From the NCBI GenBank assembly GCA_040437565.1, contig JBDOQK010000021.1, positions 62,001 to 126,000 of the forward strand: a DNA stretch of 64,000 bases, written 5' to 3'. This document shows, one piece after another, positions 1 through 64,000 of the stretch. The notes under the pieces are model-generated. The model ran no database searches. It had not been told where the DNA came from and saw only the letters and a program-made list of their open reading frames with translations. Positions within the stretch are counted from its first letter, which is position 1. The number at the start of each line of letters is the position of its first letter. The translations under genes and the position numbers were made by a program. This DNA comes from Albugo candida. Its lineage: Eukaryota.

Positions 1-780
1 GCCTGCCTTGCACATGGTTGAAAAGAATTCATTTGACGAGTATCTACACCTGTATGTACCTTGCATCAGTAAAACTGTCCACGATTTGGACCAATGTATT
101 CGTATATTGCAGCAAACAGCAAAGTAGGCAGATGCTCGTATAAAATACGCTTTTTATGTGATTGTGTCGAGATAACTACAATTCTAGCTTGCCCTGCTGC
201 AATATGCTGCAATTGTTGACAAGCAATATTCCGTATTGGCAGCACTTTTAGACGATGGAACGCTAATACATCAAATAGAACATTTTCTTTTCATGCAGAA
301 GAGCTTATTGCTTGGATAACTACATCTTTGTCATTCACCTCATACCAGTGGGCTATCATGATCCATCATTGCCCAGATGTTGAATAAAGTATTCAAGATA
401 CTAAACCACTGACGGGATAGCAGTTAGCAGAAACAATTACGAAAGATTGCATGGGATGCGTGCAGTCATTTCTGGGCGCTTCTTATTTCAAATTCATGAG
501 AACTTTTGCATCTTGCGAGTTTTACTCGGTAGTACACCAGCGCAATAGCTGGTATCATTCTGTCTTTCAATTTTTATCAGACAATTCCACATTGCACTAA
601 TCTTATTATGATGATGAGGTACTACACTAATTCACATAATTAGACGAGGGTTTTCTTCTATGCGTTCTCAGTGTGGAATCAGCACGAATTAATCAATCTG
701 GCGGTCGTATCTACTGCGCACTCAGACATTTTTTTGGTCTGTGATGCAAACCTAATAATAGATTCACAAACAACTTCAAA

Positions 781-1380
781 ATGGAGCAATCGTTCGAGAA
801 TCAGTGCTGTCTTTTCGAATCCCTTGTGAGCTTTCTCGAGGTAGACTATACCATCTCTGTGGTGAATATTGAAGAGGGTGGACTTACCGCAATCGCAACC
901 AGGAAAGATTGTGCCACTGTTCAATTCACGTGCTCTTTCAATGGGAGCGAACTTGCTGCTGCTTCTATCGACAAATCTATCCCTGGATGCAAACGGCTCA
1001 TTGAATCTCTAGCGTTAAACAATAAACAATCGTGTAAGCACGAGAACCAGCCCACATCAATTGAGTCAATGAATAATTTTGAGTTAAGGTCCTCCCTAAA
1101 GCAAATGAATTCTTACAAAACCAAAATCACACATCAAGAAGCTGTCCAGTATTTATCTACTGCTCCATCCAAATTAACAAAATGCTCTGCAGACACTACA
1201 TCCACTAAAAGCTCAGCTACACATCAATTGTTCCTGGAAGTGGTTGCAGATGGACTTGCAGAGTTATGTAGAGCTCAGCCAACAAGCGACCAGGCGATAA
1301 AATGGTTAGGGAACTGGCTACTAGAAAAAAGTGCTTCTCAACCGATCGTACAGGATGCGTGCTATGTCAAAGCTGATTGA
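781..1380 (+). CDS. Hypothetical protein with C-terminal Dpy-30/RIIa-like dimerisation motif
   Basis: 199-aa ORF. The C-terminus LFLEVVADGLAELCRAQPTSDQAIKWLGNWLLEK resembles the Dpy-30 motif (V...L..GL..L....P.D.I..L..WLL). Confidence 0.5.
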   Translation: MEQSFENQCCLFESLVSFLEVDYTISVVNIEEGGLTAIATRKDCATVQFTCSFNGSELAAASIDKSIPGCKRLIESLALNNKQSCKHENQPTSIESMNNFELRSSLKQMNSYKTKITHQEAVQYLSTAPSKLTKCSADTTSTKSSATHQLFLEVVADGLAELCRAQPTSDQAIKWLGNWLLEKSASQPIVQDACYVKAD

Positions 1381-1822
1381 TTTATCTGCGCCACCTTTGG
1401 GTGAAAGAAGCAATTGTGGTTTGGAAATTACGAAATAAGGATAAGCATATTTTAGGGATACCTACCCCATTCCTTAAATACTATCGCTCTTAAGTTTCTT
1501 TCATGCCAATCTTAAAGCATTTGACTCATATCACTTTTTCTTCTTTCAAGTAGAGATTAAGTATACTTAGCTGCAGAAGCAAAAAAAAGCGATATAATGT
1601 GCCCATAGTCGAACCGCTGCTTGATTCAACATTCTGATCAAAGATGCTTTCGCATTCCGCACAAGCAAATATTGATTTTTATAAGGGTATACGTGAAGTT
1701 GCACAACTACGCAACATCCATCTCGCGATGAATGAAGAGTCGTATTTGGGATTGCAGTGTAAAAATACTCACCAAATTGTCGTTGGTGTCAGAGCAAATT
1801 ATAGAATTGATATATCTCTATC

Positions 1823-2388
1823 CGCTTCTTCTCCGATTCATTTTAGTCCTGCTATAGAAATTTTCTGGCGTTTCCGAGATATAGAACGTCCGTTCTGATT
1901 AATCCTTTGGACAAATAATGTTCTAAAACCTTCTCTAGCACCTCCATTCTGAAGACATCGAAGAAGAATTATCGTGAATGTCTAGATTAAGAGATGGTCA
2001 TATTTATATTGTTGAGTGGTAGCCTGCCTGGTCTAATCATTGTCTTCCGCTTTGCTANNNNNNNNNNNNNNNNNNNNNNNNNNNNNNNNNNNNNNNNNNN
2101 NNNNNNNNNNNNNNNNNNNNNNNNNNNNNNNNNNNNNNNNNNNNNNNNNNNNNNNNNCGCTTCATCTCCGATTCATTTTAGTCCTGCTATAGAAATTTTC
2201 TGGCGTTTCCGAGATATAGAACGTCCGTTCTGATTAGTCCTTTGGACAAATTATGTCCTAAAACCTTCTCACCTCCATTCTGAAGACATCGAAGTAGAAT
2301 TATCGTGAACGTCTAGATTAACAGATGGTCATATTTATATTGTTGAGTGGTAGCCTGCCTGGTCTAATCATTGTCTTCCGCTTTGCTA
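1823..2388. repeat. Gap-flanking near-identical duplication (1823-2057 vs 2158-2388)
   Basis: Same sequence on both sides of the N gap, with a few SNPs and a 4-bp indel. Confidence 0.85.
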
Positions 2389-3884
2389 TGCCTGCTATTT
2401 TGAGTACCTTATCACCAGAAAAGCATCTTAGTGTACTTCAATCAAACATACATTGCTGGCATTTCAGACTGAATAGGTTACGACTTCAGCAGAGCTTTGA
2501 AGCACCTTTGATTACTAATGACGAGATGTAATGTTCTTTCATTTGGATTACTGTAAAATGTCGCGCATTGCGATGGATATTCAAAGACCCATCCTCGGAT
2601 GCTTCCAATATTGTCTTTGGTGACCAACACTAAGTGCAGATAACATTTTCGCCTTAATGTANNNNNNNNNNNNNNNNNNNNNNNNNNNNNNNNNNNNNNN
2701 NNNNNNNNNNNNNNNNNNNNNNNNNNNNNNNNNNNNNNNNNNNNNNNNNNNNNNNNNNNNNGTTCTTTCATTTGGATTACTGTAAAATGTCGCGCATTGC
2801 GATGGATATTCAAAGACCCATCCTCGGATGCTTCCAATATTGTCTTTGGTGACCAACACTAAGTGCAGATAACATTTTCGCCTTAATGTAACGTTTGTGA
2901 GCTCCTTTTACTAAGACATTGTTCGGGCCTACCCATAGAACGCTTCTGATGTTGAAAAGTATTGAGACAAGCGAAATTTACGCCTAGAAAAACCCATTTA
3001 CAGAATCACAATCTACTTCTGAGACGGGATGCGATCTCACGTACATATTCTACTCTGCACATTCTCGGAGTGGTAAATTAGAAAAACCCTTTAGTCTTGG
3101 CTGAGTTGAAAAAGAAGGACTCCGGTGCGTACTATCTACCTAGTGTTGTGATTCTTGCAACACCGTCGGTTTTGGGTGGCATTATTATTGGGCACCGTTA
3201 AGACAGGGTTTTAGTCTACCGCGTAGATACAACTTAAAAGGCAAAGTAAACTGGGAATTGTCGATTACGAGAGCATTCTTGAACGTTCGAAACTGTATAT
3301 GCTTAACATGTCATGGAGCAGTTCTAGGAAGCTGTCTAAGGAGTTCATATGAAATGTCACATTATGAGGCAAAATTGTTGACGAAGAGAGGTGAACATGC
3401 TTGACAGGCTCATTTGTCAAATTTTCGTCGGAGCTGTCTAGTATCAAAAGAATGTACCTGTTAGGAAATGGGCGTCGTATTCTACCTATCTGATTGAATC
3501 CCTCAAAAGGTTTCAGACGTTTCCATCCTGCTTGAACACGTTAAGTGAAGAGAAAATCGGGTGAAATGTTTTGCGTAATTCTGTAGTTCGTGTCAAAACA
3601 TTTCTCAGTGACGACCGGGAAAAGCGACATCCCTCGGACCGATTGTGTTATCAGGCTTTTTCTTTCATGGTCATGAAGCTAATCAGATTGCAAATAGAAA
3701 ATCTAGCTTTTGCAGACTATCGTAAGTACTGGTTAGTGATATGCATCCATTAAGATTGACATGAGTTGCTGGATTTGTCCAATGCCTCATGGGAATTACT
3801 TTAATCGTGGGGTTGTGACGATCAGCTCGGACCTGTAAAAGCCCTAATGGATGCTGCTGTCATTCAATGAAGATGTACCACAAG

Positions 3885-4007
3885 TAGGGCTGCAAATGGA
3901 TCCACTGAATTTGGATCTCAAATGTATATCTAGTGGATCTGGATCTGCGATTTGGATCCATTTTCCAAATGGATATGTATCTGAATCTAGATCCATTTGC
4001 AGCCCTA
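3885..4007. mobile_element. hAT-type MITE (123 bp)
   Basis: Perfect 18-bp TIRs TAGGGCTGCAAATGGATC / GATCCATTTGCAGCCCTA and internal GGATC(T/C) repeats. The 8-bp flanks accacaag / attacatg match only 5/8. Confidence 0.7.
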
Positions 4008-4332
4008 ATTACATGTGTTGCTCACAGAATAGACATGCCCGAATCCATCTGCACACAAGGATGGTGTCGTGGTATCATCAAATCCATTGATGTACTTCAC
4101 ATCAACTAATAGAATGCGAACGACCTGATGTAAGTGATTTCCTGCAAACAATTTTACATCAATGGTGTTCATCTCTCACGAAAATACATTATACATTCCC
4201 ACCATTTGACCACACCATATCTAGCGACGTAATTTATAATGTCTATTAATGTCAATTTTTGTCTTTCCGTATTGTCGACAGCGTTGAACAACCACTTCAT
4301 GCAGACCAAAAACACTTGGATAGAGCTATCTG

Positions 4333-5154
4333 ATCAAATCGTATTTCAAGGGGATTCTTTGTGATGTGTTTATGAAATTAACTTGAGCATTTGCGTCAGT
4401 TTGGTAAGAAGACGACGAGTGATTGAGGCACCTTCCTCTAGGAAAGGGCAAAGGCATATGTCAAGCTCTCACCAAAGTAGCCTCATTATCTCTGCTTTGA
4501 TAAAATGCTTCCAGCTGTACTACCTCACTCGGATAGTAAAAGGTGCAATGATTGCAGCAAAGCACTCAGTTCACAAATCGCTCAAATATTATTCTCGGAC
4601 CAATGTATGAGAAAAGGTGTGCACATAAACCAGTTATAGGTACCTGTATTGGCAAAGGATAGTAGCCAATAAGGGAATCTTTTTATTGCCTCGNNNNNNN
4701 NNNNNNNNNNNNNNNNNNNNNNNNNNNNNNNNNNNNNNNNNNNNNNNNNNNNNNNNNNNNNNNNNNNNNNNNNNNNNNNNNNNNNNNNNNNNNATCAAAT
4801 CGTATTTCAAGGGGATTCTTTGTGATGTGTTTATGAAATTAACTTGAGCATTTGCGTTACTTTGGTAAGAAGACGACGAGTGATCAAGGCTCCTTCCTCT
4901 AGGAAAGGGCAAAGGCATATGTCAAGCGCTCACCAAAGCAGCCTCATTATCTCTGCTTTGATAAAATGCTTCCAGCTGTACTGCCTCACTCGGATAGTAA
5001 AAGGTGCAGTGATTGCAGCAAAGCACTCAGTTCACAAATCGCTCAAATATTATTCTCGGACCAATGTATGAGAAAAGGTGTGCACAGCAACCAGTTATAG
5101 GTACCTGTATTGGCAAAGGATAGTAGCCAATAAGGGAATCTTTTTATTGCCTCG
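4333..5154. repeat. Gap-flanking duplication (4333-4693 vs 4794-5154)
   Basis: Offset of 461 bp with several SNPs. It produces the twin ORFs 4383 and 4844. Confidence 0.85.
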
Positions 5155-5260
5155 AGTTTGTTGCACTGCAATACAGCCTCCCCATTAGTTGTATTATATG
5201 ATTTCTCGTAACATGCTACCAAAGCCTTTCGTTTAGATTGAATTGTCTAAAGAGAGCTCA

Positions 5261-5627
5261 GTTAAAGGTGTCTATATTACTAGAATTAGACTAACTGACT
5301 TCTCTAGTTGCCTAGGNNNNNNNNNNNNNNNNNNNNNNNNNNNNNNNNNNNNNNNNNNNNNNNNNNNNNNNNNNNNNNNNNNNNNNNNNNNNNNNNNNNN
5401 NNNNNNNNNNNNNNNNAGAAGAACTACTCCTCATGTGCTTGATCGCTTCCGCCATCTCGGTCGTACTTAAGGGAGTTGAGAGACGGTCTTGCTCTGCTGA
5501 GGCAAGGGAAACTTGAATCGAATCGAGTAACTTTTCTGCTTTCTTTCACTTGGACCATTTGAGTCGGTCTCTGAGCTATAAAGCGAGCCCATGACACCAC
5601 CTCAATGATCTCTGAATTCGTCAATAA
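5261..5627 (-). mobile_element. 5'-truncated L1/Tx1-type LINE, interior collapsed into the N gap
   Basis: Exact 15-bp TSD TCTAAAGAGAGCTCA at 5246-5260 and 5628-5642. 5261-5316 is the conserved LINE 3' tail. 5417-5627 on the minus strand encodes TTEMAEAIKHMRSSSS, resembling the pre-RT 'E...AI..M....SPG.DG' segment. Confidence 0.75.
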
Positions 5628-8120
5628 TCTAAAGAGAGCTCATAAACTAGACTGCCTGCCAAGGGAAACATACGTGCAGGATAAACTATTGTGTAAGAGT
5701 ACATTAAACTTCACGTAAAATAGTATGTTGAAGGAAACAAAATTAAAAAAAAGCCGAAATGATCAACACCAGTGGTAGGGCTCTATTCATGATTACTTGC
5801 GTGCGAAAAAAGTTTGTGCCTAGCATCTGATATGTTTTTTAATTAGCTCTGATTCTAAAAGTCAAGTAAAGGGTCGCAGGTATAGAGTTGATTTTCTTTC
5901 AACATTTCGTCATGGAATGAATGGATTTGAAAGGTTTTCAATTTGTGGAAAAATCAAATGTACCAAACTTGGTGGGTCAAAGCGCACTGCGAGCCTTTCG
6001 CTTTGAAGAAACAGACACACTTCTGGTGATTTCGTTGAACCACAATCTTGCGGCGACGTGACCTATGTTCGTACTCTTATTATGAGAAGCAAGAGCACTT
6101 CGTGATTGCTAAACATAACTGTTTCATACCGCTTTATTTTGTGCATCATTAACAAAATTCCATAGCGTTTCGATCAATACCAGCTTCTTACCGTACCGAG
6201 CCTGATTCATCCATTGCACCAATGTATCTCGAAGAGCTGATGACATTGCATTGGAGGTACTAAAATATCCTTTCCACATGCATACTGAACTTTTAACAGG
6301 GCAAAAAGATAGAGTAGCTCATAAACACCATTTTAAAATATATCTGAAAGTGTTGCCGTAATTCTTCCTACTCATGTACTTTATCCCATACCGAGACTAG
6401 AGCTGATGAAGAAAAAATATAGCTCTTTCTGTATGTTCGCATTTGGATCCTCATATCATGTAAAATATGTGTGTTGTCGCGCTCTAAATGCTTCCAACGT
6501 AAAATAACTACAAAAAGGTAACATATTGAATCTAGTTTGAAGTATTCTCGGTCTTTTCAGAGATGCACAATTCTGGCTCAACTCTACATGAAGTCAACTT
6601 TTGATGTGGCCAGACGAAATTAATTTCTATGGTCTAAGGCCACGAGTGCTAAATGGTAATCATTTACTCCATCTTTAGAAGTTGAGGAGGCAAGTTCCCT
6701 ATGGCAACCAAAATAAGGAATATGAGATTGAGGGATATAGACAAAAGGCGTTGTCGAGATTCACCCGGGATACAAATGTGAGAAATAAAAACGAACTTCT
6801 CTATGCTTATATTATCAGGACCAAGAAACTTGATTTTTGCGCTCTCTTTCCGCCGCATAACGCGACCTCTTCCAAGGCGATAATATCTACTCATTCCATC
6901 TTGTGCGCAAATGTATGCAAAATGTAAAGGTGCATATGAGGTTTTCGTGCTACAAAATTTGATATTTTCAAGTTGAAAGCCAATTTTGATAATTATAAAA
7001 GGTGACGTGACCAAAATCGGAAATCAAGACTATGGAAAGGTAGACGGTTCTCGGATTGGAGACTATTCTTACGGGAGGGAATTCTTTCTACTCTCTATTC
7101 TTCCTTATAAACTTGTCATTTCTTTAAATCTCTCTACAGAAGATGTGGTTTCCGAAGGAGCCTCTAGCAAGGCGATCAATTTCATCGCCTAAACTATCTC
7201 ACTACCATTTACAAGAAGGTGTGATTGCATATGCGCTATTTATAATTGGAGGCACTATTTCTCCAAGAACGTACGTATAAGCCACCGATGGATTGACAAC
7301 TCGTTCACTATCGTGGTTCGATACTAGATTACCACTGATACGAGGCTTTATAGAAGAGCCGAAAAATGTTGCTTTTCTATTCTGATATGTAATAACCTAC
7401 TGATAGGAATTGCAGCCCATTAGGTGACCATAGAACATGAAAGTTCATGTTTGATAACACACAATTAATCCATGTACTACTTCTATCTAGTTTCACGCAA
7501 AAAAAGGTCAATGAAAACATACCCTTTGAGTACCAGAGTCTGTAGATCGGGAACGATGCTGAATAACTGTAAAATAAAAGCTGTTTACGGATGGAGATAA
7601 CTCCCGCCCGAGAAGCGGCAATAAAGAGTGAGTTCTGCCGATGCAGAAGAAATTTTGAATGGGCCAGATGTAAAATCCATGATCAATTCTCGCTCGATTA
7701 GTAAATCTGAATTTCTACACCAGCTGGTGCATTTTCAGGTGTCTACCATAAGACATAAGAATCAAGCACGACCCCCCCCCCTTTTTGACAAGATGGAGTC
7801 TTCCAAAGGAGTCTGTTCAATATTATAAAGGAGTATTGCTAATATAAAAAATCTCATTGTCATTTTCCTCTTACATGTGTGTCCTCTGCTATCCATTGAA
7901 GGAGACCGATAGGAAGGTATATTAGGCTTTTCCCATCATCGCAAGTAAGGCTTATGCAATGCGTTCTTAGGCAATGTTGAAATATGTCAGAGGGTGCTTG
8001 GCGCATCCANNNNNNNNNNNNNNNNNNNNNNNNNNNNNNNNNNNNNNNNNNNNNNNNNNNNNNNNNNNNNNNNNNNNNNNNNNNNNNNNNNNNNNNNNNN
8101 NNNNNNNNNAAATCTCATTG

Positions 8121-9572
8121 TCATTTTCCTCTTACATGTGTGTCCTCTGCTATCCATTGAAGGAGACCGATAGGAAGGTATATTAGGCTTTTCCCATCAT
8201 CGCAAGTAAGGCTTATGCAATGCGTTCTTAGGCAATGTTGAAATATGTCAGAGGGTGCTTGGCGCATCCATAAGCAAAAAAAAACACTCGAGTGCTGTCT
8301 AGGACAGTCTACACATTCCAATTGTTCGTACGGTGCACTTGCAAATTCGACGAAAGCGATTTTACTGTAAGAAGGCCAGATGTTTGTCTCCTTATAAGCG
8401 ACAAAAGGAGCCGCATGGATGAAAGAAGAAATTCTCTTCCAATCATTTTTCTCAGTATAGTTACTGTTTGGAGGCCACACACCCTCAGCAATTTTGGCTT
8501 TCATGAGTTTTTTAATCGTAGATAGCTTATTCGTTCGATTTTTTGAGACCTTAAAGTCATACCAAGATAAGCGCGGTGATCAGAGTAAAACCTATTAGGC
8601 ACCAGCCGGATTCTGCGACATATACCTAGTGTGTGACAGGCCGTACCATATCCGAATAATTCGCATGTGATTTGGAGTTTGGGGACTGACGTGTCAAATA
8701 GCAACGAAAACGCTGTTGCTGGCTGCGTCACTTCTTTGATATTAAAATTTCTTCCATACACCAAGCACATTTGCCTTTATCAGACGAAGCGTGGTAGAAT
8801 AGCATACAAGATCCTACCAACGGATCGATGTATGGTGATTCTAGCAAGCGATGATTCGATTGTACATACATGGTATGCTCTTGAACGTATTGCAAGCACA
8901 AGTTTTCTTTAAAGAGGTATACACTTCTGCATGGTGCGCTACAATCACTATTTGGTTCTCTATCTGTGACAATTGACGCAGAAGTAAGCGAGAAATCGAT
9001 AATTACTCGACCGTCGTCTATTTTGTACCCGGTCACGCAAGAGATGCACGAACGCAATTTGCTACGATTTCTTATGACCATCAAGCAATTAGAATTTTGT
9101 TCGTCATGATTTTGAGTCCATCCATCAATTTTTGCTGCTCTGATTTCGAATTCGTAAAACCGTAATAGATTCCCGCATTCTTTTTGCAGCAACTTGGGTT
9201 AATATGTAGCTTAGCGCATCCTGTTCGAGTATTTCTTTGTATTGTGCAGAAAACGTCGACGTGACGGAAAGACAGCGTAAGTTTCTGACAATCAGCTGAA
9301 TCCAACCAATGGATAGCGGGACAAAACCTGATTTGACACTTCTCGACAATAAATTTGGATTGGCACGTGCTTAAAAGAATTCTTAGCTCGACATTAGATG
9401 TTGTTGAGCTGAAAAATGTATGAAACGTCAGAATGGCAAGCGACTTGCTGTGTAACGCCAAGCAATCACGACTTACGGCTTCTTTTCTTTGTATTGAAGA
9501 TGAAGATACATCGAATAGATAGATCACTAGGAGGTTGGGACTGTTTGCGTGAAGCTCTTCTACTGTTTCCAC
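8121..9572 (-). pseudogene. Chain of overlapping minus-strand ORFs; possible decayed or spliced gene of unknown function
   Basis: ORFs 9081-9572, 8728-9192, 8501-8770 and 8121-8504 overlap head-to-tail in different frames. No recognisable domain. Confidence 0.25.
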
Positions 9573-10252
9573 CCTTTGGCCTTAAATTGGTTCCGCCCCT
9601 ATCTCATGGAAGAACAATGCTTGTTTTATCCTTGATTGTTTTCACATAAATGCGTTATATTGTTGATGTGGTTCTTCTGGGTATATTTCACGTTCGGCTG
9701 TTTGACTTTTATCCTTCTCAGAAATCACAAGTTTTGACCGCTAAAAACACGTTCCTTTACTTGATTCTCTGTCTTTGGATGTATTTCGGCGGCACTTTCT
9801 CGACGACCGGTAACAAAAAAGTAGTCTGAAAGATATGATTCAGATGATTTAGTTGAACTTTTGCACATGTCTTGTCCATTACAACTGATGATGAACGCTC
9901 TGGCGATGGCAGTGCTCACCTCGATCCAGTATACTCTGTTTTTTTAATCAATCTTTGGTAATCGAATCTGTGTGATGCTCACTGCCCTCACGATGCATCC
10001 ATGGCACGCCGCGATATCATTCGATTTGAGAGAGGACACAAAAAAAAGTCCTGACATTTTCGATTCATGCTGACGTTGTTTAGCAATATTCCTTGACATC
10101 AAAAAATTAAGAACATTGGCGCAAATCGTGGCTTCCGTATTGTTATGTTGGAGGAAGGGATAAAGGGAGATTGATTTTGTACTGGTATTTTAATGAATGT
10201 TACGCTTGTTTGAAATTAACGCTATATAAAGCTATAACCGTGCAATTAATTT

Positions 10253-11202
10253 GGGGAATTGCTGCGGACACACCCTATTTTGACTACGGACACACCCCCT
10301 AAAAATAGCAATTACAAACATACCCCTTACTTTCGGACCGCCATGTCCGCTGCTCCCAAGTCCACTTCTAGCTGGTGGCATTAAGCCCATAAGAAAAGCT
10401 GAACTTGTTTTAAGCAAGGTGAAAGTAGCCTAGTAGGAGTTAAAGTCGGGGACTGGATCAGAGATAATAATTTCACATGTTGATAATTTCCTATACCCTA
10501 ATACGTTTGTGAGCTGCGCAAGGGCTATTGGTGGAGGTGCACCACCAGCTCATGTATTTCGAGCCAATATGCCGTGTAAACTGCAGGCTTTACAGAAATC
10601 TTAGTTAGGATCAGCAAAGAGAGCAAATCAATAGAAGGCAATCGTGGCTGAATTTTTTTCTACTCTAATACTAGGCTACTTTTACTTTGCTCAAAATAAA
10701 TTCAGATTTTCTTATGGTGTTAGTGTTTAAAGTATTTAGATCGCACTTGTTCCTCAGAAGGTAGAAGTAAAAGTAAAAATATATTAGCATTAACCTTGTA
10801 TGTCAACACTACAACATGCATGTGCAGCAGCATTACAAACTTGACTATGTCACGTTTCTAATGACGTTCGTCTGGTAGCACGGGGTGACCGTCTCTCTTC
10901 GTCCCATCTGTCACGTTGTCACCAAAAGAGCCGTTCAGGTGATGTCGGAATTTACATGTGATGGGTCTTGCAGCTGAAATGCAAGCCCTGGACGACCTGT
11001 TAAAAACAGTATCGTCTAAAAGCTACTGCCACCAGCCAGGAGTGGACTTGAGAGAAGCGGACATGGCGGTACGAAAGTAGGGGTACGATTGTAAGAATGC
11101 TTAATTAACTTAATTGACAGTACGAAATTAGGGCGTATGTTTGTAATTTTTATTTTAGGGATGTGTCCGTAGTCAAATTATGGTGGTCCGCAGCAATTTC
11201 CC
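10253..11202. mobile_element. Non-autonomous DNA transposon (MULE-like MITE) with ~130-bp TIRs and a nested inverted-repeat element at ~10381-10722
   Basis: GGGGAATTGCTGCGGAC...GGTGGCA (10253-10380) is the inverted counterpart of 11026-11202 (...GTCCGCAGCAATTTCCC). Inner inverted pair CCATAAGAAAA...AGTAGCCTAGTA / TACTAGGCTACT...TTTTCTTATGG. Confidence 0.7.
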
Positions 11203-11227
11203 TAATTAAAAAGGGATCATAAAAAAA

Positions 11228-12296
11228 GGGAATTTGTTATATTCACTCCCTTTTTGGTTAAAAAAAATACTCCCTATTTGAATCAGGTGGCACAAATAAT
11301 TATGCTTTGTATACTTTTTATTCATATTTAAGAAATTGTTATATTCACTCCCTTTTAAGTCACGCGGAACACATTATTATACATAATTAGGAAATTGTTA
11401 TATTCACTCCCTTTTCGGTCAGATTCGCTACCTTCAAGTCACGTGACCCAGATTATTATAGATGATACAAAGCTACCAGCTCAAAATTTCGCAAGCGATA
11501 CAATTTGCCAATCTTTTGCTATATCGTTGTGAAGAATGGAACGCGATCGGTCTAAAAATGCCCGATGGACCCGAGAACGATACGTAATGCTTTATAGTTC
11601 TTGTGTTGATCGCTATGATCTATTCTCGTTCTCTTTGTTGAAATCAAATTGAGGATGACCATAATGCGCCGACGCAAAACCACCGTTTTATTTTCTACAA
11701 AGAACGAACGGTAAGATTGTGATGTCAAATCTAAGCAAGACCGATTCTTTAAGAATAAAATCAACATGAACAAATTGAAGTCTAGTAGAAATATCTTTCC
11801 TTTTGAGCAAAGGAAAGCAAATAGCTACAAAAATCTATCAAGGGACAGGATTTTGTGATTCCGATTTGTGATGTTTGGGTCTAGTACACATCTCTTTATC
11901 TCCTCGCTGAGACGCTCACAATCGTTTAGTAGCGCATAAAGTCCCTCGGACAAATGTAGGTGATCTTGTGGGGCGTATAGCGGACAGTTAATTGAGTTGG
12001 TAGAGCAAGAGTGATCACGTCTTTTACTACGATTACGAAATTTTCCAAAAGAAGCAGATGTGTGCCCAATCGGTCCAATTTCCATTGATCATTCCTGTCA
12101 GGGAGTTCCATCAAATCATCGGTATGCTCGCATANNNNNNNNNNNNNNNNNNNNNNNNNNNNNNNNNNNNNNNNNNNNNNNNNNNNNNNNNNNNNNNNNN
12201 NNNNNNNNNNNNNNNNNNNNNNNNNNNNNNNNNNTGTGCCACCTGACTAAAAAGGGAGTGAATTTAATCAAAAAGGAAGTGAATATAACACTTCCC
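11228..12296. mobile_element. Non-autonomous DNA transposon with GGGAA-TGTTATATTCACTCCC TIRs (MULE-like)
   Basis: The left end GGGAATTTGTTATATTCACTCCC...CAGGTGGCACA is mirrored by TGTGCCACCTGA...GAATATAACACTTCCC. The motif TTGTTATATTCACTCCCTTT occurs three times subterminally. Flanks are A-rich. Confidence 0.65.
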
Positions 12297-12329
12297 TAAA
12301 AAAGGCAATCGTTCTCAGCGTTGACCTTT

Positions 12330-13380
12330 TCTGTGATCAGAACTCAGCCTCCATGAATTAATGGAAATCGTTATCTCTAGTTGGTTTAAATAAATATAAC
12401 AGAATAAATAAAATAAAATTACGGGAATCGCTATCCAGCTCCCACCCTCCATGAATTATTGATCATCGTGGCCTCTGATTAGTCGGTAAAAGTGCAACGG
12501 AATAGATAAAAAATATATAATTCACACTGTTATCTCCTGCAACTTCAATTGACTTGTAGGCTTGTTGACATCTAGAATGGGCTATCTTTGCGCCCATGCT
12601 TTTCTCACCAAGTAATGTCGCTGTCTGTTGATGATATTGATCAGCATTGGTGACTGGTACAGCCAAAGCCAATTCATATTGAGGCTGAAACCATGCCAAT
12701 CAAATTTGAGAAAGCATCAAAAATGATTACTGATGAATAAGACGACGCTTCCAATCATCGTAAGCGTATGCTGCTTGACTATGTCTTGGCAGTATTAGAG
12801 AGAGAAAGTCGCTATCCTGTGCAAGTGCGCACGCGTGGCAGGCCATCGTCTCAACGCAGCGACTTCCATCGAAGTTTCAGCATATTAGCGCTGCTTTGGA
12901 TGCTCCTGTGCATCGCTGAAGATGTCGAAACGCAAAAAAACAGGCCACACTGCCAGAACCTGCCGTCAAGAAGCAACAGCACACCAACAGCACCAGCAAC
13001 ACTCGCAGCAGCAGATTTAGATATAGACTTAGATTAAGTAGTACAAAATGCAGAAACCGAGGTTTTTTTTGATTTTATTGTTTTTCATTTCGTTGCAATT
13101 ATTCATTTACGATTCCCGTAATTTTGATTTTTTTTTCCTGTGATACGTGTTTTAACCAATCCGAGGCCACTGACCTATTAATTTATGGATGCCGAGTGCT
13201 AATTACAAAATAGGGGAGTGCTGAATACCGATTACTTAAAAAAAGGAACCCGGTATAGCCACAGACTCTTTTTGGTATAGCCGAATCCCCTAACTTGATT
13301 GAGAACACCGGTATCGTTACACCCTCTAAATATGCTTGATAAATGAGAACCGGTATCGGCACACTCGCTAATTTCAAATT
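12330..13380. mobile_element. MULE-derived non-autonomous element with internally repetitive ends
   Basis: Shares GGCCTCTGATTGGT-like motifs, the 'CACCAACAGCACC...GATTTAGATATAGAC' segment and ~43-bp GAACCGGTATCG repeats with 51600-53751 and 58499-58810. Confidence 0.55.
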
Positions 13381-15122
13381 CGCAACAATTTGCGCATCAT
13401 TCAAGTACACCTGTTCCAAGCAACTGGACACTGACTGGTATGGAAATTGTGAAGAACATCTTACCCACGTTTGGACCATTCAAGCGGCTTGATGTTTTAA
13501 CGATATGACCTCGCCGGCATGCTACCATGGTTCGTTGGAAAGTAACGTCATCGTAGTGGAAGCAGACGTGCGTCTGGTGGAGTCAGAGTACGTGGGAGCT
13601 CACACCCCAGACCTTGCCTTCGTAGGGCAATACATCGATCTGTTGAAGGCTCCTGTCTGGCTGCAGGTGGATTCTCATCTTCACGGAAACGTTCTACTAG
13701 TGCTGTTGCTCATCGTCAATGTATGGGAATGGTCCCGGAACCTGCCCGTACTTTTAGGATGCAGTTCGCTCAAGCGTTCCGTATCCGTTCTCTACGTGAT
13801 TTGGTCGGTGGAAGATCAACTTGGTTCGTTTCGTCTTCCGAGTTTGTCTTGCGTTTCAGTACGCATACAATTAAAAACTCAGCGGAAGTTGCCGAGACAA
13901 AGCTTTTACGGCGTTTGTACGTCGAAGCTAGTCAAATTCTTCGTCGAATTCAACCGTAGGGGAGGGAGCTTTGTTGTGTTCAAAGCGTACCATTTCCATG
14001 GATTACCCGGCTCAGTTTGGCATTCTAGTTTCAGATAAGTAGATGTTCTTTACAAATATTCCTCGTAATCAACACTTTCGAGTTGTTGGTAAAGCTGAAC
14101 CACCGGATATGCCTGACCCACTGCTGCTGCACATACCAGAGAGAGACCGGCCAAGTGCTTCGACTTGGGTGAAGGATTTCTCAACGGGTTTTAAACGTCT
14201 TCGCGGACGTTTATTACCAATATACTCGGACATTCAGCTCCGACTTACATANNNNNNNNNNNNNNNNNNNNNNNNNNNNNNNNNNNNNNNNNNNNNNNNN
14301 NNNNNNNNNNNNNNNNNNNNNNNNNNNNNNNNNNNNNNNNNNNNNNNNNNNCCCACTGCTGCTGCACATACCAGAGAGAGACCGGCCAAGTGCTTCGACT
14401 TGGGTGAAGGATTTCTCAACGGGTTTTAAACGTCTTCGCGGACGTTTATTATTAATATACTCGGACATTCAGCTCCGACTTACATACTTAATTTTACCAG
14501 TGCGATACCGGTTCTGGTTTCTGAAGCAAGCTCATCCGGAAATCATCCTGTGCACACAGTAGCATTGTGGTGACGTGGAAAGCTTTCAGCATCTGTGTTT
14601 CGACTGTGGTAGGGCATACCCGATTTTGGAGGAGCTATTTCCTTCGTGGACAGCATTCTTTTCAGGTCGACCTTAGTGGACTCACACTGCGTGTCTACGA
14701 CTTCCTCTCCTCCGGGACAGATGGAAGTCATTCAGGATGGTGTTGGAAGATCTTTGGTTTGCATCGAATGCCATTGCGACTTCATCTGGACGGATCGGAA
14801 TAGAAGCTTTTTTGACCAAGCATCTTCAACACCAACATGACCATCTATTTTGGTGATCTTTCGGTGATCTACAGCACATTCAGCGCCCATAATCAGTTTT
14901 GTGAATATTTTTTCGGGAGATCAGATCATCTCAAGATACGATGACGTCAGCGCTCATAATTCTGAGTTGAGTAATTAATCTACTCAACCGTCTTCAACCG
15001 CGCCAAGTCCACTTTTTGTGACTTTTCAAGCCACATCTGCATGTATTACATGTTATTTAGTGTAGTCTAGGCATTTAGAGAATTCATTTACGTCTAATTC
15101 TAGTAATATAGACAACTTCAAC
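13381..15122 (+). mobile_element. L1/Tx1-type LINE, 3' part (ORF2 C-terminus plus 3' tail), decayed
   Basis: GMVPEPARTFRMQFAQAFRIRSLRDL and RLLPIYSDIQLRLT..ILPVRYRFWFLK align with GMVDEPHRTFRKSFSTVFEIRSLQDF and RVLPTFGDLKFRLACRLLPVRSRFLFLK at 17.4-18.1 kb. It ends in the conserved tail GTCTAATTCTAGTAATATAGACAACTTCAAC. Confidence 0.8.
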
Positions 15123-15136
15123 TGAGCTACCGAGGC

Positions 15137-15456
15137 GGACCCCGTCGGGGGGCTTAGCGGATAGTACACATGTGTTCCGACCGTGTGTACCCCGGTTTGA
15201 ATCCCGGCGGTGGCAAAAGGGCTGCGTTGGGGCCCCTCGGCGGAGGCAAGGATTCCTCCACGTAAATATCAACCTACTCAATGAAGATGTGGACGTGTCA
15301 AGACCGCTGGCAACTACACCAAATAATAACTGTACAGGAGTTGGACCGGGCTCTTTAAAGCCTTACATGCTAGTGATTAGAATAGAGTAGATAACCACCA
15401 AACAGTAGTAACAGAATGGTGTCTAAATAAAAGTACTACGGGCGAACACCCTTAAC
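15137..15456 (+). mobile_element. tRNA-derived SINE family B, full length (320 bp)
   Basis: A-box-like GGCTTAGCGG and B-box GGTTTGAATCC (15194-15204) in a tRNA-like head ending CGGTGGCA. Second copy at 50036-50206. 14-bp TSD TGAGCTACCGAGGC at 15123-15136 and 15457-15470. LINE-like 3' end. Confidence 0.85.
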
Positions 15457-15470
15457 TGAGCTACCGAGGC

Positions 15471-18400
15471 ACTTCTAAATTATCCGGCTACTACGTAACC
15501 GGCCAATTTGATACAAAACACCTCGAAAACTACCTTTTTCAACTCGAAAACAGGTCGACATATCGACACAGCCCAGGGTGCTAACGTCGACTTGTAGTGA
15601 CGTGGCAGCCCTCATGAGTCACCCAGCTTTTGGTGGTTGCATGATTGTTGGGGAGTCATCACCCCTGTGTGACGGCGTGAAAAGTACCCCCACCGCCAGT
15701 GTAACGAGTACAGGGAAATACCGGTAGTACCAGTGTCGGATGTAGTACCGACGGTACGTGCGGTACTGTCATTTTCTTGTCACAGGGTCACCAAAAGGCA
15801 ACTGCAAGTGTGACGACACTAAAAGTCCCACTTTGGCAGACATTATCAAGTTACAGGAGTCCTTGCGTAAGGACCAGGCTCGAGCTCGGGCGAAATTTCG
15901 CGTGGAGCTCCCTAAGCCGAAAGCCTCGGATATCGAGGCTACAATGCAGCTATGTGCTGATGGTGAGCACCCGGATTGGTCTGTTTTGTCTGCGAAATTG
16001 GAAGCAGAAAGACCTTTCCAAATCCGGAACGCAACCTTTTCAATAGTCTTGGAGACGGGCCAGTCCTTGACACGTACTCCAAATGGGAAACTTCTTACAT
16101 CCCTGATGCGAGACCACGGCAACAAGGACTTTGAAAGCCTACTGAAGAGCCGGCCAATCGGTCAGGGATCCAAAATGCGTGGGGGCAACATCAGGGTGAT
16201 GGTCACTACGGCGGATGCCTGCCAACAATTGGAGTGCCAGCCAGCGACTATCCTGGGGAACAATTTTTTTTCGGGAGTTTGATACTCTTGTCACAAAATA
16301 CTACCTCCATGTTTTCGGCGTAGACGTGGAGGAGGAGCGGAAAATCATTTTTTGCGCTCTTCACCATCTCCGATGTCAAGTGCTGTATGAACCTTTCGCG
16401 AGACGGTTCCCACTAAAGAATTGGTGATGTCGACATGGAGAGTTTACTTTGGCTGTTCGACGTGTCCCCAACAAATGGATAGAGTTGAATAAATCACTTG
16501 CGACAAACAACTTTACCCAGTAAGGTGAAAACAGGCTCCCCATTTCATCGGAACGACCACGTTTCAGTCAACGTGGTCCTTATTGCTTGGAATTGGGTGC
16601 TGCACCAGCCACAGGAGCACGGCAAAAAAACCAAAACAAACAATATCAAACACCAAAGAAAAACGCAGCCTCCAACTCAGCACCAAAACCAGCAAAAACA
16701 TGAACATCAACAAAACAAACCACCGAGTAAAATGCACTCGTGATGTACCACAAGCGGTAGTGAAGCCAATTCCAACTCAAGAATTGAAGAAGAGGAAACC
16801 TGAACTGAAGCTCTCTAATCAAATTTCGTTGGAGCTCAATACTCCCCAACTATCACACCACCAGGGGCACCAGATTTATTACAGCCCTCTTCTCCCATCC
16901 TCCAACTGGCAACTCAATCGTACTCCCAACCACGGGTGTAGCGGGATGGGGATGNNNNNNNNNNNNNNNNNNNNNNNNNNNNNNNNNNNNNNNNNNNNNN
17001 NNNNNNNNNNNNNNNNNNNNNNNNNNNNNNNNNNNNNNNNNNNNNNNNNNNNNNCCTTCGGCGACAAGATGGTGGACTACAAGTTCCTTTTTTGGTGGGA
17101 CGACTAAAGCTACAACGTATCCAATTCCTTCAGCAGTTTGCAAACGATGCGTCAACAATTATTCCTGCGAATTGGACAGCTGCCTCGACGGAAGTATTAC
17201 AACTTATCCAACCTTCCTTTGGACGACACAAGCCGATAAAAATATTTACTATCGCACCAAATCGACATGGAAAAATGGTTCAATGGGAGAGTATATCGTC
17301 ATGGTGGACACACGCATTCAAAATGTGGCATCAGATGGATTGAAGTATTACAAGTTCAGATTTGCATGTTTCACAGCGCCGTCAGTACTACATGGAACAA
17401 CCGATGTGGTTTCACTGCGACCAAAAGTTACATTTCAAAGCTGTTACTCGTAATCCGAGTACGCAAAACGTTTGGTACACTCTTGGTATGGTGGACGAAC
17501 CACATCGAACATTCCGGAAATCATTCTCTACGGTTTTCGAGATTCGCAGTCTACAAGACTTTTTTCGAGAAAGTGAAACATGGCCAACGAAGATGGATTT
17601 GGTCGCCAATAATTAGAACGACGAAGAGATGAACTAAGCGGATATGACTGAAGAAAATTTATTGAGTCGACTGTACAGTGAAGTCACTCAGGTACTTCAG
17701 CGTATCCACTCGACGATGGATCTCATCAGTTGGATCCAACGAGACACAAGTGGCAGATCCTAATATGTGGGAGTACAAATCAAGGAGAGGAAACATCATT
17801 TTTCATCTATGCCTCGCTCGAAACTCTCACAAATCGTCTGGAAACCTCCCGAACCAACCAAGAGTTATTCGATGTTGACATATTGGTCATCAAGGTAGAG
17901 ATCGGACGCACTGGATTCGGAACGAGTTGGAACTTTTATGCAACATCACGACATCGTCGGAAACGAGTATTACCCACTTTTGGAGATTTAAAGTTTCGTC
18001 TGGCCTGTCGGTTGTTGCCAGTTCGATCTCGTTTCTTGTTTTTGAAGAATATGCAGCCCGACATCATATTGTGCACGCAGCCTTCGTGTGGGGCAGTGCA
18101 GTACGATCAACCTCTCTTTTTAAAGAGCCATCACATGGCACAATTATGGAGGGATTTACTACCTAATTGGGCTCATTTTATATCCTCTTTAACAAGTTGG
18201 CCACGTATTGCATTTGCAATTGTTCCATATACGGCCGATATGGAAGGACTATCAGCAAATCATATCAGATTCATGGCTTGCATTGAAAGCGGTGACGCTG
18301 CACTTCGTCTGTACCGATAGCAATCGTCGTATGTTCGATCAGCGATCGGGAACTTCAACCATTCCAGCACTTTCCGTTATCTATCCCACATTTAGTGCGC

Positions 18401-18500
18401 GCATTCGGTAGTATCGAAGACAGTGTTACGACCAAGATGACTGCATTTGTCTTGTTTAAGTGTTAGATCAGCTCGCAACTCAAGGATCATTCGTAGACGC
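15471..18500 (+). mobile_element. L1/Tx1-type LINE: 5' UTR, frameshifted ORF1 (~15758-16950), gap, ORF2 C-terminus (17055-~18480)
   Basis: Starts immediately after the TSD. ORF1-like frames 15758-16282 and 16215-16427. The post-RT region has WWTHAFKMW, RLACRLLPVRSR and a Cys motif (LCTQPSCG). Multiple stops and frameshifts; EN/RT presumably lies in the gap. Confidence 0.75.
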
Positions 18501-19160
18501 TAATATATTTTTCCTTCTAACGTCGTGGCTAGCAAACATGTTGCTAGAGCCAAAAAAGCAGCCCATTTATTTCGAGAAAAAACACACGCGCATCGAGGAA
18601 GGTGATTGTTCAGCGCGTGTCGATGAAGCAGTGTATACTCTTATTGACGATTTTAGAACGGCAATAGACCTAATCAAAGTCAACAAAGTCGTACAAGAAG
18701 AACGTTCACGTACCGAAGGCTGAAAAGCATGTTAGCTTCCGCTATCATGACAATGGCTTAGTTCAATGCACCTTGTACCATGCGATAGCACTTCAAGGAG
18801 TGCTCAAACGATAAATGCGGTACAGTAGTTATAAGATTGGTGGTCTTTCACACTATCAATCGTGTTCTTTAGGCCTTAGACACGCTTCGGACACCACATT
18901 CGTCTAGATGTGGTATAAAATAATCGTTGAAAAGAATTCAGTAAAGCGACAGGACTAAATTTAGTCGGCGGTACACTGATAGAAAGTTTCACCACCACCT
19001 GAGTTATGCAGTCGAGCGACACAATCACTCGCATTTTTCGAGCTGATGTTAATTTGACAANNNNNNNNNNNNNNNNNNNNNNNNNNNNNNNNNNNNNNNN
19101 NNNNNNNNNNNNNNNNNNNNNNNNNNNNNNNNNNNNNNNNNNNNNNNNNNNNNNNNNNNN

Positions 19161-19602
19161 TGATGTTTGGAAACCCTTTACACTGGTAATTGAGGATATT
19201 CGGTTAACGTTAGTCGCGGTTGCGATCCATATTGTTTGGACGGTTCGAAAACGAAGACTTTTCGATCAAGGCGTTTCGGTGCCTACTACCCTTGCTGTTT
19301 TGGTGTCTTGTAGCACACTGAATGCCCATATCCGATACTTTACTGTCATATTAAGAACAAATACTAGTTGAATGTGAAGCTATCTCTTTGCTACGCCCAA
19401 TCTATTTCAGCTTCGACGACGTTTAAGATTCTTAATCGGTGCTGAGTAACATGTCCACTCAGTACTACTTATTTCCTGTTCGCTGAACTTCGGTATGGAT
19501 TTTTCTACATCAACCTTGCATGAATGCGTTGTTTATTTTATCTTAGCTTAGTCATTTGGGAAAGAGGTGGCGTCTAATTTTAGTAATATGATCAACTTCA
19601 AC
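19161..19602 (+). mobile_element. LINE 3' end fragment (same group)
   Basis: AVAIHIVWTVRKRRLFDQ...STLNAHIR aligns with TLHFVCTDSNRRMFDQ...TFSARIR. The tail CGTCTAATTTTAGTAATATGATCAACTTCAAC is followed by TGGGCC. Confidence 0.75.
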
Positions 19603-19745
19603 TGGGCCTTGCGAGTACTTCTCAATTGACGAGCTATTATAAATTTGAAAAGATGGCATAGCTTAGAAGTATTATGCAAACCCAAGCAACTGTTTACTCT
19701 TCCTGTCGAAAAAAATGGTTCCAACCTGCATATCAAGCCTACATA

Positions 19746-19902
19746 TCCTTACACTGACAGAGTCCTCGTGTCTCTGTAGTATGTAAGGTATTGACACGAC
19801 GTCTGCGGAAAGTGCACCAGTCATGCTCCTTACGTTGACAGAGACCTCGTGTCTGCGTAGTATGTAAGGTATTGACACGTCGTGTGCGGAAAGTGCACCA
19901 GT
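19746..19902. repeat. Tandem duplication, ~81-bp unit x2
   Basis: GTAGTATGTAAGGTATTGACACG...GCGGAAAGTGCACCAGT occurs at 19776 and 19857. Confidence 0.85.
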
Positions 19903-21127
19903 TGTCCACCTATATCGAGCGTCTCTTTTCCGATCAAAGCAAGATGGCTACAATTTGGACATCGGTAAATTCTGCTACTGTCAGTTTTTACTCTTCAACC
20001 AGAATTGGCGCATTTTTTCTGTTCAAAGATGCTTTCGCTCCCTTGTGTATGGATTCTGTTGATAGTAATGGTTAAATCCTTGAGATCTGATAGGTCAGGA
20101 TTACAATTGAGGCCATCTGAACTCGTCACAATTGCAGACATTTTTGCTAAGCAAAATCGATATCTTGGGGCAGGTAAGGAGAAACATAATACACAAAATC
20201 AATTTACACATCAACAACGCAGCCAACATTTACAACATTCTTCGCCCCGCGGGCTGCAAGATGTTTTCCCTGATCAAAGCTGAGGCTATAGAGAAGTAAG
20301 CTTCAGAATCGCCTTTGCAAGTGTGACAAGATGGCGAGTGCGCTGGAACACACGCGGGGTAGTTCATTTCCAGGTATTTGTGGAAGGAAATACAGCATCA
20401 GGAATTTACACGACGATGTGAAAAGATAAAATGCCACGTGGCGTATGTGAAAGCCTGCACCTGCAAATTTCTTGTTTTACGAACCTGCAAAAGCTTCCTT
20501 GGCTTCCAAATAGTTTTTTGGTAACCTTGTAACCAAAAATAAAATAAAAGTATGACACGATCACTTCGAACTTTGAAAAGCTGACTCAATGTCTTTTTAC
20601 ATTGTCTTTATTTATCCACGTAAAATAGTTTTTTTTTATGTGTGTTCTCACTGATGTTCATGCATTGCCATCATACAAATACATATATTTTTCTTGTCCA
20701 GCTCGAACTGTTTTCACAATATAACCGCGCATTGCGCATCACCCATAATCACATGGTTTGTTCGAATTTATGCCAGTATGATATCTATGACAAGTTGATA
20801 GGACAAGAATGAATCAGGCTAAAACCCAGCTTCGATCACGCAAGTAAGACCAAATTAGGACATGAAGAGGCAAAGGATTAAACGAAATCGATACAAATAA
20901 GCGCTCGTAAAAGTGATGTGGTTGTCCTTTCCATAAATTGATACCTGAAAGCCCAGAACAACATACTTCAGCTTTACCGTCATGCTCACTAAATGCCCAG
21001 TGAGACCAATTTGTATAATCAAGGACTATTCGGATTGGTGGATAATGAGATCATTATATAGTAGTATTTCATTGGAGGATAATCATCACGTACTGGCTTG
21101 TTTGTGGTGCTCGCTGCTCCATCAAAA

Positions 21128-22115
21128 ATGATCATGTCAAATGTGGGTCGAATAGTAATTGCTTCAAGCTTGTATGCGATTAGCCATACGGCAGGGTACA
21201 GCTTTATCAAGATCGAAGCTCAATTCACAAGCACGAATTCAGACCTCTATACATGTCACACCTGTCTATTGCAAGAAGTCGGTGCCACACGATTGGTGTT
21301 GACGCATATTCGTAAAGAATGTCAAGGGCGAAGATGTAAAGCATTTCATATGTTTTCGGTCGCTGCATCCGAATTTTTTTATGCTAATGTTGTGAGTTTC
21401 TGCGCNNNNNNNNNNNNNNNNNNNNNNNNNNNNNNNNNNNNNNNNNNNNNNNNNNNNNNNNNNNNNNNNNNNNNNNNNNNNNNNNNNNNNNNNNNNNNNN
21501 NNNNNTCCTGACTTCATAATAATTCATACCGCTACGGCTTGCCTACAGCAGCAAATTCATTGTGTGATTCTGGTGTAAGTCCGGTGATGCAATATGAATT
21601 GTAGTGAAAATGGATTGAACTCAGTTTCAGCAAAAATGCGAGACTGGATGAGAGCAATAGAGTGTCTTGACAAAATGGACTCGATGCATAGACGACTATA
21701 ATCTAGTCATTTCTAGCACTCACCGTAAATGCTGATGCGCCGCCTGTTTGCCAGCTTCCGATGCTTTAGAGAAAATGCGGAAAAAGCTCCAGCTAATAGA
21801 TTATATTTGTGAAGCACTTCTCCATGTAACCGTAGTAAAACTTTTAGCTTCCTCAACACGCCCGCCTCCGATCGGTATAGTGAGAGCATCATTTCGGTTG
21901 CGATGCTCACCAATGATGAGTTCAAATACAGATCTCGCTACGTAGGTGATGAAAAGTATTCCATGATCAATACTGTTGTCAACGCGTGTAGTGAACATAA
22001 GTATCAAAATCAATTCAAGCAGGAGCTCCAAGACATAGCAAATTACGATTCATGCAAAGAAGCACACGAATTGGAACGAAGAAGTGCAATCATAGCGAAG
22101 CGGGAGGTGCAATAG
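21128..22115 (+). CDS. Secreted CHxC/CCG-class effector candidate; gap-interrupted, 3' part appears disrupted
   Basis: Signal-peptide-like N-terminus M(I)MSNVGRIVIASSLYAISHTAG, then CHTCLLQEVG (21254-21283), which fits both CHxC and CxxCxxxxxG about 20 aa after the putative cleavage site. Further Cys residues follow. After the gap only short ORFs remain. Confidence 0.7.
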
Positions 22116-22154
22116 CTTAGGTGTGTCCAGTTCTCGGTTGACTCGACAATCAAG

Positions 22155-22986
22155 TTGAACATTGACATCTTTTTTTCACGTCCAGGACTCAGTCAACTTT
22201 ACATTGTGAGACATTTTTCTACAATGAGTATTTTATCTTTCTTGGTATGAAAGTGCAAAAGACATTAACAAATTTAGTCTTCTTGGATCAGCCGATCGCA
22301 AAACCACGGTCAGGCTGACCTCGAGGTCGATACGATAGCAGAGATCGCATGGCGACTGATTTGATACTGAAAAGAAACGTCCTACCATTCTTGTCGAAAA
22401 AGTAGTAAGCATTCTCTTTGTCTTACGCAGGCTCTAATAATTGCCTCAACCTTTGTTACTTCGAGAGAATTAGGTGAAAACTGAAATGAAATCGAAGCTG
22501 ATGGTCATTGAAGAAACGTCNNNNNNNNNNNNNNNNNNNNNNNNNNNNNNNNNNNNNNNNNNNNNNNNNNNNNNNNNNNNNNNNNNNNNNNNNNNNNNNN
22601 NNNNNNNNNNNNNNNNNNNNTTGAACATTGACATCTTTTTTTCACGTCCAGGACTCAGTCAACTTTACATTGTGAGACATTTTTCTACAATGAGTATTTT
22701 ATCTTTCTTGGTATGAAAGTGCAAAAGACATTAACAAATTTAGTCTTCTTGGATCAGCCGATCGCAAAACCACGGTCAGGCTGACCTCGAGGTCGATACG
22801 ATAGCAGAGATCGCATGGCGACTGATTTGATACTGAAAAGAAACGTCCTACCATTCTTGTCGAAAAAGTAGTAAGCATTCTCTTTGTCTTACGCAGGCTC
22901 TAATAATTGCCTCAACCTTTGTTACTTCGAGAGAATTAGGTGAAAACTGAAATGAAATCGAAGCTGATGGTCATTGAAGAAACGTC
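22155..22986. repeat. Gap-flanking duplication (22155-22520 vs 22621-22986)
   Basis: Apparently identical sequence on both sides of the N gap. Confidence 0.85.
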
Positions 22987-24892
22987 TTTTTGATTTCGCA
23001 ATAGCCAATTTTATTGGAACAGGCTTAAGGACGAAGTGGTCGATCCAGGAAAGTGGAATATTTTAACAACGTGATACTTCATTGCTTTTATCACCTAATT
23101 TACTGACTATAAAAATTTTGAGATAAGATTCATCGTAGGAGCGCTTTTTGTGCATTCGTGTCTTATCAGGCGATATTTAATACATTCTAGGAAAAAGCCT
23201 TTGCAAGATTGAACTGATTCAAACCCACCGACATAATCATATGCTTTGTTTCCAAACCCAATTGAATTTTCCATTTTATTTCGCAATCCCGCTTTCACTT
23301 CTCATTCCCTAAATTAATATTTCTCATGATGATCTGCATTCTACCACGTGGTCGCATTCTGGTCGAAACATTCCAGTAGACATACCAAATTGGAGTACTC
23401 CAATGTCTCAGAAAAGTATCTTACGAAGCATGAGTGCCATATCACTAACAGATCTTGTCATTCTTGATGCCTCATGTCGCCTGGACTTGCACGGTAAGGC
23501 TGACACCAAGAATTTATGCATACCAATGTAGCATGGGTTTGATGTCGTCGTCTTCGAAAGGACAGCATTCACTATCGTGAGCTGAAAGTTTTCTTATCAC
23601 AAGGCTTGCAAGCGACACAGTATACAGATAGTAGCACTTTCTCCCATGAGTACAGGAGCGATACCGTCCAGACAGGATGCTCTATCGATTATCGATTGCT
23701 TCGGTAATTGAGCAAATTAGTACCCCTCATCACATAGAGACCACCTCACTTAATCTGGAATGTCTTTATCCGTGCATTGTCGTTTAGCCCGTGGCCATCC
23801 TCTCCTTTCTACTCCCAGATTGTTTGATTCCGGTATTATCATCAGATAAAGTGATACCTGAATAAGATACTTTTGTCTTGCAATCAAAAAAAGGAATAAA
23901 GATGCACTCCGACTGAAAAGTGACATGAAGATCAAGTTTGGTAGCTTATATTGTGATCGGCTATCCAATTCAAGTCCAAGTAGCCAAAAAATGGACAGCA
24001 ACATCCCTTTCTAGTTGCATGGAATAGAGACTTTGTTATCTTTGTGATTTACGTATTGAAGTAGTGCTTGAAATCAATTATGGAATTTAGTAGTATCCAT
24101 ATCACATAGTATTACTCATGCAATAACCTTTTGTCGTCGTATGCGCAATTTCCATATTCTTGATGTGGTGATTATTGCAGCTATGGCTTCGCTGCTCTAC
24201 CCAGACGTACCGAGTCATGTAAATTAAATGGCGCAAGTGCACTCGTTAAGTAGTATTAAATTTCTGTAATCGAACAGCGACTTTTAGCTCCTTTGACTTT
24301 TGCTCCCCTTTAGCTGCATTTGTTGCTCAACTGGAGCCTAGCCTTCGATGATGATGTGATATATTTGCAATTACCACTCTAATTCATGTACTTCTTCCTC
24401 AACAGGTCTGATCTGTGCTATTGAGCATGGTTGTATTTTTTGTAGTCGCCCATTCGAATAGATTTTACTGATTAGAGTCTACCATGACTTGCCGCTACAT
24501 CATTTCATTCTGTACTGATTTCAGTAGCAACAAATTTCATTATCCGCAAAGCTAAAAAGTATGCGATTTTTGACCTCATTTATACAGACAAAGAAAGGTC
24601 TTGAATTTTCGCTCTTGTAACAGGTTGACAGTGCTCCTAATCAAAACAAAATGTGTCAAATATCTTGTACGTCAATTTTTTCTGAACAAACTTGATATCA
24701 ATAGGGAAGAGAATCGACGAAGGCGCATCAAAATGCACGCAAAAGGCCGGAATTCCATAACCATTCTCCATAGAAAAAAGGAGGGCAGTTGCGGCACCTC
24801 CTTCCACTTGCACTCGCGCGCAGCAAAACAACATCTATTTATATGGAAGTCTTCTATAAATAAAGAATAGTGCTCCAGAAGAATGCATTGGA

Positions 24893-27800
24893 ATGGAAGC
24901 AACGGGAGGCAAGACGGTATATTCGGCGCGATACGACACATTGTTACCAGCAGAAAAAAGCGCCCTTTGGGATTCCTTTTCTGAATGGAGAGCTTCAAAT
25001 TGCATGCATCAGGAAGCTTCCATTTCGAACCTCAAGTCAACACTCTTGGCAATGCAGGCGAATTTCATGGATCAATCACAGTATATTCGAGGCGACTATG
25101 TATGGCAAAAGAGCATTGCGCAATTTCTTCATGAAATGAATGATTTGGTACAAGGCAAACTTGATCGATTGTATAGTGAAAACGAATCGTATTGTTCGAG
25201 TTTTTGCATTCAGATTGCACAATTTTTTCAACAAAAAAACAAACAGCATCAATGCGATCTCTCACGTGAGCGCGTGATTTTTGAGGAGAAAGTGCGAAAA
25301 GTGCGGCAGACGTTCAAGATAGAGAAAGCTAATTCGGCAGTATTGGAGAAGTGCCTCCGTCAGCAAGAAATGCTACAACTCAAGTCGAGATTCGACATGT
25401 CTGTCGCACAACTTGAAACAGAGCATGCTGAACGCGAAAAGCTTCTTACCCAAGCTATTATCGAGCTCAAATCAACGTGTAATTTGACCCAAACGCGCGC
25501 AGAAGAGCTTTCATTTGCATACCAACAGAACCTGGTAGAGATAGAGCAACTTAGGGAAGAAGTAGTAGCATCAAAACAGAGTAATGTTTCAAAAACTGTG
25601 ACGACACCTCCAAAGGAAGAAATGACAACAAAATCATTAACCGATGCACGTCAAAGTGTAGCTACTCTCAAGGTGAAATTACTAGAAATGCAGGCAGAAA
25701 AGATGTCAATCAGCGAGCGTTTCGCTCAAATAACAAGAGACTTTCATAAAATCAGCGAAGACCTTATTTTGATGAGAAATCATGCAAGCAAATTGGATCG
25801 AGAAATGTTTGAGAAAACCAAACGGATTGCGGAGCTAGAAGAGAACAGTTTTGCTTCAAAAGAGATGCGAATGGAATTTGAAATTGGATTTGAACGTCTT
25901 AATCTCGCACTAACCGAAAAATCACGACTGTGCGATTGTTTGTTGGAGAAACAAGAGCGGCTAGAGAAGACACTGTTGAAAGAGATAGAAGAAGCGAACG
26001 AATTCGATGAGTGTGACGTTCAGATCAAGGCACCAGCGAGTAAGGATTCCAAAAAAAATCTTTGGGAGGCTGCACGCAAATTCTATGACTGGAAGAGCGA
26101 TCACAGCAAGATCGAAATCAAAGTACCTACGGATTCTTTCACTCCATTGCAATTGGAATGCAGTCACGCATTGCAGCTTCGACTCGAAATGGAACAGAAA
26201 TTCGGAGCGCAGTTGCAAGCAAGAGTGGTGCAGGAACGAAATTTTGTCTTGGCATACCTGAGAGCTCAAAATCGCAACAAGCAAAAAGCAGCAGCTTTCA
26301 TGCAAACCCTCTCATCGAAATGGAAGAAAAGGCAGACAAAAGCCGGATTGCCGACATCATACGCATCTTTACGTGATGGGTCGATGCTTGCAGAAGCAGA
26401 ATCCGTCTTGGATTTGTACACTTTTATTGAGCATCTTGTCGCCGAAGCATATGATAAGCTCGGGTACACTGACTGGAATGACACAGATATCGCGTTCTTG
26501 CAAGAAGAACGGAATAGTCTCAAAGATCGAGTAGGAAGATACGAAGCCCAATTACAGCATCAGCAGGAACAGATCCAAAAGCACTTGCATCATGCTGCAA
26601 AGTCACAATTACTACATCAAGAATTCTTTTTCTTGATGTAGTAATTGTGACTTTGCAGCATGATGCAAGTGCTTTTGGATCTGTTCCTGCTGATGCTGNN
26701 NNNNNNNNNNNNNNNNNNNNNNNNNNNNNNNNNNNNNNNNNNNNNNNNNNNNNNNNNNNNNNNNNNNNNNNNNNNNNNNNNNNNNNNNNNNNNNNNNNAG
26801 CGAGCGTTTCGCTCAAATAACAAGAGACTTTCATAAAATCAGCGAAGACCTTATTTTGATGAGAAATCATGCAAGCAAATTGGATCGAGAAATGTTTGAG
26901 AAAACCAAACGGATTGCGGAGCTAGAAGAGAACAGTTTTGCTTCAAAAGAGATGCGAATGGAATTTGAAATTGGATTTGAACGTCTTAATCTCGCACTAA
27001 CCGAAAAATCACGACTGTGCGATTGTTTGTTGGAGAAACAAGAGCGGCTAGAGAAGACACTGTTGAAAGAGATAGAAGAAGCGAACGAATTCGATGAGTG
27101 TGACGTTCAGATCAAGGCACCAGCGAGTAAGGATTCCAAAAAAAATCTTTGGGAGGCTGCACGCAAATTCTATGACTGGAAGAGCGATCACAGCAAGATC
27201 GAAATCAAAGTACCTACGGATTCTTTCACTCCATTGCAATTGGAATGCAGTCACGCATTGCAGCTTCGACTCGAAATGGAACAGAAATTCGGAGCGCAGT
27301 TGCAAGCAAGAGTGGTGCAGGAACGAAATTTTGTCTTGGCATACCTGAGAGCTCAAAATCGCAACAAGCAAAAAGCAGCAGCTTTCATGCAAACCCTCTC
27401 ATCGAAATGGAAGAAAAGGCAGACAAAAGCCGGATTGCCGACATCATACGCATCTTTACGTGATGGGTCGATGCTTGCAGAAGCAGAATCCGTCTTGGAT
27501 TTGTACACTTTTATTGAGCATCTTGTCGCCGAAGCATATGATAAGCTCGGGTACACTGACTGGAATGACACAGATATCGCGTTCTTGCAAGAAGAACGGA
27601 ATAGTCTCAAAGATCGAGTAGGAAGATACGAAGCCCAATTACAGCATCAGCAGGAACAGATCCAAAAGCACTTGCATCATGCTGCAAAGTCACAATTACT
27701 ACATCAAGAAAAAGAATTCTTACTGGCCGAATTGAATACTAGACACCGCGAATTGAGACGCTCATACGAAGAAGCAATCGCCACACGAGAAACCAGCATA

Positions 27801-28133
27801 AATTATCATCTTAAATCGAACGAGTGTTCGGTCGCTCAAAATACAATCAAATCTCTCAGTTTGATACATTACGACAAATCATCAAGTCAGCCTGCAATGA
27901 TCAATACGGGTTTACGTGCTGTCGGCCTTAAATCTCAAAGTCCTCGTTCTGAAGCAAAAAACATGGATGAAAGTGGTTCTTTTTCTTCGCTTCCGGTTCG
28001 TCCGGTAGGTAGAAATCCAAATGAAAAGCGACGCGATCATGTTCGAGGTCTTTTGAAAGAGGAATTGATGAGCACCACCGCACATTCCTCGAATGACAAT
28101 CATGCAGTTGTTGGATCCGATGGCGTAAGTTGA
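24893..28133 (+). CDS. Single long coiled-coil protein (~717 aa after collapsing a 1087-bp assembly duplication)
   Basis: ORFs 24893-26641 and 26856-28133 share an identical block at offset 1087 across the gap. E/K/Q/L-rich heptad-like composition. Confidence 0.75.
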
Positions 28134-28571
28134 CAGCTGAAATGCGAATTTTGATGCTGACATTCATTCACTCATCTGACAGCTATTCCAAATATTTCAA
28201 CGACGTCTTTCCCGCCGGAAAGAGTGAATGTCAGCGTTGGGATACTGAAATCAGAATCAGATTCACCTTTATTCATACAGTAATACCGGTACGTTTTCCG
28301 ATTTTGTGGCTCTAGTATCGCGCATCAAACTGTATCCACTCGCTCCAAAGAATATTGTATCAAGTACGTATGCAACAATGCGTTTTTCTCACAATAAGTA
28401 AAGCTAACGCATACGATCACTGTGTCTAGTTCACGCGCGCAACCATAAAGTAGTGGACATCTCTTTGAGGATTCATTTTTCTCTTCTCTACCGGGTATAC
28501 GGTACGTCCACGCCGTCATGAGGTATCACATGTATACTTATACCTCATGTATGTATAGTCGTCATACAAAA

Positions 28572-31379
28572 ATGAACGCAAATTGGCAGCCACAAAGCAA
28601 TTTATTGGAGCAAGTTGTGAGCCTTTTAAAGGCGTATTTGATTCCAAACAACGACATACAGCGTCAGAGTTATGAGCGCCTGCAACAATTCCAGCAAAAT
28701 CTGGAATTCAACCTGTATTTAGTCCACATTTTATCAAACCAATCCTCTGAATTCAGCCCGGACATTCGACAACTGGCAGGCTTACTACTGAAACGCAATA
28801 TCAAATCGCAAAATGTCGCAATATCTACCGGAAAAACAAGCGCACAAATGGAAATGCTCGCGTATATACGATCTCAAATCATTTGTATACTGGCTGATTC
28901 GAATCAAAGTATACGAAATACCGCCAGCTCATTGGTAACTACCTTTGTGTCTCAGTATACGTTTATCGATGAATGGCCAGAATTGATGCCGGCGCTATTT
29001 CAATATCTTGAGCAACAGAACAATGTCGATGCGATTGCCGGGGCATTCAGTGCTCTGTGTAAGATCTGCGAAGACTCGGCTTCGAGATTAGAAAGCTCAC
29101 CGACACGGCCGCTGAATAAACTGATACCGATATTACTGCAGTATTTTCATCATCCGACATCTCAATTCCGCCAGGATGCTCTCAATTGTATCAATCATGT
29201 GCTCGTGTTCATGCCTGTGGGGCTGGTGATACATATGGAAGGCTTCTTACAGGGAATATCGAATCTCACCCAAGATGCAAACAATCAAGTGCGAAGATTG
29301 GTATGTAAAAGTATTGTCATATTACTGGAAGTCGGTGTGCAGTACCTTGCACCTCATTTGGATCAGATCATTCAATTTATCTTACGAGCAAATGAAGACG
29401 ACGATGAAGAAATCGCTATTGAAGCGTGTGAGTTTTGGGCGTCTTTTGTGGATCTAAAAGAGTTTAAAGATTTGAAGCCGATTTTACAACCTTATTTACC
29501 ACGCGTTCTGCCGCTTTTATTCAGTAAAATGGTGTATTCGGAAGAAGATCTCGCTACTTTTGAAGCAGAAGAACAACAGCAGAATGAAAGTGTTCCCGAC
29601 AGACCTGAAGATATCAAACCGATTTTTCACAAAACTGTGAAGAAAGCAGATGGACAGATCGAGTCGAGTCTCAAGCCACAATCAGTGGAGGCACAATGTA
29701 CATCGGAGACGACCTTCAAAGGAGCTTGCGGAGTGACAAATGTTCATGTTGGAGACGACTCAGAGGACGAGGATGATGAAGACGATGATGATGATGACTC
29801 TATGCTTCAATGGAATCTTCGTCGATGCTCTGCTGCAAGTCTAGATAACTTGGCCAATGGGTACGGGAATCAAGTATTGCCAGTTTTATTGCCATTATTG
29901 CAAGAACGCTTATCACTCGATGGTCCTTGGCCTTTAGTGGAAAGTGGTATTCTCGCATTAGGAGCTATTGCTGATGGATGTTATACAGGAATCACTCCTC
30001 ATTTACCTCAGCTTTTCCCATTTCTGATGCAGAAACTCAACGATCCAGCGCCATTTATTCGAAGTATTACTTGCTGGACACTGAGTCGATACGCTTCTTG
30101 GATCGTAGATCAAAGCAATCACGATCAATTTCTCAAGCCTTTGATGGAAGGAATGTTACAACGCATCTTGGATCCGCATAAAAAGGTTCAAGAAGCCGCG
30201 TGTTCCGCCTTTTGCACTTTGGAAGAAGAAGCACGTGAAGATCTCATCCCGTACTTGGGCTTTATTCTCCAGACATTCATGTGTGCATTCGCAAAGTATC
30301 AAGCGAAAAACCTCCTCATTTTGTACGATGCGATTGGCACATTGGCAGATTCCGTCTCGAGTCATTTGAATGAGAAGGAGTTCATTGCGGTTTTAATGCC
30401 GCCACTACTTTCAAAATGGAACGAATTGGCTGACAATCGTCGTGAGATCCTTCCGCTTTTCGAGTGTTTGGCGTCTGTTGCCTCGGCTTTGGGTAATGGC
30501 TTTGAGGAATTCGCTTTGATCGTTTATGGGCGCTGTCAACGCATTGTGGAGAATGAACTGATGGCTGATGCAATGTATGAGCAGAATCCAACTGATTGTG
30601 ATGCTGGCGATCCTGAATTCCTAGTTTGCGCATTGGATCTGATCTCTGGAATTGTGGAAGGAATTCAGTGTCAATGTGAGGGGCTACTAATGGGGTCAAA
30701 TATTCTGAACATTGTGGCGAATTGTATTCAGCATAGCACCTTGGATGTTCGCCAAAGTGCGATGGGTGTGATTGGTGATATTGCGAAATATGCACCAGCG
30801 ATTTTGAAGCCAGGATTGGAGCAAATGATTCCGATATTGGTGCACAATATTGACCCGGAAATACCGACTGTATGTAACAATGCGAGTTGGTCAGTCGGGG
30901 AAATTGCGATGCAATTAAGAGGGGACATGGAGCCGTTTGTGCATGATATACTTACGAGATTGATTGGGATGATAAATCGACCGAAATTACCGCGAAATCT
31001 GATCGAAAATTGCGCGATTACGATTGGTCGATTGGGATACGTGTGTCCGCATCAAGTGGCACCGTACCTTAAAGAATTCGCGAAACCATGGTGTCGCGCA
31101 TTGGCTCATTTAAATTCGATGGAGGAGAAGGAGGAATGTTTTTTGGGATTGTGTTATGTGATTCAGGCGAATCCGAATGGTATTGTGGCAGACTTTGTGT
31201 ATTTTTGTGGCGCAATAGCATCATTGCAAGGCCAAGAAATTGAGAATCAAGAACTAAAGCAGATGCTGTATCAATTGGTTCACAGCTTCAAGCAAAGTAT
31301 GGGTGAAAATTGGGCGAATTACTTTGCTGCTTTCCCGAAAAGCCTACAAACTTTTTTAAGTACGTGTTTCCACATATGA
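28572..31379 (+). CDS. TNPO1: Transportin-1 (importin beta-2 / karyopherin beta2)
   Basis: Intronless ORF from 28518, likely start MNANWQP at 28572. Motifs IRQLAGLLLKRNI, ACEFW, VPDRPEDIKPIFH, an acidic H8 loop, WNLRRCSAASLD, ILALGAIADGC, KKVQEAACSAF, YQAKNLLILYDAIGTLADSV and ENCAITIGRLG. Confidence 0.95.
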   Translation: MNANWQPQSNLLEQVVSLLKAYLIPNNDIQRQSYERLQQFQQNLEFNLYLVHILSNQSSEFSPDIRQLAGLLLKRNIKSQNVAISTGKTSAQMEMLAYIRSQIICILADSNQSIRNTASSLVTTFVSQYTFIDEWPELMPALFQYLEQQNNVDAIAGAFSALCKICEDSASRLESSPTRPLNKLIPILLQYFHHPTSQFRQDALNCINHVLVFMPVGLVIHMEGFLQGISNLTQDANNQVRRLVCKSIVILLEVGVQYLAPHLDQIIQFILRANEDDDEEIAIEACEFWASFVDLKEFKDLKPILQPYLPRVLPLLFSKMVYSEEDLATFEAEEQQQNESVPDRPEDIKPIFHKTVKKADGQIESSLKPQSVEAQCTSETTFKGACGVTNVHVGDDSEDEDDEDDDDDDSMLQWNLRRCSAASLDNLANGYGNQVLPVLLPLLQERLSLDGPWPLVESGILALGAIADGCYTGITPHLPQLFPFLMQKLNDPAPFIRSITCWTLSRYASWIVDQSNHDQFLKPLMEGMLQRILDPHKKVQEAACSAFCTLEEEAREDLIPYLGFILQTFMCAFAKYQAKNLLILYDAIGTLADSVSSHLNEKEFIAVLMPPLLSKWNELADNRREILPLFECLASVASALGNGFEEFALIVYGRCQRIVENELMADAMYEQNPTDCDAGDPEFLVCALDLISGIVEGIQCQCEGLLMGSNILNIVANCIQHSTLDVRQSAMGVIGDIAKYAPAILKPGLEQMIPILVHNIDPEIPTVCNNASWSVGEIAMQLRGDMEPFVHDILTRLIGMINRPKLPRNLIENCAITIGRLGYVCPHQVAPYLKEFAKPWCRALAHLNSMEEKEECFLGLCYVIQANPNGIVADFVYFCGAIASLQGQEIENQELKQMLYQLVHSFKQSMGENWANYFAAFPKSLQTFLSTCFHI

Positions 31380-31631
31380 AGCGTACTTGTAGGAATTTAG
31401 TATAGGAATTAGTATAGGAATAGGAAATCGGACCGGCACAGCGTAGAGGGGTAAACCATCATAGTTACTTGACTTAGTATAAGTCTACACAGGTACCTGC
31501 AAGATTGTTTGCACCACATCTTCAACCCTTTTGACGTGATGTGGCAAAATATGTCACACAATTTTCTTGCTGCTCCTTTTCGTAGAAAAAAGTAACAAAT
31601 TGCTGAATTCGTTTTGATAATTCGAATTCGA

Positions 31632-32486
31632 ATGAAGAAAAACGATTACTATAAAGTTACCACAATATTAGATTTGAAAGGGTCAGTCAGAACGAGTAAA
31701 ATCGGGCAACGTACAGTCTGCGTTCCGTTCCTGGTACCTCATTCTGTAATTATCAACCGAAAGAGAAGAATGCTTGTATCGACAGTAATTGGGATACTTA
31801 CGATTTTATTGGTGGTTCTTACTGTCTTCATTTATCTATTTATAAAAATCGTGCTTTGGGTATCTATTCCTCTAAGCCTTCTTTTGTGTGTGATTTGTGT
31901 GAGTATAATATGGGTATACATCTTGCGTTCCATGCGTGCGAAGGGATACTATACGTGCACTCAGATACTTATGGAAGATAGAGTCGTGCCACCTTCCAAT
32001 TCTTCAAGCACAGTGGACGCTACAGGTATGCTTGGCTCACATGCACGGTATCGAAAGCCCAAAATACGCGAGCATCGCTTTCTCCAGAATGCACACAGTA
32101 TACTTGTATCGACCAAGTCTACAAAATCATATGAGAGTGAAGTATCAACGACGGAATCAGAAGATGATTCTGAGGATGCAAGTGTGACGGACCCGAATCT
32201 GAGTCGCAGTTTTACGCTTCCAGCTGATTTTGTACGACGTCGCGCGCATTCGCAAGGCCGTCCTCTTCACAGCAAACACCTGAAAAGAACATCACTTTGT
32301 AAAATGGATTCTACACGCGTCTATGGAACCATACGGAAACGAGCTGCAACTTGTCTTGAAACCAGCGCTCCATTATCTCGGAATAGATGTCATGGTAGTC
32401 GTGCTTTGGAAACGGGAGACGTATACATCGGTAATTTTCGGAATTCTACAATTGTCCCTCGCGAGCGGTTTAATCGCTTCTCATGA
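31632..32486 (+). CDS. Hypothetical membrane protein (two N-terminal TM helices, Ser-rich tail)
   Basis: ~285-aa ORF with hydrophobic stretch MLVSTVIGILTILLVVLTVFIYLFIKIVLWVSIPLSLLLCVICVSIIWVYIL. Confidence 0.6.
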   Translation: MKKNDYYKVTTILDLKGSVRTSKIGQRTVCVPFLVPHSVIINRKRRMLVSTVIGILTILLVVLTVFIYLFIKIVLWVSIPLSLLLCVICVSIIWVYILRSMRAKGYYTCTQILMEDRVVPPSNSSSTVDATGMLGSHARYRKPKIREHRFLQNAHSILVSTKSTKSYESEVSTTESEDDSEDASVTDPNLSRSFTLPADFVRRRAHSQGRPLHSKHLKRTSLCKMDSTRVYGTIRKRAATCLETSAPLSRNRCHGSRALETGDVYIGNFRNSTIVPRERFNRFS

Positions 32487-32554
32487 AGCTGCTCGTGCCT
32501 TTACTTGGGTATTTTAACTACTTTGGTAGCACTGGATAGTGTGGACACGCCATT

Positions 32555-33520
32555 TTAACCATTTGATGTCGAATTCAGGGCATTTTTGGCGGTGGAAATG
32601 TCTCTCGGCGATGGAAAGGATTGGCTGGAAAGTCTATTTGATCCTGTCATGCCTTTATCCCTGATCGTGGTGAATGAGCAGGTCGAGGAAGCAAACTCGA
32701 AGCTTTTGTTTTCTTCATTTTGCAAAGTGATTTGTGATGGATCTTCGAGTAATGATACCGAATGGAGCGAGGTCACATGAAGATCAGTTTTTTCCACGAA
32801 TTCAACGTTAGAACCTTGCTTTCCTTTCGTTTCCGATCGATTGGTTTTTCTACAAATCGCTGGTGAAACAATCGAATCATTTGATAAAGTTCTTGAGTTT
32901 CTTGTCTTTTGTTCGTCTTCTCGACTGTTGTAGATAGGCGATAGAGGACACCCAAAAAGATCATTTCTCGCAGTGCATTTCTTTTCACGGACAGAAAGCT
33001 GAAATCGATTCATTTTCACATGACGATCTTTCACGTGTGTTTGATATGTCACAATTGCCTCCTGGCAACGTGTGTGTAATTGATTCGGAGCGTACCTTTT
33101 CTCAAAATGCCACATGGTTGGCGATACAGTGGTTGAAACTTGTACCGAAGGCTCTTCCTGAAACAGCTTTCGTGCAATAGGATCTTCGTGCTGAGCGCTT
33201 TCAGAGGGTAAAACTACTTCATTTTGATCTGTTTTCTGTTCGGTAAGAGGTGAGAACTCGACAGGATTCATTGCTGATAGCGTATCGATACTCCAAGAGA
33301 GTTGTGTTACAGTCTGTTCAGTTATGTTCGTGTGGGAGGACCGATGTCGTGGGGTTTCGAATGTTTTGGAGTCGGCGATTGGATCGTATTGTAAGGAAAC
33401 TTCGAATGAGGGAAAGTTGTCACGTTTTACATTATTTTCGAATGGATTTTTGAATGATTCAATGGCATTTTGAGAGCTGAAAGGAGATATACTCGCCGTC
33501 GTTTCAGTATCATGCGCCAT
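32555..33520 (-). CDS. BORA: BORA (aurora borealis) N-terminal-domain-like protein; an upstream exon is possible
   Basis: NPFE...FETP...LSWSIDTLSAMNPVEFS resembles the conserved BORA motifs NPFE...TP..F.WSIDQLA.INPVEID. Several S/T-P sites (SPL, LSPI, SPA). Confidence 0.55.
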   Translation of the reverse strand: MAHDTETTASISPFSSQNAIESFKNPFENNVKRDNFPSFEVSLQYDPIADSKTFETPRHRSSHTNITEQTVTQLSWSIDTLSAMNPVEFSPLTEQKTDQNEVVLPSESAQHEDPIARKLFQEEPSVQVSTTVSPTMWHFEKRYAPNQLHTRCQEAIVTYQTHVKDRHVKMNRFQLSVREKKCTARNDLFGCPLSPIYNSREDEQKTRNSRTLSNDSIVSPAICRKTNRSETKGKQGSNVEFVEKTDLHVTSLHSVSLLEDPSQITLQNEENKSFEFASSTCSFTTIRDKGMTGSNRLSSQSFPSPRDISTAKNALNSTSNG

Positions 33521-34279
33521 GTAGAGCCGTTAATAAAGTGGACCACACTATGGCAACAAAATATTGTACAGAAAGGTACCCGCTGCATGAAAAAAAAGTC
33601 AACTCTTTGTGGCTGTCGTAAGCTGCTTTACTGCAGCTAGAGCTCACGAATCTAAGTAGAACAATTGATATTCTTATGCACGGTTTCAATTGACCCAAGC
33701 TCACAGAAAACGTTTGATTTGTGTGCAACACACAGGATCAGATGTGTGGTTGATCAGTTGGAAGTTCAAAGAGGGACAAACTCGATTGCCTTGAGTCGGG
33801 GAGTCCAGCTTAAGACTGTATGGTCTCAGTGTTCCAATTAGATATATAGCTGGAGCCAGTAGTGTCTCATATAACGCAATTTTTAGTGTGATTCATTCAA
33901 ACGCGATGTAGGAAGATTGTTACTCAAAGTACGTGTCAATGTCATCATCGCGCGAGCATCGCTGAGAATGATATGTTTGGGCTCACTTATGGAGCTAGAG
34001 ATAATTATCAAAGCAAAAGGCTGCAAGGGTGAGCTTATTTTTACATGAACGCTTCTTGCACGGAATATTTTGGTTCGTAAACTACAAAGCACTTTGTATA
34101 GTTGAGTGTGCAGTCCTTCCAATTCGACCGTCTTTTTCCTACAAAATCAAAGAATTCCTTATTCTTGGAATTAGCGATTCCTCACACAAGATACAGAGAA
34201 AATGATCCAAATTGTATTATTATGGATTTGGTCAGAAATATATATGAATCTTACAAAAAAAGCTTCCATCCAATGAGAA

Positions 34280-35665
34280 ATGACAACAATTGCAAAGTAT
34301 ATCTCGCGATTTAGACATGATTCGCCACGCTCACGGCGAGAAAGAAGAATGGAATGTGATTTAAATGATATCAAAAAAGATTTCTGGTGGATAAATGATC
34401 TGAGAGGTCAATTAGACGGTGAGAGAAGGGCAGAATTGTCCAAAAAAGCGTCATATATATCGTCCGAGTCGGATAAATCCGCCACAAGAGACGATAGACA
34501 GATCATTTTAGAAGCGCTTGAAAATACACACCCCGCTTCTTTATACAAATTACATATTGGCGACAATCAAAAGGGCGATAAAGATGATTTAGCAGAGTTG
34601 AAAGATCCACCACCAAACGCAGAATCAGAACAAGAATCCTCGGAATCAGAAATACCATCAGACTCAGAAATGTCATCAGATCCAGAAATATTGTCAGAAT
34701 CAGATTGTGCTTCTCTTTTATCTGATGGCGAGCCGACGACTTCTTTGCCTCTCTCGGCAGAGATGGAAGAAGACGCAGAGAAAGTGATAGAGCGAGTGAG
34801 AAAACGTCTCGGTCTTTTCTGCTCTCACGCAGCAATCTCACTCGCAAACAATCAATTTACCACGTACTGGGAATCAGAACACCAATTCAGTCTGAAAGCT
34901 GATCGCATCAACTCGAACAATTCGCCTTCTATACATCACATGAGGCCTTGTGTTTGTCAGTCTTCAAACAGTTATTCGGTCGAAACGATGGAAGAGACAT
35001 CAAGCGTTGATGCAACCCGTCACCAACCTACAGCCGCCATTCACGGTCGTAGGTGGAAGCAGGCGGTCGAAGGTTCTCATAATGAGAACATGGAAGATTG
35101 CTGTGCAAGACCTGAAATCCATCAGGAAAGACCAGACTCCGAATTGGATGCGATGCGAAACACTTTCGTCGTCACTGATTCCTCTGTACAAACAGATGAG
35201 CAAGTCGATGCACAAGTCACAGAATCAAAGTGTATGGACGACAGTGCGGTTGAATGTGTACCACCTGAAATCAAGGATGATAGCAATACTGACATATGGT
35301 CACAAGAAATTGAGAAAAAGGAAGTACAAGATGTTACGGTCATGGACACATTGGATACATTGGTCAATGATGTCGTACGCTCCTGGAGGACGCAGAATTC
35401 CCCCAACATCCATTCCGACACGAAAAACAAATTGTATGTGAATGTTTGTCATACGGAAGAAATAAGTGACTGTCTATCTGATGGAAGCTGCAAGCCGAAT
35501 AAGGATCACGTGGAATATGACTCGGATGCTGTACATGAAATGCTGACTCATGACCCAGTGATTAGAGAATTACAACAATTACTACTGATTTATAAGCATG
35601 CACTATTACGTCTAAGCAGCGGGTCAGTAACTACCGTAACTCGTACAAATGATGAGATGTTATGA
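34280..35665 (+). CDS. PROSER3-like low-complexity protein
   Basis: 461-aa ORF. IAKYISRFRHDSPRSRRER...DFWW and C-terminal DPVIRELQ resemble the conserved PROSER3/C19orf55 blocks (AKYI.RFR...P.SREER..FWW; DP.L..L). Acidic Ser-rich middle. Confidence 0.5.
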   Translation: MTTIAKYISRFRHDSPRSRRERRMECDLNDIKKDFWWINDLRGQLDGERRAELSKKASYISSESDKSATRDDRQIILEALENTHPASLYKLHIGDNQKGDKDDLAELKDPPPNAESEQESSESEIPSDSEMSSDPEILSESDCASLLSDGEPTTSLPLSAEMEEDAEKVIERVRKRLGLFCSHAAISLANNQFTTYWESEHQFSLKADRINSNNSPSIHHMRPCVCQSSNSYSVETMEETSSVDATRHQPTAAIHGRRWKQAVEGSHNENMEDCCARPEIHQERPDSELDAMRNTFVVTDSSVQTDEQVDAQVTESKCMDDSAVECVPPEIKDDSNTDIWSQEIEKKEVQDVTVMDTLDTLVNDVVRSWRTQNSPNIHSDTKNKLYVNVCHTEEISDCLSDGSCKPNKDHVEYDSDAVHEMLTHDPVIRELQQLLLIYKHALLRLSSGSVTTVTRTNDEML

Positions 35666-36059
35666 TTATCGTCGACTAGGCGTCGACACTGCAGCTTGGA
35701 TCGGATCTCATCCTCCCTATAGTCATATATGACACCTCCACATTCCATTTATGTCGAGAAAGTTTGTTCCCTCATCCGGTCGTACGCGTCGGCCATCTTT
35801 GCCTGTAGCTATTATCTGACAGTAGACTTTGCTCTGAGTAAGACTTTTGCGTAGCAGACGTGGCTCTGATTAGATTTAAAGTGTGAGACATTTCACTGAC
35901 GACGTGGTACTTCCGCAAGAAAAGAATCAAGCACAGCGAGCGTATGCGTAAATATTACANNNNNNNNNNNNNNNNNNNNNNNNNNNNNNNNNNNNNNNNN
36001 NNNNNNNNNNNNNNNNNNNNNNNNNNNNNNNNNNNNNNNNNNNNNNNNNNNNNNNNNNN

Positions 36060-37041
36060 CCGGTTGAATTGCAGTAGTGTTAAGAAGGACTCGCCACATC
36101 TAATAACTTTGCATAATGAATTCAACAGCCTCATTTTATCTGCTGGCTGAAATTGTCGTGGAATCGCATGGAATCGACTAAACGTGCACTCACTTTTCCA
36201 AATACTGTCGAGTTTCCACCCTGATATTGGAGCTTATGAATTTGATGATTCGTCTTTCGTCCGAATCTTCGCAGTCGTCGCTTATATGCTATTTAGCTCG
36301 AGCTGTCAGCACTTTGTATGGGGTACAGAAACAGGAGAACATGAAGACCGACCCCCGGTTCGCATTCGTTCAGCTAAACCTAAGCCGAAAGTGTTCAAGG
36401 AATTCCTTTCGCAAGCCGGGATGGATTTGTGTGTTCTTGAAGCTCTACTAGAAAATAACGCTGTATTAAGTCGTCACTGCGAGGGTAACAACGCAGAGCC
36501 TCTTTTCAACTTTGTTATGAATTCCAATCTACTTCTCTTGTGGAATTGATGTAGGTTTGTCCAATGTATGAAGTCAGCAAGTAGCAAAATGCAAGACTGG
36601 TCTGCGCAACTCCAAATGTTCCTGAAGAAGCATGAAAACCGTGGCAAAGCAACAAGCAAAGCTAAGGATGATCGTCTGAACCAAATCTTGGTGAAAATTC
36701 TTGAACATGATACAATCATTCATATGATCAAGGATATCAACGCTATGACATCTCAAGTCAAAACAGCTGCTGAGAGGCTGTTTCTGCGCGAATACGTGCC
36801 TTTGCCTAAACATCTAGCAGGTATGCCTACTTATGCATGCAAATTTGGAACGTGTAGTGACATTATAGCTTCGCTCTCGAAGAATTCGACAACTATAAGC
36901 TCCGACGCCCAAAGGTACGCCGAACATGAATGTGAAACCGTGACGTGTATTACAATTCCTGCATGAGCCTAGTCCATATGTGACGATCGTCAGGTATATT
37001 GCCCAAGTGTACTGCTGCTGGATCGCCTTCCACCATTTCCT
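36060..37041 (+). CDS. Spliced gene of unknown function (5' part in or near the gap)
   Basis: Consecutive coding-like ORFs 36184-36549 and 36568-36966 with plausible GT-AG introns (for example GTATGCC at 36821 to CAG near 36993). Confidence 0.4.
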
Positions 37042-39278
37042 GGCATTACGCTTTAACATAGACTGGCGATGCGAGATAAAACAATTTGTGAGTTTAAATT
37101 GACTTTCAAAGCCATAGGCGATGGGTCTTGAATGATTTAGATGGCAGATGAGATGATCTTCTCAGCTGTGAAATGGGTATCTTCGTAGATTTTCACCTGG
37201 ACAAGTCCACGACGGTTTGCCTACCTTCGAGCGGAAGCAGAGTTCGAAACTTGGTCGGATGCGAAATTCGATCAGTAGAATTCGTGACTGCTGCCGAAAG
37301 TAGAAGTCATAAGCACTTGGTCCAGCAGCATCAGATTTCAACAGGGCTAATTTTATGTTGAAGTAGATGCGGTTTCCAACAAGCACTTTTTGATCGCCTC
37401 GCCATGCCCATGCCCTGCGACTATACACTGCTTGATCATAATGAGGCTTAGAATAAGTCTTGATTGATTTGCTTCGATGATGTACACTTGAGACTATAAC
37501 AGGAAGGACTGAATGTCAAAGTAGAAGGCAAAGACAAGAACAGCATTGATAAGTATGAAAAAAGCCGGCTATCATTAGAAACCAGGGCGTTTCGTTGGTT
37601 TCTTCAGACATTCCTTCGACCAGCGAGAGGAGACGGGTCGAGAATAAAAATATCTGCTACACAAGAATATCAGTAGTCCTCTATCAAGGCCCAACACGTG
37701 CATAGTGTGGCTTCAGGCATTGTTTATCATTGGCGTTGGTTCCATACACTCTATTCCCTTTGACAGATCTTATGACCCGGTACAGCCACGGAATGTGTTT
37801 GTCTGAGTTTGATTGCATGAATTAGAAGCTGCTGGGGCATCGAATAAAATGGTCGTACCTATCCATACGTTCCTGAGATGACACCGATCACGCTTCTGCG
37901 CTTCTTGGGCTGCAATACGAGGGCTAACTTAAAAGCGACTTCTTCCCTGAACATGCACTTCACTCATGCAGGAAGACGCTGACAAAATTGGCTATCGAGT
38001 GTTTATATATAATTGTTTCGACAACATCGATTCATATCACTCGCAATGTGATTTTCATAAGGTATGATGCCACTTGGCTCATGCTCATGATCGTGCTCTT
38101 ACTTATAGCACTATCATCAAATTCAAGCTTGTCGAAAACATACTCATTTCTTACGGCTGATGGGCCAGACGGATGAAATGGCCACCACTGTGGCATGGAG
38201 AGTGTGCTCGTATTCCTCCATCTACAAAATGACCGCGTTGAAGACCTGACGATGGTTAAAGGGATCGTCATCAGAGACGCATTCGCGCGAAGGCGTCCAT
38301 TTCAGCATTCAAGATACTTCGATACGGATAATCCGAAAGCACGAATACTGAATGTGGCATCCAACTTATCTCTACAACTCAACGCCACTTTGACAAGCTT
38401 TTTATGAATATAAATCAACTTCGTATCGTCGTCTTTGGGTTTCCTTTGAAAGGTTGAATCAGGTACTATATCGACTGATTCGTCAATAGTGCAATGTACT
38501 TTGAAAGTGACAAACTTCAACACATGAAAGCACGTCGCAAGAATCAAAATGTGCGTACACGAAGAGGGCTTTCGTTATCATACTATCAAAATCGCTTTTG
38601 TAGAATCAACAAGTTGTGGCTCTCTGTGTCAGTAATACGATTCCGCGGTAGGAATAAAAAGGGGGTTGAAAAAAATGGAGTCGTCTAGACAAGCGATTCG
38701 ATCACGAGGAAAACGTCACAAGTAGGGTTCTTCCAAAACGTTACTTCACACCGCACGACCACTAAGCCAACCAAATATATGGCCAACCAATTCAGCTTGT
38801 GGAAGACAAAACCCGGATGACAGAAAAGCTAACAGAATTGACCGCTTATATCGCAGACGAAACCTGTGATGAAGTTTCTTTGTAGTCTGTAAGAATACAC
38901 CTGCATCGACAAATGTATGGAAAATGGTAATGCTGAGGAAAGCCGGGTTTGCAAAAAGGGACGAAGGATTGACAATATCTACCGCAAGGAGACAATGATA
39001 AGTAAATGGGGCACATGCATGTCCTTGGGCAATAAAGACGCGAGACAGATGATCATTATTGCACGCCGTCCACTTTTCAGCACAGAGGTGTCTCCTCTAC
39101 TCATTTGGTCGACACAAGCGAAAAAAATGACCACGTGGGGATGAGAAACCTAGCTGAAACAAGGAGCAATAAGGTGATAATTGGACACGATGCTATTTCA
39201 GAATTCGACTCAAAAATACAAAAATATCGGAACAAGGAAACTACGTACGATGTCAAGCTACTTGGTACAACGACTCCC

Positions 39279-41009
39279 TCAAACGACACAATTTTTTGCT
39301 ACTGCCGAAATCTTCCGCTTGAGATCACCAGCTTGGCTCGTTGGAGTTGATATGCTTTTCGCCCAGGAATAAAACATGACGCCCGATACCTATAACAAAG
39401 CGAGAATTCAGCGGATGCGTAAACAACCCGTCTCGATGTAAATTGTTCACCACAATTAGCGTCGCGACGCCTCGTTTGGTATCAAAGCACTGAGATTCTT
39501 GATATGAACAGTATAAAATAGAGCTGAGCAAAAACACACAGACAGCACGAAGGCTTTGCATGATCCCAGTCGTCACCGCGCCACTTGTCTCGAGCATCAT
39601 GAAATATGTAAACCCATGAACCAATTGAGACATTGTATACGCAAACAGAGCCACTATGATACTCTACATGGTACATCTCAGCAACTAAGAAAATCAATCT
39701 AGCTTTCAAACCAACCAATGTGCTTCCATGAGACTCAGTTACAGGCTGTGTAATGAGACTATCCCATGAAGGAAGCACGAATACTATCTGATAAACTCCG
39801 ATGATTGCGACACAATTAGTCCCAATTTTCAAGCACAATTCTCGCGCCTGTGGTCGTTCAGGAAGGGTAAACATATATTCTCCCATCACTATCCACACCG
39901 AATGAAGATGTAATTGTCAACATCACAAAGAAGAAGCAAAATTATACCGTAATTGGCGCCATAAAATGCAGCTCCAACAAGCGTATTGAGACAGCCCATC
40001 AAGACCATGTGATAGTCTTGATCTATGAATTGCCAATAACAAGGGTCATCAAGTGGAAGACCACGAAGCGATAGCCATACTATCGTTTCCTGATTCTCCT
40101 AACGCGCTGTAGGCCAATCCAAACGTGACAAGTGCGATTCCGGTCCATTGTTCCTTTGTAACACAATAAGTATAAGCTCAACCCACACTGGAAATTCGTA
40201 CTTTGGAAACAATCTTTTTCAACGCGATTCGAGACATGAAAGCGGACCAACAAATGACCGATGAGTAAACGACTAGAGCGATACTGAGCACCTGAGTCAT
40301 CGTTCGAATGCAAGATACCTTGGAAAAGTCCGCTTCCAGCCATCGATAAGCCCGTGTTAGAGAAGACACACCCTGCAAAATCTAACACGACCGAAAGCAT
40401 GATGCACAGCTGTATGGGTGTCACCCGAAGGAATTGCTGCACGGCTTCAAACAACCGAATTTTGTCTCTTTGTGCTGTTCTTCGTGGTGCAAGTGCTTCA
40501 CTATTGGCATCTATGCCTATCCGACTACAAAATGTCAATACAAAATGATGAAGGTAACTTATACTCGCTGTACCGCGTTAATATGGTATCCTTGACATTT
40601 ACAGGCATTCTATTGAGCAGTAGACGAATCAGTTTGATGTTTAAATGGTGTATAAATCTGCTCTGAGCACTCTAAATGCCGCATACTTAAAGTGGCCACT
40701 CTCCACGTCGATACTTGTATCCGTATTTGCGTGAAAGATACTTGGTGTGGAAGACTTGCAATGATCAGGTTCGTTTATTTCCGGAATGAGTCCAACAAGC
40801 ATCATGCCGAGATAATTACATAGCGGTAAAAGTAAAGTCCGTTGATCTGTTATAAGGATATACGTAAGGGTTTGCTGATTGAAAGAGAGAGAGAGACCTC
40901 CTGCTCCTTGATAAAATACGAATTGGGCGGTGCAAGTGGAGAAAATGCCCGTAAACAGGAAAGTTCCTTGCACCGCAGCATGCTGAAGGCGTTGTATTGA
41001 CACGTGCAT
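39279..41009 (-). CDS. Multi-exon DMT superfamily / SLC35-like nucleotide-sugar transporter
   Basis: Exonic segments GIFSTCTAQFVFYQGAG, LDFAGCVFSNTGLSMAGSGLFQ, VYSSVICWSAFMSR, GAVTTGIMQSLRAVCVFLLSS and GVMFYSWAK, with many TM helices. Stop TGA at 39279-39281. Confidence 0.75.
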
Positions 41010-42924
41010 TACTATTAGTACTATACCGGTTTCTTATACTTTGTACGTACGCAAGCAGGGAACAGCATGATCAAATCCCTTAAATGCTCGATTTCATCCN
41101 NNNNNNNNNNNNNNNNNNNNNNNNNNNNNNNNNNNNNNNNNNNNNNNNNNNNNNNNNNNNNNNNNNNNNNNNNNNNNNNNNNNNNNNNNNNNNNNNNNNG
41201 TGGCGGTATCAAGTCCGTATTAGCAAACTCTAGCTTTTTCGCGTACGCCCTGACTGTTTCTCGATGATACTAGACCCTTTTATCTGGCTCGAGAAAACGC
41301 TTTTGTAAGGGCTCATTTATCCAATGTCCGTTCAAGCCTGATGATGAAACCAGCTGCTAGAAGAATGCATCAGATTTTTTAACAAATCTTACAGTCTTAG
41401 TGGCGATCTGGCAAAAAGTAGCGCCAACTTCTTATACTTAGCAGCACATAATGGTTGACTGGTGCTCTGGAAGCTGAGTTGCTACACAACGGATTACTTT
41501 TGAGTACCCGACTCCGGAAAGAACGCCTGACGTAATCTCAGAATTTTTCGTCAGGAGCTCTTTATCTCGCGTGTTATTGACGAATACTATTTTTTCATTG
41601 GCAGAAGAAAATATTGGTCGCTTCCAGCATCCTCAATACGTCATAACATAAAATAGAATCAAAGTCATGCAAGATTTTATGGCTGTCTCTTATTGTATTG
41701 GATTGATGTTGTTAAAATCCGATCCAGAGACTTCTGCTGATGAGACATGAGACGACGAATCAGACGTTCCTATATCAACTCGGTAGATACTGTAAAAGAG
41801 AAGAATAGAGCTAAATGTCCTCCCCGATAATGATACACATGTTATTCCATGTATCTCCCTGATGTTATAAAATTTTGAGAATTGCGCCGAATAACAACCA
41901 GCTCAAGCCATCTACTGCTAAGTTACATTAGAAAACGTTTCGCGGGTGTGCTCTCGTGGCAATTTTTTGTCAAACACACGTGACTATACGATTTACAGGA
42001 TCATTAATCTTGTGTTTTCTTTGGTGTTANNNNNNNNNNNNNNNNNNNNNNNNNNNNNNNNNNNNNNNNNNNNNNNNNNNNNNNNNNNNNNNNNNNNNNN
42101 NNNNNNNNNNNNNNNNNNNNNNNNNNNNNCCTGATGTTATAAAATTTTGAGAATTGCGCCGAATAACAACCAGCTCAAGCCATCTACTGCTAAGTTACAT
42201 TAGAAAACGTTTCGCGGGTGTGCTCTCGTGGCAATTTTTTGTCAAACACACGTGACTATACGATTTACAGGATCATTAATCTTGTGTTTTCTTTGGTGTT
42301 ATTGAGCTGCATCTCGATAGTAGATATTGACAATGCCTAGACGGAAGATTGTTCGCAGTTCTATCACCTAGCAGTTTGTATTTTATGCCTTGGTAACGAT
42401 TGTCGTCCATGCAAGTTCTTGTGACAACTATTGCTTACTTTTTTTATGGTGTGGCACCATTGTTCTTCAAGATCCAATACACACTTCCCATAATTGCGTT
42501 ACAGAGCTCTCTATGTGTGACTTCTTGAGTACTGTATGCTTGACATCATTCCAGGTACTTTCTGNNNNNNNNNNNNNNNNNNNNNNNNNNNNNNNNNNNN
42601 NNNNNNNNNNNNNNNNNNNNNNNNNNNNNNNNNNNNNNNNNNNNNNNNNNNNNNNNNNNNNNNNATCTCGATAGTAGATATTGACAATGCCTAGACGGAA
42701 GATTGTTCGCAGTTCTATCACCTAGCAGTTTGTATTTTATGCCTTGGTAACGATTGTCGTCCATGCAAGTTCTTGTGACAACTATTGCTTACTTTTTTTA
42801 TGGTGTGGCACCATTGTTCTTCAAGATCCAATACACACTTCCCATAATTGCGTTACAGAGCTCTCTATGTGTGACTTCTTGAGTACTGTATGCTTGACAT
42901 CATTCCAGGTACTTTCTGAGCTCA

Positions 42925-43010
42925 GCTGGAGGTGTCTGTATTACTAGAAATAGACTAGCTGATTTCTCTAGATGCCTAGGCTATCTTGAATAAAAAACAA
43001 TGCATATAAA
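42925..43010 (-). mobile_element. Isolated LINE 3' tail
   Basis: The reverse complement reads ...CCTAGGCATCTAGAGAAATCAGCTAGTCTATTTCTAGTAATACAGACACCTCCAGC and is followed by TGAGCT (42919-42924). Confidence 0.7.
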
Positions 43011-43094
43011 AACGGGATTATTGAAAATACATGCCAAGATAATTGAAAGATGAGATTGAAAATATACCACAAGATGAAGTAATGAAACATATAC

Positions 43095-46000
43095 CAAGGA
43101 TGTGCACTATGCGTAAGGGTGTGCACATACCTAGAGTCATAGCGAAGAAAACCATTTTTGGACGAAGATAACGAAGCATCACAATCATTCGTTCTTTAGC
43201 GGACAGATCTTGCGACTGTGAGCCGAACGAGCGTACTTCACATCTTCTCGTTTGGCGCTTTTTAAGATTCTCATTAGCTTGTTGAAATGGAATCTGCTAC
43301 TTCTTTTTCTGGAGTCTTGGACACATTTTTTGCAAGTACATCTTCCAGCACTAGTGACATTATGTCATCTACGGATCTCTTGAAAGGCTGCAAACGTCGA
43401 TAATCGACAGTAGTCGTGCAAATACGTTCCCATGTTGGGCAGTTTACCGGACTGCTCCAGTGCCAGTAGTGCATGAANNNNNNNNNNNNNNNNNNNNNNN
43501 NNNNNNNNNNNNNNNNNNNNNNNNNNNNNNNNNNNNNNNNNNNNNNNNNNNNNNNNNNNNNNNNNNNNNNNNNNNNNAATCTGCTACTTCTTTTTCTGGA
43601 GTCTTGGACACATTTTTTGCAAGTACATCTTCCAGCACTAGTGGCATTATGTCATCTACGGATCTCTTGAAAGGCTGCAAACGTCGATAATCGACAGTAG
43701 TCGTGCAAATACGTTCCCATGTTGGGCAGTTTACCGGACTGCTCCAGTGCCAGTAGTGCATGAATACAAGACGAGTCAACATCTTCGCGTAAACCACACG
43801 AGCATCGTATAACTTCATCACGAAATTAAATTGCAAACTTTCCCGGAAAACCTCCGCCTCTGGGTGGATTGCAACGATGTATCTGCAGGTCGAGCAGTTA
43901 TCAATTTCACCCCTCTTCGTAGCTAACATTGTTTTAACCACCTTGCGCGATCCATATGGAGCTAGTTATTCCAGTCCGTTCATTTTCACGCCAGGTAACA
44001 CTCGATCCCCTTCAAGCAGTCCATAATAAAAGACTGTGCATTTCCTTCATCACGCTATTTGCCGCTTCCCATTTTATTGAACGTTAAAGTGCTGGATTCT
44101 GGACATGGTGAGTAAGCTGTTAACCATCACGACGGCCAGTCTCTAGAAGTCACTCCGACACACTGCTGTCAAAGTTGACGACAGTCGCTACCGCATTCTC
44201 ATACTCCACCGCTGTCCATGAGTACGCAAATATCCAATGCCAAATCTTTCACATGTATCTCCTATTGAAATCTTATTTCAAATGCCTAAGGCAAATAACG
44301 TGTTACACGTCTGGTACCGTTGTCTGCGTACATTTCGTAAGTATCTTCGATATCTCCTATATCACCAATGCTGGAGTTGGCTGGAGGTGGGAGAGTAGCA
44401 AAATCCGATAACCAGCTCCATTTTATTTCATTCTCCGCCGATACCAGCTGCAATATTATAATTTGGATCTCGTAAATTATCATACATATAGCCTGGTTCA
44501 AGGAGAATCCTACAACAGAAGTAGGAGAATATTTTTGTCATACCGACAAAGCATATGGAGGAAAGAGCTGGGTCGATCGATCACTCTCTGGATGCATTAG
44601 GTAATAATTGGAGGGCTATTTTTTGGTTTCAATGAATAAGCTAACGTAATACAAACTTCTTTTTTTTACCTTTTATTCAACTCGCAGTACGCTCCCAAAT
44701 AACAGGTCATGAGCCCAATCGGAGATACTGTTGCCGCGGACGAGGGTAGCCACCGGTCGCGAAAGGGCTAGTGAACTACTGGAAGAGAAACGAGCAGTAA
44801 AGAATGATGAGAAGACGAAAGGGACTCAGGAGAAGATTCTTGGTCTACTGACGGTTCCAGGATAGCGCATGGAGCGCTTAAGGAGTCGCAGAAGCGACGG
44901 AATAAGGACGAGAAGATTAAGGGACGCCAGGAAAGCGTATTTGGATCATCATTGGGACAAGAAAGGGCCATGCATCGCAAGAAGCTCTGAACATGACGCC
45001 ATCTCGAGCCGTCACACCTGCGTTATAGCCGGCTACATACTTCGGCACGAGGCAACCGGGACACGTGGAAGCGGAAGAGAATGTTGAGATGGCGCAGGCG
45101 CCGCAAGTGAGGCTACCGCAACACTTTGTGCCGCCGTAAGCGTACCGCATGCCGCGTATGCAGCATCAGGTACATTCGCCAGTTGCTCAAATTGGTCATG
45201 TGCCTGACACGAGGCAGATAAGGCTTTGATTACACCCATTAGATGGTAAGGAAACTATACCTAGTATTGTAAAGGTTAGTGGTTTCCAGTCATTGGGCAA
45301 AACGTTCGTGAGATAAGTGCAGTTTGCGGACCGTGCGTGTGGGTTCTGTGGTCAGAGAATGTGAAGGTCGATGTACTCGGGGCATAATTTGAAAGGAATG
45401 GCCCGAGAGGTACTACAACCAACAAGTGGAAGTCTGGTGGGAGGAGGAGCAGGCGCTCAAGTATGCGGTGCAGCGGCTGCTCCACACGTTTAACATCAAT
45501 ATTACCCATGCCCAGAGTTTGAAAATGTTCACTGCAGCGAAGAGCGCCAAGAAAAGCTGGACAGCACTACCTATATCTGGAAGCGGTCAGCGGGGCGTGT
45601 GGAGGTGCCGATAGTCTCGTTCTGGACAATACTGTGCACTACGCAGGCCTGGCAATGCGAGTGACGATGCTTTCAAGGCTAAATTTAGCTCGTAATGACT
45701 ACTTGTGGCACGCTGAACAGTTGGCGCACTTTGCCCAGTCAACCTAGATTGACCTATAAGGAAGCAATTCGGGAAGGACTAGGTCAACGTGGTACATTCG
45801 AAAGGAAAGATCCAAGAAAGTGTTTTAAGTGCGGAAGAATGGGCATGTGGAAGACAGATGCCTGAGGAGATTGATCAAAACGATCAGAAGATGACTTTGC
45901 TAGCAGTGAAGGACAAGAATTTCGGCCTAGGATACGGGATACTAGACAGTGGATCAAGTCGTCACTTGGTGAATGATTTAAGACTTTTGGATAATGTCGA

Positions 46001-49000
46001 GGACTACACTAGCGAGTGTTTGGCCGCAGACGGAGGAACTCTACATATCACGAAGCGTTGAACGGCTATCAAAACAACATCAGAGATAGGCAAAGCCACA
46101 AGGGTTCAACTTCCAAACGCACAGTATGCTGCGCATCTTGAGAGAAGGATCGTTTCGTACGGTTTGTTGGACGCAAAAGGATACGCCATTTCGTATCGCT
46201 AAAACCAACTCGGAATAAATGGTTGGTGTAGCAATATTCTGATTGTTCGTGTACAAGATTACTTTGCGTGCAGGTGATGTACTGTATTGATGTCGGTGCT
46301 GACCCAAAACGAGTTTCAAGTTGACCAGGATGTACAAAAAGGATCCCTCACGCATTTACATCGGCGTTTGGAACACCTCCACTATGACATGATTATCAGT
46401 ATGGCGAAGGACCCAGCGTCAGATGTTCTGCTAGCAGACGAGGTGCGTTCGAACTGTTTCACCTTAGCGCAAGGAAAACAGACGAAGAACAACCAATCAA
46501 GGGATACGGAAGAAATTCACCGATAGACTTGATTGGAGGAGTAATATGCTAGGATTTGAAATGACCCATGACTCCACGAGATGTACTGGGAAATCACTAT
46601 ATGGTAAACTTTATCGACCTTCGCACAAAGCATTGCAGGGTATTCATAGCCAAGACTAACGACATCGCGGCCCATAACTTTAAGCATTTATATGGCCTTT
46701 TTAGCGTCAGTTTAACTGTCGGGTTCATGTGCTGAAGACCGATGGAGGATGCTAATACCGGACGCTGGACCTATTTTGCAAGGAAAAAGGAATCGCGCGA
46801 CAAGTTCGTGAGCCACGAAATCAGGAAAGCAATGGTAAAGCAGAAAGGAAACACCGCACCATTATAAATATGGTGCGTAGCATGGTGCATGCCTGTGCAC
46901 TTCCATTAAGCTTCTGGAGAGATGCCGCGGAATACGCGGCTTACACTCTAATCAGGAGCACAAGCAAGGAGAATGAAGGAAGGCGATCTCCATTAGGACT
47001 TGACAATATTTGAGTGATATTGTTGTGTTTTGATCAGCATGCACGGTGCATTGTGACGCAAGAACCAAATTTGTAGGAGAGCGAGGAATGGCTGGTGTGA
47101 TTATTGGAAAAAGTGATGAATTCAAGGGATACGGTTTTTTTTCTCGGGACAAAACTATCGTTATGACGCAGCACGTCAGAAATGTAGAGACACTAAAAAG
47201 GAACAGAACGCTCAGCTAATGGAGAAGAAGATGAATGGTCGCGGAAATAAGAAGGTGTGGAGGCGTGAATGACATCGAACAAGGTCAATGGGACGCAAAG
47301 ACTCTGTAGCCACTGTGGCAAAGATCAGTGCCAGGTTCGAGGAGACAGAGGTCGTGGTTAATAGTGTGCGAGAGCCAGACCCTCGGAACTATGGCGAATC
47401 CATCCGATGTGAGCTCAAGGATGAATAGGTGATCGCGATGACGAATGAGCTCGATGCACTGCAGGATAATGGAGTCTGGGTGGTGAAAGTACCACCATAT
47501 AAGAGTCACGTGTTGCACACCAAGTGGGTCTACAAGACGGATGCCAATGGGACCATCGAACGTTTATAGGCACGTTTGGTTTCTGGGGCAATGAACAAGT
47601 TAATGGAGTTGATTACGGCCTTACATTTTCCCCAGTGATGGAACTAAGTACGGTGAAGGTGATTCTGGTGCATGCATTGCGTTGCGGTGTGGCCTCTAGG
47701 CATGGAGACATTCTCAACGCATACTTAAACGCGGATAAGGAGAAGCACCTAGAGATATTCCTGGCGATCTCGCAAGGCATAAAAATAAAAAAAAACGTGC
47801 TCAAGCAACATGGTGTGGATACAAAGGACAAGCTGGTATTGAAGCTCAAGAAGTCACTGTACGGGTTGAAGCAAGCCGGTCGTTTGTGGAGCGAGCTGCT
47901 GCATGCAAAGCTAGTGGCTGTTGGTTTTATTCGCTGCCTTACCGATATACGTTTAAAAACAACAATCATCGGCGTCTATGTTGACGACTTGCTGGTGACG
48001 GCGTCTAAGGCGATACTGGTAAGCGATTTTTTGGATAAATGGGAACATCTATTAAAGTGATTTTGAACGAAGACATATATTTACTAGATCAAGAATCGGC
48101 GATAATGGAGTTCCTTGAACACGGGCTGACGAACGCGAATAGAGCACGCTTGCGATTGGAGACGAGAACAACGACACAGAGGATAATCCGGTCTTCTCAT
48201 CTGCTCAAGCGATCACAAAAAATGAGCCAACATTACACGATTTCCAGAAGCTTGTGAAAAGTTTCGTATGGCTTGCGCTCTGAACGAGGCTTGATTTCAC
48301 CTTTGCAGTGCACAAGGCAACGCGACGTACTTATAGATCCACGGTTAATGACTGGACAGTGTCTAAAAGGGATGCACGATACCTGAATAAGAACACAGAA
48401 AGTGTTTCAATTGCAAGTTGGAGCGACTCCGATTTTGCTGCCGATAAGACGGAATGGAAGTCCGGTATTGGAGGAGAAGTTACCTTGGATGGAGCATCCG
48501 TGCTGTGGGTTTGTAAGAAGCAAACTGGAGTGTCTCTCTCTACCACGGATGCCGAGTTCACGTCAGCCTCTCGCATGGGATGCGAAACTACTGGAAATGA
48601 GGGAGCTACTCCGAGAGGTTGCAATTAAGGTGGTGGAGCCAATGTCTATGTTTATGGAAAACCGGGCAGCTATCCGGCCAAATTGAGATGGAAGACAGCA
48701 TGTCTAGCGCGAAGAAAGTCGATTTGCGTCTGAATTTCATCTGCGACATATTAAAAAGAGACATTATGAGATCAGAGTATGTCGAGTCACGGTTGATGAT
48801 AGCCGAAATTTTGACAAAGTCGTTACCGGCGCCAAGATTGGCGGAGCTGAGGGAGAGCTTCAACTTGAGTTAAAATAAAGAGTCGGCGACAGTGAGAGCA
48901 GATAGAGCGTGAGACGACCAAGGAGGAGTATGACAATATATTTCTCATACCGACGATGCATATGGAGGAAGAGACGGTCGATCGACCACTCTCTGGGTGT

Positions 49001-49764
49001 ATTAGGTAATCAATGGATTGCTATTTTAGGGATCAAGGATAAGCTAGCGCAATACAAACTTCCTTTTTTATATTCAACTCGCAGTACGCTACTAAAATAA
49101 GAAGAAGTCCTCAAATATGAGCGATCTAAAAATACATTCTAAAACACATGCTCGATGTATGGCGTATATGCCTGTAGCCTTTCTCGGAGAATGATACTCG
49201 ACCGAATAAAATCTTTATTTACGATATCAAGCTTGTCTTCAAGCCTCGAATATTAGCTAAGAAATGCATTATTGATATCAGTTCCAAAAAACTCGAGCCT
49301 AAACATATTGAGAGCGTGAGAATAGTTCATACAGACAGCGGAAATCCCTTCGTTCTTCATCCTCATTTACATCATCACTGGAGTCATTATTCCTGCCGAC
49401 ATCATGGCCATTTCTCTGGCGTAGGATTTACAGCCATTTGTTTCGCTGTTGCATAAATGCGAGGCGCCTTTGACGTTTTGGTACATGAAAGGATTGCAAA
49501 GCAACCTTGGTGGAGGAATCAATCTCTGTGAATAAGCAAACTGCATCAGGAAGTTGCAGACGTACAGTATGCATACTGCTTCATACCACACGAAACGGAT
49601 GGTTCTAGTTTTGGTTAAAACCGATCACTGCTTGAATGATATCGCTTTTATTACCGTAACACCTCGTTGAAGAAGCTTCGAGCTGGCGTTGCTCGTGTTC
49701 GCTTCATGTCGCAGGGGCTGAAATTATGCAATGTGTACACTCATACGTATAGTACACATCCCTG
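43095..49764 (-). mobile_element. Decayed hAT-like DNA transposon interrupted by a Copia element
   Basis: Imperfect ~34-bp TIRs CAAGGATGTGCACTATGCGTAAGGGTGTGCACAT / ATGTGTACACTCATACGTATAGTACACATCCCTG with a CAGGG-type end. Broken minus-strand frames at 49367-49591 (Cys/His, BED-like) and 43274-43941. TSD not verifiable. Confidence 0.45.
44522..49102 (+). mobile_element. Ty1/Copia LTR retrotransposon, full length, decayed
   Basis: LTRs at 44522-44704 and 48929-49102, 5-bp TSD AGAAG, PBS GGTCATGAGCCCA, PPT AAGGAGGAG. Protease ILDSGSSRHL, integrase remnants, RT KSLYGLKQAGRLW and YVDDLL, RNase H WSDSDFAAD. Confidence 0.92.
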
Positions 49765-50035
49765 TTTTTTTTTATTGTGCAAGTCTTTACTCTTGTGGTT
49801 GTCAAGGATTTTATTACACTGTTTATCTGGTTTTTAACTACCTACCTTATCCTATGATGAGCCCCTGACCGTGTGAATATCACTTCAGTCTGACTTCAAA
49901 CCTAGGGAGGCAGATATTTTCCAGACTTATTGCTTGGGTGGACTCAAACCACTGCCCACACTGCGGGGATCGAACTCACGACCTCCAGCAACAGGTCCGT
50001 GCGCTCAAGTGCTTAACCGACTGAGCTGGGTGCGG
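49765..50035 (-). mobile_element. tRNA-derived SINE family A (tRNA-Lys-like head, A-rich tail)
   Basis: On the minus strand: A-box AGCTCAGTCGG, B-box GAGTTCGATCC, a ~190-bp body and tail AATAAAAAAAAA. Second copy at 50307-50545. Confidence 0.8.
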
Positions 50036-50206
50036 TCACCCCGTCAGGGGGCCTAGCGGATAGTACACATGTGTTCCGACCGTGTGTACCCCGGTTCGAA
50101 TCCCGGCGGTGGCAAAAGGGCTGCGATGGGGCCCTTCGGTGGAGGCAAAGATTCCTCCACGTAAATATCAACCTACCCAATGAAGATATGGACGTGTCAA
50201 GACCGC
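50036..50206 (+). mobile_element. SINE family B copy 2 (runs into the gap)
   Basis: Closely similar to 15137-15307, with a perfect B-box GGTTCGAATCC at 50093. Confidence 0.85.
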
Positions 50207-50306
50207 NNNNNNNNNNNNNNNNNNNNNNNNNNNNNNNNNNNNNNNNNNNNNNNNNNNNNNNNNNNNNNNNNNNNNNNNNNNNNNNNNNNNNNNNNNNNNN
50301 NNNNNN

Positions 50307-50545
50307 CCCAGCTCAGTCGGTTAACCACTTGAGCGCACGGACCCCCTGCCGGAGGTCGTTAGTTCGATTCCCGGCAGTGTGGGCAGCGGTTTGAGCCCAC
50401 CCAAGCAATAAGCTTGGAAAATAGCTGCCTCCCTAAGTTTGAAGTCAGACTTAAAGTGATATTCACACGGTCAGGGACTCATGATAGGATAAGGAAGGTA
50501 GTTGAAAAACCCAGATAAACAGTGTAACGAAATCCTTGACAATCC
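50307..50545 (+). mobile_element. SINE family A copy 2 (3' end lost)
   Basis: CCCAGCTCAGTCGG...GTTCGATTCC...CCTTGACAA is colinear with the reverse complement of 49800-50030. Confidence 0.8.
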
Positions 50546-50549
50546 ATGG

Positions 50550-51394
50550 TGACATCGCTGAACTTTCAGTCAATCTCAGCTTTTTTCCAGAGGAACATAC
50601 AGCACTTCACCTCTCACAAGATGGTGAAACGAGGTTGATTTCTGGTCCACTTCAGCTTGAATGCTAAGGGTACCTCGATTATTTCAACGTGGAACAATAT
50701 CTCAGCACTCACGGTGAATGTCAATGGAATTCATAAAATGGTCATCTTTTTATCGACCACATCCTATCACAACACTCCATTTGTTGTGTTCAAGAAACCA
50801 NNNNNNNNNNNNNNNNNNNNNNNNNNNNNNNNNNNNNNNNNNNNNNNNNNNNNNNNNNNNNNNNNNNNNNNNNNNNNNNNNNNNNNNNNNNNNNNNNNNN
50901 TATCGACCGATCGCACTGCTTTGCGTCGATGTGAAAGTACTTTCAAAAGTGTTGGCGTATCGATTGCAACGTTTTTTTGCCAAAATTGATCCATCAAGAT
51001 CAAAAAGCATTCGTGCGAGGAAGGTCGATGCATCACCATAATCGACATCTGACCGATATCCAAGACTTGGTCACTCATCGTAGGGAGGAAGCATATGCGA
51101 CTTTTCTCGACTTTGAGAAAGCTTCTGATCGAGTCAATTGGACGTACATGTTTCGCGTTTTGGAAAAAATGGGCGTTGGAAAACGTTTCATCGACTGGGT
51201 TCGTCTTTTGTACAATAACACAAAGGCGTAGTTGATGATCAATGGAAATATCACACCGTCCATTACACCACAACGTGGAGTGAAACAAGGCGATCCTCTC
51301 TCAGCATTACTTTTTCTGATGACGATCGAACCTTTGGTAAATCTACTACGACAACATGAAGAACATGGCATTAGCTTGACGTTGAGCGATTTGA
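50550..51394 (+). mobile_element. L1/Tx1-type LINE fragment: APE endonuclease N-terminus and RT domain
   Basis: SALTVNVNGI...(CVQET) before the gap. After it: YRPIALLCVDVKVLSKVLA, LIHQDQKAFVRGR, FLDFEKASDRVNW and RGVKQGDPLSALLF. Contains a stop and a frameshift. Confidence 0.9.
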
Positions 51395-51599
51395 TTGGCT
51401 ATATGTGAGATTTTTTTGGTGTCCTCTGAATGGCTATCCTATTTTTGGGGTTCATTTTTGGGCCGGCCAAAATCATGCTGCTTGAGCCAAATCCCTCGAA
51501 ATCTCGGCTTTAAAAAATCCCATATCTTCGCCAAAAATAAACCAAACATAAATCTGCTCTGTAATCTTATAGCTTTGAAACTTTCTATCTCCTCTAACT

Positions 51600-52300
51600 T
51601 AAATGAGAACACCGTGTCGTTACACCACTCAGATATCCTCAATACATGGAAACCGATACCACCTCCCCCTAATTTCCTTAATTGAATGGAAACCGGTCTC
51701 GCCACACACCCTAAATTTCAAATATTCCTCGCTTCGCTCATGTGTCGCTCCTAACATATGTGATGCTGGAAGTTTGAAAGGACGTAGTTTTAGCGTCGAG
51801 AAATTAACCTCTCGATGCGTAAACAGCAATCTCATTGTACAGCCGTAAATATTTGCAGCGAAAAGTATCATTAGTACGAAAACAGAAAGTAGGAATAAAT
51901 GAAGGTTGGTGACCACGAGATAATTGAGATGGAGCTTTAATAGTTAGCAGGATATAATTTCTAAAAAAGGCGTGATAGGTATCAAGAAAATGAATCCAAA
52001 ATCAGAATGAGTGACGTAACCAAGCACACCAGTTCATGAGGTTGATTGCTGACTTGTATCGCAGCTAGACTTATTTTAATTTAAGGTATGTGGCGATACC
52101 GGTTCCACTTCAACTCAGAGGATTTAGAGGGTGGCGCTACCGTTTCCTAGTTTATTTTTAATTTTGGGGATTTAGCGAGTGTGACGATACCGATTCCCAT
52201 TTATTTCGTATATTTAGCGAGTTTAACGATACCGGTGTTCTGATTGAAGTTAGGGGCTGTGGCTATACCAAAGGTGTGTGTGGCTATACCGAATCCCTAT
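51600..52300. repeat. Inverted arrays of ~43-bp GAACCGGTATCG-type subterminal repeats (foldback/MULE-like ends)
   Basis: 51600-51725 is the inverted counterpart of 52070-52245. The same units occur at 13300-13380. Confidence 0.55.
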
Positions 52301-52418
52301 AATTATCTTGGGGAATCGTTATTCAACCCCGAACTTTTTTTTTATCAGCCCCTACCCTTCATAAATCAATTGAACTCGTGGCCTCTGATTGGTCTGAATA
52401 AATACGAGTTATAAATAA

Positions 52419-53173
52419 GGGAGCCCGCTAAACAGCCCCCAGCCTCCATAAATAAATAGATGGGTGGCCTCTGATTGGTTTAAACAAATATAACAGAGTG
52501 AATACAATAAAATTAGGAGAATCGTTATCCAGCCCCACCCTTCATAAATTTATGAAAACCGGGGCCTCTGATTGGTCTGAGTAGATGCAACGGACTTAAA
52601 TACAATAAAATCACACTTCAACTCATCAGACCCAACCTTCAGCAATGCATGCCGCCTTCGCTGCTTCGATGGAATACCTTGAGACAACTTGGATGGTTTA
52701 CAAGGAGCGTTTTTTGTGCTATCCTACACAATAGGCGTCATATGGGCATGTACTAACTTTTTACAATATTTGGGTGGAGAGCGTTCATGCTGCTCTCAAA
52801 AAATGGATCTCTGTGTCAACAGGTAATCTGTATTGTACGCTAATTGTGCTGGCAAAAGTTACATTTATCTGACAATTCATTTATTGTACGTCATCTACTC
52901 TCAGTGGATTCAGCAGTTCGCCTTGCTTACGATGGCCAGCTTGCTGCCATTGTGCAGCAAATGCAAACAGCACCAACAGCACCAGCAAAATCTGCAGCAG
53001 TAGATTTAGATATAGACCTAGCCAATCTTAATATTGTAAAACCGCTTCTTAGAACATATATTCAAAAAAGGGTACTCTTTTTAGCCAATCATAACTCGTA
53101 ATCATATATTAGAGTGCTATATTTAAGGGTGAGGGCTGGTTAGCGAAAACTGCGGGCTGGTTAGCGGGCCCTC
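52419..53173 (+). mobile_element. MULE internal-deletion derivative
   Basis: Ends GGGAGCCCGCTAAAC / GGTTAGCGGGCCCTC with 8-bp TSD ATAAATAA. Transposase remnants EYLETTWMVYKERF and VESVHAALKKWISVSTGNL. Confidence 0.7.
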
Positions 53174-53751
53174 ATAAATAAAATCAAAATCATGGAAATA
53201 GTTATTTAGCACCCATCCTCCACAAAATAATAGATTGCAAATTTTGCAAACAAAAAATGGATCTCGGTGTCAACAAGTAAGTTGTATTGTATGCTGATTG
53301 TGCTGGATGCTGTCATATTTATCTGAAAGTTCATTCATTGCAGGGGGTCTAATCTTAGTGGATTGAGCAGTTCACCTTGCATGCAAATGTCAGCTTGCTG
53401 TCTTTGTGAATCAAAGTACAAAGCAACGGACTATAGTATAAATGCAGCTTGGTTTCATGCTTCTAGAGGTGATGGGTAATAATTGTCTGCGCGCTGCTCA
53501 TAGTCAGTACCAGCAGCGGCTTAGTGATGACGGATATTCTCAAGATTTATAGACTGTTGCGATGTGCATGTAATTGCGATTACGTACAATTAACTGAAAT
53601 TAACTGCAGCTTCAAATTTACTTATAGGCTTGTTGACATACACAATGGGCTATCCTTGCGCCCATGTTTTTTGTCATTAAGTGGTACCTTCGTTTACCTT
53701 CGTCTGTTGATGATTTTGATCAGCATTGGTGACTGGTACACCAACAGCACC

Positions 53752-56700
53752 TGTTAGTTGCTGGCACTAGATCAGTTTCAAGTAAAGAAAAAAACTAAAT
53801 ATATTATGAGCTTATGATCTTCGAAATGCTCGCATGTTGGTTAGCATGTATTACTCAGTTACAACCATGAGGTGCTCCGCCGTTCTTAGGGTCACGTTCT
53901 TGATACATCATCAGTCGCGTCGTTTCCTTTCTACACTCCTTGCCGGGATGTAATTAGACCAGCGAGATTAGCGAGATCACCTCACGTAGCTCCGTCAATC
54001 GCAGCGCAGCGAATATCTTGTCGAGGAGCTTAGCTCGCATAAATCGCGACTCACAATACACCCCCTTTATCATCTTTTTCTTTTGGTAATCCTAGATGAA
54101 TTTGAGACGTACAGCGATGTCTTTTCTTTTTTTGCGCTATCTTCACCTTGTGTTTGCTCATTCGGAGATTAATTGTCGACATGCGTCAGCATCGGACTGG
54201 TCACGGGCACTCTGATTTGTCTTGTTCAGTCCTATCAAGTCACGCGATGCAGCTACAAACTCGGCCTCCATTGTAAATAACGTCACGCTTACTTGTTTTC
54301 AACACGTCCAACCGACAGCCATACGAATTCAGCATATAACCTTTCCACTTACAGATTTTTGTTCCGCGTGACCTGCCGCGTAATCTGCGTCGCTGTAGCC
54401 TTCGAGAACTATTTTTTGTGAGCTATCGTCTCCATTGTTCCTATTGATTCAAACTTCCGGTCGATGGTCCCCTTTAAGTAGCGAACAATTCTCTTCCCCA
54501 CCGCCGATCTCGAACCCTCGGTGCATGCGCTCGACTGCTGGAACGGTGCACAGCGAATGCAATCTTCGGTCTTGTACATTGAGACAACCACAGTGGGCTT
54601 CCAGAATAATTGAAACATCTTCACAGTCAGTCGTTCTGGTGTACCATCAGCTGGTAGTAAATTGCCGTCGTTTTCTCCGTCTTTTTCTTCAATAAAAGAC
54701 TTACGTGCAGAATTAGCTTGCTCCAGGCATAGTCAAGTAAGCAATACGCGGAGGAGATGCGTTTGATCCAGCAGATACCCAGTATTCTTGGCATAAGCTA
54801 CACCAATGCCCAGAACCTTAGTCACTTCACCGGGATCCTTTACCTCAAGGCACTTCATGTCACTGAAGAATTGTTTACGTCCCAGACCCTATTAGCAGTT
54901 ACCGAAAGCTCGTCCACATAGACGACCACCGGCGTGATCGTTGATGCATCAACTTTCGATTATCAGAAACTGTCAGTGTAGCACTGCACGAATCCAACTT
55001 GAAAAGTGTGTCATGCAGCAGCTCTGCCAACAACCGTCCAGCCTGCTTCAGCGTATACAGGATTTCTCGAAGCTTCAGCGCCACTATGCTCTTATCACTT
55101 GGGCCTAAGGTCTTCAATTTGTCCTCTTCTAACTCAATTCCCTGCGGCATGTGAAGCGCGATCTCGAAGCCTTCATCTATATCTGCTTTAACGTAAGCAT
55201 TAGAAACATCACCGTGTCGATCCGGCACCCCCCCCCATAATCTCACCAATGCCAGCACTATCTTTGCTGTCATTATTTCTATTACGGCACTGAAATTCAT
55301 GGTGTAATTCAGCCATATTTCTGCTCGTTTCCGTATGCCAGGAGTCTCGCCTTGAATCGCTCCAACGTCCTATCCGCGTGCCCTTTAGTCGTAAAACCCT
55401 TTTGGAACGCAGCAGCTTCTGTCCAGAACTTCGGAGTGTTACTTCCCACGTTCCGTTTGATTAGAGTGATTCAATTTCGAAGCGCATCGCTTCGCGCCAT
55501 ATAGCAGTATATTTAGTGCGTACCTCTTCCTTGTATTTCTTAGGATCTCTTACCAAGTAGACCATTTCAACTGGTGCATGCTTGAGCCAATGTGCCGAGT
55601 GGTCATACGCATTTCATTCGAGTATCCTGGGTGAAAATTGGCCTTCCCCACCAGATGTGTTTTCTTGACATTCTACACTTTTCCGCATGCAACGCGCTTG
55701 GACGATCTCTTCGAAGTCCCTATAGTTTCCTTCCGCTTCGAAGCCGTATCTTTCTTATGCAGAGCGTAGCTATTTCTCTAATTTTCGGATTCCTTCAATT
55801 TCCATGGTCTCACATTTCTTATATGCTGAGTCGTTATGACCAATTGTTCACGGGGTAGATATACCTTAAACCCTTCGGTCTGGTCGTATGCCTCCCCACG
55901 ATTATTCCGACCTCGGCGCGCGGTATCCACGATTTCTTTCCTGGATCGCGATGAGCCGTGCACGATCTTCCAAGCACCACGATATCAGCAATACTGGGAT
56001 TCTTACCATTAAGGACTTCGATTGGAAAGGTCCGATTCAAATTGGCGTTGCTTGGGCTGCGGTTCAGAACGTAGGTTGCGTATTGCACTGCACCGCTCCA
56101 GAAGTGCAACAGTATGCCACTGGCAGATATCATGCATTCCACCATATTGATCACTATACAACACGTTTATGAGATGAGACTACGTATCATGATCCCAATC
56201 TTTCTGTCTACAGAGATCCGAAGATATAGACGGAAGCGTTACCGTTCAGTCCTGTTCATGCATTCTGCCTTATTATTTGGATGGTGGATTGCCAGCTTCA
56301 CTTACTTGTTTGTTCACCCAATCGTCTTGCAGAACATGTCAACATTCCGATATTCACCACTGCCGTACGTTCTGAGAATGTGCATCTTGCGATCAAACGT
56401 GCGCTCGAAAAAAAGCCAGAAGTTGTTCAAACATTTTCGCAGCCAGATTCTTCTTTCACGCAACAAATATTCTGCAGTAGTTGGACCAATGATCGACAAA
56501 GTTGATCATATATCGGTTACCTCATCGAACCGTTGGAGCCATGGGCCCCTTAGGTCACTGCAGATGACTCCTCCAATCCGATCAATCGGTATGCGACCCC
56601 GCTATTCTTCTTGATTGTGCATGCTTAGATTGTTTACCTTGAGCGCAGGTAATGCAGATTGGGCGGTCAGTTCAACGACCAAGTTTCCACTGTCTGACAT

Positions 56701-58493
56701 CTTTTCAACCACTATCGGCAGCGAGCAGGGCTCCATAAACTGCTTCGTTACTACTCGGTGCATCCTTTCCACTCTGTGTATACACGCCTTAAAGCTCGAT
56801 ATTCTCCTTTTCAACCCCAAACACTCGTGCTCTATCACTAGTACGACTCAACTAGCGACGCCCGTCTTCGTAGCTCAGCGCAACACCTTTTTTTCGCGTT
56901 TACTGTACGATAGCGTATTGTGGCTGAGGTCGTTTGCATAGTAGACGTCGCTTAATGGGATCAAGTGCAGGACATTGTCCACAAAGGCTCGCAACGATAC
57001 TGGACCCAGCTTTGTGACCTTGATAGATTGATTATCAGCGACATTACCTTGTCAAAGCAATCAGCCGAATCTATCAGCATGCTGACATTCATCACCAGAT
57101 GCCTGCTAGCGCCACTACCGAGAATCCAGATCTGCTCTCTAACATGTATGGTGGTGCCAATACTTAAAGCAAATGAACCTGAATACCACCGGATTTTTTC
57201 TTGAATTCTTTCTTGGTATGCACGAGCTGATTGGCACCCCCTGCATTGTCTTCCATAGTCGGAACTTGATGCCTCTTCCGTAACATTAACACTGCGAACA
57301 TTTATTCATCCTTAAATGGGTTGTCGCCCTCCACTAACCACAAGTGAATCTACATCGTGATCAAACGTACTGGTGAAGTCCCCCATTTTTCATGCCGGCT
57401 TGATGTAGTCAGTGCGACGACGATCGAGTCACGTTTGCATGGCTCGTTTGACCTCCGGAGTGGCCCCTTCACATATGTACTGGAGCACAAATCGATCCGG
57501 GCAGCTCGCCAAGCTTTCTGTGGTGACCACGTACTGATACTGCTCCATACAAGACCGATCATTTGGCTTACGAGCCGGCATGAATCCTTTAGTTTGCTTC
57601 ACAGCGATTTCTCCATTGACACCTCTACCATCTTGTTCCTTTCGTGTTCAACTGTATGCTCTTCTGATGACCAGACTCCTTTCATCTTGTGGAAATGCTT
57701 TGTAGCACGTCGATCCAGATAACGCCTAAGTGTCCTCCTCTTGTATTCTTTAGGCCATTCAACTCCACTCAAGCGCTGGGCTACGCCTATCTCTTTCAGC
57801 AACTGCATTGCGTATTCCTGAACCCTGCTTCAAATCTTTTGTATTCTTCGTTCCCAGCAAAGCGCTCGACAGACAACTTCATATCGTTGACGGTCGGCAT
57901 CTTGACCCCAAAGTCTTCTGGCGGGTAGATCTTCTGCCTCGGCTGGGCCTAAGCTTGCGCCGTGGGGAAATATTGCTGTTGATACTACTGCATACCAAAC
58001 CGCACATGAACACCCATTGTTTCACTGAGCGAGTCCGCCCCGGTACGAATTCGTGAGGCAGACAATAATTGGCTAGATACACTCGATCCATTCCTCATAC
58101 GGGTATGAAGATCTGCAGAAGGCAGAAGAGCACGCTCCACGCGTTCCCAAGTCAAGTACGGCATCAAATTACCAATGAGTTTTTCTTACTTCTATCCAGA
58201 CAATCTGCACCATTCTCGGAGCTCCCGCGTTCTTTCTCTTGAGAGATGTTCACGCTGTCGCTTTTCGTCTGATATGGGCCAAGAGTACCGGGGGAGCTGC
58301 TGGAGAGTCTGACAGGGCCTTGGGTCCATAACCTGTTAGTTGCTGGTACTAGCTCAGAATCAATTGAATAAAAACTAAATATAAATCCAGCTAATGCTCT
58401 TAGAGTTGCTTCGCATGTCCTTTACGATAGATCAGTCGTGTGCAGCCATGAGGTGCTCCGCATTTCTTAGTATCGCGTCGTGTCCTTCCAGTA
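53752..58493 (-). mobile_element. Ty1/Copia LTR retrotransposon, full length, decayed
   Basis: LTRs at 58334-58493 and 53752-53935, 5-bp TSD GCACC, PBS GGTTATGGACCCA (58321-58333, minus). Integrase LRTYGSGEY and FWSGAVQYATYVLNRSP; RT HGDVSNAYVKA and LYTLKQAGRL. Confidence 0.9.
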
Positions 58494-58814
58494 GCACCAA
58501 TAACACCTGCAGTAGATTTAGATATAGACGTAGTACAAATTTGCAAAAAAACGATGTTTTTTTATGGTTTTTATTTTATATATTTCGCTGCGTTTATTCA
58601 GACCAACTAGAGGCCACTGTTGCCTTTAAATTATGGACGGTGGAGGCCGAATAACGATTCCCGTGATTTGATTATATTTTATTAATTCTGTTGCATTTTT
58701 TAGACCAACCGGAGACCATGATTTTCAATTGATCTATTGATTTACGGAGGTCAAGGCTTATTAAAGAAAAGTTGGGGGCTGAATAACGGTTCCCTTATCT
58801 TGGTGTATATTCTT

Positions 58815-60836
58815 GGGATCCGCTAACGACCCATCACCCCCATAATTCCAGCCAATCACAAACCTCCAGTGGCTTTCCAGGGGAGTCGGGATACAGTATT
58901 TTTTTCGAATACAAAATAGCTCACCTTTGCCAAGTTCATAGCTGCCATCTTCTTGCCATCTTCTTTCCAACTTCCGATCTCCACTCATATCAGTCTTTGT
59001 CATCCTTATCATATCAACGATGAACCCCCTTGACCTTGAATCTCTTGCTGACCATGTATTTGGTACCTTGAAGGAAGCCCGTGATGCGGTTAACAAGTTG
59101 TTCCAAGATGAAGGGTATATAATGACCATCTTGCGCACCAGACACGTTGGGAACAAACCCTCTGGAGAAGTCAAAGGACTTGACCTAGCTCGTGCAGTGG
59201 AAGACTACGGACCACTTCTTCAAAACAACAACAGCGTCAACGCATACGAGGAAGTCGCGCTACCGCTTGCAAGTTTAGCTTGTTAATTCGACGGCGTGCA
59301 GAACTTGAATGGCTGGTAGAGCTTGGCATGCCTAACCACAACCATGAAGCTTTTGTGGACCCTAAGGTTCATCCACAAGGTCGCGCACTTACAAATGAAC
59401 AGCGCGCTCTGGTTCTTGGTATTATCCTTGATGGTCTCCCACCTGTCCGCATTGTGGCAAGCATGTGGAGGCAAAATGTCATTGTCACACCCCGTGACAT
59501 TTACAACATCAAGCAAGCCGAGCGACGGCGTGTTTTGGGTGGACGCTCATCACTTGCTGCCCTACTTGACAGCCTGGATGCGAATGCCTCCACTCCATAC
59601 TTCACCTAGCTTGATGATGAGCGCAAGCTTCCTCACCTGCTTATTGTTTCTGCATCTGCAAAAGAAATCGGTATCAAATACAGCGACAACAAGATCTGGC
59701 TCATTGACTCAACGTACAAGACCAATCGCTTTGGTCTACCGCTTGCACATGTTGTTGGAGTTACCGCTACTGGCCAAAGCTTCACATTTGCATACTGCTT
59801 CATGTCAGCAGAAGGCGAGGACAATTACCTTTGGGCCGTGCGCCTCATCCGTGAGGTTTACAACCGGTTCTCTCTGCCAACATATACTACGTTTGTCACT
59901 GATCGCGAGGTGGCGCTGATGAATGCACTAGAGAGAGTCTTCCCAGATGCAAATTTTTTTCCGTGTCGCTGGCACATCAGCAAGAATATTCTGAGCAAGC
60001 AGCGAAAAACCTTTGCATCAATGGAAGCTTTCCAGAAGCTTAACCAAGCATGGAATCTACTTGTCTCGTCAAAAACTGCAGAGAACTACNNNNNNNNNNN
60101 NNNNNNNNNNNNNNNNNNNNNNNNNNNNNNNNNNNNNNNNNNNNNNNNNNNNNNNNNNNNNNNNNNNNNNNNNNNNNNNNNNNNNNNNNAACGCAGATCT
60201 GTAGAGAATTCGTAATGAATTCAATGAAGCATCACAATTCCCCCGCCGGATGATTGGTGATCACCTTGCAACACTACCTGATGCCACAGTACTCAACCCT
60301 GTTGTAATCCGAGCTCGTGTCCGACCTGCTAGTTCGCTAAACAGGAGGATCCCTACATCATCCACGCAGAGGAACCCCTCACAGTTTGAACATGTTGAAG
60401 CATCTAAAAGCGACAAAGAAAATGCGGAAACGTCGCCAGATTGGCCACAATCAAAGGAGTTGCCAGAATCGAATAGTATCACCTGCATCGGCAGCACTAA
60501 CAGCAGCAGCACTAACAGCAGCAGCACTACCAGCAGCTGGCAATCTTTCAGCGCTTGGCGCTGCTGACGAGTGGAAGTACCCAGGCTGGCCCACAGATGC
60601 CTGGGATCACATCTGAGTCCATGGAATTATATCTCTTTCGGAAATCTACTATATATCTATCTAGAATAGGCTTAAATTTCATCAATCCACGTTGCAAAGC
60701 AACGTGAAGAATAACACCAATTTTAAAAGATGAATTATTCTGTATTAAAAAGTACTGTATCGCGACTCTCCTGGAAAGCCACTGGAGGTCTGTGATTGGC
60801 TGGAATTATGGGGGTGATGGGTCGTTAGCGGATCCC
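58815..60836 (+). mobile_element. Mutator-like (MULE/FAR1-type) DNA transposon with disrupted transposase
   Basis: ~90-bp TIRs GGGATCCGCTAACGACCCATCACCCCCATAATTCCAGCCAATCAC and flanks atattctt/atattttt. Transposase motifs HNHE, IDSTYKTNRFGLPL, FVTDREVALMNALERVFP and CRWHISKNI. Internal stop at 59607, frameshifts and a gap. Confidence 0.92.
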
Positions 60837-61664
60837 ATATTTTTATGGCACTATAATAGGAATTAGTGACGATACCTGTGAGAGATGATTATGGGTCTGT
60901 ATTACGGTAGCTTAAGCCAGCACAATACTAGACTGCGTCTGGGCGTTTTACCTGATGAAACTATCCAAAAGTACCGTCTTTTCCAAACTAGTGTCCACCA
61001 CAATTAGGCTAAACGTATTTCTCCAACAAAGAGTAGGATCTGGGTTGCACTTGCATTTCTACAAGACGGAACCGGCAAGCACCTGACGAAGATATTAACT
61101 CCACCGAGCGATCCTAAGCAGCCAACATGTTCTATAATTTCTCCATAATTCATTATAAAGTACGTACCTTGATCAAATACCAACCATAGAACCGCACCAC
61201 GCTACTTATCCCAATCTAGGACGCCTCGACTGGCATCTCCGAACTTACCGCACGTGTTATTATCAGCTCGTAGAACCCACTCGTCCCATCTTTTGATACC
61301 ACCACGTAATAGGATCCAGGCAATCAGTTAAGCATGGTCAATAAATCAAAATGAAGTATTTTGCTTGGTTTGCTTACTCGTATCCTCCAACTCTATACAT
61401 CGCAACTCCTCCATCTCAAGCCCCCAACTCCTCAATCTCCGCCTCTAACGTCTCTTCATAAGGTCTTGGATACAGTTCTTCATTATTCACCAAGCAATAC
61501 AAGGTGCAATCTGTAACCACCGTATTAAACACCACCGCGATAAAACGCAAAATTTCGTCGTGGCTTACAGAGCGCACTACAGACAATGAAGACGAACGGA
61601 TTGAGAATGATAAATCAATTGTATCAAAATTAGCCAATGTTGTTCTTTCTACGTCTTGACGGTG

Positions 61665-62382
61665 AGTAGATGGAACCTTGAAAACGATAAAAAATTTGGA
61701 GCTTGTGATCCCTACAAATCACATCGAAAGCTTGGATTGGGAGCTTCGTGGCTGTATAGAGAAAAGAAAATGTATCAACAAAAGAGATTTAAAACCTCAT
61801 GTCGGAACTATCCTCAATGAGATTGAAAGTGGGAGCTTATGTATCCGAAAAGATCTTCTCGTGTATGTGGACATCGGCTCACAATCAGAACTCTTTGGGT
61901 ATGATCCGTTCTGTCTCACACTCAGACATTGTACCGATTTGGAACTGATAATACAGCGAACGAAAATAGTTTTNNNNNNNNNNNNNNNNNNNNNNNNNNN
62001 NNNNNNNNNNNNNNNNNNNNNNNNNNNNNNNNNNNNNNNNNNNNNNNNNNNNNNNNNNNNNNNNNNNNNNNNNGAGTAGATGGAACCTTGAAAACGATAA
62101 AAAATTTGGAGCTTGTGATCCCTACAAATCACATCGAAAGCTTGGATTGGGAGCTTCGTGGCTGTATAGAGAAAAGAAAATGTATCAACAAAAGAGATTT
62201 AAAACCTCATGTCGGAACTATCCTCAATGAGATTGAAAGTGGGAGCTTATGTATCCGAAAAGATCTTCTCGTGTATGTGGACATCGGCTCACAATCAGAA
62301 CTCTTTGGGTATGATCCGTTCTGTCTCACACTCAGACATTGTACCGATTTGGAACTGATAATACAGCGAACGAAAATAGTTT
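61665..62382. repeat. Gap-flanking duplication (61665-61973 vs 62074-62382)
   Basis: Apparently identical sequence on both sides of the N gap. Confidence 0.85.
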
Positions 62383-63286
62383 TATTGCTGAGTCGCATCA
62401 AAAATTAAAGAAGAGCAGTGATACTAGTACACATCCGATACGACTGCCAGCTGTACTTCGAATTCTTGTGCTCAAGCAGCTCACTAACGATGAGAAGATA
62501 GCATCCAATCATAGACACGAATGCAACCTGAAGGCACCGTGCATCCAAAGCGATGGAAAATCACCACGTGTTCGATGAGACGGTGACGAGACCTTTTAAG
62601 TACTATCGAATATGATGGAGCGCAAATTTCTGATGCCGGGTCTATTCCCCGACCAAGGGCAAAGTTTCATTTACGATGCCTTCACCCAGTTTCCACATCT
62701 CTTCCGTTTCACTATCACACGGACCAGCGACGTCAAGCAGTCACAAACTATCATCACCTAAGTTTTGTCCCTTGTTGCTCAGCAACGAAGGACGCAGTGA
62801 TCGTCATTAATTCACTTTGGGGTTCAAACTCAGTTACACGCAGAATCCATTCGATGGGATTGATATGATCATCAACAAAATTGGCAAGGATCTTCGCAAT
62901 GGAGTCCATCTCGCTCAAGTATCGGAAGCCCTCACTAGCCTACATTGATCCAAAGAGAAGAAATTATCCGAATATCTTCGCCTCTCAAAGTATCTCCAGG
63001 CTACAAAAGTTACACAATGCCAAATATCTGTTTCTGTCTATAAAATTATCGAATTTACGAACTCACAGAATTGGAACACAGGCGGACCTTATTGCTCCCA
63101 TCCGCACAAAGGAAAAATACGGGGAAAAAACGCCTCGTCAAAAATCTGGCGGATGGATCTAATCAGCAACGGACTAAATTAAGCGATAAACTGGAGAGGA
63201 AATCAATGAGCAGTTTGATGTGAAGCACTTTTATTGTCGAGGTGTTCAAGCGTACTTCAAGATGTATATCACATGAATGATGGGAA

Positions 63287-64000
63287 GTTACGTTACATTA
63301 TACTTACGATGACTTTCCTAAAAGCTAGCTATGTGATAAAATACAATGAAAGCTATATCAAAGGAGCCTGACTGTGGGTGAAGGAACTGGTTATACTGGA
63401 AAGCGGTAAATCTCTTGAGTATGTCCATCATGGTTGAAAGGGAGGTCTTAAAACGTTGTGGAGAACGCGTCATAATGGGATGGGTAAGAGTGGCATAATA
63501 ATGAATGTGTTGGTGGAAATCGCTTTTGCTTGATGCAAGATAAAAGCTGAGTTGGTCACTTGGTGTTTGTAGAGGCAGTGATTACGATGGAGCCATAAGG
63601 TGCGAAGCAAACAACCTCGAAGACAGTGTAGAATGGGGAGAGGAATTTGTGATGTAATGGTCTTGGTGTCGCGAGGACGCAGTCGTAGATCTTTGTACAA
63701 AAGTAGACTAGTCCAATTTAAAGGTTGATTGTAGACGAAGTTGAAGGGCTGCGAGTAAAAGGACCGTAGTATACGAGCTAACGGACAGTCCCAAAAAAAG
63801 GTGACGAGGTGTCTCGATATCTGATCACCCATGAACGCACAAAGTAGATAGCTGATACTTGTAGCGACAACCAAGGGTGTTGTGAAGGAGACGAAAAACC
63901 AAATCGGAGCACACAGGCAATAAGTAGCGATTCAGTGAGTGTTGTTCTGTCCAAAAGTTCGGTGGTAACGAAATGGAGAGGTTGTCGGCTGTGATACCAA
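63287..64000 (-). mobile_element. LINE 3' end (different family): ORF2 C-terminal Cys/His region plus tail
   Basis: Minus strand LLPVCSDLVFRLLHNTLG...LCVHG..DIETP / FFWDCPLA / LLRTLWLHRN. Putative tail ...AATGTAACGTAAC. Continues beyond the window. Confidence 0.7.

What the first reader, a model, noticed from the sequence alone, without database searches (positions are those of the whole stretch)
5246..50206. Candidate tRNA A-box-targeting LINE/SINE retrotransposition system
Seen: five homologous retroelement 3' tails end at 5261 (-), 15122 (+), 15456 (+), 19602 (+) and 42925 (-). Each is followed immediately by TGAGCT (TGGGCC at 19603). The hexamer belongs to the target, not only the tail: it lies inside both copies of the 15-bp TSD at 5246/5628, and it sits 14 nt 5' of both SINE-B copies (15123 and 50022). 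Established: AGCTCA(G) is the core of the Pol III A-box/D-stem of many tRNAs (TAGCTCAG), and some APE-type Tx1-clade LINEs are specific for small-RNA genes. Inference: this LINE family nicks at the A-box with a 14-15 nt stagger. Insertion would duplicate only tRNA nt 1-14 and leave an intact tRNA head-to-head with the element, a safe-harbour strategy. I know of no description of this in oomycetes.
Basis: partly seen in the sequence, partly recalled or inferred. Interest (0 to 1): 0.88.

Follow-up and report, generated by a model that had tools for sequence, protein, structure and literature searches.

The report
LINE that inserts inside tRNA genes
An oomycete jumping gene and a short companion element insert at one fixed spot inside tRNA genes and tRNA-like sequences, copying only the first 14 bases so that a whole tRNA gene survives next to the insert.

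Summary
Five related 3' tails are present, and four are followed by TGAGCT (one by TGGGCC). The hexamer lies inside two exact target-site duplications, 15 bp at 5246/5628 and 13-14 bp at 15123/15457.

The tails belong to a single-ORF LINE with an APE endonuclease, a reverse transcriptase and a CCHC knuckle. Its relatives occur across oomycetes, and SINE-B shares the tail.

Reads of a same-species run show that most genomic tail copies continue into TGA, TGAGC, TGAGCT or TGAGCTA and then diverge. At least six further loci carry tail, TGAGCT plus 7-9 variable bases, then the LINE 5' end.

The tail 22-mer hit two metagenome contigs from GC-richer organisms, both in tRNA clusters. In one, the tail is followed by exactly tRNA-Phe nt 1-14. 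In the same contig an intact tRNA-Phe abuts a full-length LINE 5' end head-to-head.

Caveats:
- The window has no tRNA gene.
- One clean insertion is in a non-tRNA AGCTCA site.
- The L1-versus-Tx1 clade was not tested.
- No whole genome was available.

I found no description in print. Verdict: new variant of a known kind, interest 0.66.

The parts
5246..5260 (-). 3' copy of the 15-bp target-site duplication (TGAGCTCTCTTTAGA in element orientation)
   Evidence: Exact repeat of 5628-5642
5261..5627 (-). 5'-truncated LINE copy whose interior lies in the N gap 5317-5416. The tail ends at 5261.
   Evidence: Tail match. 5533-5417 encodes LINE protein, P0008 aa 96-134 at 82% identity, which maps to about P0003 aa 451-510.
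5628..5642 (-). 5' copy of the 15-bp TSD. The neighbouring DNA is not a tRNA.
   Evidence: ARAGORN found 0 tRNAs
13383..15122 (+). 5'-truncated LINE copy 1: coding remnant for aa 926-1397, a 3' UTR of about 170 nt, and the tail ending ...CTTCAAC
   Evidence: tblastn of P0003, about 80% aa identity; tail
15123..15136 (+). TSD copy TGAGCTACCGAGG(C). Its reverse complement, GCCTCGGTAGCTCA, reads like tRNA nt 1-14.
15137..15456 (+). SINE-B: a head with a Pol III B-box-like motif and a 3' end related to the LINE tail (...CCCTTAAC). Present or absent between isolates or paralogues.
   Evidence: The read joint 15119->15454 lacks it.
15457..15470 (+). Second TSD copy TGAGCTACCGAGG(C)
15470..19060 (+). 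LINE copy 2, degenerate long form. The 5' end 'R' is CACTTCTAAATTATCCGGCTAC. N-terminal-domain coding runs 15779-16594. The gap 16955-17054 hides EN/RT. C-terminal coding runs 17056-18489.
   Evidence: Reads show high copy number from 15554 onward.
19161..19602 (+). LINE 3' fragment (aa 1294-1353 plus 3' UTR and tail)
19603..19616 (+). 14-nt spacer TGGGCCTTGCGAGT between the tail and the next R-like 5' end (19617 ACTTCTCAATTGACG...)
42911..42924 (-). 14 nt after the tail (TGAGCTCAGAAAGT in element orientation)
42925..42990 (-). Tail copy with 2 mismatches in the 23-mer. No LINE coding sequence was detected upstream of it.
49796..50035 (-). SINE-A with a tRNA-like head (...CCGCACCCAGCTCAGTCGGTTAAG...). 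It is cut after AGCTCA by SINE-B.
50036..50206 (+). Second SINE-B copy, cut off by the gap and preceded by TGAGCTGGGTGCGG
   Evidence: 94.7% identical to 15139-15307
50621..51390 (+). LINE copy 3 fragments (EN start aa 19-61; RT aa 569-731), the only Pfam RVT_1 match in the window

Best explanation
The window holds decayed copies of an oomycete L1-group LINE. The element has a single ORF encoding an APE endonuclease, a reverse transcriptase and a C-terminal CCHC knuckle. It has conserved 5' and 3' termini and no poly(A). A non-autonomous partner, SINE-B, shares its 3' end.

Shown:
- New copies sit antisense to a tRNA-type sequence.
- Their 3' end abuts the complement of AGCTCA. In recalled tRNA numbering this is nt 9-14, inside the Pol III A box.
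- They are flanked by 13-15-bp duplications that correspond to tRNA nt 1-14.
- An intact tRNA gene can remain head-to-head with the LINE 5' end.

Inferred mechanism:
- The endonuclease nicks the tRNA sense strand between nt 14 and about nt 18. The exact position is ambiguous because the element ends in (C)AAC, which equals the complement of the D-loop GTT(G).
- That end primes reverse transcription, possibly helped by 3-4 nt of pairing.
- The other strand is cut about 14 nt away, at the tRNA 5' end.
- Because a full target is regenerated, the same gene is hit repeatedly. This gives head-to-tail arrays with a 14-nt spacer (tail, TGAGCT plus N8, next 5' end).
- tRNA-derived SINE heads carrying AGCTCA are also hit, as are occasional unrelated AGCTCA sites.
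For: Family identity.
- RVT_1 lies at 50935-51228.
- Relatives P0003, P0006, P0009 and P0010 carry Exo_endo_phos plus RVT_1.
- C1239, C1244, H1252 and C1257 are invariant in 11 aligned proteins.
- P0003 maps onto the DNA just upstream of the tails.

TSDs include the hexamer.

Reads and contigs.
- Tail depth is about 6360 against about 440-540 in the flanks.
- Loose ends pile up at 15125, 15127, 15128 and 15129, with flank agreement of only 0.35-0.53.
- Six different 6-8-nt inserts join TGAGC(TA(C)) to the LINE 5' end. All six read back as tRNA-like 5' ends with U8-R9-G10.
- Tandem SINE-B copies share such a spacer.

Other organisms.
- L001 has the tail followed by TGAGCTATTCCCCC, with tRNA-Thr and tRNA-Ser on the same 1.4-kb contig.
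- L002 has the tail followed by TGAGCTATCGAGGC. This matches 14 of 14 bases of the start of a tRNA-Phe 676 bp away.
- That intact tRNA-Phe is directly joined to ACTTCTCAATTTGCCGGCTAC. An ORF follows that is 66% identical to aa 19-139 of LINE protein P0024, E 3e-33.
- The window's 15470 end has the same terminus and is followed by the homologous N-terminal domain.
Against: - No tRNA gene is predicted anywhere in the window (ARAGORN; Rfam). No head-to-head tRNA is therefore seen in this genome's own sequence.
- The only clean solo insertion in the window (5246/5628) is in a non-tRNA site.
- The 14-mers at 42911 and 19603 lack the U8 expected of a tRNA.
- In one contig set, 9 of the 53 contigs in that set's listed loose-end rows diverge after a single T.
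- The read tables are truncated: 518 loose-end rows and 21 joints are not shown. Fractions are therefore approximate.
- The tRNA junctions come from 2 short metagenome contigs of other organisms.
- The array in the window has different spacers at 15123 and 19603.
- Nick position, strand order and tRNA functionality after insertion are inferred, not shown.
Confidence: 0.72

Rival explanations
1. The endonuclease simply prefers the short motif TGAGCT, as human L1 prefers TTTT/A. tRNA genes and SINE heads are hit only because they happen to carry AGCTCA, and there is no real tRNA-gene specificity.
For: - The solo insertion at 5246/5628 lies in non-tRNA DNA.
- The 42911 spacer is not tRNA-like.
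- A SINE-A head is hit.
- Many flanks are diverse after the hexamer.
Against: - 2 of 2 metagenome tails lie in tRNA arrays, one with a 14 of 14 match to tRNA-Phe.
- The base after TGAGCT is A (U8 of a tRNA) in the largest read class and in 5 of the 6 joint inserts; the sixth has C in place of the hexamer's T and reads U8 one base earlier. Both metagenome tails also have the A.
- Hexamer variants (TGAACT-like, TGAGCC, TGGGCC) keep G10 and A14, as tRNA D-stems do (numbering recalled).
- Repeated hits at one site would be rare for a 6-bp motif that occurs 45 times in 128 kb.
Confidence: 0.2
2. Targeting works through the Pol III machinery, by tethering to TFIIIC or TFIIIB as in Dictyostelium TRE5-A or yeast Ty3, rather than by reading DNA sequence.
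For: The association with tRNA genes and Pol III-type SINE heads fits. APE-type L1-group elements using TFIIIB are known (PMC5911963, passages read).
Against: - Insertion is nucleotide-precise and inside the gene, not in a window up- or downstream of it.
- It also occurs at a non-tRNA AGCTCA site.
- It occurs at 14-nt tRNA remnants next to older copies, as with SINE-B at 15122/15123. Those remnants lack a B box.
Confidence: 0.05
3. TGAGCT is the element's own 3' end, or the 'tails' are really tRNA-like 5' heads of SINEs on the opposite strand.
For: Read backwards, the tail plus hexamer looks like AGCTCAGTTRAAGG, which resembles a tRNA D-arm.
Against: - The hexamer is duplicated at the far (5') end of two elements.
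- LINE ORFs run into the tails on the tail's strand.
- The sequence after AGCTCA varies between copies.
- An empty site keeps one copy of the hexamer.
Confidence: 0.03

Closest known systems
Target-specific APE-type LINEs (R1/TRAS/SART of the R1 clade; Tx1, Keno, Mutsu and Dewa of the Tx1 clade)
   Same: Both have an APE endonuclease plus RT and insert at a precise nucleotide in a multicopy sequence. Both are non-poly(A) or carry specific 3' ends and form tandem or nested arrays at the target. SINEs can share the target, as with SINEU and Tx1-Mar (PMC4494074, passages).
   Different: The targets reported in the passages I read are rDNA, telomeres, snRNA, 5S, microsatellites and transposons. 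Dewa sits in the spacer of tRNA-Leu arrays, not inside the gene (PMC3706591, passage). Tx1 is described there as an animal clade. Here the host is an oomycete, the site is inside the tRNA A box, and several tRNA species are hit. Clade placement was not tested.
tRNA-gene-specific RLE-type LINEs (NeSL-1_TV for tRNA-Pro; LIN15_SM for tRNA-Arg; LIN25_SM for tRNA-Glu)
   Same: These are LINEs inserted at fixed sites inside tRNA genes (PMC4640811, passage; its S6 Fig could not be seen).
   Different: They carry a restriction-like endonuclease and belong to the NeSL-related lineage, with one tRNA species per family. The present family is APE-type and uses a motif shared by several tRNAs.
Dada DNA transposons (for example Dada-tI and Dada-tY of Perkinsus marinus and of fish)
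   Same: They use the same hotspot. Their TSD is TAGCTC, which is tRNA nt 8-13 inside the A box (PMC3706591 and PMC8869645, passages).
   Different: Dada elements have a DDE transposase and 6-7-bp TSDs, and they disrupt the tRNA gene. Here the mechanism is reverse transcription, the TSD is 13-15 bp, and an intact gene copy is regenerated.
TRE5-A/TRE3 (Dictyostelium) and Ty1/Ty3 (yeast)
   Same: These are retroelements that use tRNA genes as safe landing sites. The TRE elements are L1-group APE LINEs (PMC5911963, passages).
   Different: They land 2 to about 1000 bp up- or downstream through Pol III factors, never at a fixed base inside the gene.

Membership tests
APE-type non-LTR retrotransposon (LINE), L1 group | Reverse transcriptase domain of the LINE type | tested here: met
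   RVT_1 at 50935-51228, E 7.8e-8. Relatives score E 1e-32 to 4e-37.
APE-type non-LTR retrotransposon (LINE), L1 group | Apurinic-like endonuclease N-terminal to the RT | tested here: met
   PF03372 is found in P0003, P0006, P0009 and P0010. In the window only aa 19-61 survive, at 50672-50799.
APE-type non-LTR retrotransposon (LINE), L1 group | 5' truncation and target-site duplications of variable length | tested here: met
   Copies start at aa 926 (13383) and at about aa 450 (5533). TSDs are 15 bp and 13-14 bp.
Tx1 clade | RT groups with Tx1 elements in a phylogeny | not tested
   No Repbase L1 or Tx1 reference sequences were available. Hits carry no clade names.
Target-specific LINE (criterion in PMC4494074: one kind of sequence in more than 20% of flanks) | A shared sequence at the 3' junction in a large share of copies | tested here: met
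   3352 reads in the four listed classes share at least TGA, and 1719 of them share at least TGAGCT. The table is truncated, so shares are approximate.
tRNA-gene-specific element | Junctions match real tRNA genes, with the rest of the tRNA at the other junction | tested here: inconclusive
   Met in L002: 14 of 14 bases, with an intact tRNA-Phe at a LINE 5' end. The window has 0 tRNA genes, and one insertion is in non-tRNA DNA.
tRNA-derived SINE (SINE2), applied to SINE-B | tRNA-derived head with A and B boxes | tested here: inconclusive
   A B-box-like 11-mer is exact at 50093 and has 1 mismatch at 15194 (motif recalled). There is no ARAGORN or Rfam tRNA match.
tRNA-derived SINE (SINE2), applied to SINE-B | 3' end shared with the partner LINE, plus TSDs | tested here: met
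   Alignment; TSD at 15123/15457
Pol III-tethered tRNA-targeting retroelements (TRE5, TRE3, Ty3) | Insertion at a distance outside the tRNA gene | tested here: not met
   The insertion is at a fixed base inside the gene.
Dada DNA transposons | DDE transposase and 6-7-bp TSD | tested here: not met
   The element is RT- and APE-encoding with 13-15-bp TSDs.

The most novel reading that the evidence does not exclude
An ancient LINE lineage spans the oomycetes from Albugo to the Pythium, Phytophthora and downy-mildew groups. Its 5' and 3' termini are almost unchanged across this range. It lives essentially only inside tRNA genes. It cuts the A box, rebuilds a complete tRNA gene at its own 5' end with each insertion, and so stacks into arrays on one gene. 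The element's conserved 5' terminus then serves as the new upstream region of the tRNA. This would be the first APE-type LINE with an intragenic tRNA target, convergent with Dada DNA transposons at the same bases. It may also contribute to the unusual dynamics of tRNA arrays in oomycetes.
Probability: 0.4. Interest if true: 0.78.

Novelty: new variant of a known kind. Interest (0 to 1): 0.66.

Why it matters
Site-specific LINEs show how a selfish element can persist in a compact genome without breaking genes, and they are studied as templates for targeted gene insertion. A LINE of the L1 group that reads the tRNA A box and regenerates an intact tRNA gene would add a new target class for APE endonucleases. 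It would also be a striking convergence with Dada DNA transposons, which use tRNA nt 8-13. It offers a simple system for asking how an APE endonuclease recognises a specific site, because both the target and the enzyme are small and conserved across genera. It would also improve repeat and tRNA annotation in oomycete plant-pathogen genomes, where 14-nt tRNA stubs and LINE-flanked tRNA genes may confuse counts.

Tried and rejected
- Whole-genome census: no genome is held for this window.
I instead scanned 111 of the 119 ORFs of at least 90 aa. The 8 left out were five in the duplicated block 27051-27646 and three in or over the importin-like gene 28449-31376. Four further Pfam calls were needed to locate the single RVT_1 ORF.
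- A regex for the RT YxDD motif found only the copia element.
- The idea that the elements run on the other strand as tRNA-headed SINEs was rejected on the TSDs and on ORF direction.
- The idea that 'R' (ACTTCT.AATT...) is a conserved natural upstream flank of tRNA genes was rejected. In L002 the second tRNA-Phe copy and the Thr and Ser genes of L001 lack it, and LINE N-terminal coding sequence follows it.
- The idea that the 5627 end is a full-length 5' end was rejected. It lies inside LINE coding sequence.
- A functional 3' hairpin is not supported. The stem has only 5 bp at -1.3 kcal/mol, and 0 of its 5 pairs covary in 6 sequences.
- Rfam and ARAGORN do not recognise the SINE-A or SINE-B heads as tRNA.
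- Tail scans of genome contigs and viral contigs found nothing.
- A protein-profile scan of genome contigs gave 8 loci with only 23-27% identical LINEs in contaminated MAG contigs. These were not used.
- Earlier notes of this scan held nothing.
- Similarity of the reversed tail to tRNA nt 15-28 beyond the first 4 bases is too weak to claim (by eye, about 9 of 17).
Full report
WHAT IS IN THE WINDOW

The window is about 40% GC. It carries 21 gaps of 100 N, many flanked by duplicated contig ends, which is a scaffolding artefact. No whole genome is held for it.

The 23-nt tail matches three times with up to 3 mismatches, against 0 expected. An alignment adds the more diverged 19602 copy and the SINE-B end at 15456. 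Four of the five tails are followed by TGAGCT and one by TGGGCC. The hexamer occurs only 45 times on both strands of the window.

Two exact duplications contain it. A 15-mer lies at 5246-5260 and 5628-5642. A 13-mer lies at 15123-15135 and 15457-15469, or a 14-mer if the next C is counted.

WHAT THE ELEMENTS ARE

Pfam was run on 111 of the 119 ORFs of at least 90 aa. The 8 left out were duplicates of a repeated block or lay in or over a host importin-like gene. The scan gave one RVT_1 ORF, two copia RVT_2 ORFs and a MULE transposase. The RVT_1 ORF is 50935-51228.

Its relatives include proteins named by their sources as Albugo laibachii 'Pol-like protein' (72-82% identity). They also include full-length proteins of 1360-1400 aa carrying Exo_endo_phos plus RVT_1. 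Eleven aligned members keep an invariant C-terminal C..C..H..C motif. Further relatives at 37-57% identity carry source names from Globisporangium, Plasmopara, Peronospora and Aphanomyces.

P0003 maps onto the window just upstream of the tails and on their strand:
- aa 926-1397 at 13383-14953, before the tail at 15122
- aa 1294-1353 at 19162-19341, before the tail at 19602
- aa 19-61 and 569-731 at 50672-51390

The element between the 15-bp TSDs (5627-5261, minus strand) encodes LINE protein at 5533-5417. It is therefore a 5'-truncated LINE whose interior sits in the N gap.

SINE-B (15137-15456, with a second copy from 50036) has a Pol III B-box-like motif and a 3' end related to the LINE tail. 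Neither ARAGORN nor Rfam calls its head, or that of SINE-A, a tRNA. The tail is conserved in sequence, but its 5-bp stem shows no covariation.

GENOME-WIDE PROXY

Raw reads of a same-species run (X21) and three Logan contig sets of 33-38 Mb were laid on 14900-15620 at 80% likeness or better.

Depth over the last 25 nt of the tail is about 6360, against about 440-540 at the lowest flanks. If coverage is about 45x, that means on the order of 100 or more copies. This coverage is my estimate from letters read over assembly size, and it is consistent with the 34-read empty-site joint.

Reads leave the reference in four large classes:
- after TGA: 998 reads
- after TGAGC: 635 reads
- after TGAGCT: 666 reads
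- after TGAGCTA: 1053 reads

In each class the following 30 nt agree only 0.35-0.53. For comparison, 3613 reads have a loose end on the other side of the tail. The contig sets show the same classes. In X19, of the 53 contigs in the listed rows, 9 diverge after T, 16 after TGA, 11 after TGAGCT and 17 after TGAGCTA. The table is truncated, with 518 rows not shown, so these shares are approximate. Even so, the flanks are clearly not random.

Thirty-four reads join 15119 to 15454 with 17 shared letters. This is a site without SINE-B that keeps one copy of the duplicated 13-14-mer.

Other joints connect TGAGC, TGAGCTA or TGAGCTAC through six different 6-8-nt inserts to position 15469-15471. So at least six other loci have the tail, then 13-15 nt beginning TGAGC(T), then the same downstream sequence 'R' (CACTTCTAAATT...). 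Read on the other strand, all six read as N7-U8-R9-G10-C11-U12-C13-A14. That is the pattern of a tRNA 5' end, in numbering recalled from general tRNA knowledge.

A frequent class, TGAGCT followed by GGGTACGGACCCC, is the reverse of the SINE-A head. SINE-B is inserted there in the window at 50022.

WHAT R IS

R could have been a natural tRNA upstream flank, but it is the LINE 5' end. In the window it is followed at 15779-16594 by sequence encoding aa 124-402 of the N-terminal domain of long-form LINE proteins. After a gap, the LINE C-terminal half follows.

OTHER ORGANISMS

A scan of JGI metagenome contigs for the 22-nt tail gave two contigs, both GC-richer than the window.

L001 shows the tail, then TGAGCTATTCCCCC, then unique DNA. 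tRNA-Thr and tRNA-Ser lie on the same 1.4-kb contig.

L002 shows the tail, then TGAGCTATCGAGGC, then unique DNA. This 14-mer is the exact complement of nt 1-14 of a tRNA-Phe gene 676 bp away on the same contig. That intact tRNA-Phe is joined at its first base to ACTTCTCAATTTGCCGGCTAC, which is R. About 90 nt further on, an ORF begins that is 66% identical to aa 19-139 of P0024 (E 3e-33) and to aa 18-161 of P0041. Both proteins were found as EN-RT relatives of this family.

One contig therefore shows both predicted junctions. A tRNA stub of nt 1-14 sits behind a 3' tail, and a complete tRNA sits head-to-head with a full-length 5' end. The stub's own upstream flank is not R-like. This shows that R arrived with the insertion.

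MECHANISM

Shown:
- the antisense orientation
- the junction at the complement of AGCTCA
- 13-15-bp TSDs equal to tRNA nt 1-14
- a regenerated intact tRNA
- repeated use of one site, seen as tail-spacer-5'-end arrays, as tandem SINE-B copies, and as SINE-B inserted exactly at 15122/15123

Inferred:
- The APE endonuclease nicks the tRNA sense strand between nt 14 and about nt 18.
- The exact position is ambiguous, because the element ends in (C)AAC and the tRNA continues GTT(G).
- The nicked end primes cDNA synthesis, perhaps helped by this 3-4-nt match.
- Second-strand cleavage falls about 14 nt away, at the tRNA 5' end.

Whether the flanked tRNA stays functional, and whether this counts as a 'safe harbour', remains inference.

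LIMITS AND COUNTER-EVIDENCE

- The window has no tRNA gene. The left end of the local array (13383) shows no tRNA.
- The solo insertion at 5246/5628 is in non-tRNA DNA.
- The spacers at 42911 and 19603 lack U8.
- The two spacers within the local array differ from each other.
- Specificity is therefore strong but not absolute. A plain hexamer preference remains a rival at about 0.2.

COMPARISON WITH WHAT IS KNOWN

All of the following comes from passages read.
- tRNA-specific LINEs are reported for RLE-type families: NeSL-1_TV for Pro, LIN15_SM for Arg and LIN25_SM for Glu (PMC4640811).
- The Tx1 element Dewa sits in the tRNA-Leu spacer (PMC3706591).
- Tx1 is described as an animal clade (PMC4494074).
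- Dada DNA transposons use tRNA nt 8-13 (TAGCTC) in the A box (PMC3706591, PMC8869645).
- TRE5, TRE3 and the Ty elements land outside tRNA genes (PMC5911963). PMC5006619 contains none of the six search terms I tried, which included oomycete, Phytophthora and Albugo.
- Two oomycete genome papers describe large tRNA arrays but no LINE inside tRNA genes (PMC9584435, PMC11540230).

Ten full-text searches found no description of an oomycete APE-type LINE inside tRNA genes. Repbase Reports and paper supplements could not be searched.

VERDICT

It is a new variant of a known kind (target-specific LINEs), with a new target class for APE-type elements and a new host group. Clade placement and a true genome-wide census remain to be done.

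Noticed in passing
window, 21 gaps (e.g. 2058-2157, 4694-4793, 22521-22620, 26699-26798, 42565-42664): Most 100-N gaps are flanked by near-identical or identical copies of the same 130-910 bp. Overlapping contig ends were not merged by the scaffolder. Apparent local duplications, such as 25712-26623 = 26799-27710, are therefore artefacts. The Rfam 'miRNA' hits at 26555-26698 sit on an inverted copy next to such a gap.
   Followed up: partly
window 44517-49100: A copia-type LTR retrotransposon. LTR-like repeats lie at 44517-44702 and 48924-49100, and RVT_2 at 47503-48057. A second RVT_2 fragment lies at 54902-55369(-).
   Followed up: partly
window 59184-60089: A MULE/Mutator-type transposase remnant with FAR1, MULE and ZSWIM RNaseH-like domains.
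   Followed up: no
window 49796-50035(-) and 50307-50546(+): Two 90%-identical SINE-A copies in inverted orientation flank SINE-B and a gap. This could be a real inverted pair or a misoriented small contig (50307-50800). SINE-A ends ...CCTTGACAAYCCA and is not followed by TGAGCT.
   Followed up: partly
window 15119-15454 versus reads of run X21: 34 reads join the LINE tail directly to the sequence after SINE-B. SINE-B therefore appears to be absent at this site, or at a close paralogue, in another isolate. This hints at recent SINE-B activity.
   Followed up: partly
window 15470-15491; L002 469-449(-): The first 20 nt or so of the LINE 5' end, and 22 of 22 nt of the 3' tail core, are nearly identical between this roughly 40% GC genome and GC-rich metagenome contigs. 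The proteins, by contrast, are only about 55% identical. The termini appear to be under strong constraint.
   Followed up: partly
window 12375-13371 and 52172-53748: Another dispersed repeat, 78-88% identical in several pieces and one of them inverted, lies next to two different LINE fragments. It was not classified.
   Followed up: no
window 19603-19616 and read/contig class after 15125: A recurring non-canonical 14-mer appears behind tails: TGGGCCTTGCGAGT in the window and TGAACTTGCGAGTA in the contig consensus. It suggests one more repeated tRNA-like target family with A at position 8.
   Followed up: no
window 28449-31379(+): An intron-free 976-aa ORF with importin-beta/HEAT repeats, a host gene. 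Together with the homologues' source names, it fits an Albugo-like oomycete.
   Followed up: no

Follow-up and report, generated by a model that had tools for sequence, protein, structure and literature searches.

A 14-nt sequence on both sides of a SINE in a LINE–SINE–LINE stack of Albugo candida is best read as a target-site duplication

In a 64-kb window of Albugo candida DNA (the whole stretch analysed, 64,000 nt) the exact 14-mer TGAGCTACCGAGGC (S1) occurs only twice, at 15123–15136 and 15457–15470. The two copies bracket a 320-nt SINE; a LINE tail precedes the left copy, and the 5' end of another LINE follows the right one. S1 is best read as a target-site duplication (TSD) belonging to an L1-group LINE together with a partner SINE. 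Probably the pair was made when the LINE machinery inserted the SINE, and stacks of this kind grew by repeated insertion. If so, oomycete retrotransposons cutting at a short motif found in tRNA genes would leave a 14-base copy of the target with every insertion, and their stacks would extend themselves behind old copies. The features of the stack are:

13040–13375, strand unassigned: a dispersed, DNA-transposon-like repeat, right arm, abutting or interrupting LINE1
13376–15122, plus strand: LINE1, ORF2 of an L1-group LINE (3' third, degraded) and 3' UTR, ending in ...CAACTTCAAC
15123–15136, plus strand: spacer S1 copy a, TGAGCTACCGAGGC, left TSD copy of SINE-B
15137–15456, plus strand: SINE-B, 320 nt, A-box-like motif at 15154–15165, B box at 15194–15204, last 11 nt as in the LINE family
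15457–15470, plus strand: spacer S1 copy b, TGAGCTACCGAGGC, right TSD copy of SINE-B
15471–16954, plus strand: LINE2 5' part, about 75 nt of 5' UTR and ORF1, start codon apparently deleted
17055–18684, plus strand: LINE2 3' part, C-terminal third of ORF2 and a diverged tail ending in ...AAAGTCAAC, followed by AAAGTCGTACAAGA and not by S1

The order LINE–S1–SINE–S1–LINE in a single orientation, which had been proposed in a sequence-only reading of this DNA, was borne out: LINE1, SINE-B and LINE2 all lie on the plus strand, the S1 pair is exact and the adjoining elements end at 15122 (to about 3 nt) and at 15471. The last ~60 nt of LINE1 are seen again at 5315–5255 and 42983–42919, both on the minus strand, and raw-read matches to LINE1 stop heterogeneously at 15125 (912 reads, agreement 0.35 among the matches listed). 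Since the tail is shared by other copies and read matches end at 15125, 15122 is the true LINE 3' end within about 3 nt. Position 15471 acts like the 5' end of an element: reads elsewhere join a LINE tail to 15469 or 15471 through 14–15 other letters. Upstream of 15554 the read consensus of the family has an ATG, which LINE2 lacks there. LINE1 contains a gap (14252–14351) with 135-nt duplicates on both sides, 98.5% identical, and the two LINE2 parts are separated by 100 N at 16955–17054. To the left, LINE1 homology ceases at about 13375–13383, directly beside the dispersed repeat. Copies of its right arm (74–78%) lie at 52172–52525 (minus), 12325–12430 (minus) and 51590–51723 (plus), and it contains a 50-nt inverted repeat (12381–12430 / 13110–13159) and ACCGGTATCG subrepeats. 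The stop of homology and the inverted repeat are consistent with the earlier proposal that a DNA transposon cut LINE1 at ~13380, the repeat being DNA-transposon-like.

We assigned the LINE through its relatives. By tblastn, LINE1 (13386–14879) is collinear with residues 912–1326 of the LINE ORF2 relative P0029 (1372 aa), and the LINE2 3' part matches residues 886–1354. P0029 carries Exo_endo_phos (E 5.5e-7) and RVT_1; its best relative of solved structure is human L1 ORF2p (E 2.4e-61), aligned to residues 7–875. RVT_1 is also present in P0057 and P0025, which like P0029 are relatives of the C-terminal ORF2 piece in the window. No reverse transcriptase remains in LINE1 or LINE2 themselves, and a Pfam search of the ORFs in the window gave no match. 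A reverse transcriptase fragment is found at 50901–51381 (64–72% to P0029 and P0025), and the endonuclease region is represented in the window by a single 36-residue match to P0029 residues 9–46, at 50687–50799. The endonuclease and reverse transcriptase calls thus come from relatives 28–54% identical, the window holding family fragments only. LINE1 14410–14718 and LINE2 17931–18239 align with each other and with P0029 residues 1147–1290; in LINE1 we read by eye a CCHC-type pattern, CX2-3CX7HX4C, which we take to be the C-terminal Cys/His pattern. Judged by these relatives, the LINE belongs to the L1 group: its predicted endonuclease is of the apurinic type, and it has a reverse transcriptase as well as a CCHC motif in the C-terminal part. 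The family has a conserved 3' end without a poly(A) tail. LINE2 15551–16320 aligns to the Albugo LINE ORF1-like proteins P0001 and P0002, the latter from Albugo laibachii. As protein, LINE1 and LINE2 are 35–53% identical.

SINE-B is a repeated element, with a read depth ~35x the single-copy level at identity >=88%. Its second copy in the window (50038–50206) is 94.7% identical to the first over 169 nt. The B box is exact in this second copy (50093–50103) and has one mismatch in the first, where the A box is partial (15154–15165); both labels follow A-box and B-box consensus motifs that we assumed. SINE-B had no match to the Rfam tRNA model at E <=10, and ARAGORN found none in it. Ten of its final 11 nt equal the LINE tail at 5261–5271 on the minus strand (chance 8e-6). 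As expected of a tRNA-derived SINE (SINE2), SINE-B thus has its 3' terminus in common with a partner LINE and carries a TSD, here of 14 nt.

By chance, any one 14-mer should recur exactly 0.0002 times per 64 kb. A third copy of S1 was absent from the window at up to 2 mismatches, and none was convincing at up to 4. The true repeat is 17 nt long (AAC plus S1), because LINE1 and SINE-B both end in AAC. Other copies and their flanks in the window are:

5246–5642, minus strand: 5'-truncated LINE, element 5627–5261 including a gap at 5317–5416, with a 15-nt TSD TGAGCTCTCTTTAGA at 5642–5628 and 5260–5246
19161–19602, plus strand: tail of LINE3, an old copy whose read depth is at the single-copy level
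19603–19616, plus strand: spacer S4, TGGGCCTTGCGAGT, 14 nt from LINE3 tail to LINE4 head
19617–19960, plus strand: LINE4 5' end, starting ACTTCTCAATT, like the LINE2 start ACTTCTAAATT, with two 76-nt repeats
42911–43477, minus strand: tail of a LINE, with its end at 42925 and TGAGCTCAGAAAGT after it
49799–50035, minus strand: SINE-A, with A-box-like and B-box-like motifs
50036–50206, plus strand: SINE-B copy 2, two variable nt and the element proper from 50038, cut by a gap at 50207

The hexamer TGAGCT directly follows the element end at 7 of the 9 3' junctions examined: 15122, 5261 (minus), 42925 (minus), SINE-B 15456, the metagenome loci L001 and L002, and the X1 contig joint at 15463. The other two read TGGGCC (19602) and AAAGTC (18684). 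TGAGCT is also found upstream of elements, in the TSD copy at 5642 and inside SINE-A at 50022. The truncated LINE, which retains a pre-RT fragment (5533–5417, tblastn), is flanked by a TSD that begins with TGAGCT; as its upstream TGAGCTCTCTTTAGA copy sits in non-LINE sequence, this hexamer is target-derived. The same holds for TGAGCTGGGTGCGG, the spacer before SINE-B copy 2, which is the first 14 nt of SINE-A (50022–50035, read on the plus strand) and is continuous with the remainder of that element. SINE-A has a second copy (90%) on the plus strand at 50307–50545. The two complete TSD pairs measure 14 and 15 nt, and the spacers between stacked elements 14, 14, 15, 14 and 14 nt, so that TSD length is nearly constant (14–15 nt) and the insertion-site sequence is common to independent copies. 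The earlier proposal that each insertion regenerates its target is supported, S1 behaving as a TSD and an independent TSD lying at 5642/5260.

These flanks also bear on whether the 14-mer, or most of it, is part of the elements, as a shared LINE/SINE 3' end or a short 3' transduction. Both S1 copies come after an element end, the same tail precedes a nearly identical 14-mer in L002, and TGAGCT follows nearly every tail. On the other hand, the 8 nt behind TGAGCT vary among copies, read flanks past 15125 are heterogeneous (agreement 0.35 among the matches listed), spacers beginning with TGAGCT also precede elements, in non-element sequence at 5642 and within SINE-A at 50022, and 5642/5260 are matching 5' and 3' flanks with no element upstream. 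We regard element-owned sequence as very improbable. Among the matches listed, the commonest class of loose read ends begins after 15125 (TGA) and not after TGAGCT; many copies may share only TGA, or the aligner may have clipped early.

Junctions of a tail, 14 nt and a head recur. A second one lies in the window at 19602/19617. LINE4 19693–19725 (approximate) agrees by eye in about 25 of 30 letters with the read consensus just upstream of 15554, while the local alignment of the LINE4 and LINE2 heads is not significant alone. Raw reads of a separate run connect LINE tail and LINE head via TGAGC+CAAAGGA+GC (24 reads) and via TGAGCTAC+ACTCGAG (22 reads), and contigs connect SINE tail to SINE head via TGAGCTA+TAAG+GGC and via TGAGCT+GGGTATGGGC. 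Other tandem stacks with such spacers, a search for which had been proposed from the sequence, were thus found at 19602/19617, at no fewer than two further genomic places in raw reads (at least two, LINE tail to LINE head through 14 or 15 nt) and at at least two more in contigs (SINE to SINE). Read spacers, joints and loose ends are given here among the matches listed, with 40 spacers, 97 joints and 1756 loose ends outside them, and the read spacers were recovered with a reference that itself includes S1.

The recurrence weighs against a misjoining of repeats in a short-read scaffold. The window does contain 21 gaps of 100 N and unmerged 135-nt overlaps beside the gap at 14252–14351, LINE1, SINE-B and LINE2 are all multi-copy, and among the matches listed no read or contig piece bridges both junctions at the stack locus. 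However, 14352–16954 is one gap-free contig with both junctions inside it, an assembly would not collapse on a repeat of just 17 nt, the same architecture with other spacers is present in raw reads and contigs of three other runs, and tail, 14 nt and head appear again at 19602/19617. An artefact is accordingly given little credence. Just as improbable is an origin of the head-to-tail joints in one event, by a jump of the reverse transcriptase between RNAs or by unequal recombination. Tail-head junctions are frequent and template jumping is a known behaviour of LINE reverse transcriptases, but a jump would put no target copy between elements and would not leave the SINE flanked by identical 14-mers. 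Recombination is opposed by the stacking of elements from different families, as the protein identity between LINE1 and LINE2 illustrates. A Penelope-like pseudo-LTR tandem was considered separately and rejected: it would be made of one element and have a hammerhead ribozyme or a GIY-YIG endonuclease, while 12000–20000 gave no Rfam match at E <=1, the relatives carry Exo_endo_phos, and the stacked elements come from different families.

TGAGCT is the antisense of AGCTCA, the core of the tRNA A box. On the opposite strand, 6 of 13 spacers read N7-TA-GCTCA, with a chance of ~7e-5 (TA expected in 1/16), and two more of the 13 consist of a SINE head with an A-box-like motif. Four of the 13 are not tRNA-like; the LINE therefore also lands at TGAGCT outside tRNA genes, for which it is no more than partly specific. 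In metagenome contigs of other organisms (L001 and L002), tRNA-like 14-mers come after the same LINE tail. The L002 spacer TGAGCTATCGAGGC has one mismatch to S1 and agrees at 7 of 8 variable positions; agreement of this kind has a chance of 0.005 (S1 against 12 others). The reverse complement of the read-derived spacer TGAGCTATAAGGGC matches the 5' start of the L001 tRNA-Thr(CGT) gene in 13 of 14 nt.

ARAGORN found no tRNA gene in the 64-kb window, the SINE-A head had no match to the Rfam tRNA model, and none of the insertions among the cases examined had a bona fide tRNA on its upstream side. The nearest to a reconstituted target is 50022–50035, continuous with the SINE-A head and its A-box-like motif. 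It may be, then, that TSD and stacking are as described but that the hexamer TGAGCT suffices anywhere, the tRNA look of S1 being coincidental and a tRNA gene never having been here. The spacers that are not tRNA-like, which include the sole fully documented TSD pair (5642/5260), and the lack of a tRNA in the window fit this, and any 7-mer passes as an acceptor strand, so that only T8 and A9 constrain the layout. The TA layout, seen in 6 of 13 spacers where 1/16 would be expected, the near identity of S1 to a spacer in another organism's contig, the 13 of 14 match to a real tRNA-Thr 5' end and the two spacers that are SINE heads with an A-box-like motif speak against it, and we consider it possible but unlikely. 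S1 itself seems on balance to derive from a tRNA gene. The identification of S1 with tRNA nucleotides 1–14, made earlier from the sequence, is favoured by the layout and the L002 near-match and is weakened by the missing tRNA in the window and by the absence of S1 at 18684. The accompanying idea of a tandem pile-up at one tRNA locus stands as regards head-to-tail stacking, which recurs; the spacers that are not tRNA-like and the window without a tRNA count against a tRNA gene at this locus, which nevertheless seems likely.

Insertion may proceed as follows. The primer strand would be nicked just 3' of 5'-AGCTCA-3', cDNA synthesis would start from the 3'-terminal nucleotide of the element RNA (...AAC), and the opposite strand would presumably be cut 14–15 bp away. 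Every insertion would thereby be bracketed by a 14–15-nt duplication with TGAGCT first on the sense strand of the element. AGCTCA being the core of the A box or D arm in many tRNA genes and tRNA-like SINE heads, the element would enter a tRNA-like target antisense at nt 14/15, and the duplication would therefore cover tRNA nt 1–14. Both copies of the duplication would again be valid targets, the downstream one preceded by the element's own ...CAAC end, a possible mimic of the D-loop side. Later insertions would settle directly beside earlier ones and give head-to-tail stacks such as LINE1, S1, SINE-B, S1, LINE2, in an order of insertion that we infer. Serial insertion into S1 predicts a third S1 copy, unless the two LINE2 parts across the gap at 16955–17054 are different copies; after the apparent LINE2 3' end at 18684 we found the unrelated AAAGTCGTACAAGA and no S1-like sequence downstream.

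R1 of insect 28S rDNA is a LINE of the apurinic type that recognises its target by sequence, leaves a 14-bp TSD and forms tandem copies there. It resembles the present LINE in sequence specificity, TSD and tandem copies, and in the apurinic-type endonuclease that is predicted here from relatives; it differs in its rDNA target and its LINE clade. Among crocodilians, the target-specific Tx1-clade LINE Tx1-Mar and its partner SINEU-3 have a 16-bp TSD, and tandem insertions sandwiching the TSD are explained as sequential insertion (PMC4494074). The likeness extends to an L1-group LINE with an apurinic-type endonuclease (here predicted from relatives), a partner SINE on the same target, a fixed-length TSD (14–15 bp here) and TSD-sandwiching tandems. 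Unlike Tx1-Mar, whose target is one site in a Mariner transposon, the elements described here meet the AGCTCA core of many tRNA genes and SINE heads, and the host is an oomycete.

Non-LTR retrotransposons specific for tRNA genes include NeSL-1_TV (tRNA-Pro), LIN15_SM (tRNA-Arg) and LIN25_SM (tRNA-Glu), which have been placed in or near the NeSL clade, beside Utopia with its restriction-like endonuclease (PMC4640811); all three would presumably carry this endonuclease. They share with the present case a defined insertion site within tRNA genes (here tRNA-like sequence). Each has been reported with one tRNA species, whereas the motif here is apparently common to several tRNAs, and in contrast to them our LINE is related to L1 ORF2p, has Exo_endo_phos in a relative and also lands outside tRNA genes. 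Zebrafish Dewa lies in 'the spacer of tRNA-Leu', Dada DNA transposons lie inside tRNA genes, and Dada-U1 forms tandem insertions with the TSD between them (PMC3706591). Multicopy small-RNA genes as safe landing sites and TSD-separated tandems (Dada-U1) are common ground; Dewa, however, sits in the spacer and not in the gene, and Dada is a DDE transposon with a 6–7-bp TSD. The Dictyostelium LINEs TRE5-A and TRE3 accumulate at tRNA genes (PMC3706591, PMC5391098) and integrate away from the gene via contacts with the pol III machinery. We rejected integration of this type outside the tRNA gene, as here it is the sequence that defines the junction, which falls within the tRNA-like stretch at nt 14/15.

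An identical 14-mer, S1 (TGAGCTACCGAGGC), is present in exact copies at 15123–15136 and 15457–15470, where it flanks a SINE (SINE-B) and separates it from an upstream LINE (LINE1) and a downstream LINE (LINE2). All three elements share a common orientation on the + strand. The sequence-only reading had proposed a LINE-SINE-LINE stack spaced by an identical 14-mer, and the two exact copies confirm this arrangement. Elsewhere in the 64-kb window S1 was absent at up to two mismatches and no convincing copy was found at up to four; in 64 kb, 0.0002 further exact copies of any one 14-mer would be expected by chance. Since AAC precedes both copies, the repeat extends to 17 nt. Homology of LINE1 ends on the left at about 13375–13383, adjoining a dispersed repeat with inverted-repeat structure. 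The window is a short-read scaffold of 43% G+C, interrupted by 21 gaps that are each exactly 100 N long. Copy numbers were determined from raw reads of the same species label, counting only copies at least 88% identical, and were scaled to a single-copy depth of about 39 (both mate classes summed, bins 18469–19700). The elements of the stack comprise the following parts:

13386–14879, + strand: 3' part of LINE1, collinear with residues 912–1326 of P0029, a protein relative of LINE ORF2 (1372 residues)
15137–15456, + strand: SINE-B, 320 nt, between the S1 copies
15551–16320, + strand: ORF1 region of LINE2, by alignment to LINE ORF1-like proteins
17056–18486, + strand: C-terminal third of LINE2 ORF2, past the gap at 16955–17054

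LINE1 and the matching part of LINE2 show 35–53% protein identity. Pfam detected a LINE domain in none of 30 ORFs from the window, so that LINE domain assignments come from relatives, 65 of which were obtained by a profile-free search with 17682–18317. P0029 carries Exo_endo_phos and RVT_1, and two further relatives, P0057 and P0025, named as Globisporangium splendens pol-like proteins, carry RVT_1. Among solved structures, P0029 is closest to human LINE-1 ORF2p (E 2.4e-61), with an alignment spanning endonuclease and RT. Typed through these relatives, the family is assigned to the L1-group LINEs with an apurinic-type endonuclease. The ORF1-like frame at 15746–16279 has 12 relatives, and all named ones are from Albugo laibachii or Albugo candida. 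The host was accordingly taken to be an Albugo-like oomycete, and an initially considered powdery-mildew origin was rejected on these names. Compared with the read consensus LINE2 lacks a short stretch at 15548–15554 holding the ORF1 ATG, and this copy is therefore probably dead.

The LINE copies share a conserved end, ...GTCTAATTCTAGTAATATAGACA.CTT.AAC, without poly(A). The last ~60 nt of LINE1 are repeated on the – strand at 5315–5255 and 42983–42919, and a diverged version is located at 19571–19602. Among the raw reads, 3601 from a more abundant family start matching at 15092; 912 cease matching past 15125, with heterogeneous continuations (agreement 0.35). RNA folding of seven element tails revealed no consistent hairpin, and only the tail of L001, a metagenome contig, stood out (z –2.9).

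SINE-B is represented by about 35 copies as judged from read depth. A second copy in the window (50038–50206) is 94.7% identical over 169 nt and is cut by a gap. Using the consensus motifs, we called a B box at 15194–15204, which is exact in the second copy at 50093–50103, and a partial A box at 15154–15165. Neither the Rfam tRNA model nor ARAGORN recognized a tRNA in SINE-B, and Rfam searches over 12000–20000, 49700–50650 and 15100–15500 returned neither tRNA nor hammerhead hits, nor any further credible family. The last 11 nt of SINE-B are identical to those of the abundant LINE family at 10 of 11 positions (chance 8e-6); further upstream, similarity to LINE tails is not above that of shuffles. 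Such a terminal likeness is as expected if the SINE borrows the 3'-end recognition of the LINE. Copies of another SINE, SINE-A, lie head to head around the second SINE-B copy and the gap (49799–50030 on the – strand and 50307–50545 on the + strand, 90% identical), which may reflect either a genuine inverted layout or the way the scaffold was joined. Directly 3' of the plus-strand SINE-A copy there is a LINE fragment (50687–51381, + strand) with the endonuclease start and part of the RT, 64–72% to P0029/P0025.

We examined nine 3' junctions. At seven of them the hexamer TGAGCT directly follows the element end:

15122, + strand: end of the LINE1 tail
5627–5261, – strand: 5'-truncated LINE with its tail end at 5261 and the 15-mer TGAGCTCTCTTTAGA on both flanks (5642–5628 and 5260–5246)
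42925, – strand: end of a LINE tail
15456, + strand: end of SINE-B
two metagenome loci
one contig joint

The remaining two junctions, at 19602 and 18684, show TGGGCC and AAAGTC, respectively. The sequence surrounding the upstream 15-mer copy at 5642–5628 has no LINE homology. Furthermore, the second SINE-B copy comes after TGAGCTGGGTGCGG, which corresponds to the first 14 nt of the oppositely oriented SINE-A and runs on without a break into the remainder of SINE-A. Both cases show that the target, rather than the element, supplies TGAGCT. A 14-nt end shared by the elements was ruled out, as the nucleotides after TGAGCT vary between copies. That each insertion regenerates its target, as had been suggested from the sequence, is supported by matching target-site duplications (TSDs) and by tail/spacer/head junctions at further places. 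We also considered a tRNA 5' fragment that primes reverse transcription and is retained. This was rejected because spacers are also found upstream of elements; it is further contradicted by one documented TSD pair that is not tRNA-like and by the spacer continuous with SINE-A DNA. One observation counts against the model of a regenerated target: the largest class of read loose ends begins past TGA, not past TGAGCT.

Other tandem stacks with 14-nt spacers, to be expected from the sequence-only reading, were looked for and are present at 19602/19617, in raw reads and in contigs. The stack in the window is composed of:

19602: end of the LINE3 tail
19603–19616: 14-nt spacer
19617: head of LINE4, beginning ACTTCTCAATT..., similar to the LINE2 start ACTTCTAAATT... 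at 15471

The link between the LINE4 and LINE2 heads is drawn from their common first 11 nt and from a match by eye further in, where some 25 out of 30 letters are the same as in the read family consensus just 5' of 15554. Local alignment of the two heads scored 37, which does not differ significantly from shuffled sequences (mean 30, sd 4.8). The 5' region of LINE4 also contains two 76-nt direct repeats, 19746–19821 and 19827–19902, that are 91% identical. In the raw reads, the LINE tail (to 15127) is joined via CAAAGGA to 15469 (24 reads) and 15130 is joined via ACTCGAG to 15471 (22 reads), adding two more genomic places at which 14 or 15 nt separate a tail from a head. Contigs of other runs connect a SINE tail to a SINE head via TAAG (15463 to 15134) or via GGGTATGGGC (15462 to 15139), and another contig leads from a SINE tail into a LINE body via GACAGGCT. 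These joints are the best-supported ones; the data contain 40 further spacers and 97 further joints.

The end of LINE2 does not fit this pattern. The tail of its 3' part aligns with other tails, ends at 18684 and is followed by AAAGTCGTACAAGA, not by S1. Neither a third S1 copy nor partners of other spacers were found within the window. Either LINE2 arrived in a non-canonical way, or the 5' and 3' parts across the gap 16955–17054 represent different copies; a wrong join is possible since both parts belong to families of 25–135 copies.

AGCTCA with a preceding T and a following GTT forms the A-box/D-arm core of many tRNAs, and TGAGCT reads AGCTCA on the opposite strand. As the junction falls after nt 14, a 14-nt duplication extends to nt 1. 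We compared 13 spacers, six from the window, five from reads or contigs and two from metagenome loci. The layout N7-TA-GCTCA is found in six of the 13 (chance 7e-5 at p = 1/16) and T at position 8 in seven; two spacers are SINE-A heads and four are not tRNA-like. A 22-nt stretch of the LINE tail, used to scan JGI metagenome contigs, yielded the two metagenome loci, contigs L001 and L002. Each is broken within the tail and has G+C-rich unique flanks; they presumably originate from other oomycetes. The tail is followed by TGAGCTATTCCCCC in L001 and by TGAGCTATCGAGGC in L002, the latter being equal to S1 at seven of eight variable positions (chance ~0.005 for S1 against the 12 others). L001 also carries a tRNA-Thr(CGT) gene (381–454, + strand) about 270 nt 3' of the LINE tail. 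It is encoded on the other strand from the tRNA presumed to be disrupted, as would fit an insertion among clustered tRNA genes. Reverse-complemented, spacer TGAGCTATAAGGGC from the reads matches the first 14 nt of this tRNA-Thr(CGT) gene at 13 of 14 positions. Judging from the spacer layout counts and the L002 and tRNA-Thr(CGT) matches, S1 is likely the 5' end of a conserved tRNA, and its locus likely lies within a tRNA gene. No tRNA gene was found within the window, and full-text literature searches with the reverse complement of S1 and the L002 variant, as DNA and RNA, returned one unrelated virus paper alone.

We propose that the endonuclease would nick the tRNA-sense strand after AGCTCA and that the nicked 3' end would serve as primer, with reverse transcription beginning at the terminal C of the element RNA. 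A second nick would be placed 14–15 bp from the first. One target copy would then stay joined to the remainder of the original site and the other to the ...CAAC end of the element, a mimic of the D-loop side. Both copies would be open to new insertion, and because both could be hit again, one-orientation stacks of unrelated LINE and SINE copies with an identical spacer would arise. The stack represents a target-specific LINE/SINE system, a class already known. In the available sections of the respective papers, sequential tandem insertions are described as sandwiching the TSD for SINEU-3 and a target-specific Tx1-Mar LINE (PMC4494074), and as having the TSD between them for Dada-U1 (PMC3706591) and Utopia-1_NVit (PMC4640811). 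The same sections list NeSL-1_TV, LIN15_SM and LIN25_SM as LINEs inside tRNA genes, placed with or near the NeSL clade (PMC4640811), and give the target of Dewa as 'the spacer of tRNA-Leu' (PMC3706591). There tRNA-gene specificity is described only for three NeSL-clade-related families, whereas the system found here involves an L1-group LINE with an apurinic-type endonuclease. Literature searches did not turn up any Albugo or oomycete LINE/SINE pair that has been described with a TGAGCT/A-box target.

Very large tRNA/SINE-like arrays have been reported for downy mildews and Phytophthora, and the huge head-to-tail arrays of Peronospora effusa are ascribed to recombination in the sections available (PMC11540230). 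A regenerating A-box target is an alternative to recombination worth testing. A joint reading goes further, and we regard it as rather unlikely: the 14-bp stagger would be tuned to the tRNA gene, making this a gene-sparing, A-box-directed LINE/SINE system that is conserved across oomycete genera and acts as the engine of the downy mildew and Phytophthora arrays. Cuts after A14 and at position 1 would lead to a duplication that rebuilds the complete tRNA coding sequence (nt 1–76), including the two internal promoter boxes, at one flank of each inserted element. The surviving host gene would be a permanent landing pad, and the ...CAAC end of the element would recreate a second one. Cross-genus conservation is suggested here because the same 22-nt tail stretch occurs in the GC-rich metagenome contigs. 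If confirmed genome-wide, an L1-group LINE and its own SINE would recognize the pol III A-box core. Such recognition would make many tRNA genes and SINE heads usable as landing sites, would explain the head-to-tail retroelement stacks of oomycetes simply, at the level of sequence, and would tie them in a testable way to the tandem tRNA-like arrays of these genomes. For annotating the genomes of Albugo and related organisms, the analysis delimits the elements and supplies a TSD rule and the LINE/SINE pairing.

The gap at 14252–14351 is flanked by 135-nt copies (14117–14251 and 14352–14486, 98.5% identical) that resemble unmerged contig ends; it is therefore probably spurious and LINE1 continuous there. 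Identical stretches around the gaps 42030–42129 and 42565–42664 (41905–41950/42177–42222 and 42394/42748, – strand) likely represent unmerged assembly overlap. In the region 24860–28130 (+ strand) a gap separates two long open frames, of 593 and 444 codons, neither with a Pfam match. Their internal ORF pattern is repeated at an offset of about 1087 nt (e.g. 25964–26311/27051–27398), which may reflect a gene with internal repeats or the duplication of a contig end. An uninterrupted frame of 976 codons at 28449–31376 (+ strand) matches HEAT_EZ (9e-30) and IBN_N (5e-10) and is an ordinary importin-beta/HEAT-repeat host gene, intron-free over this span.
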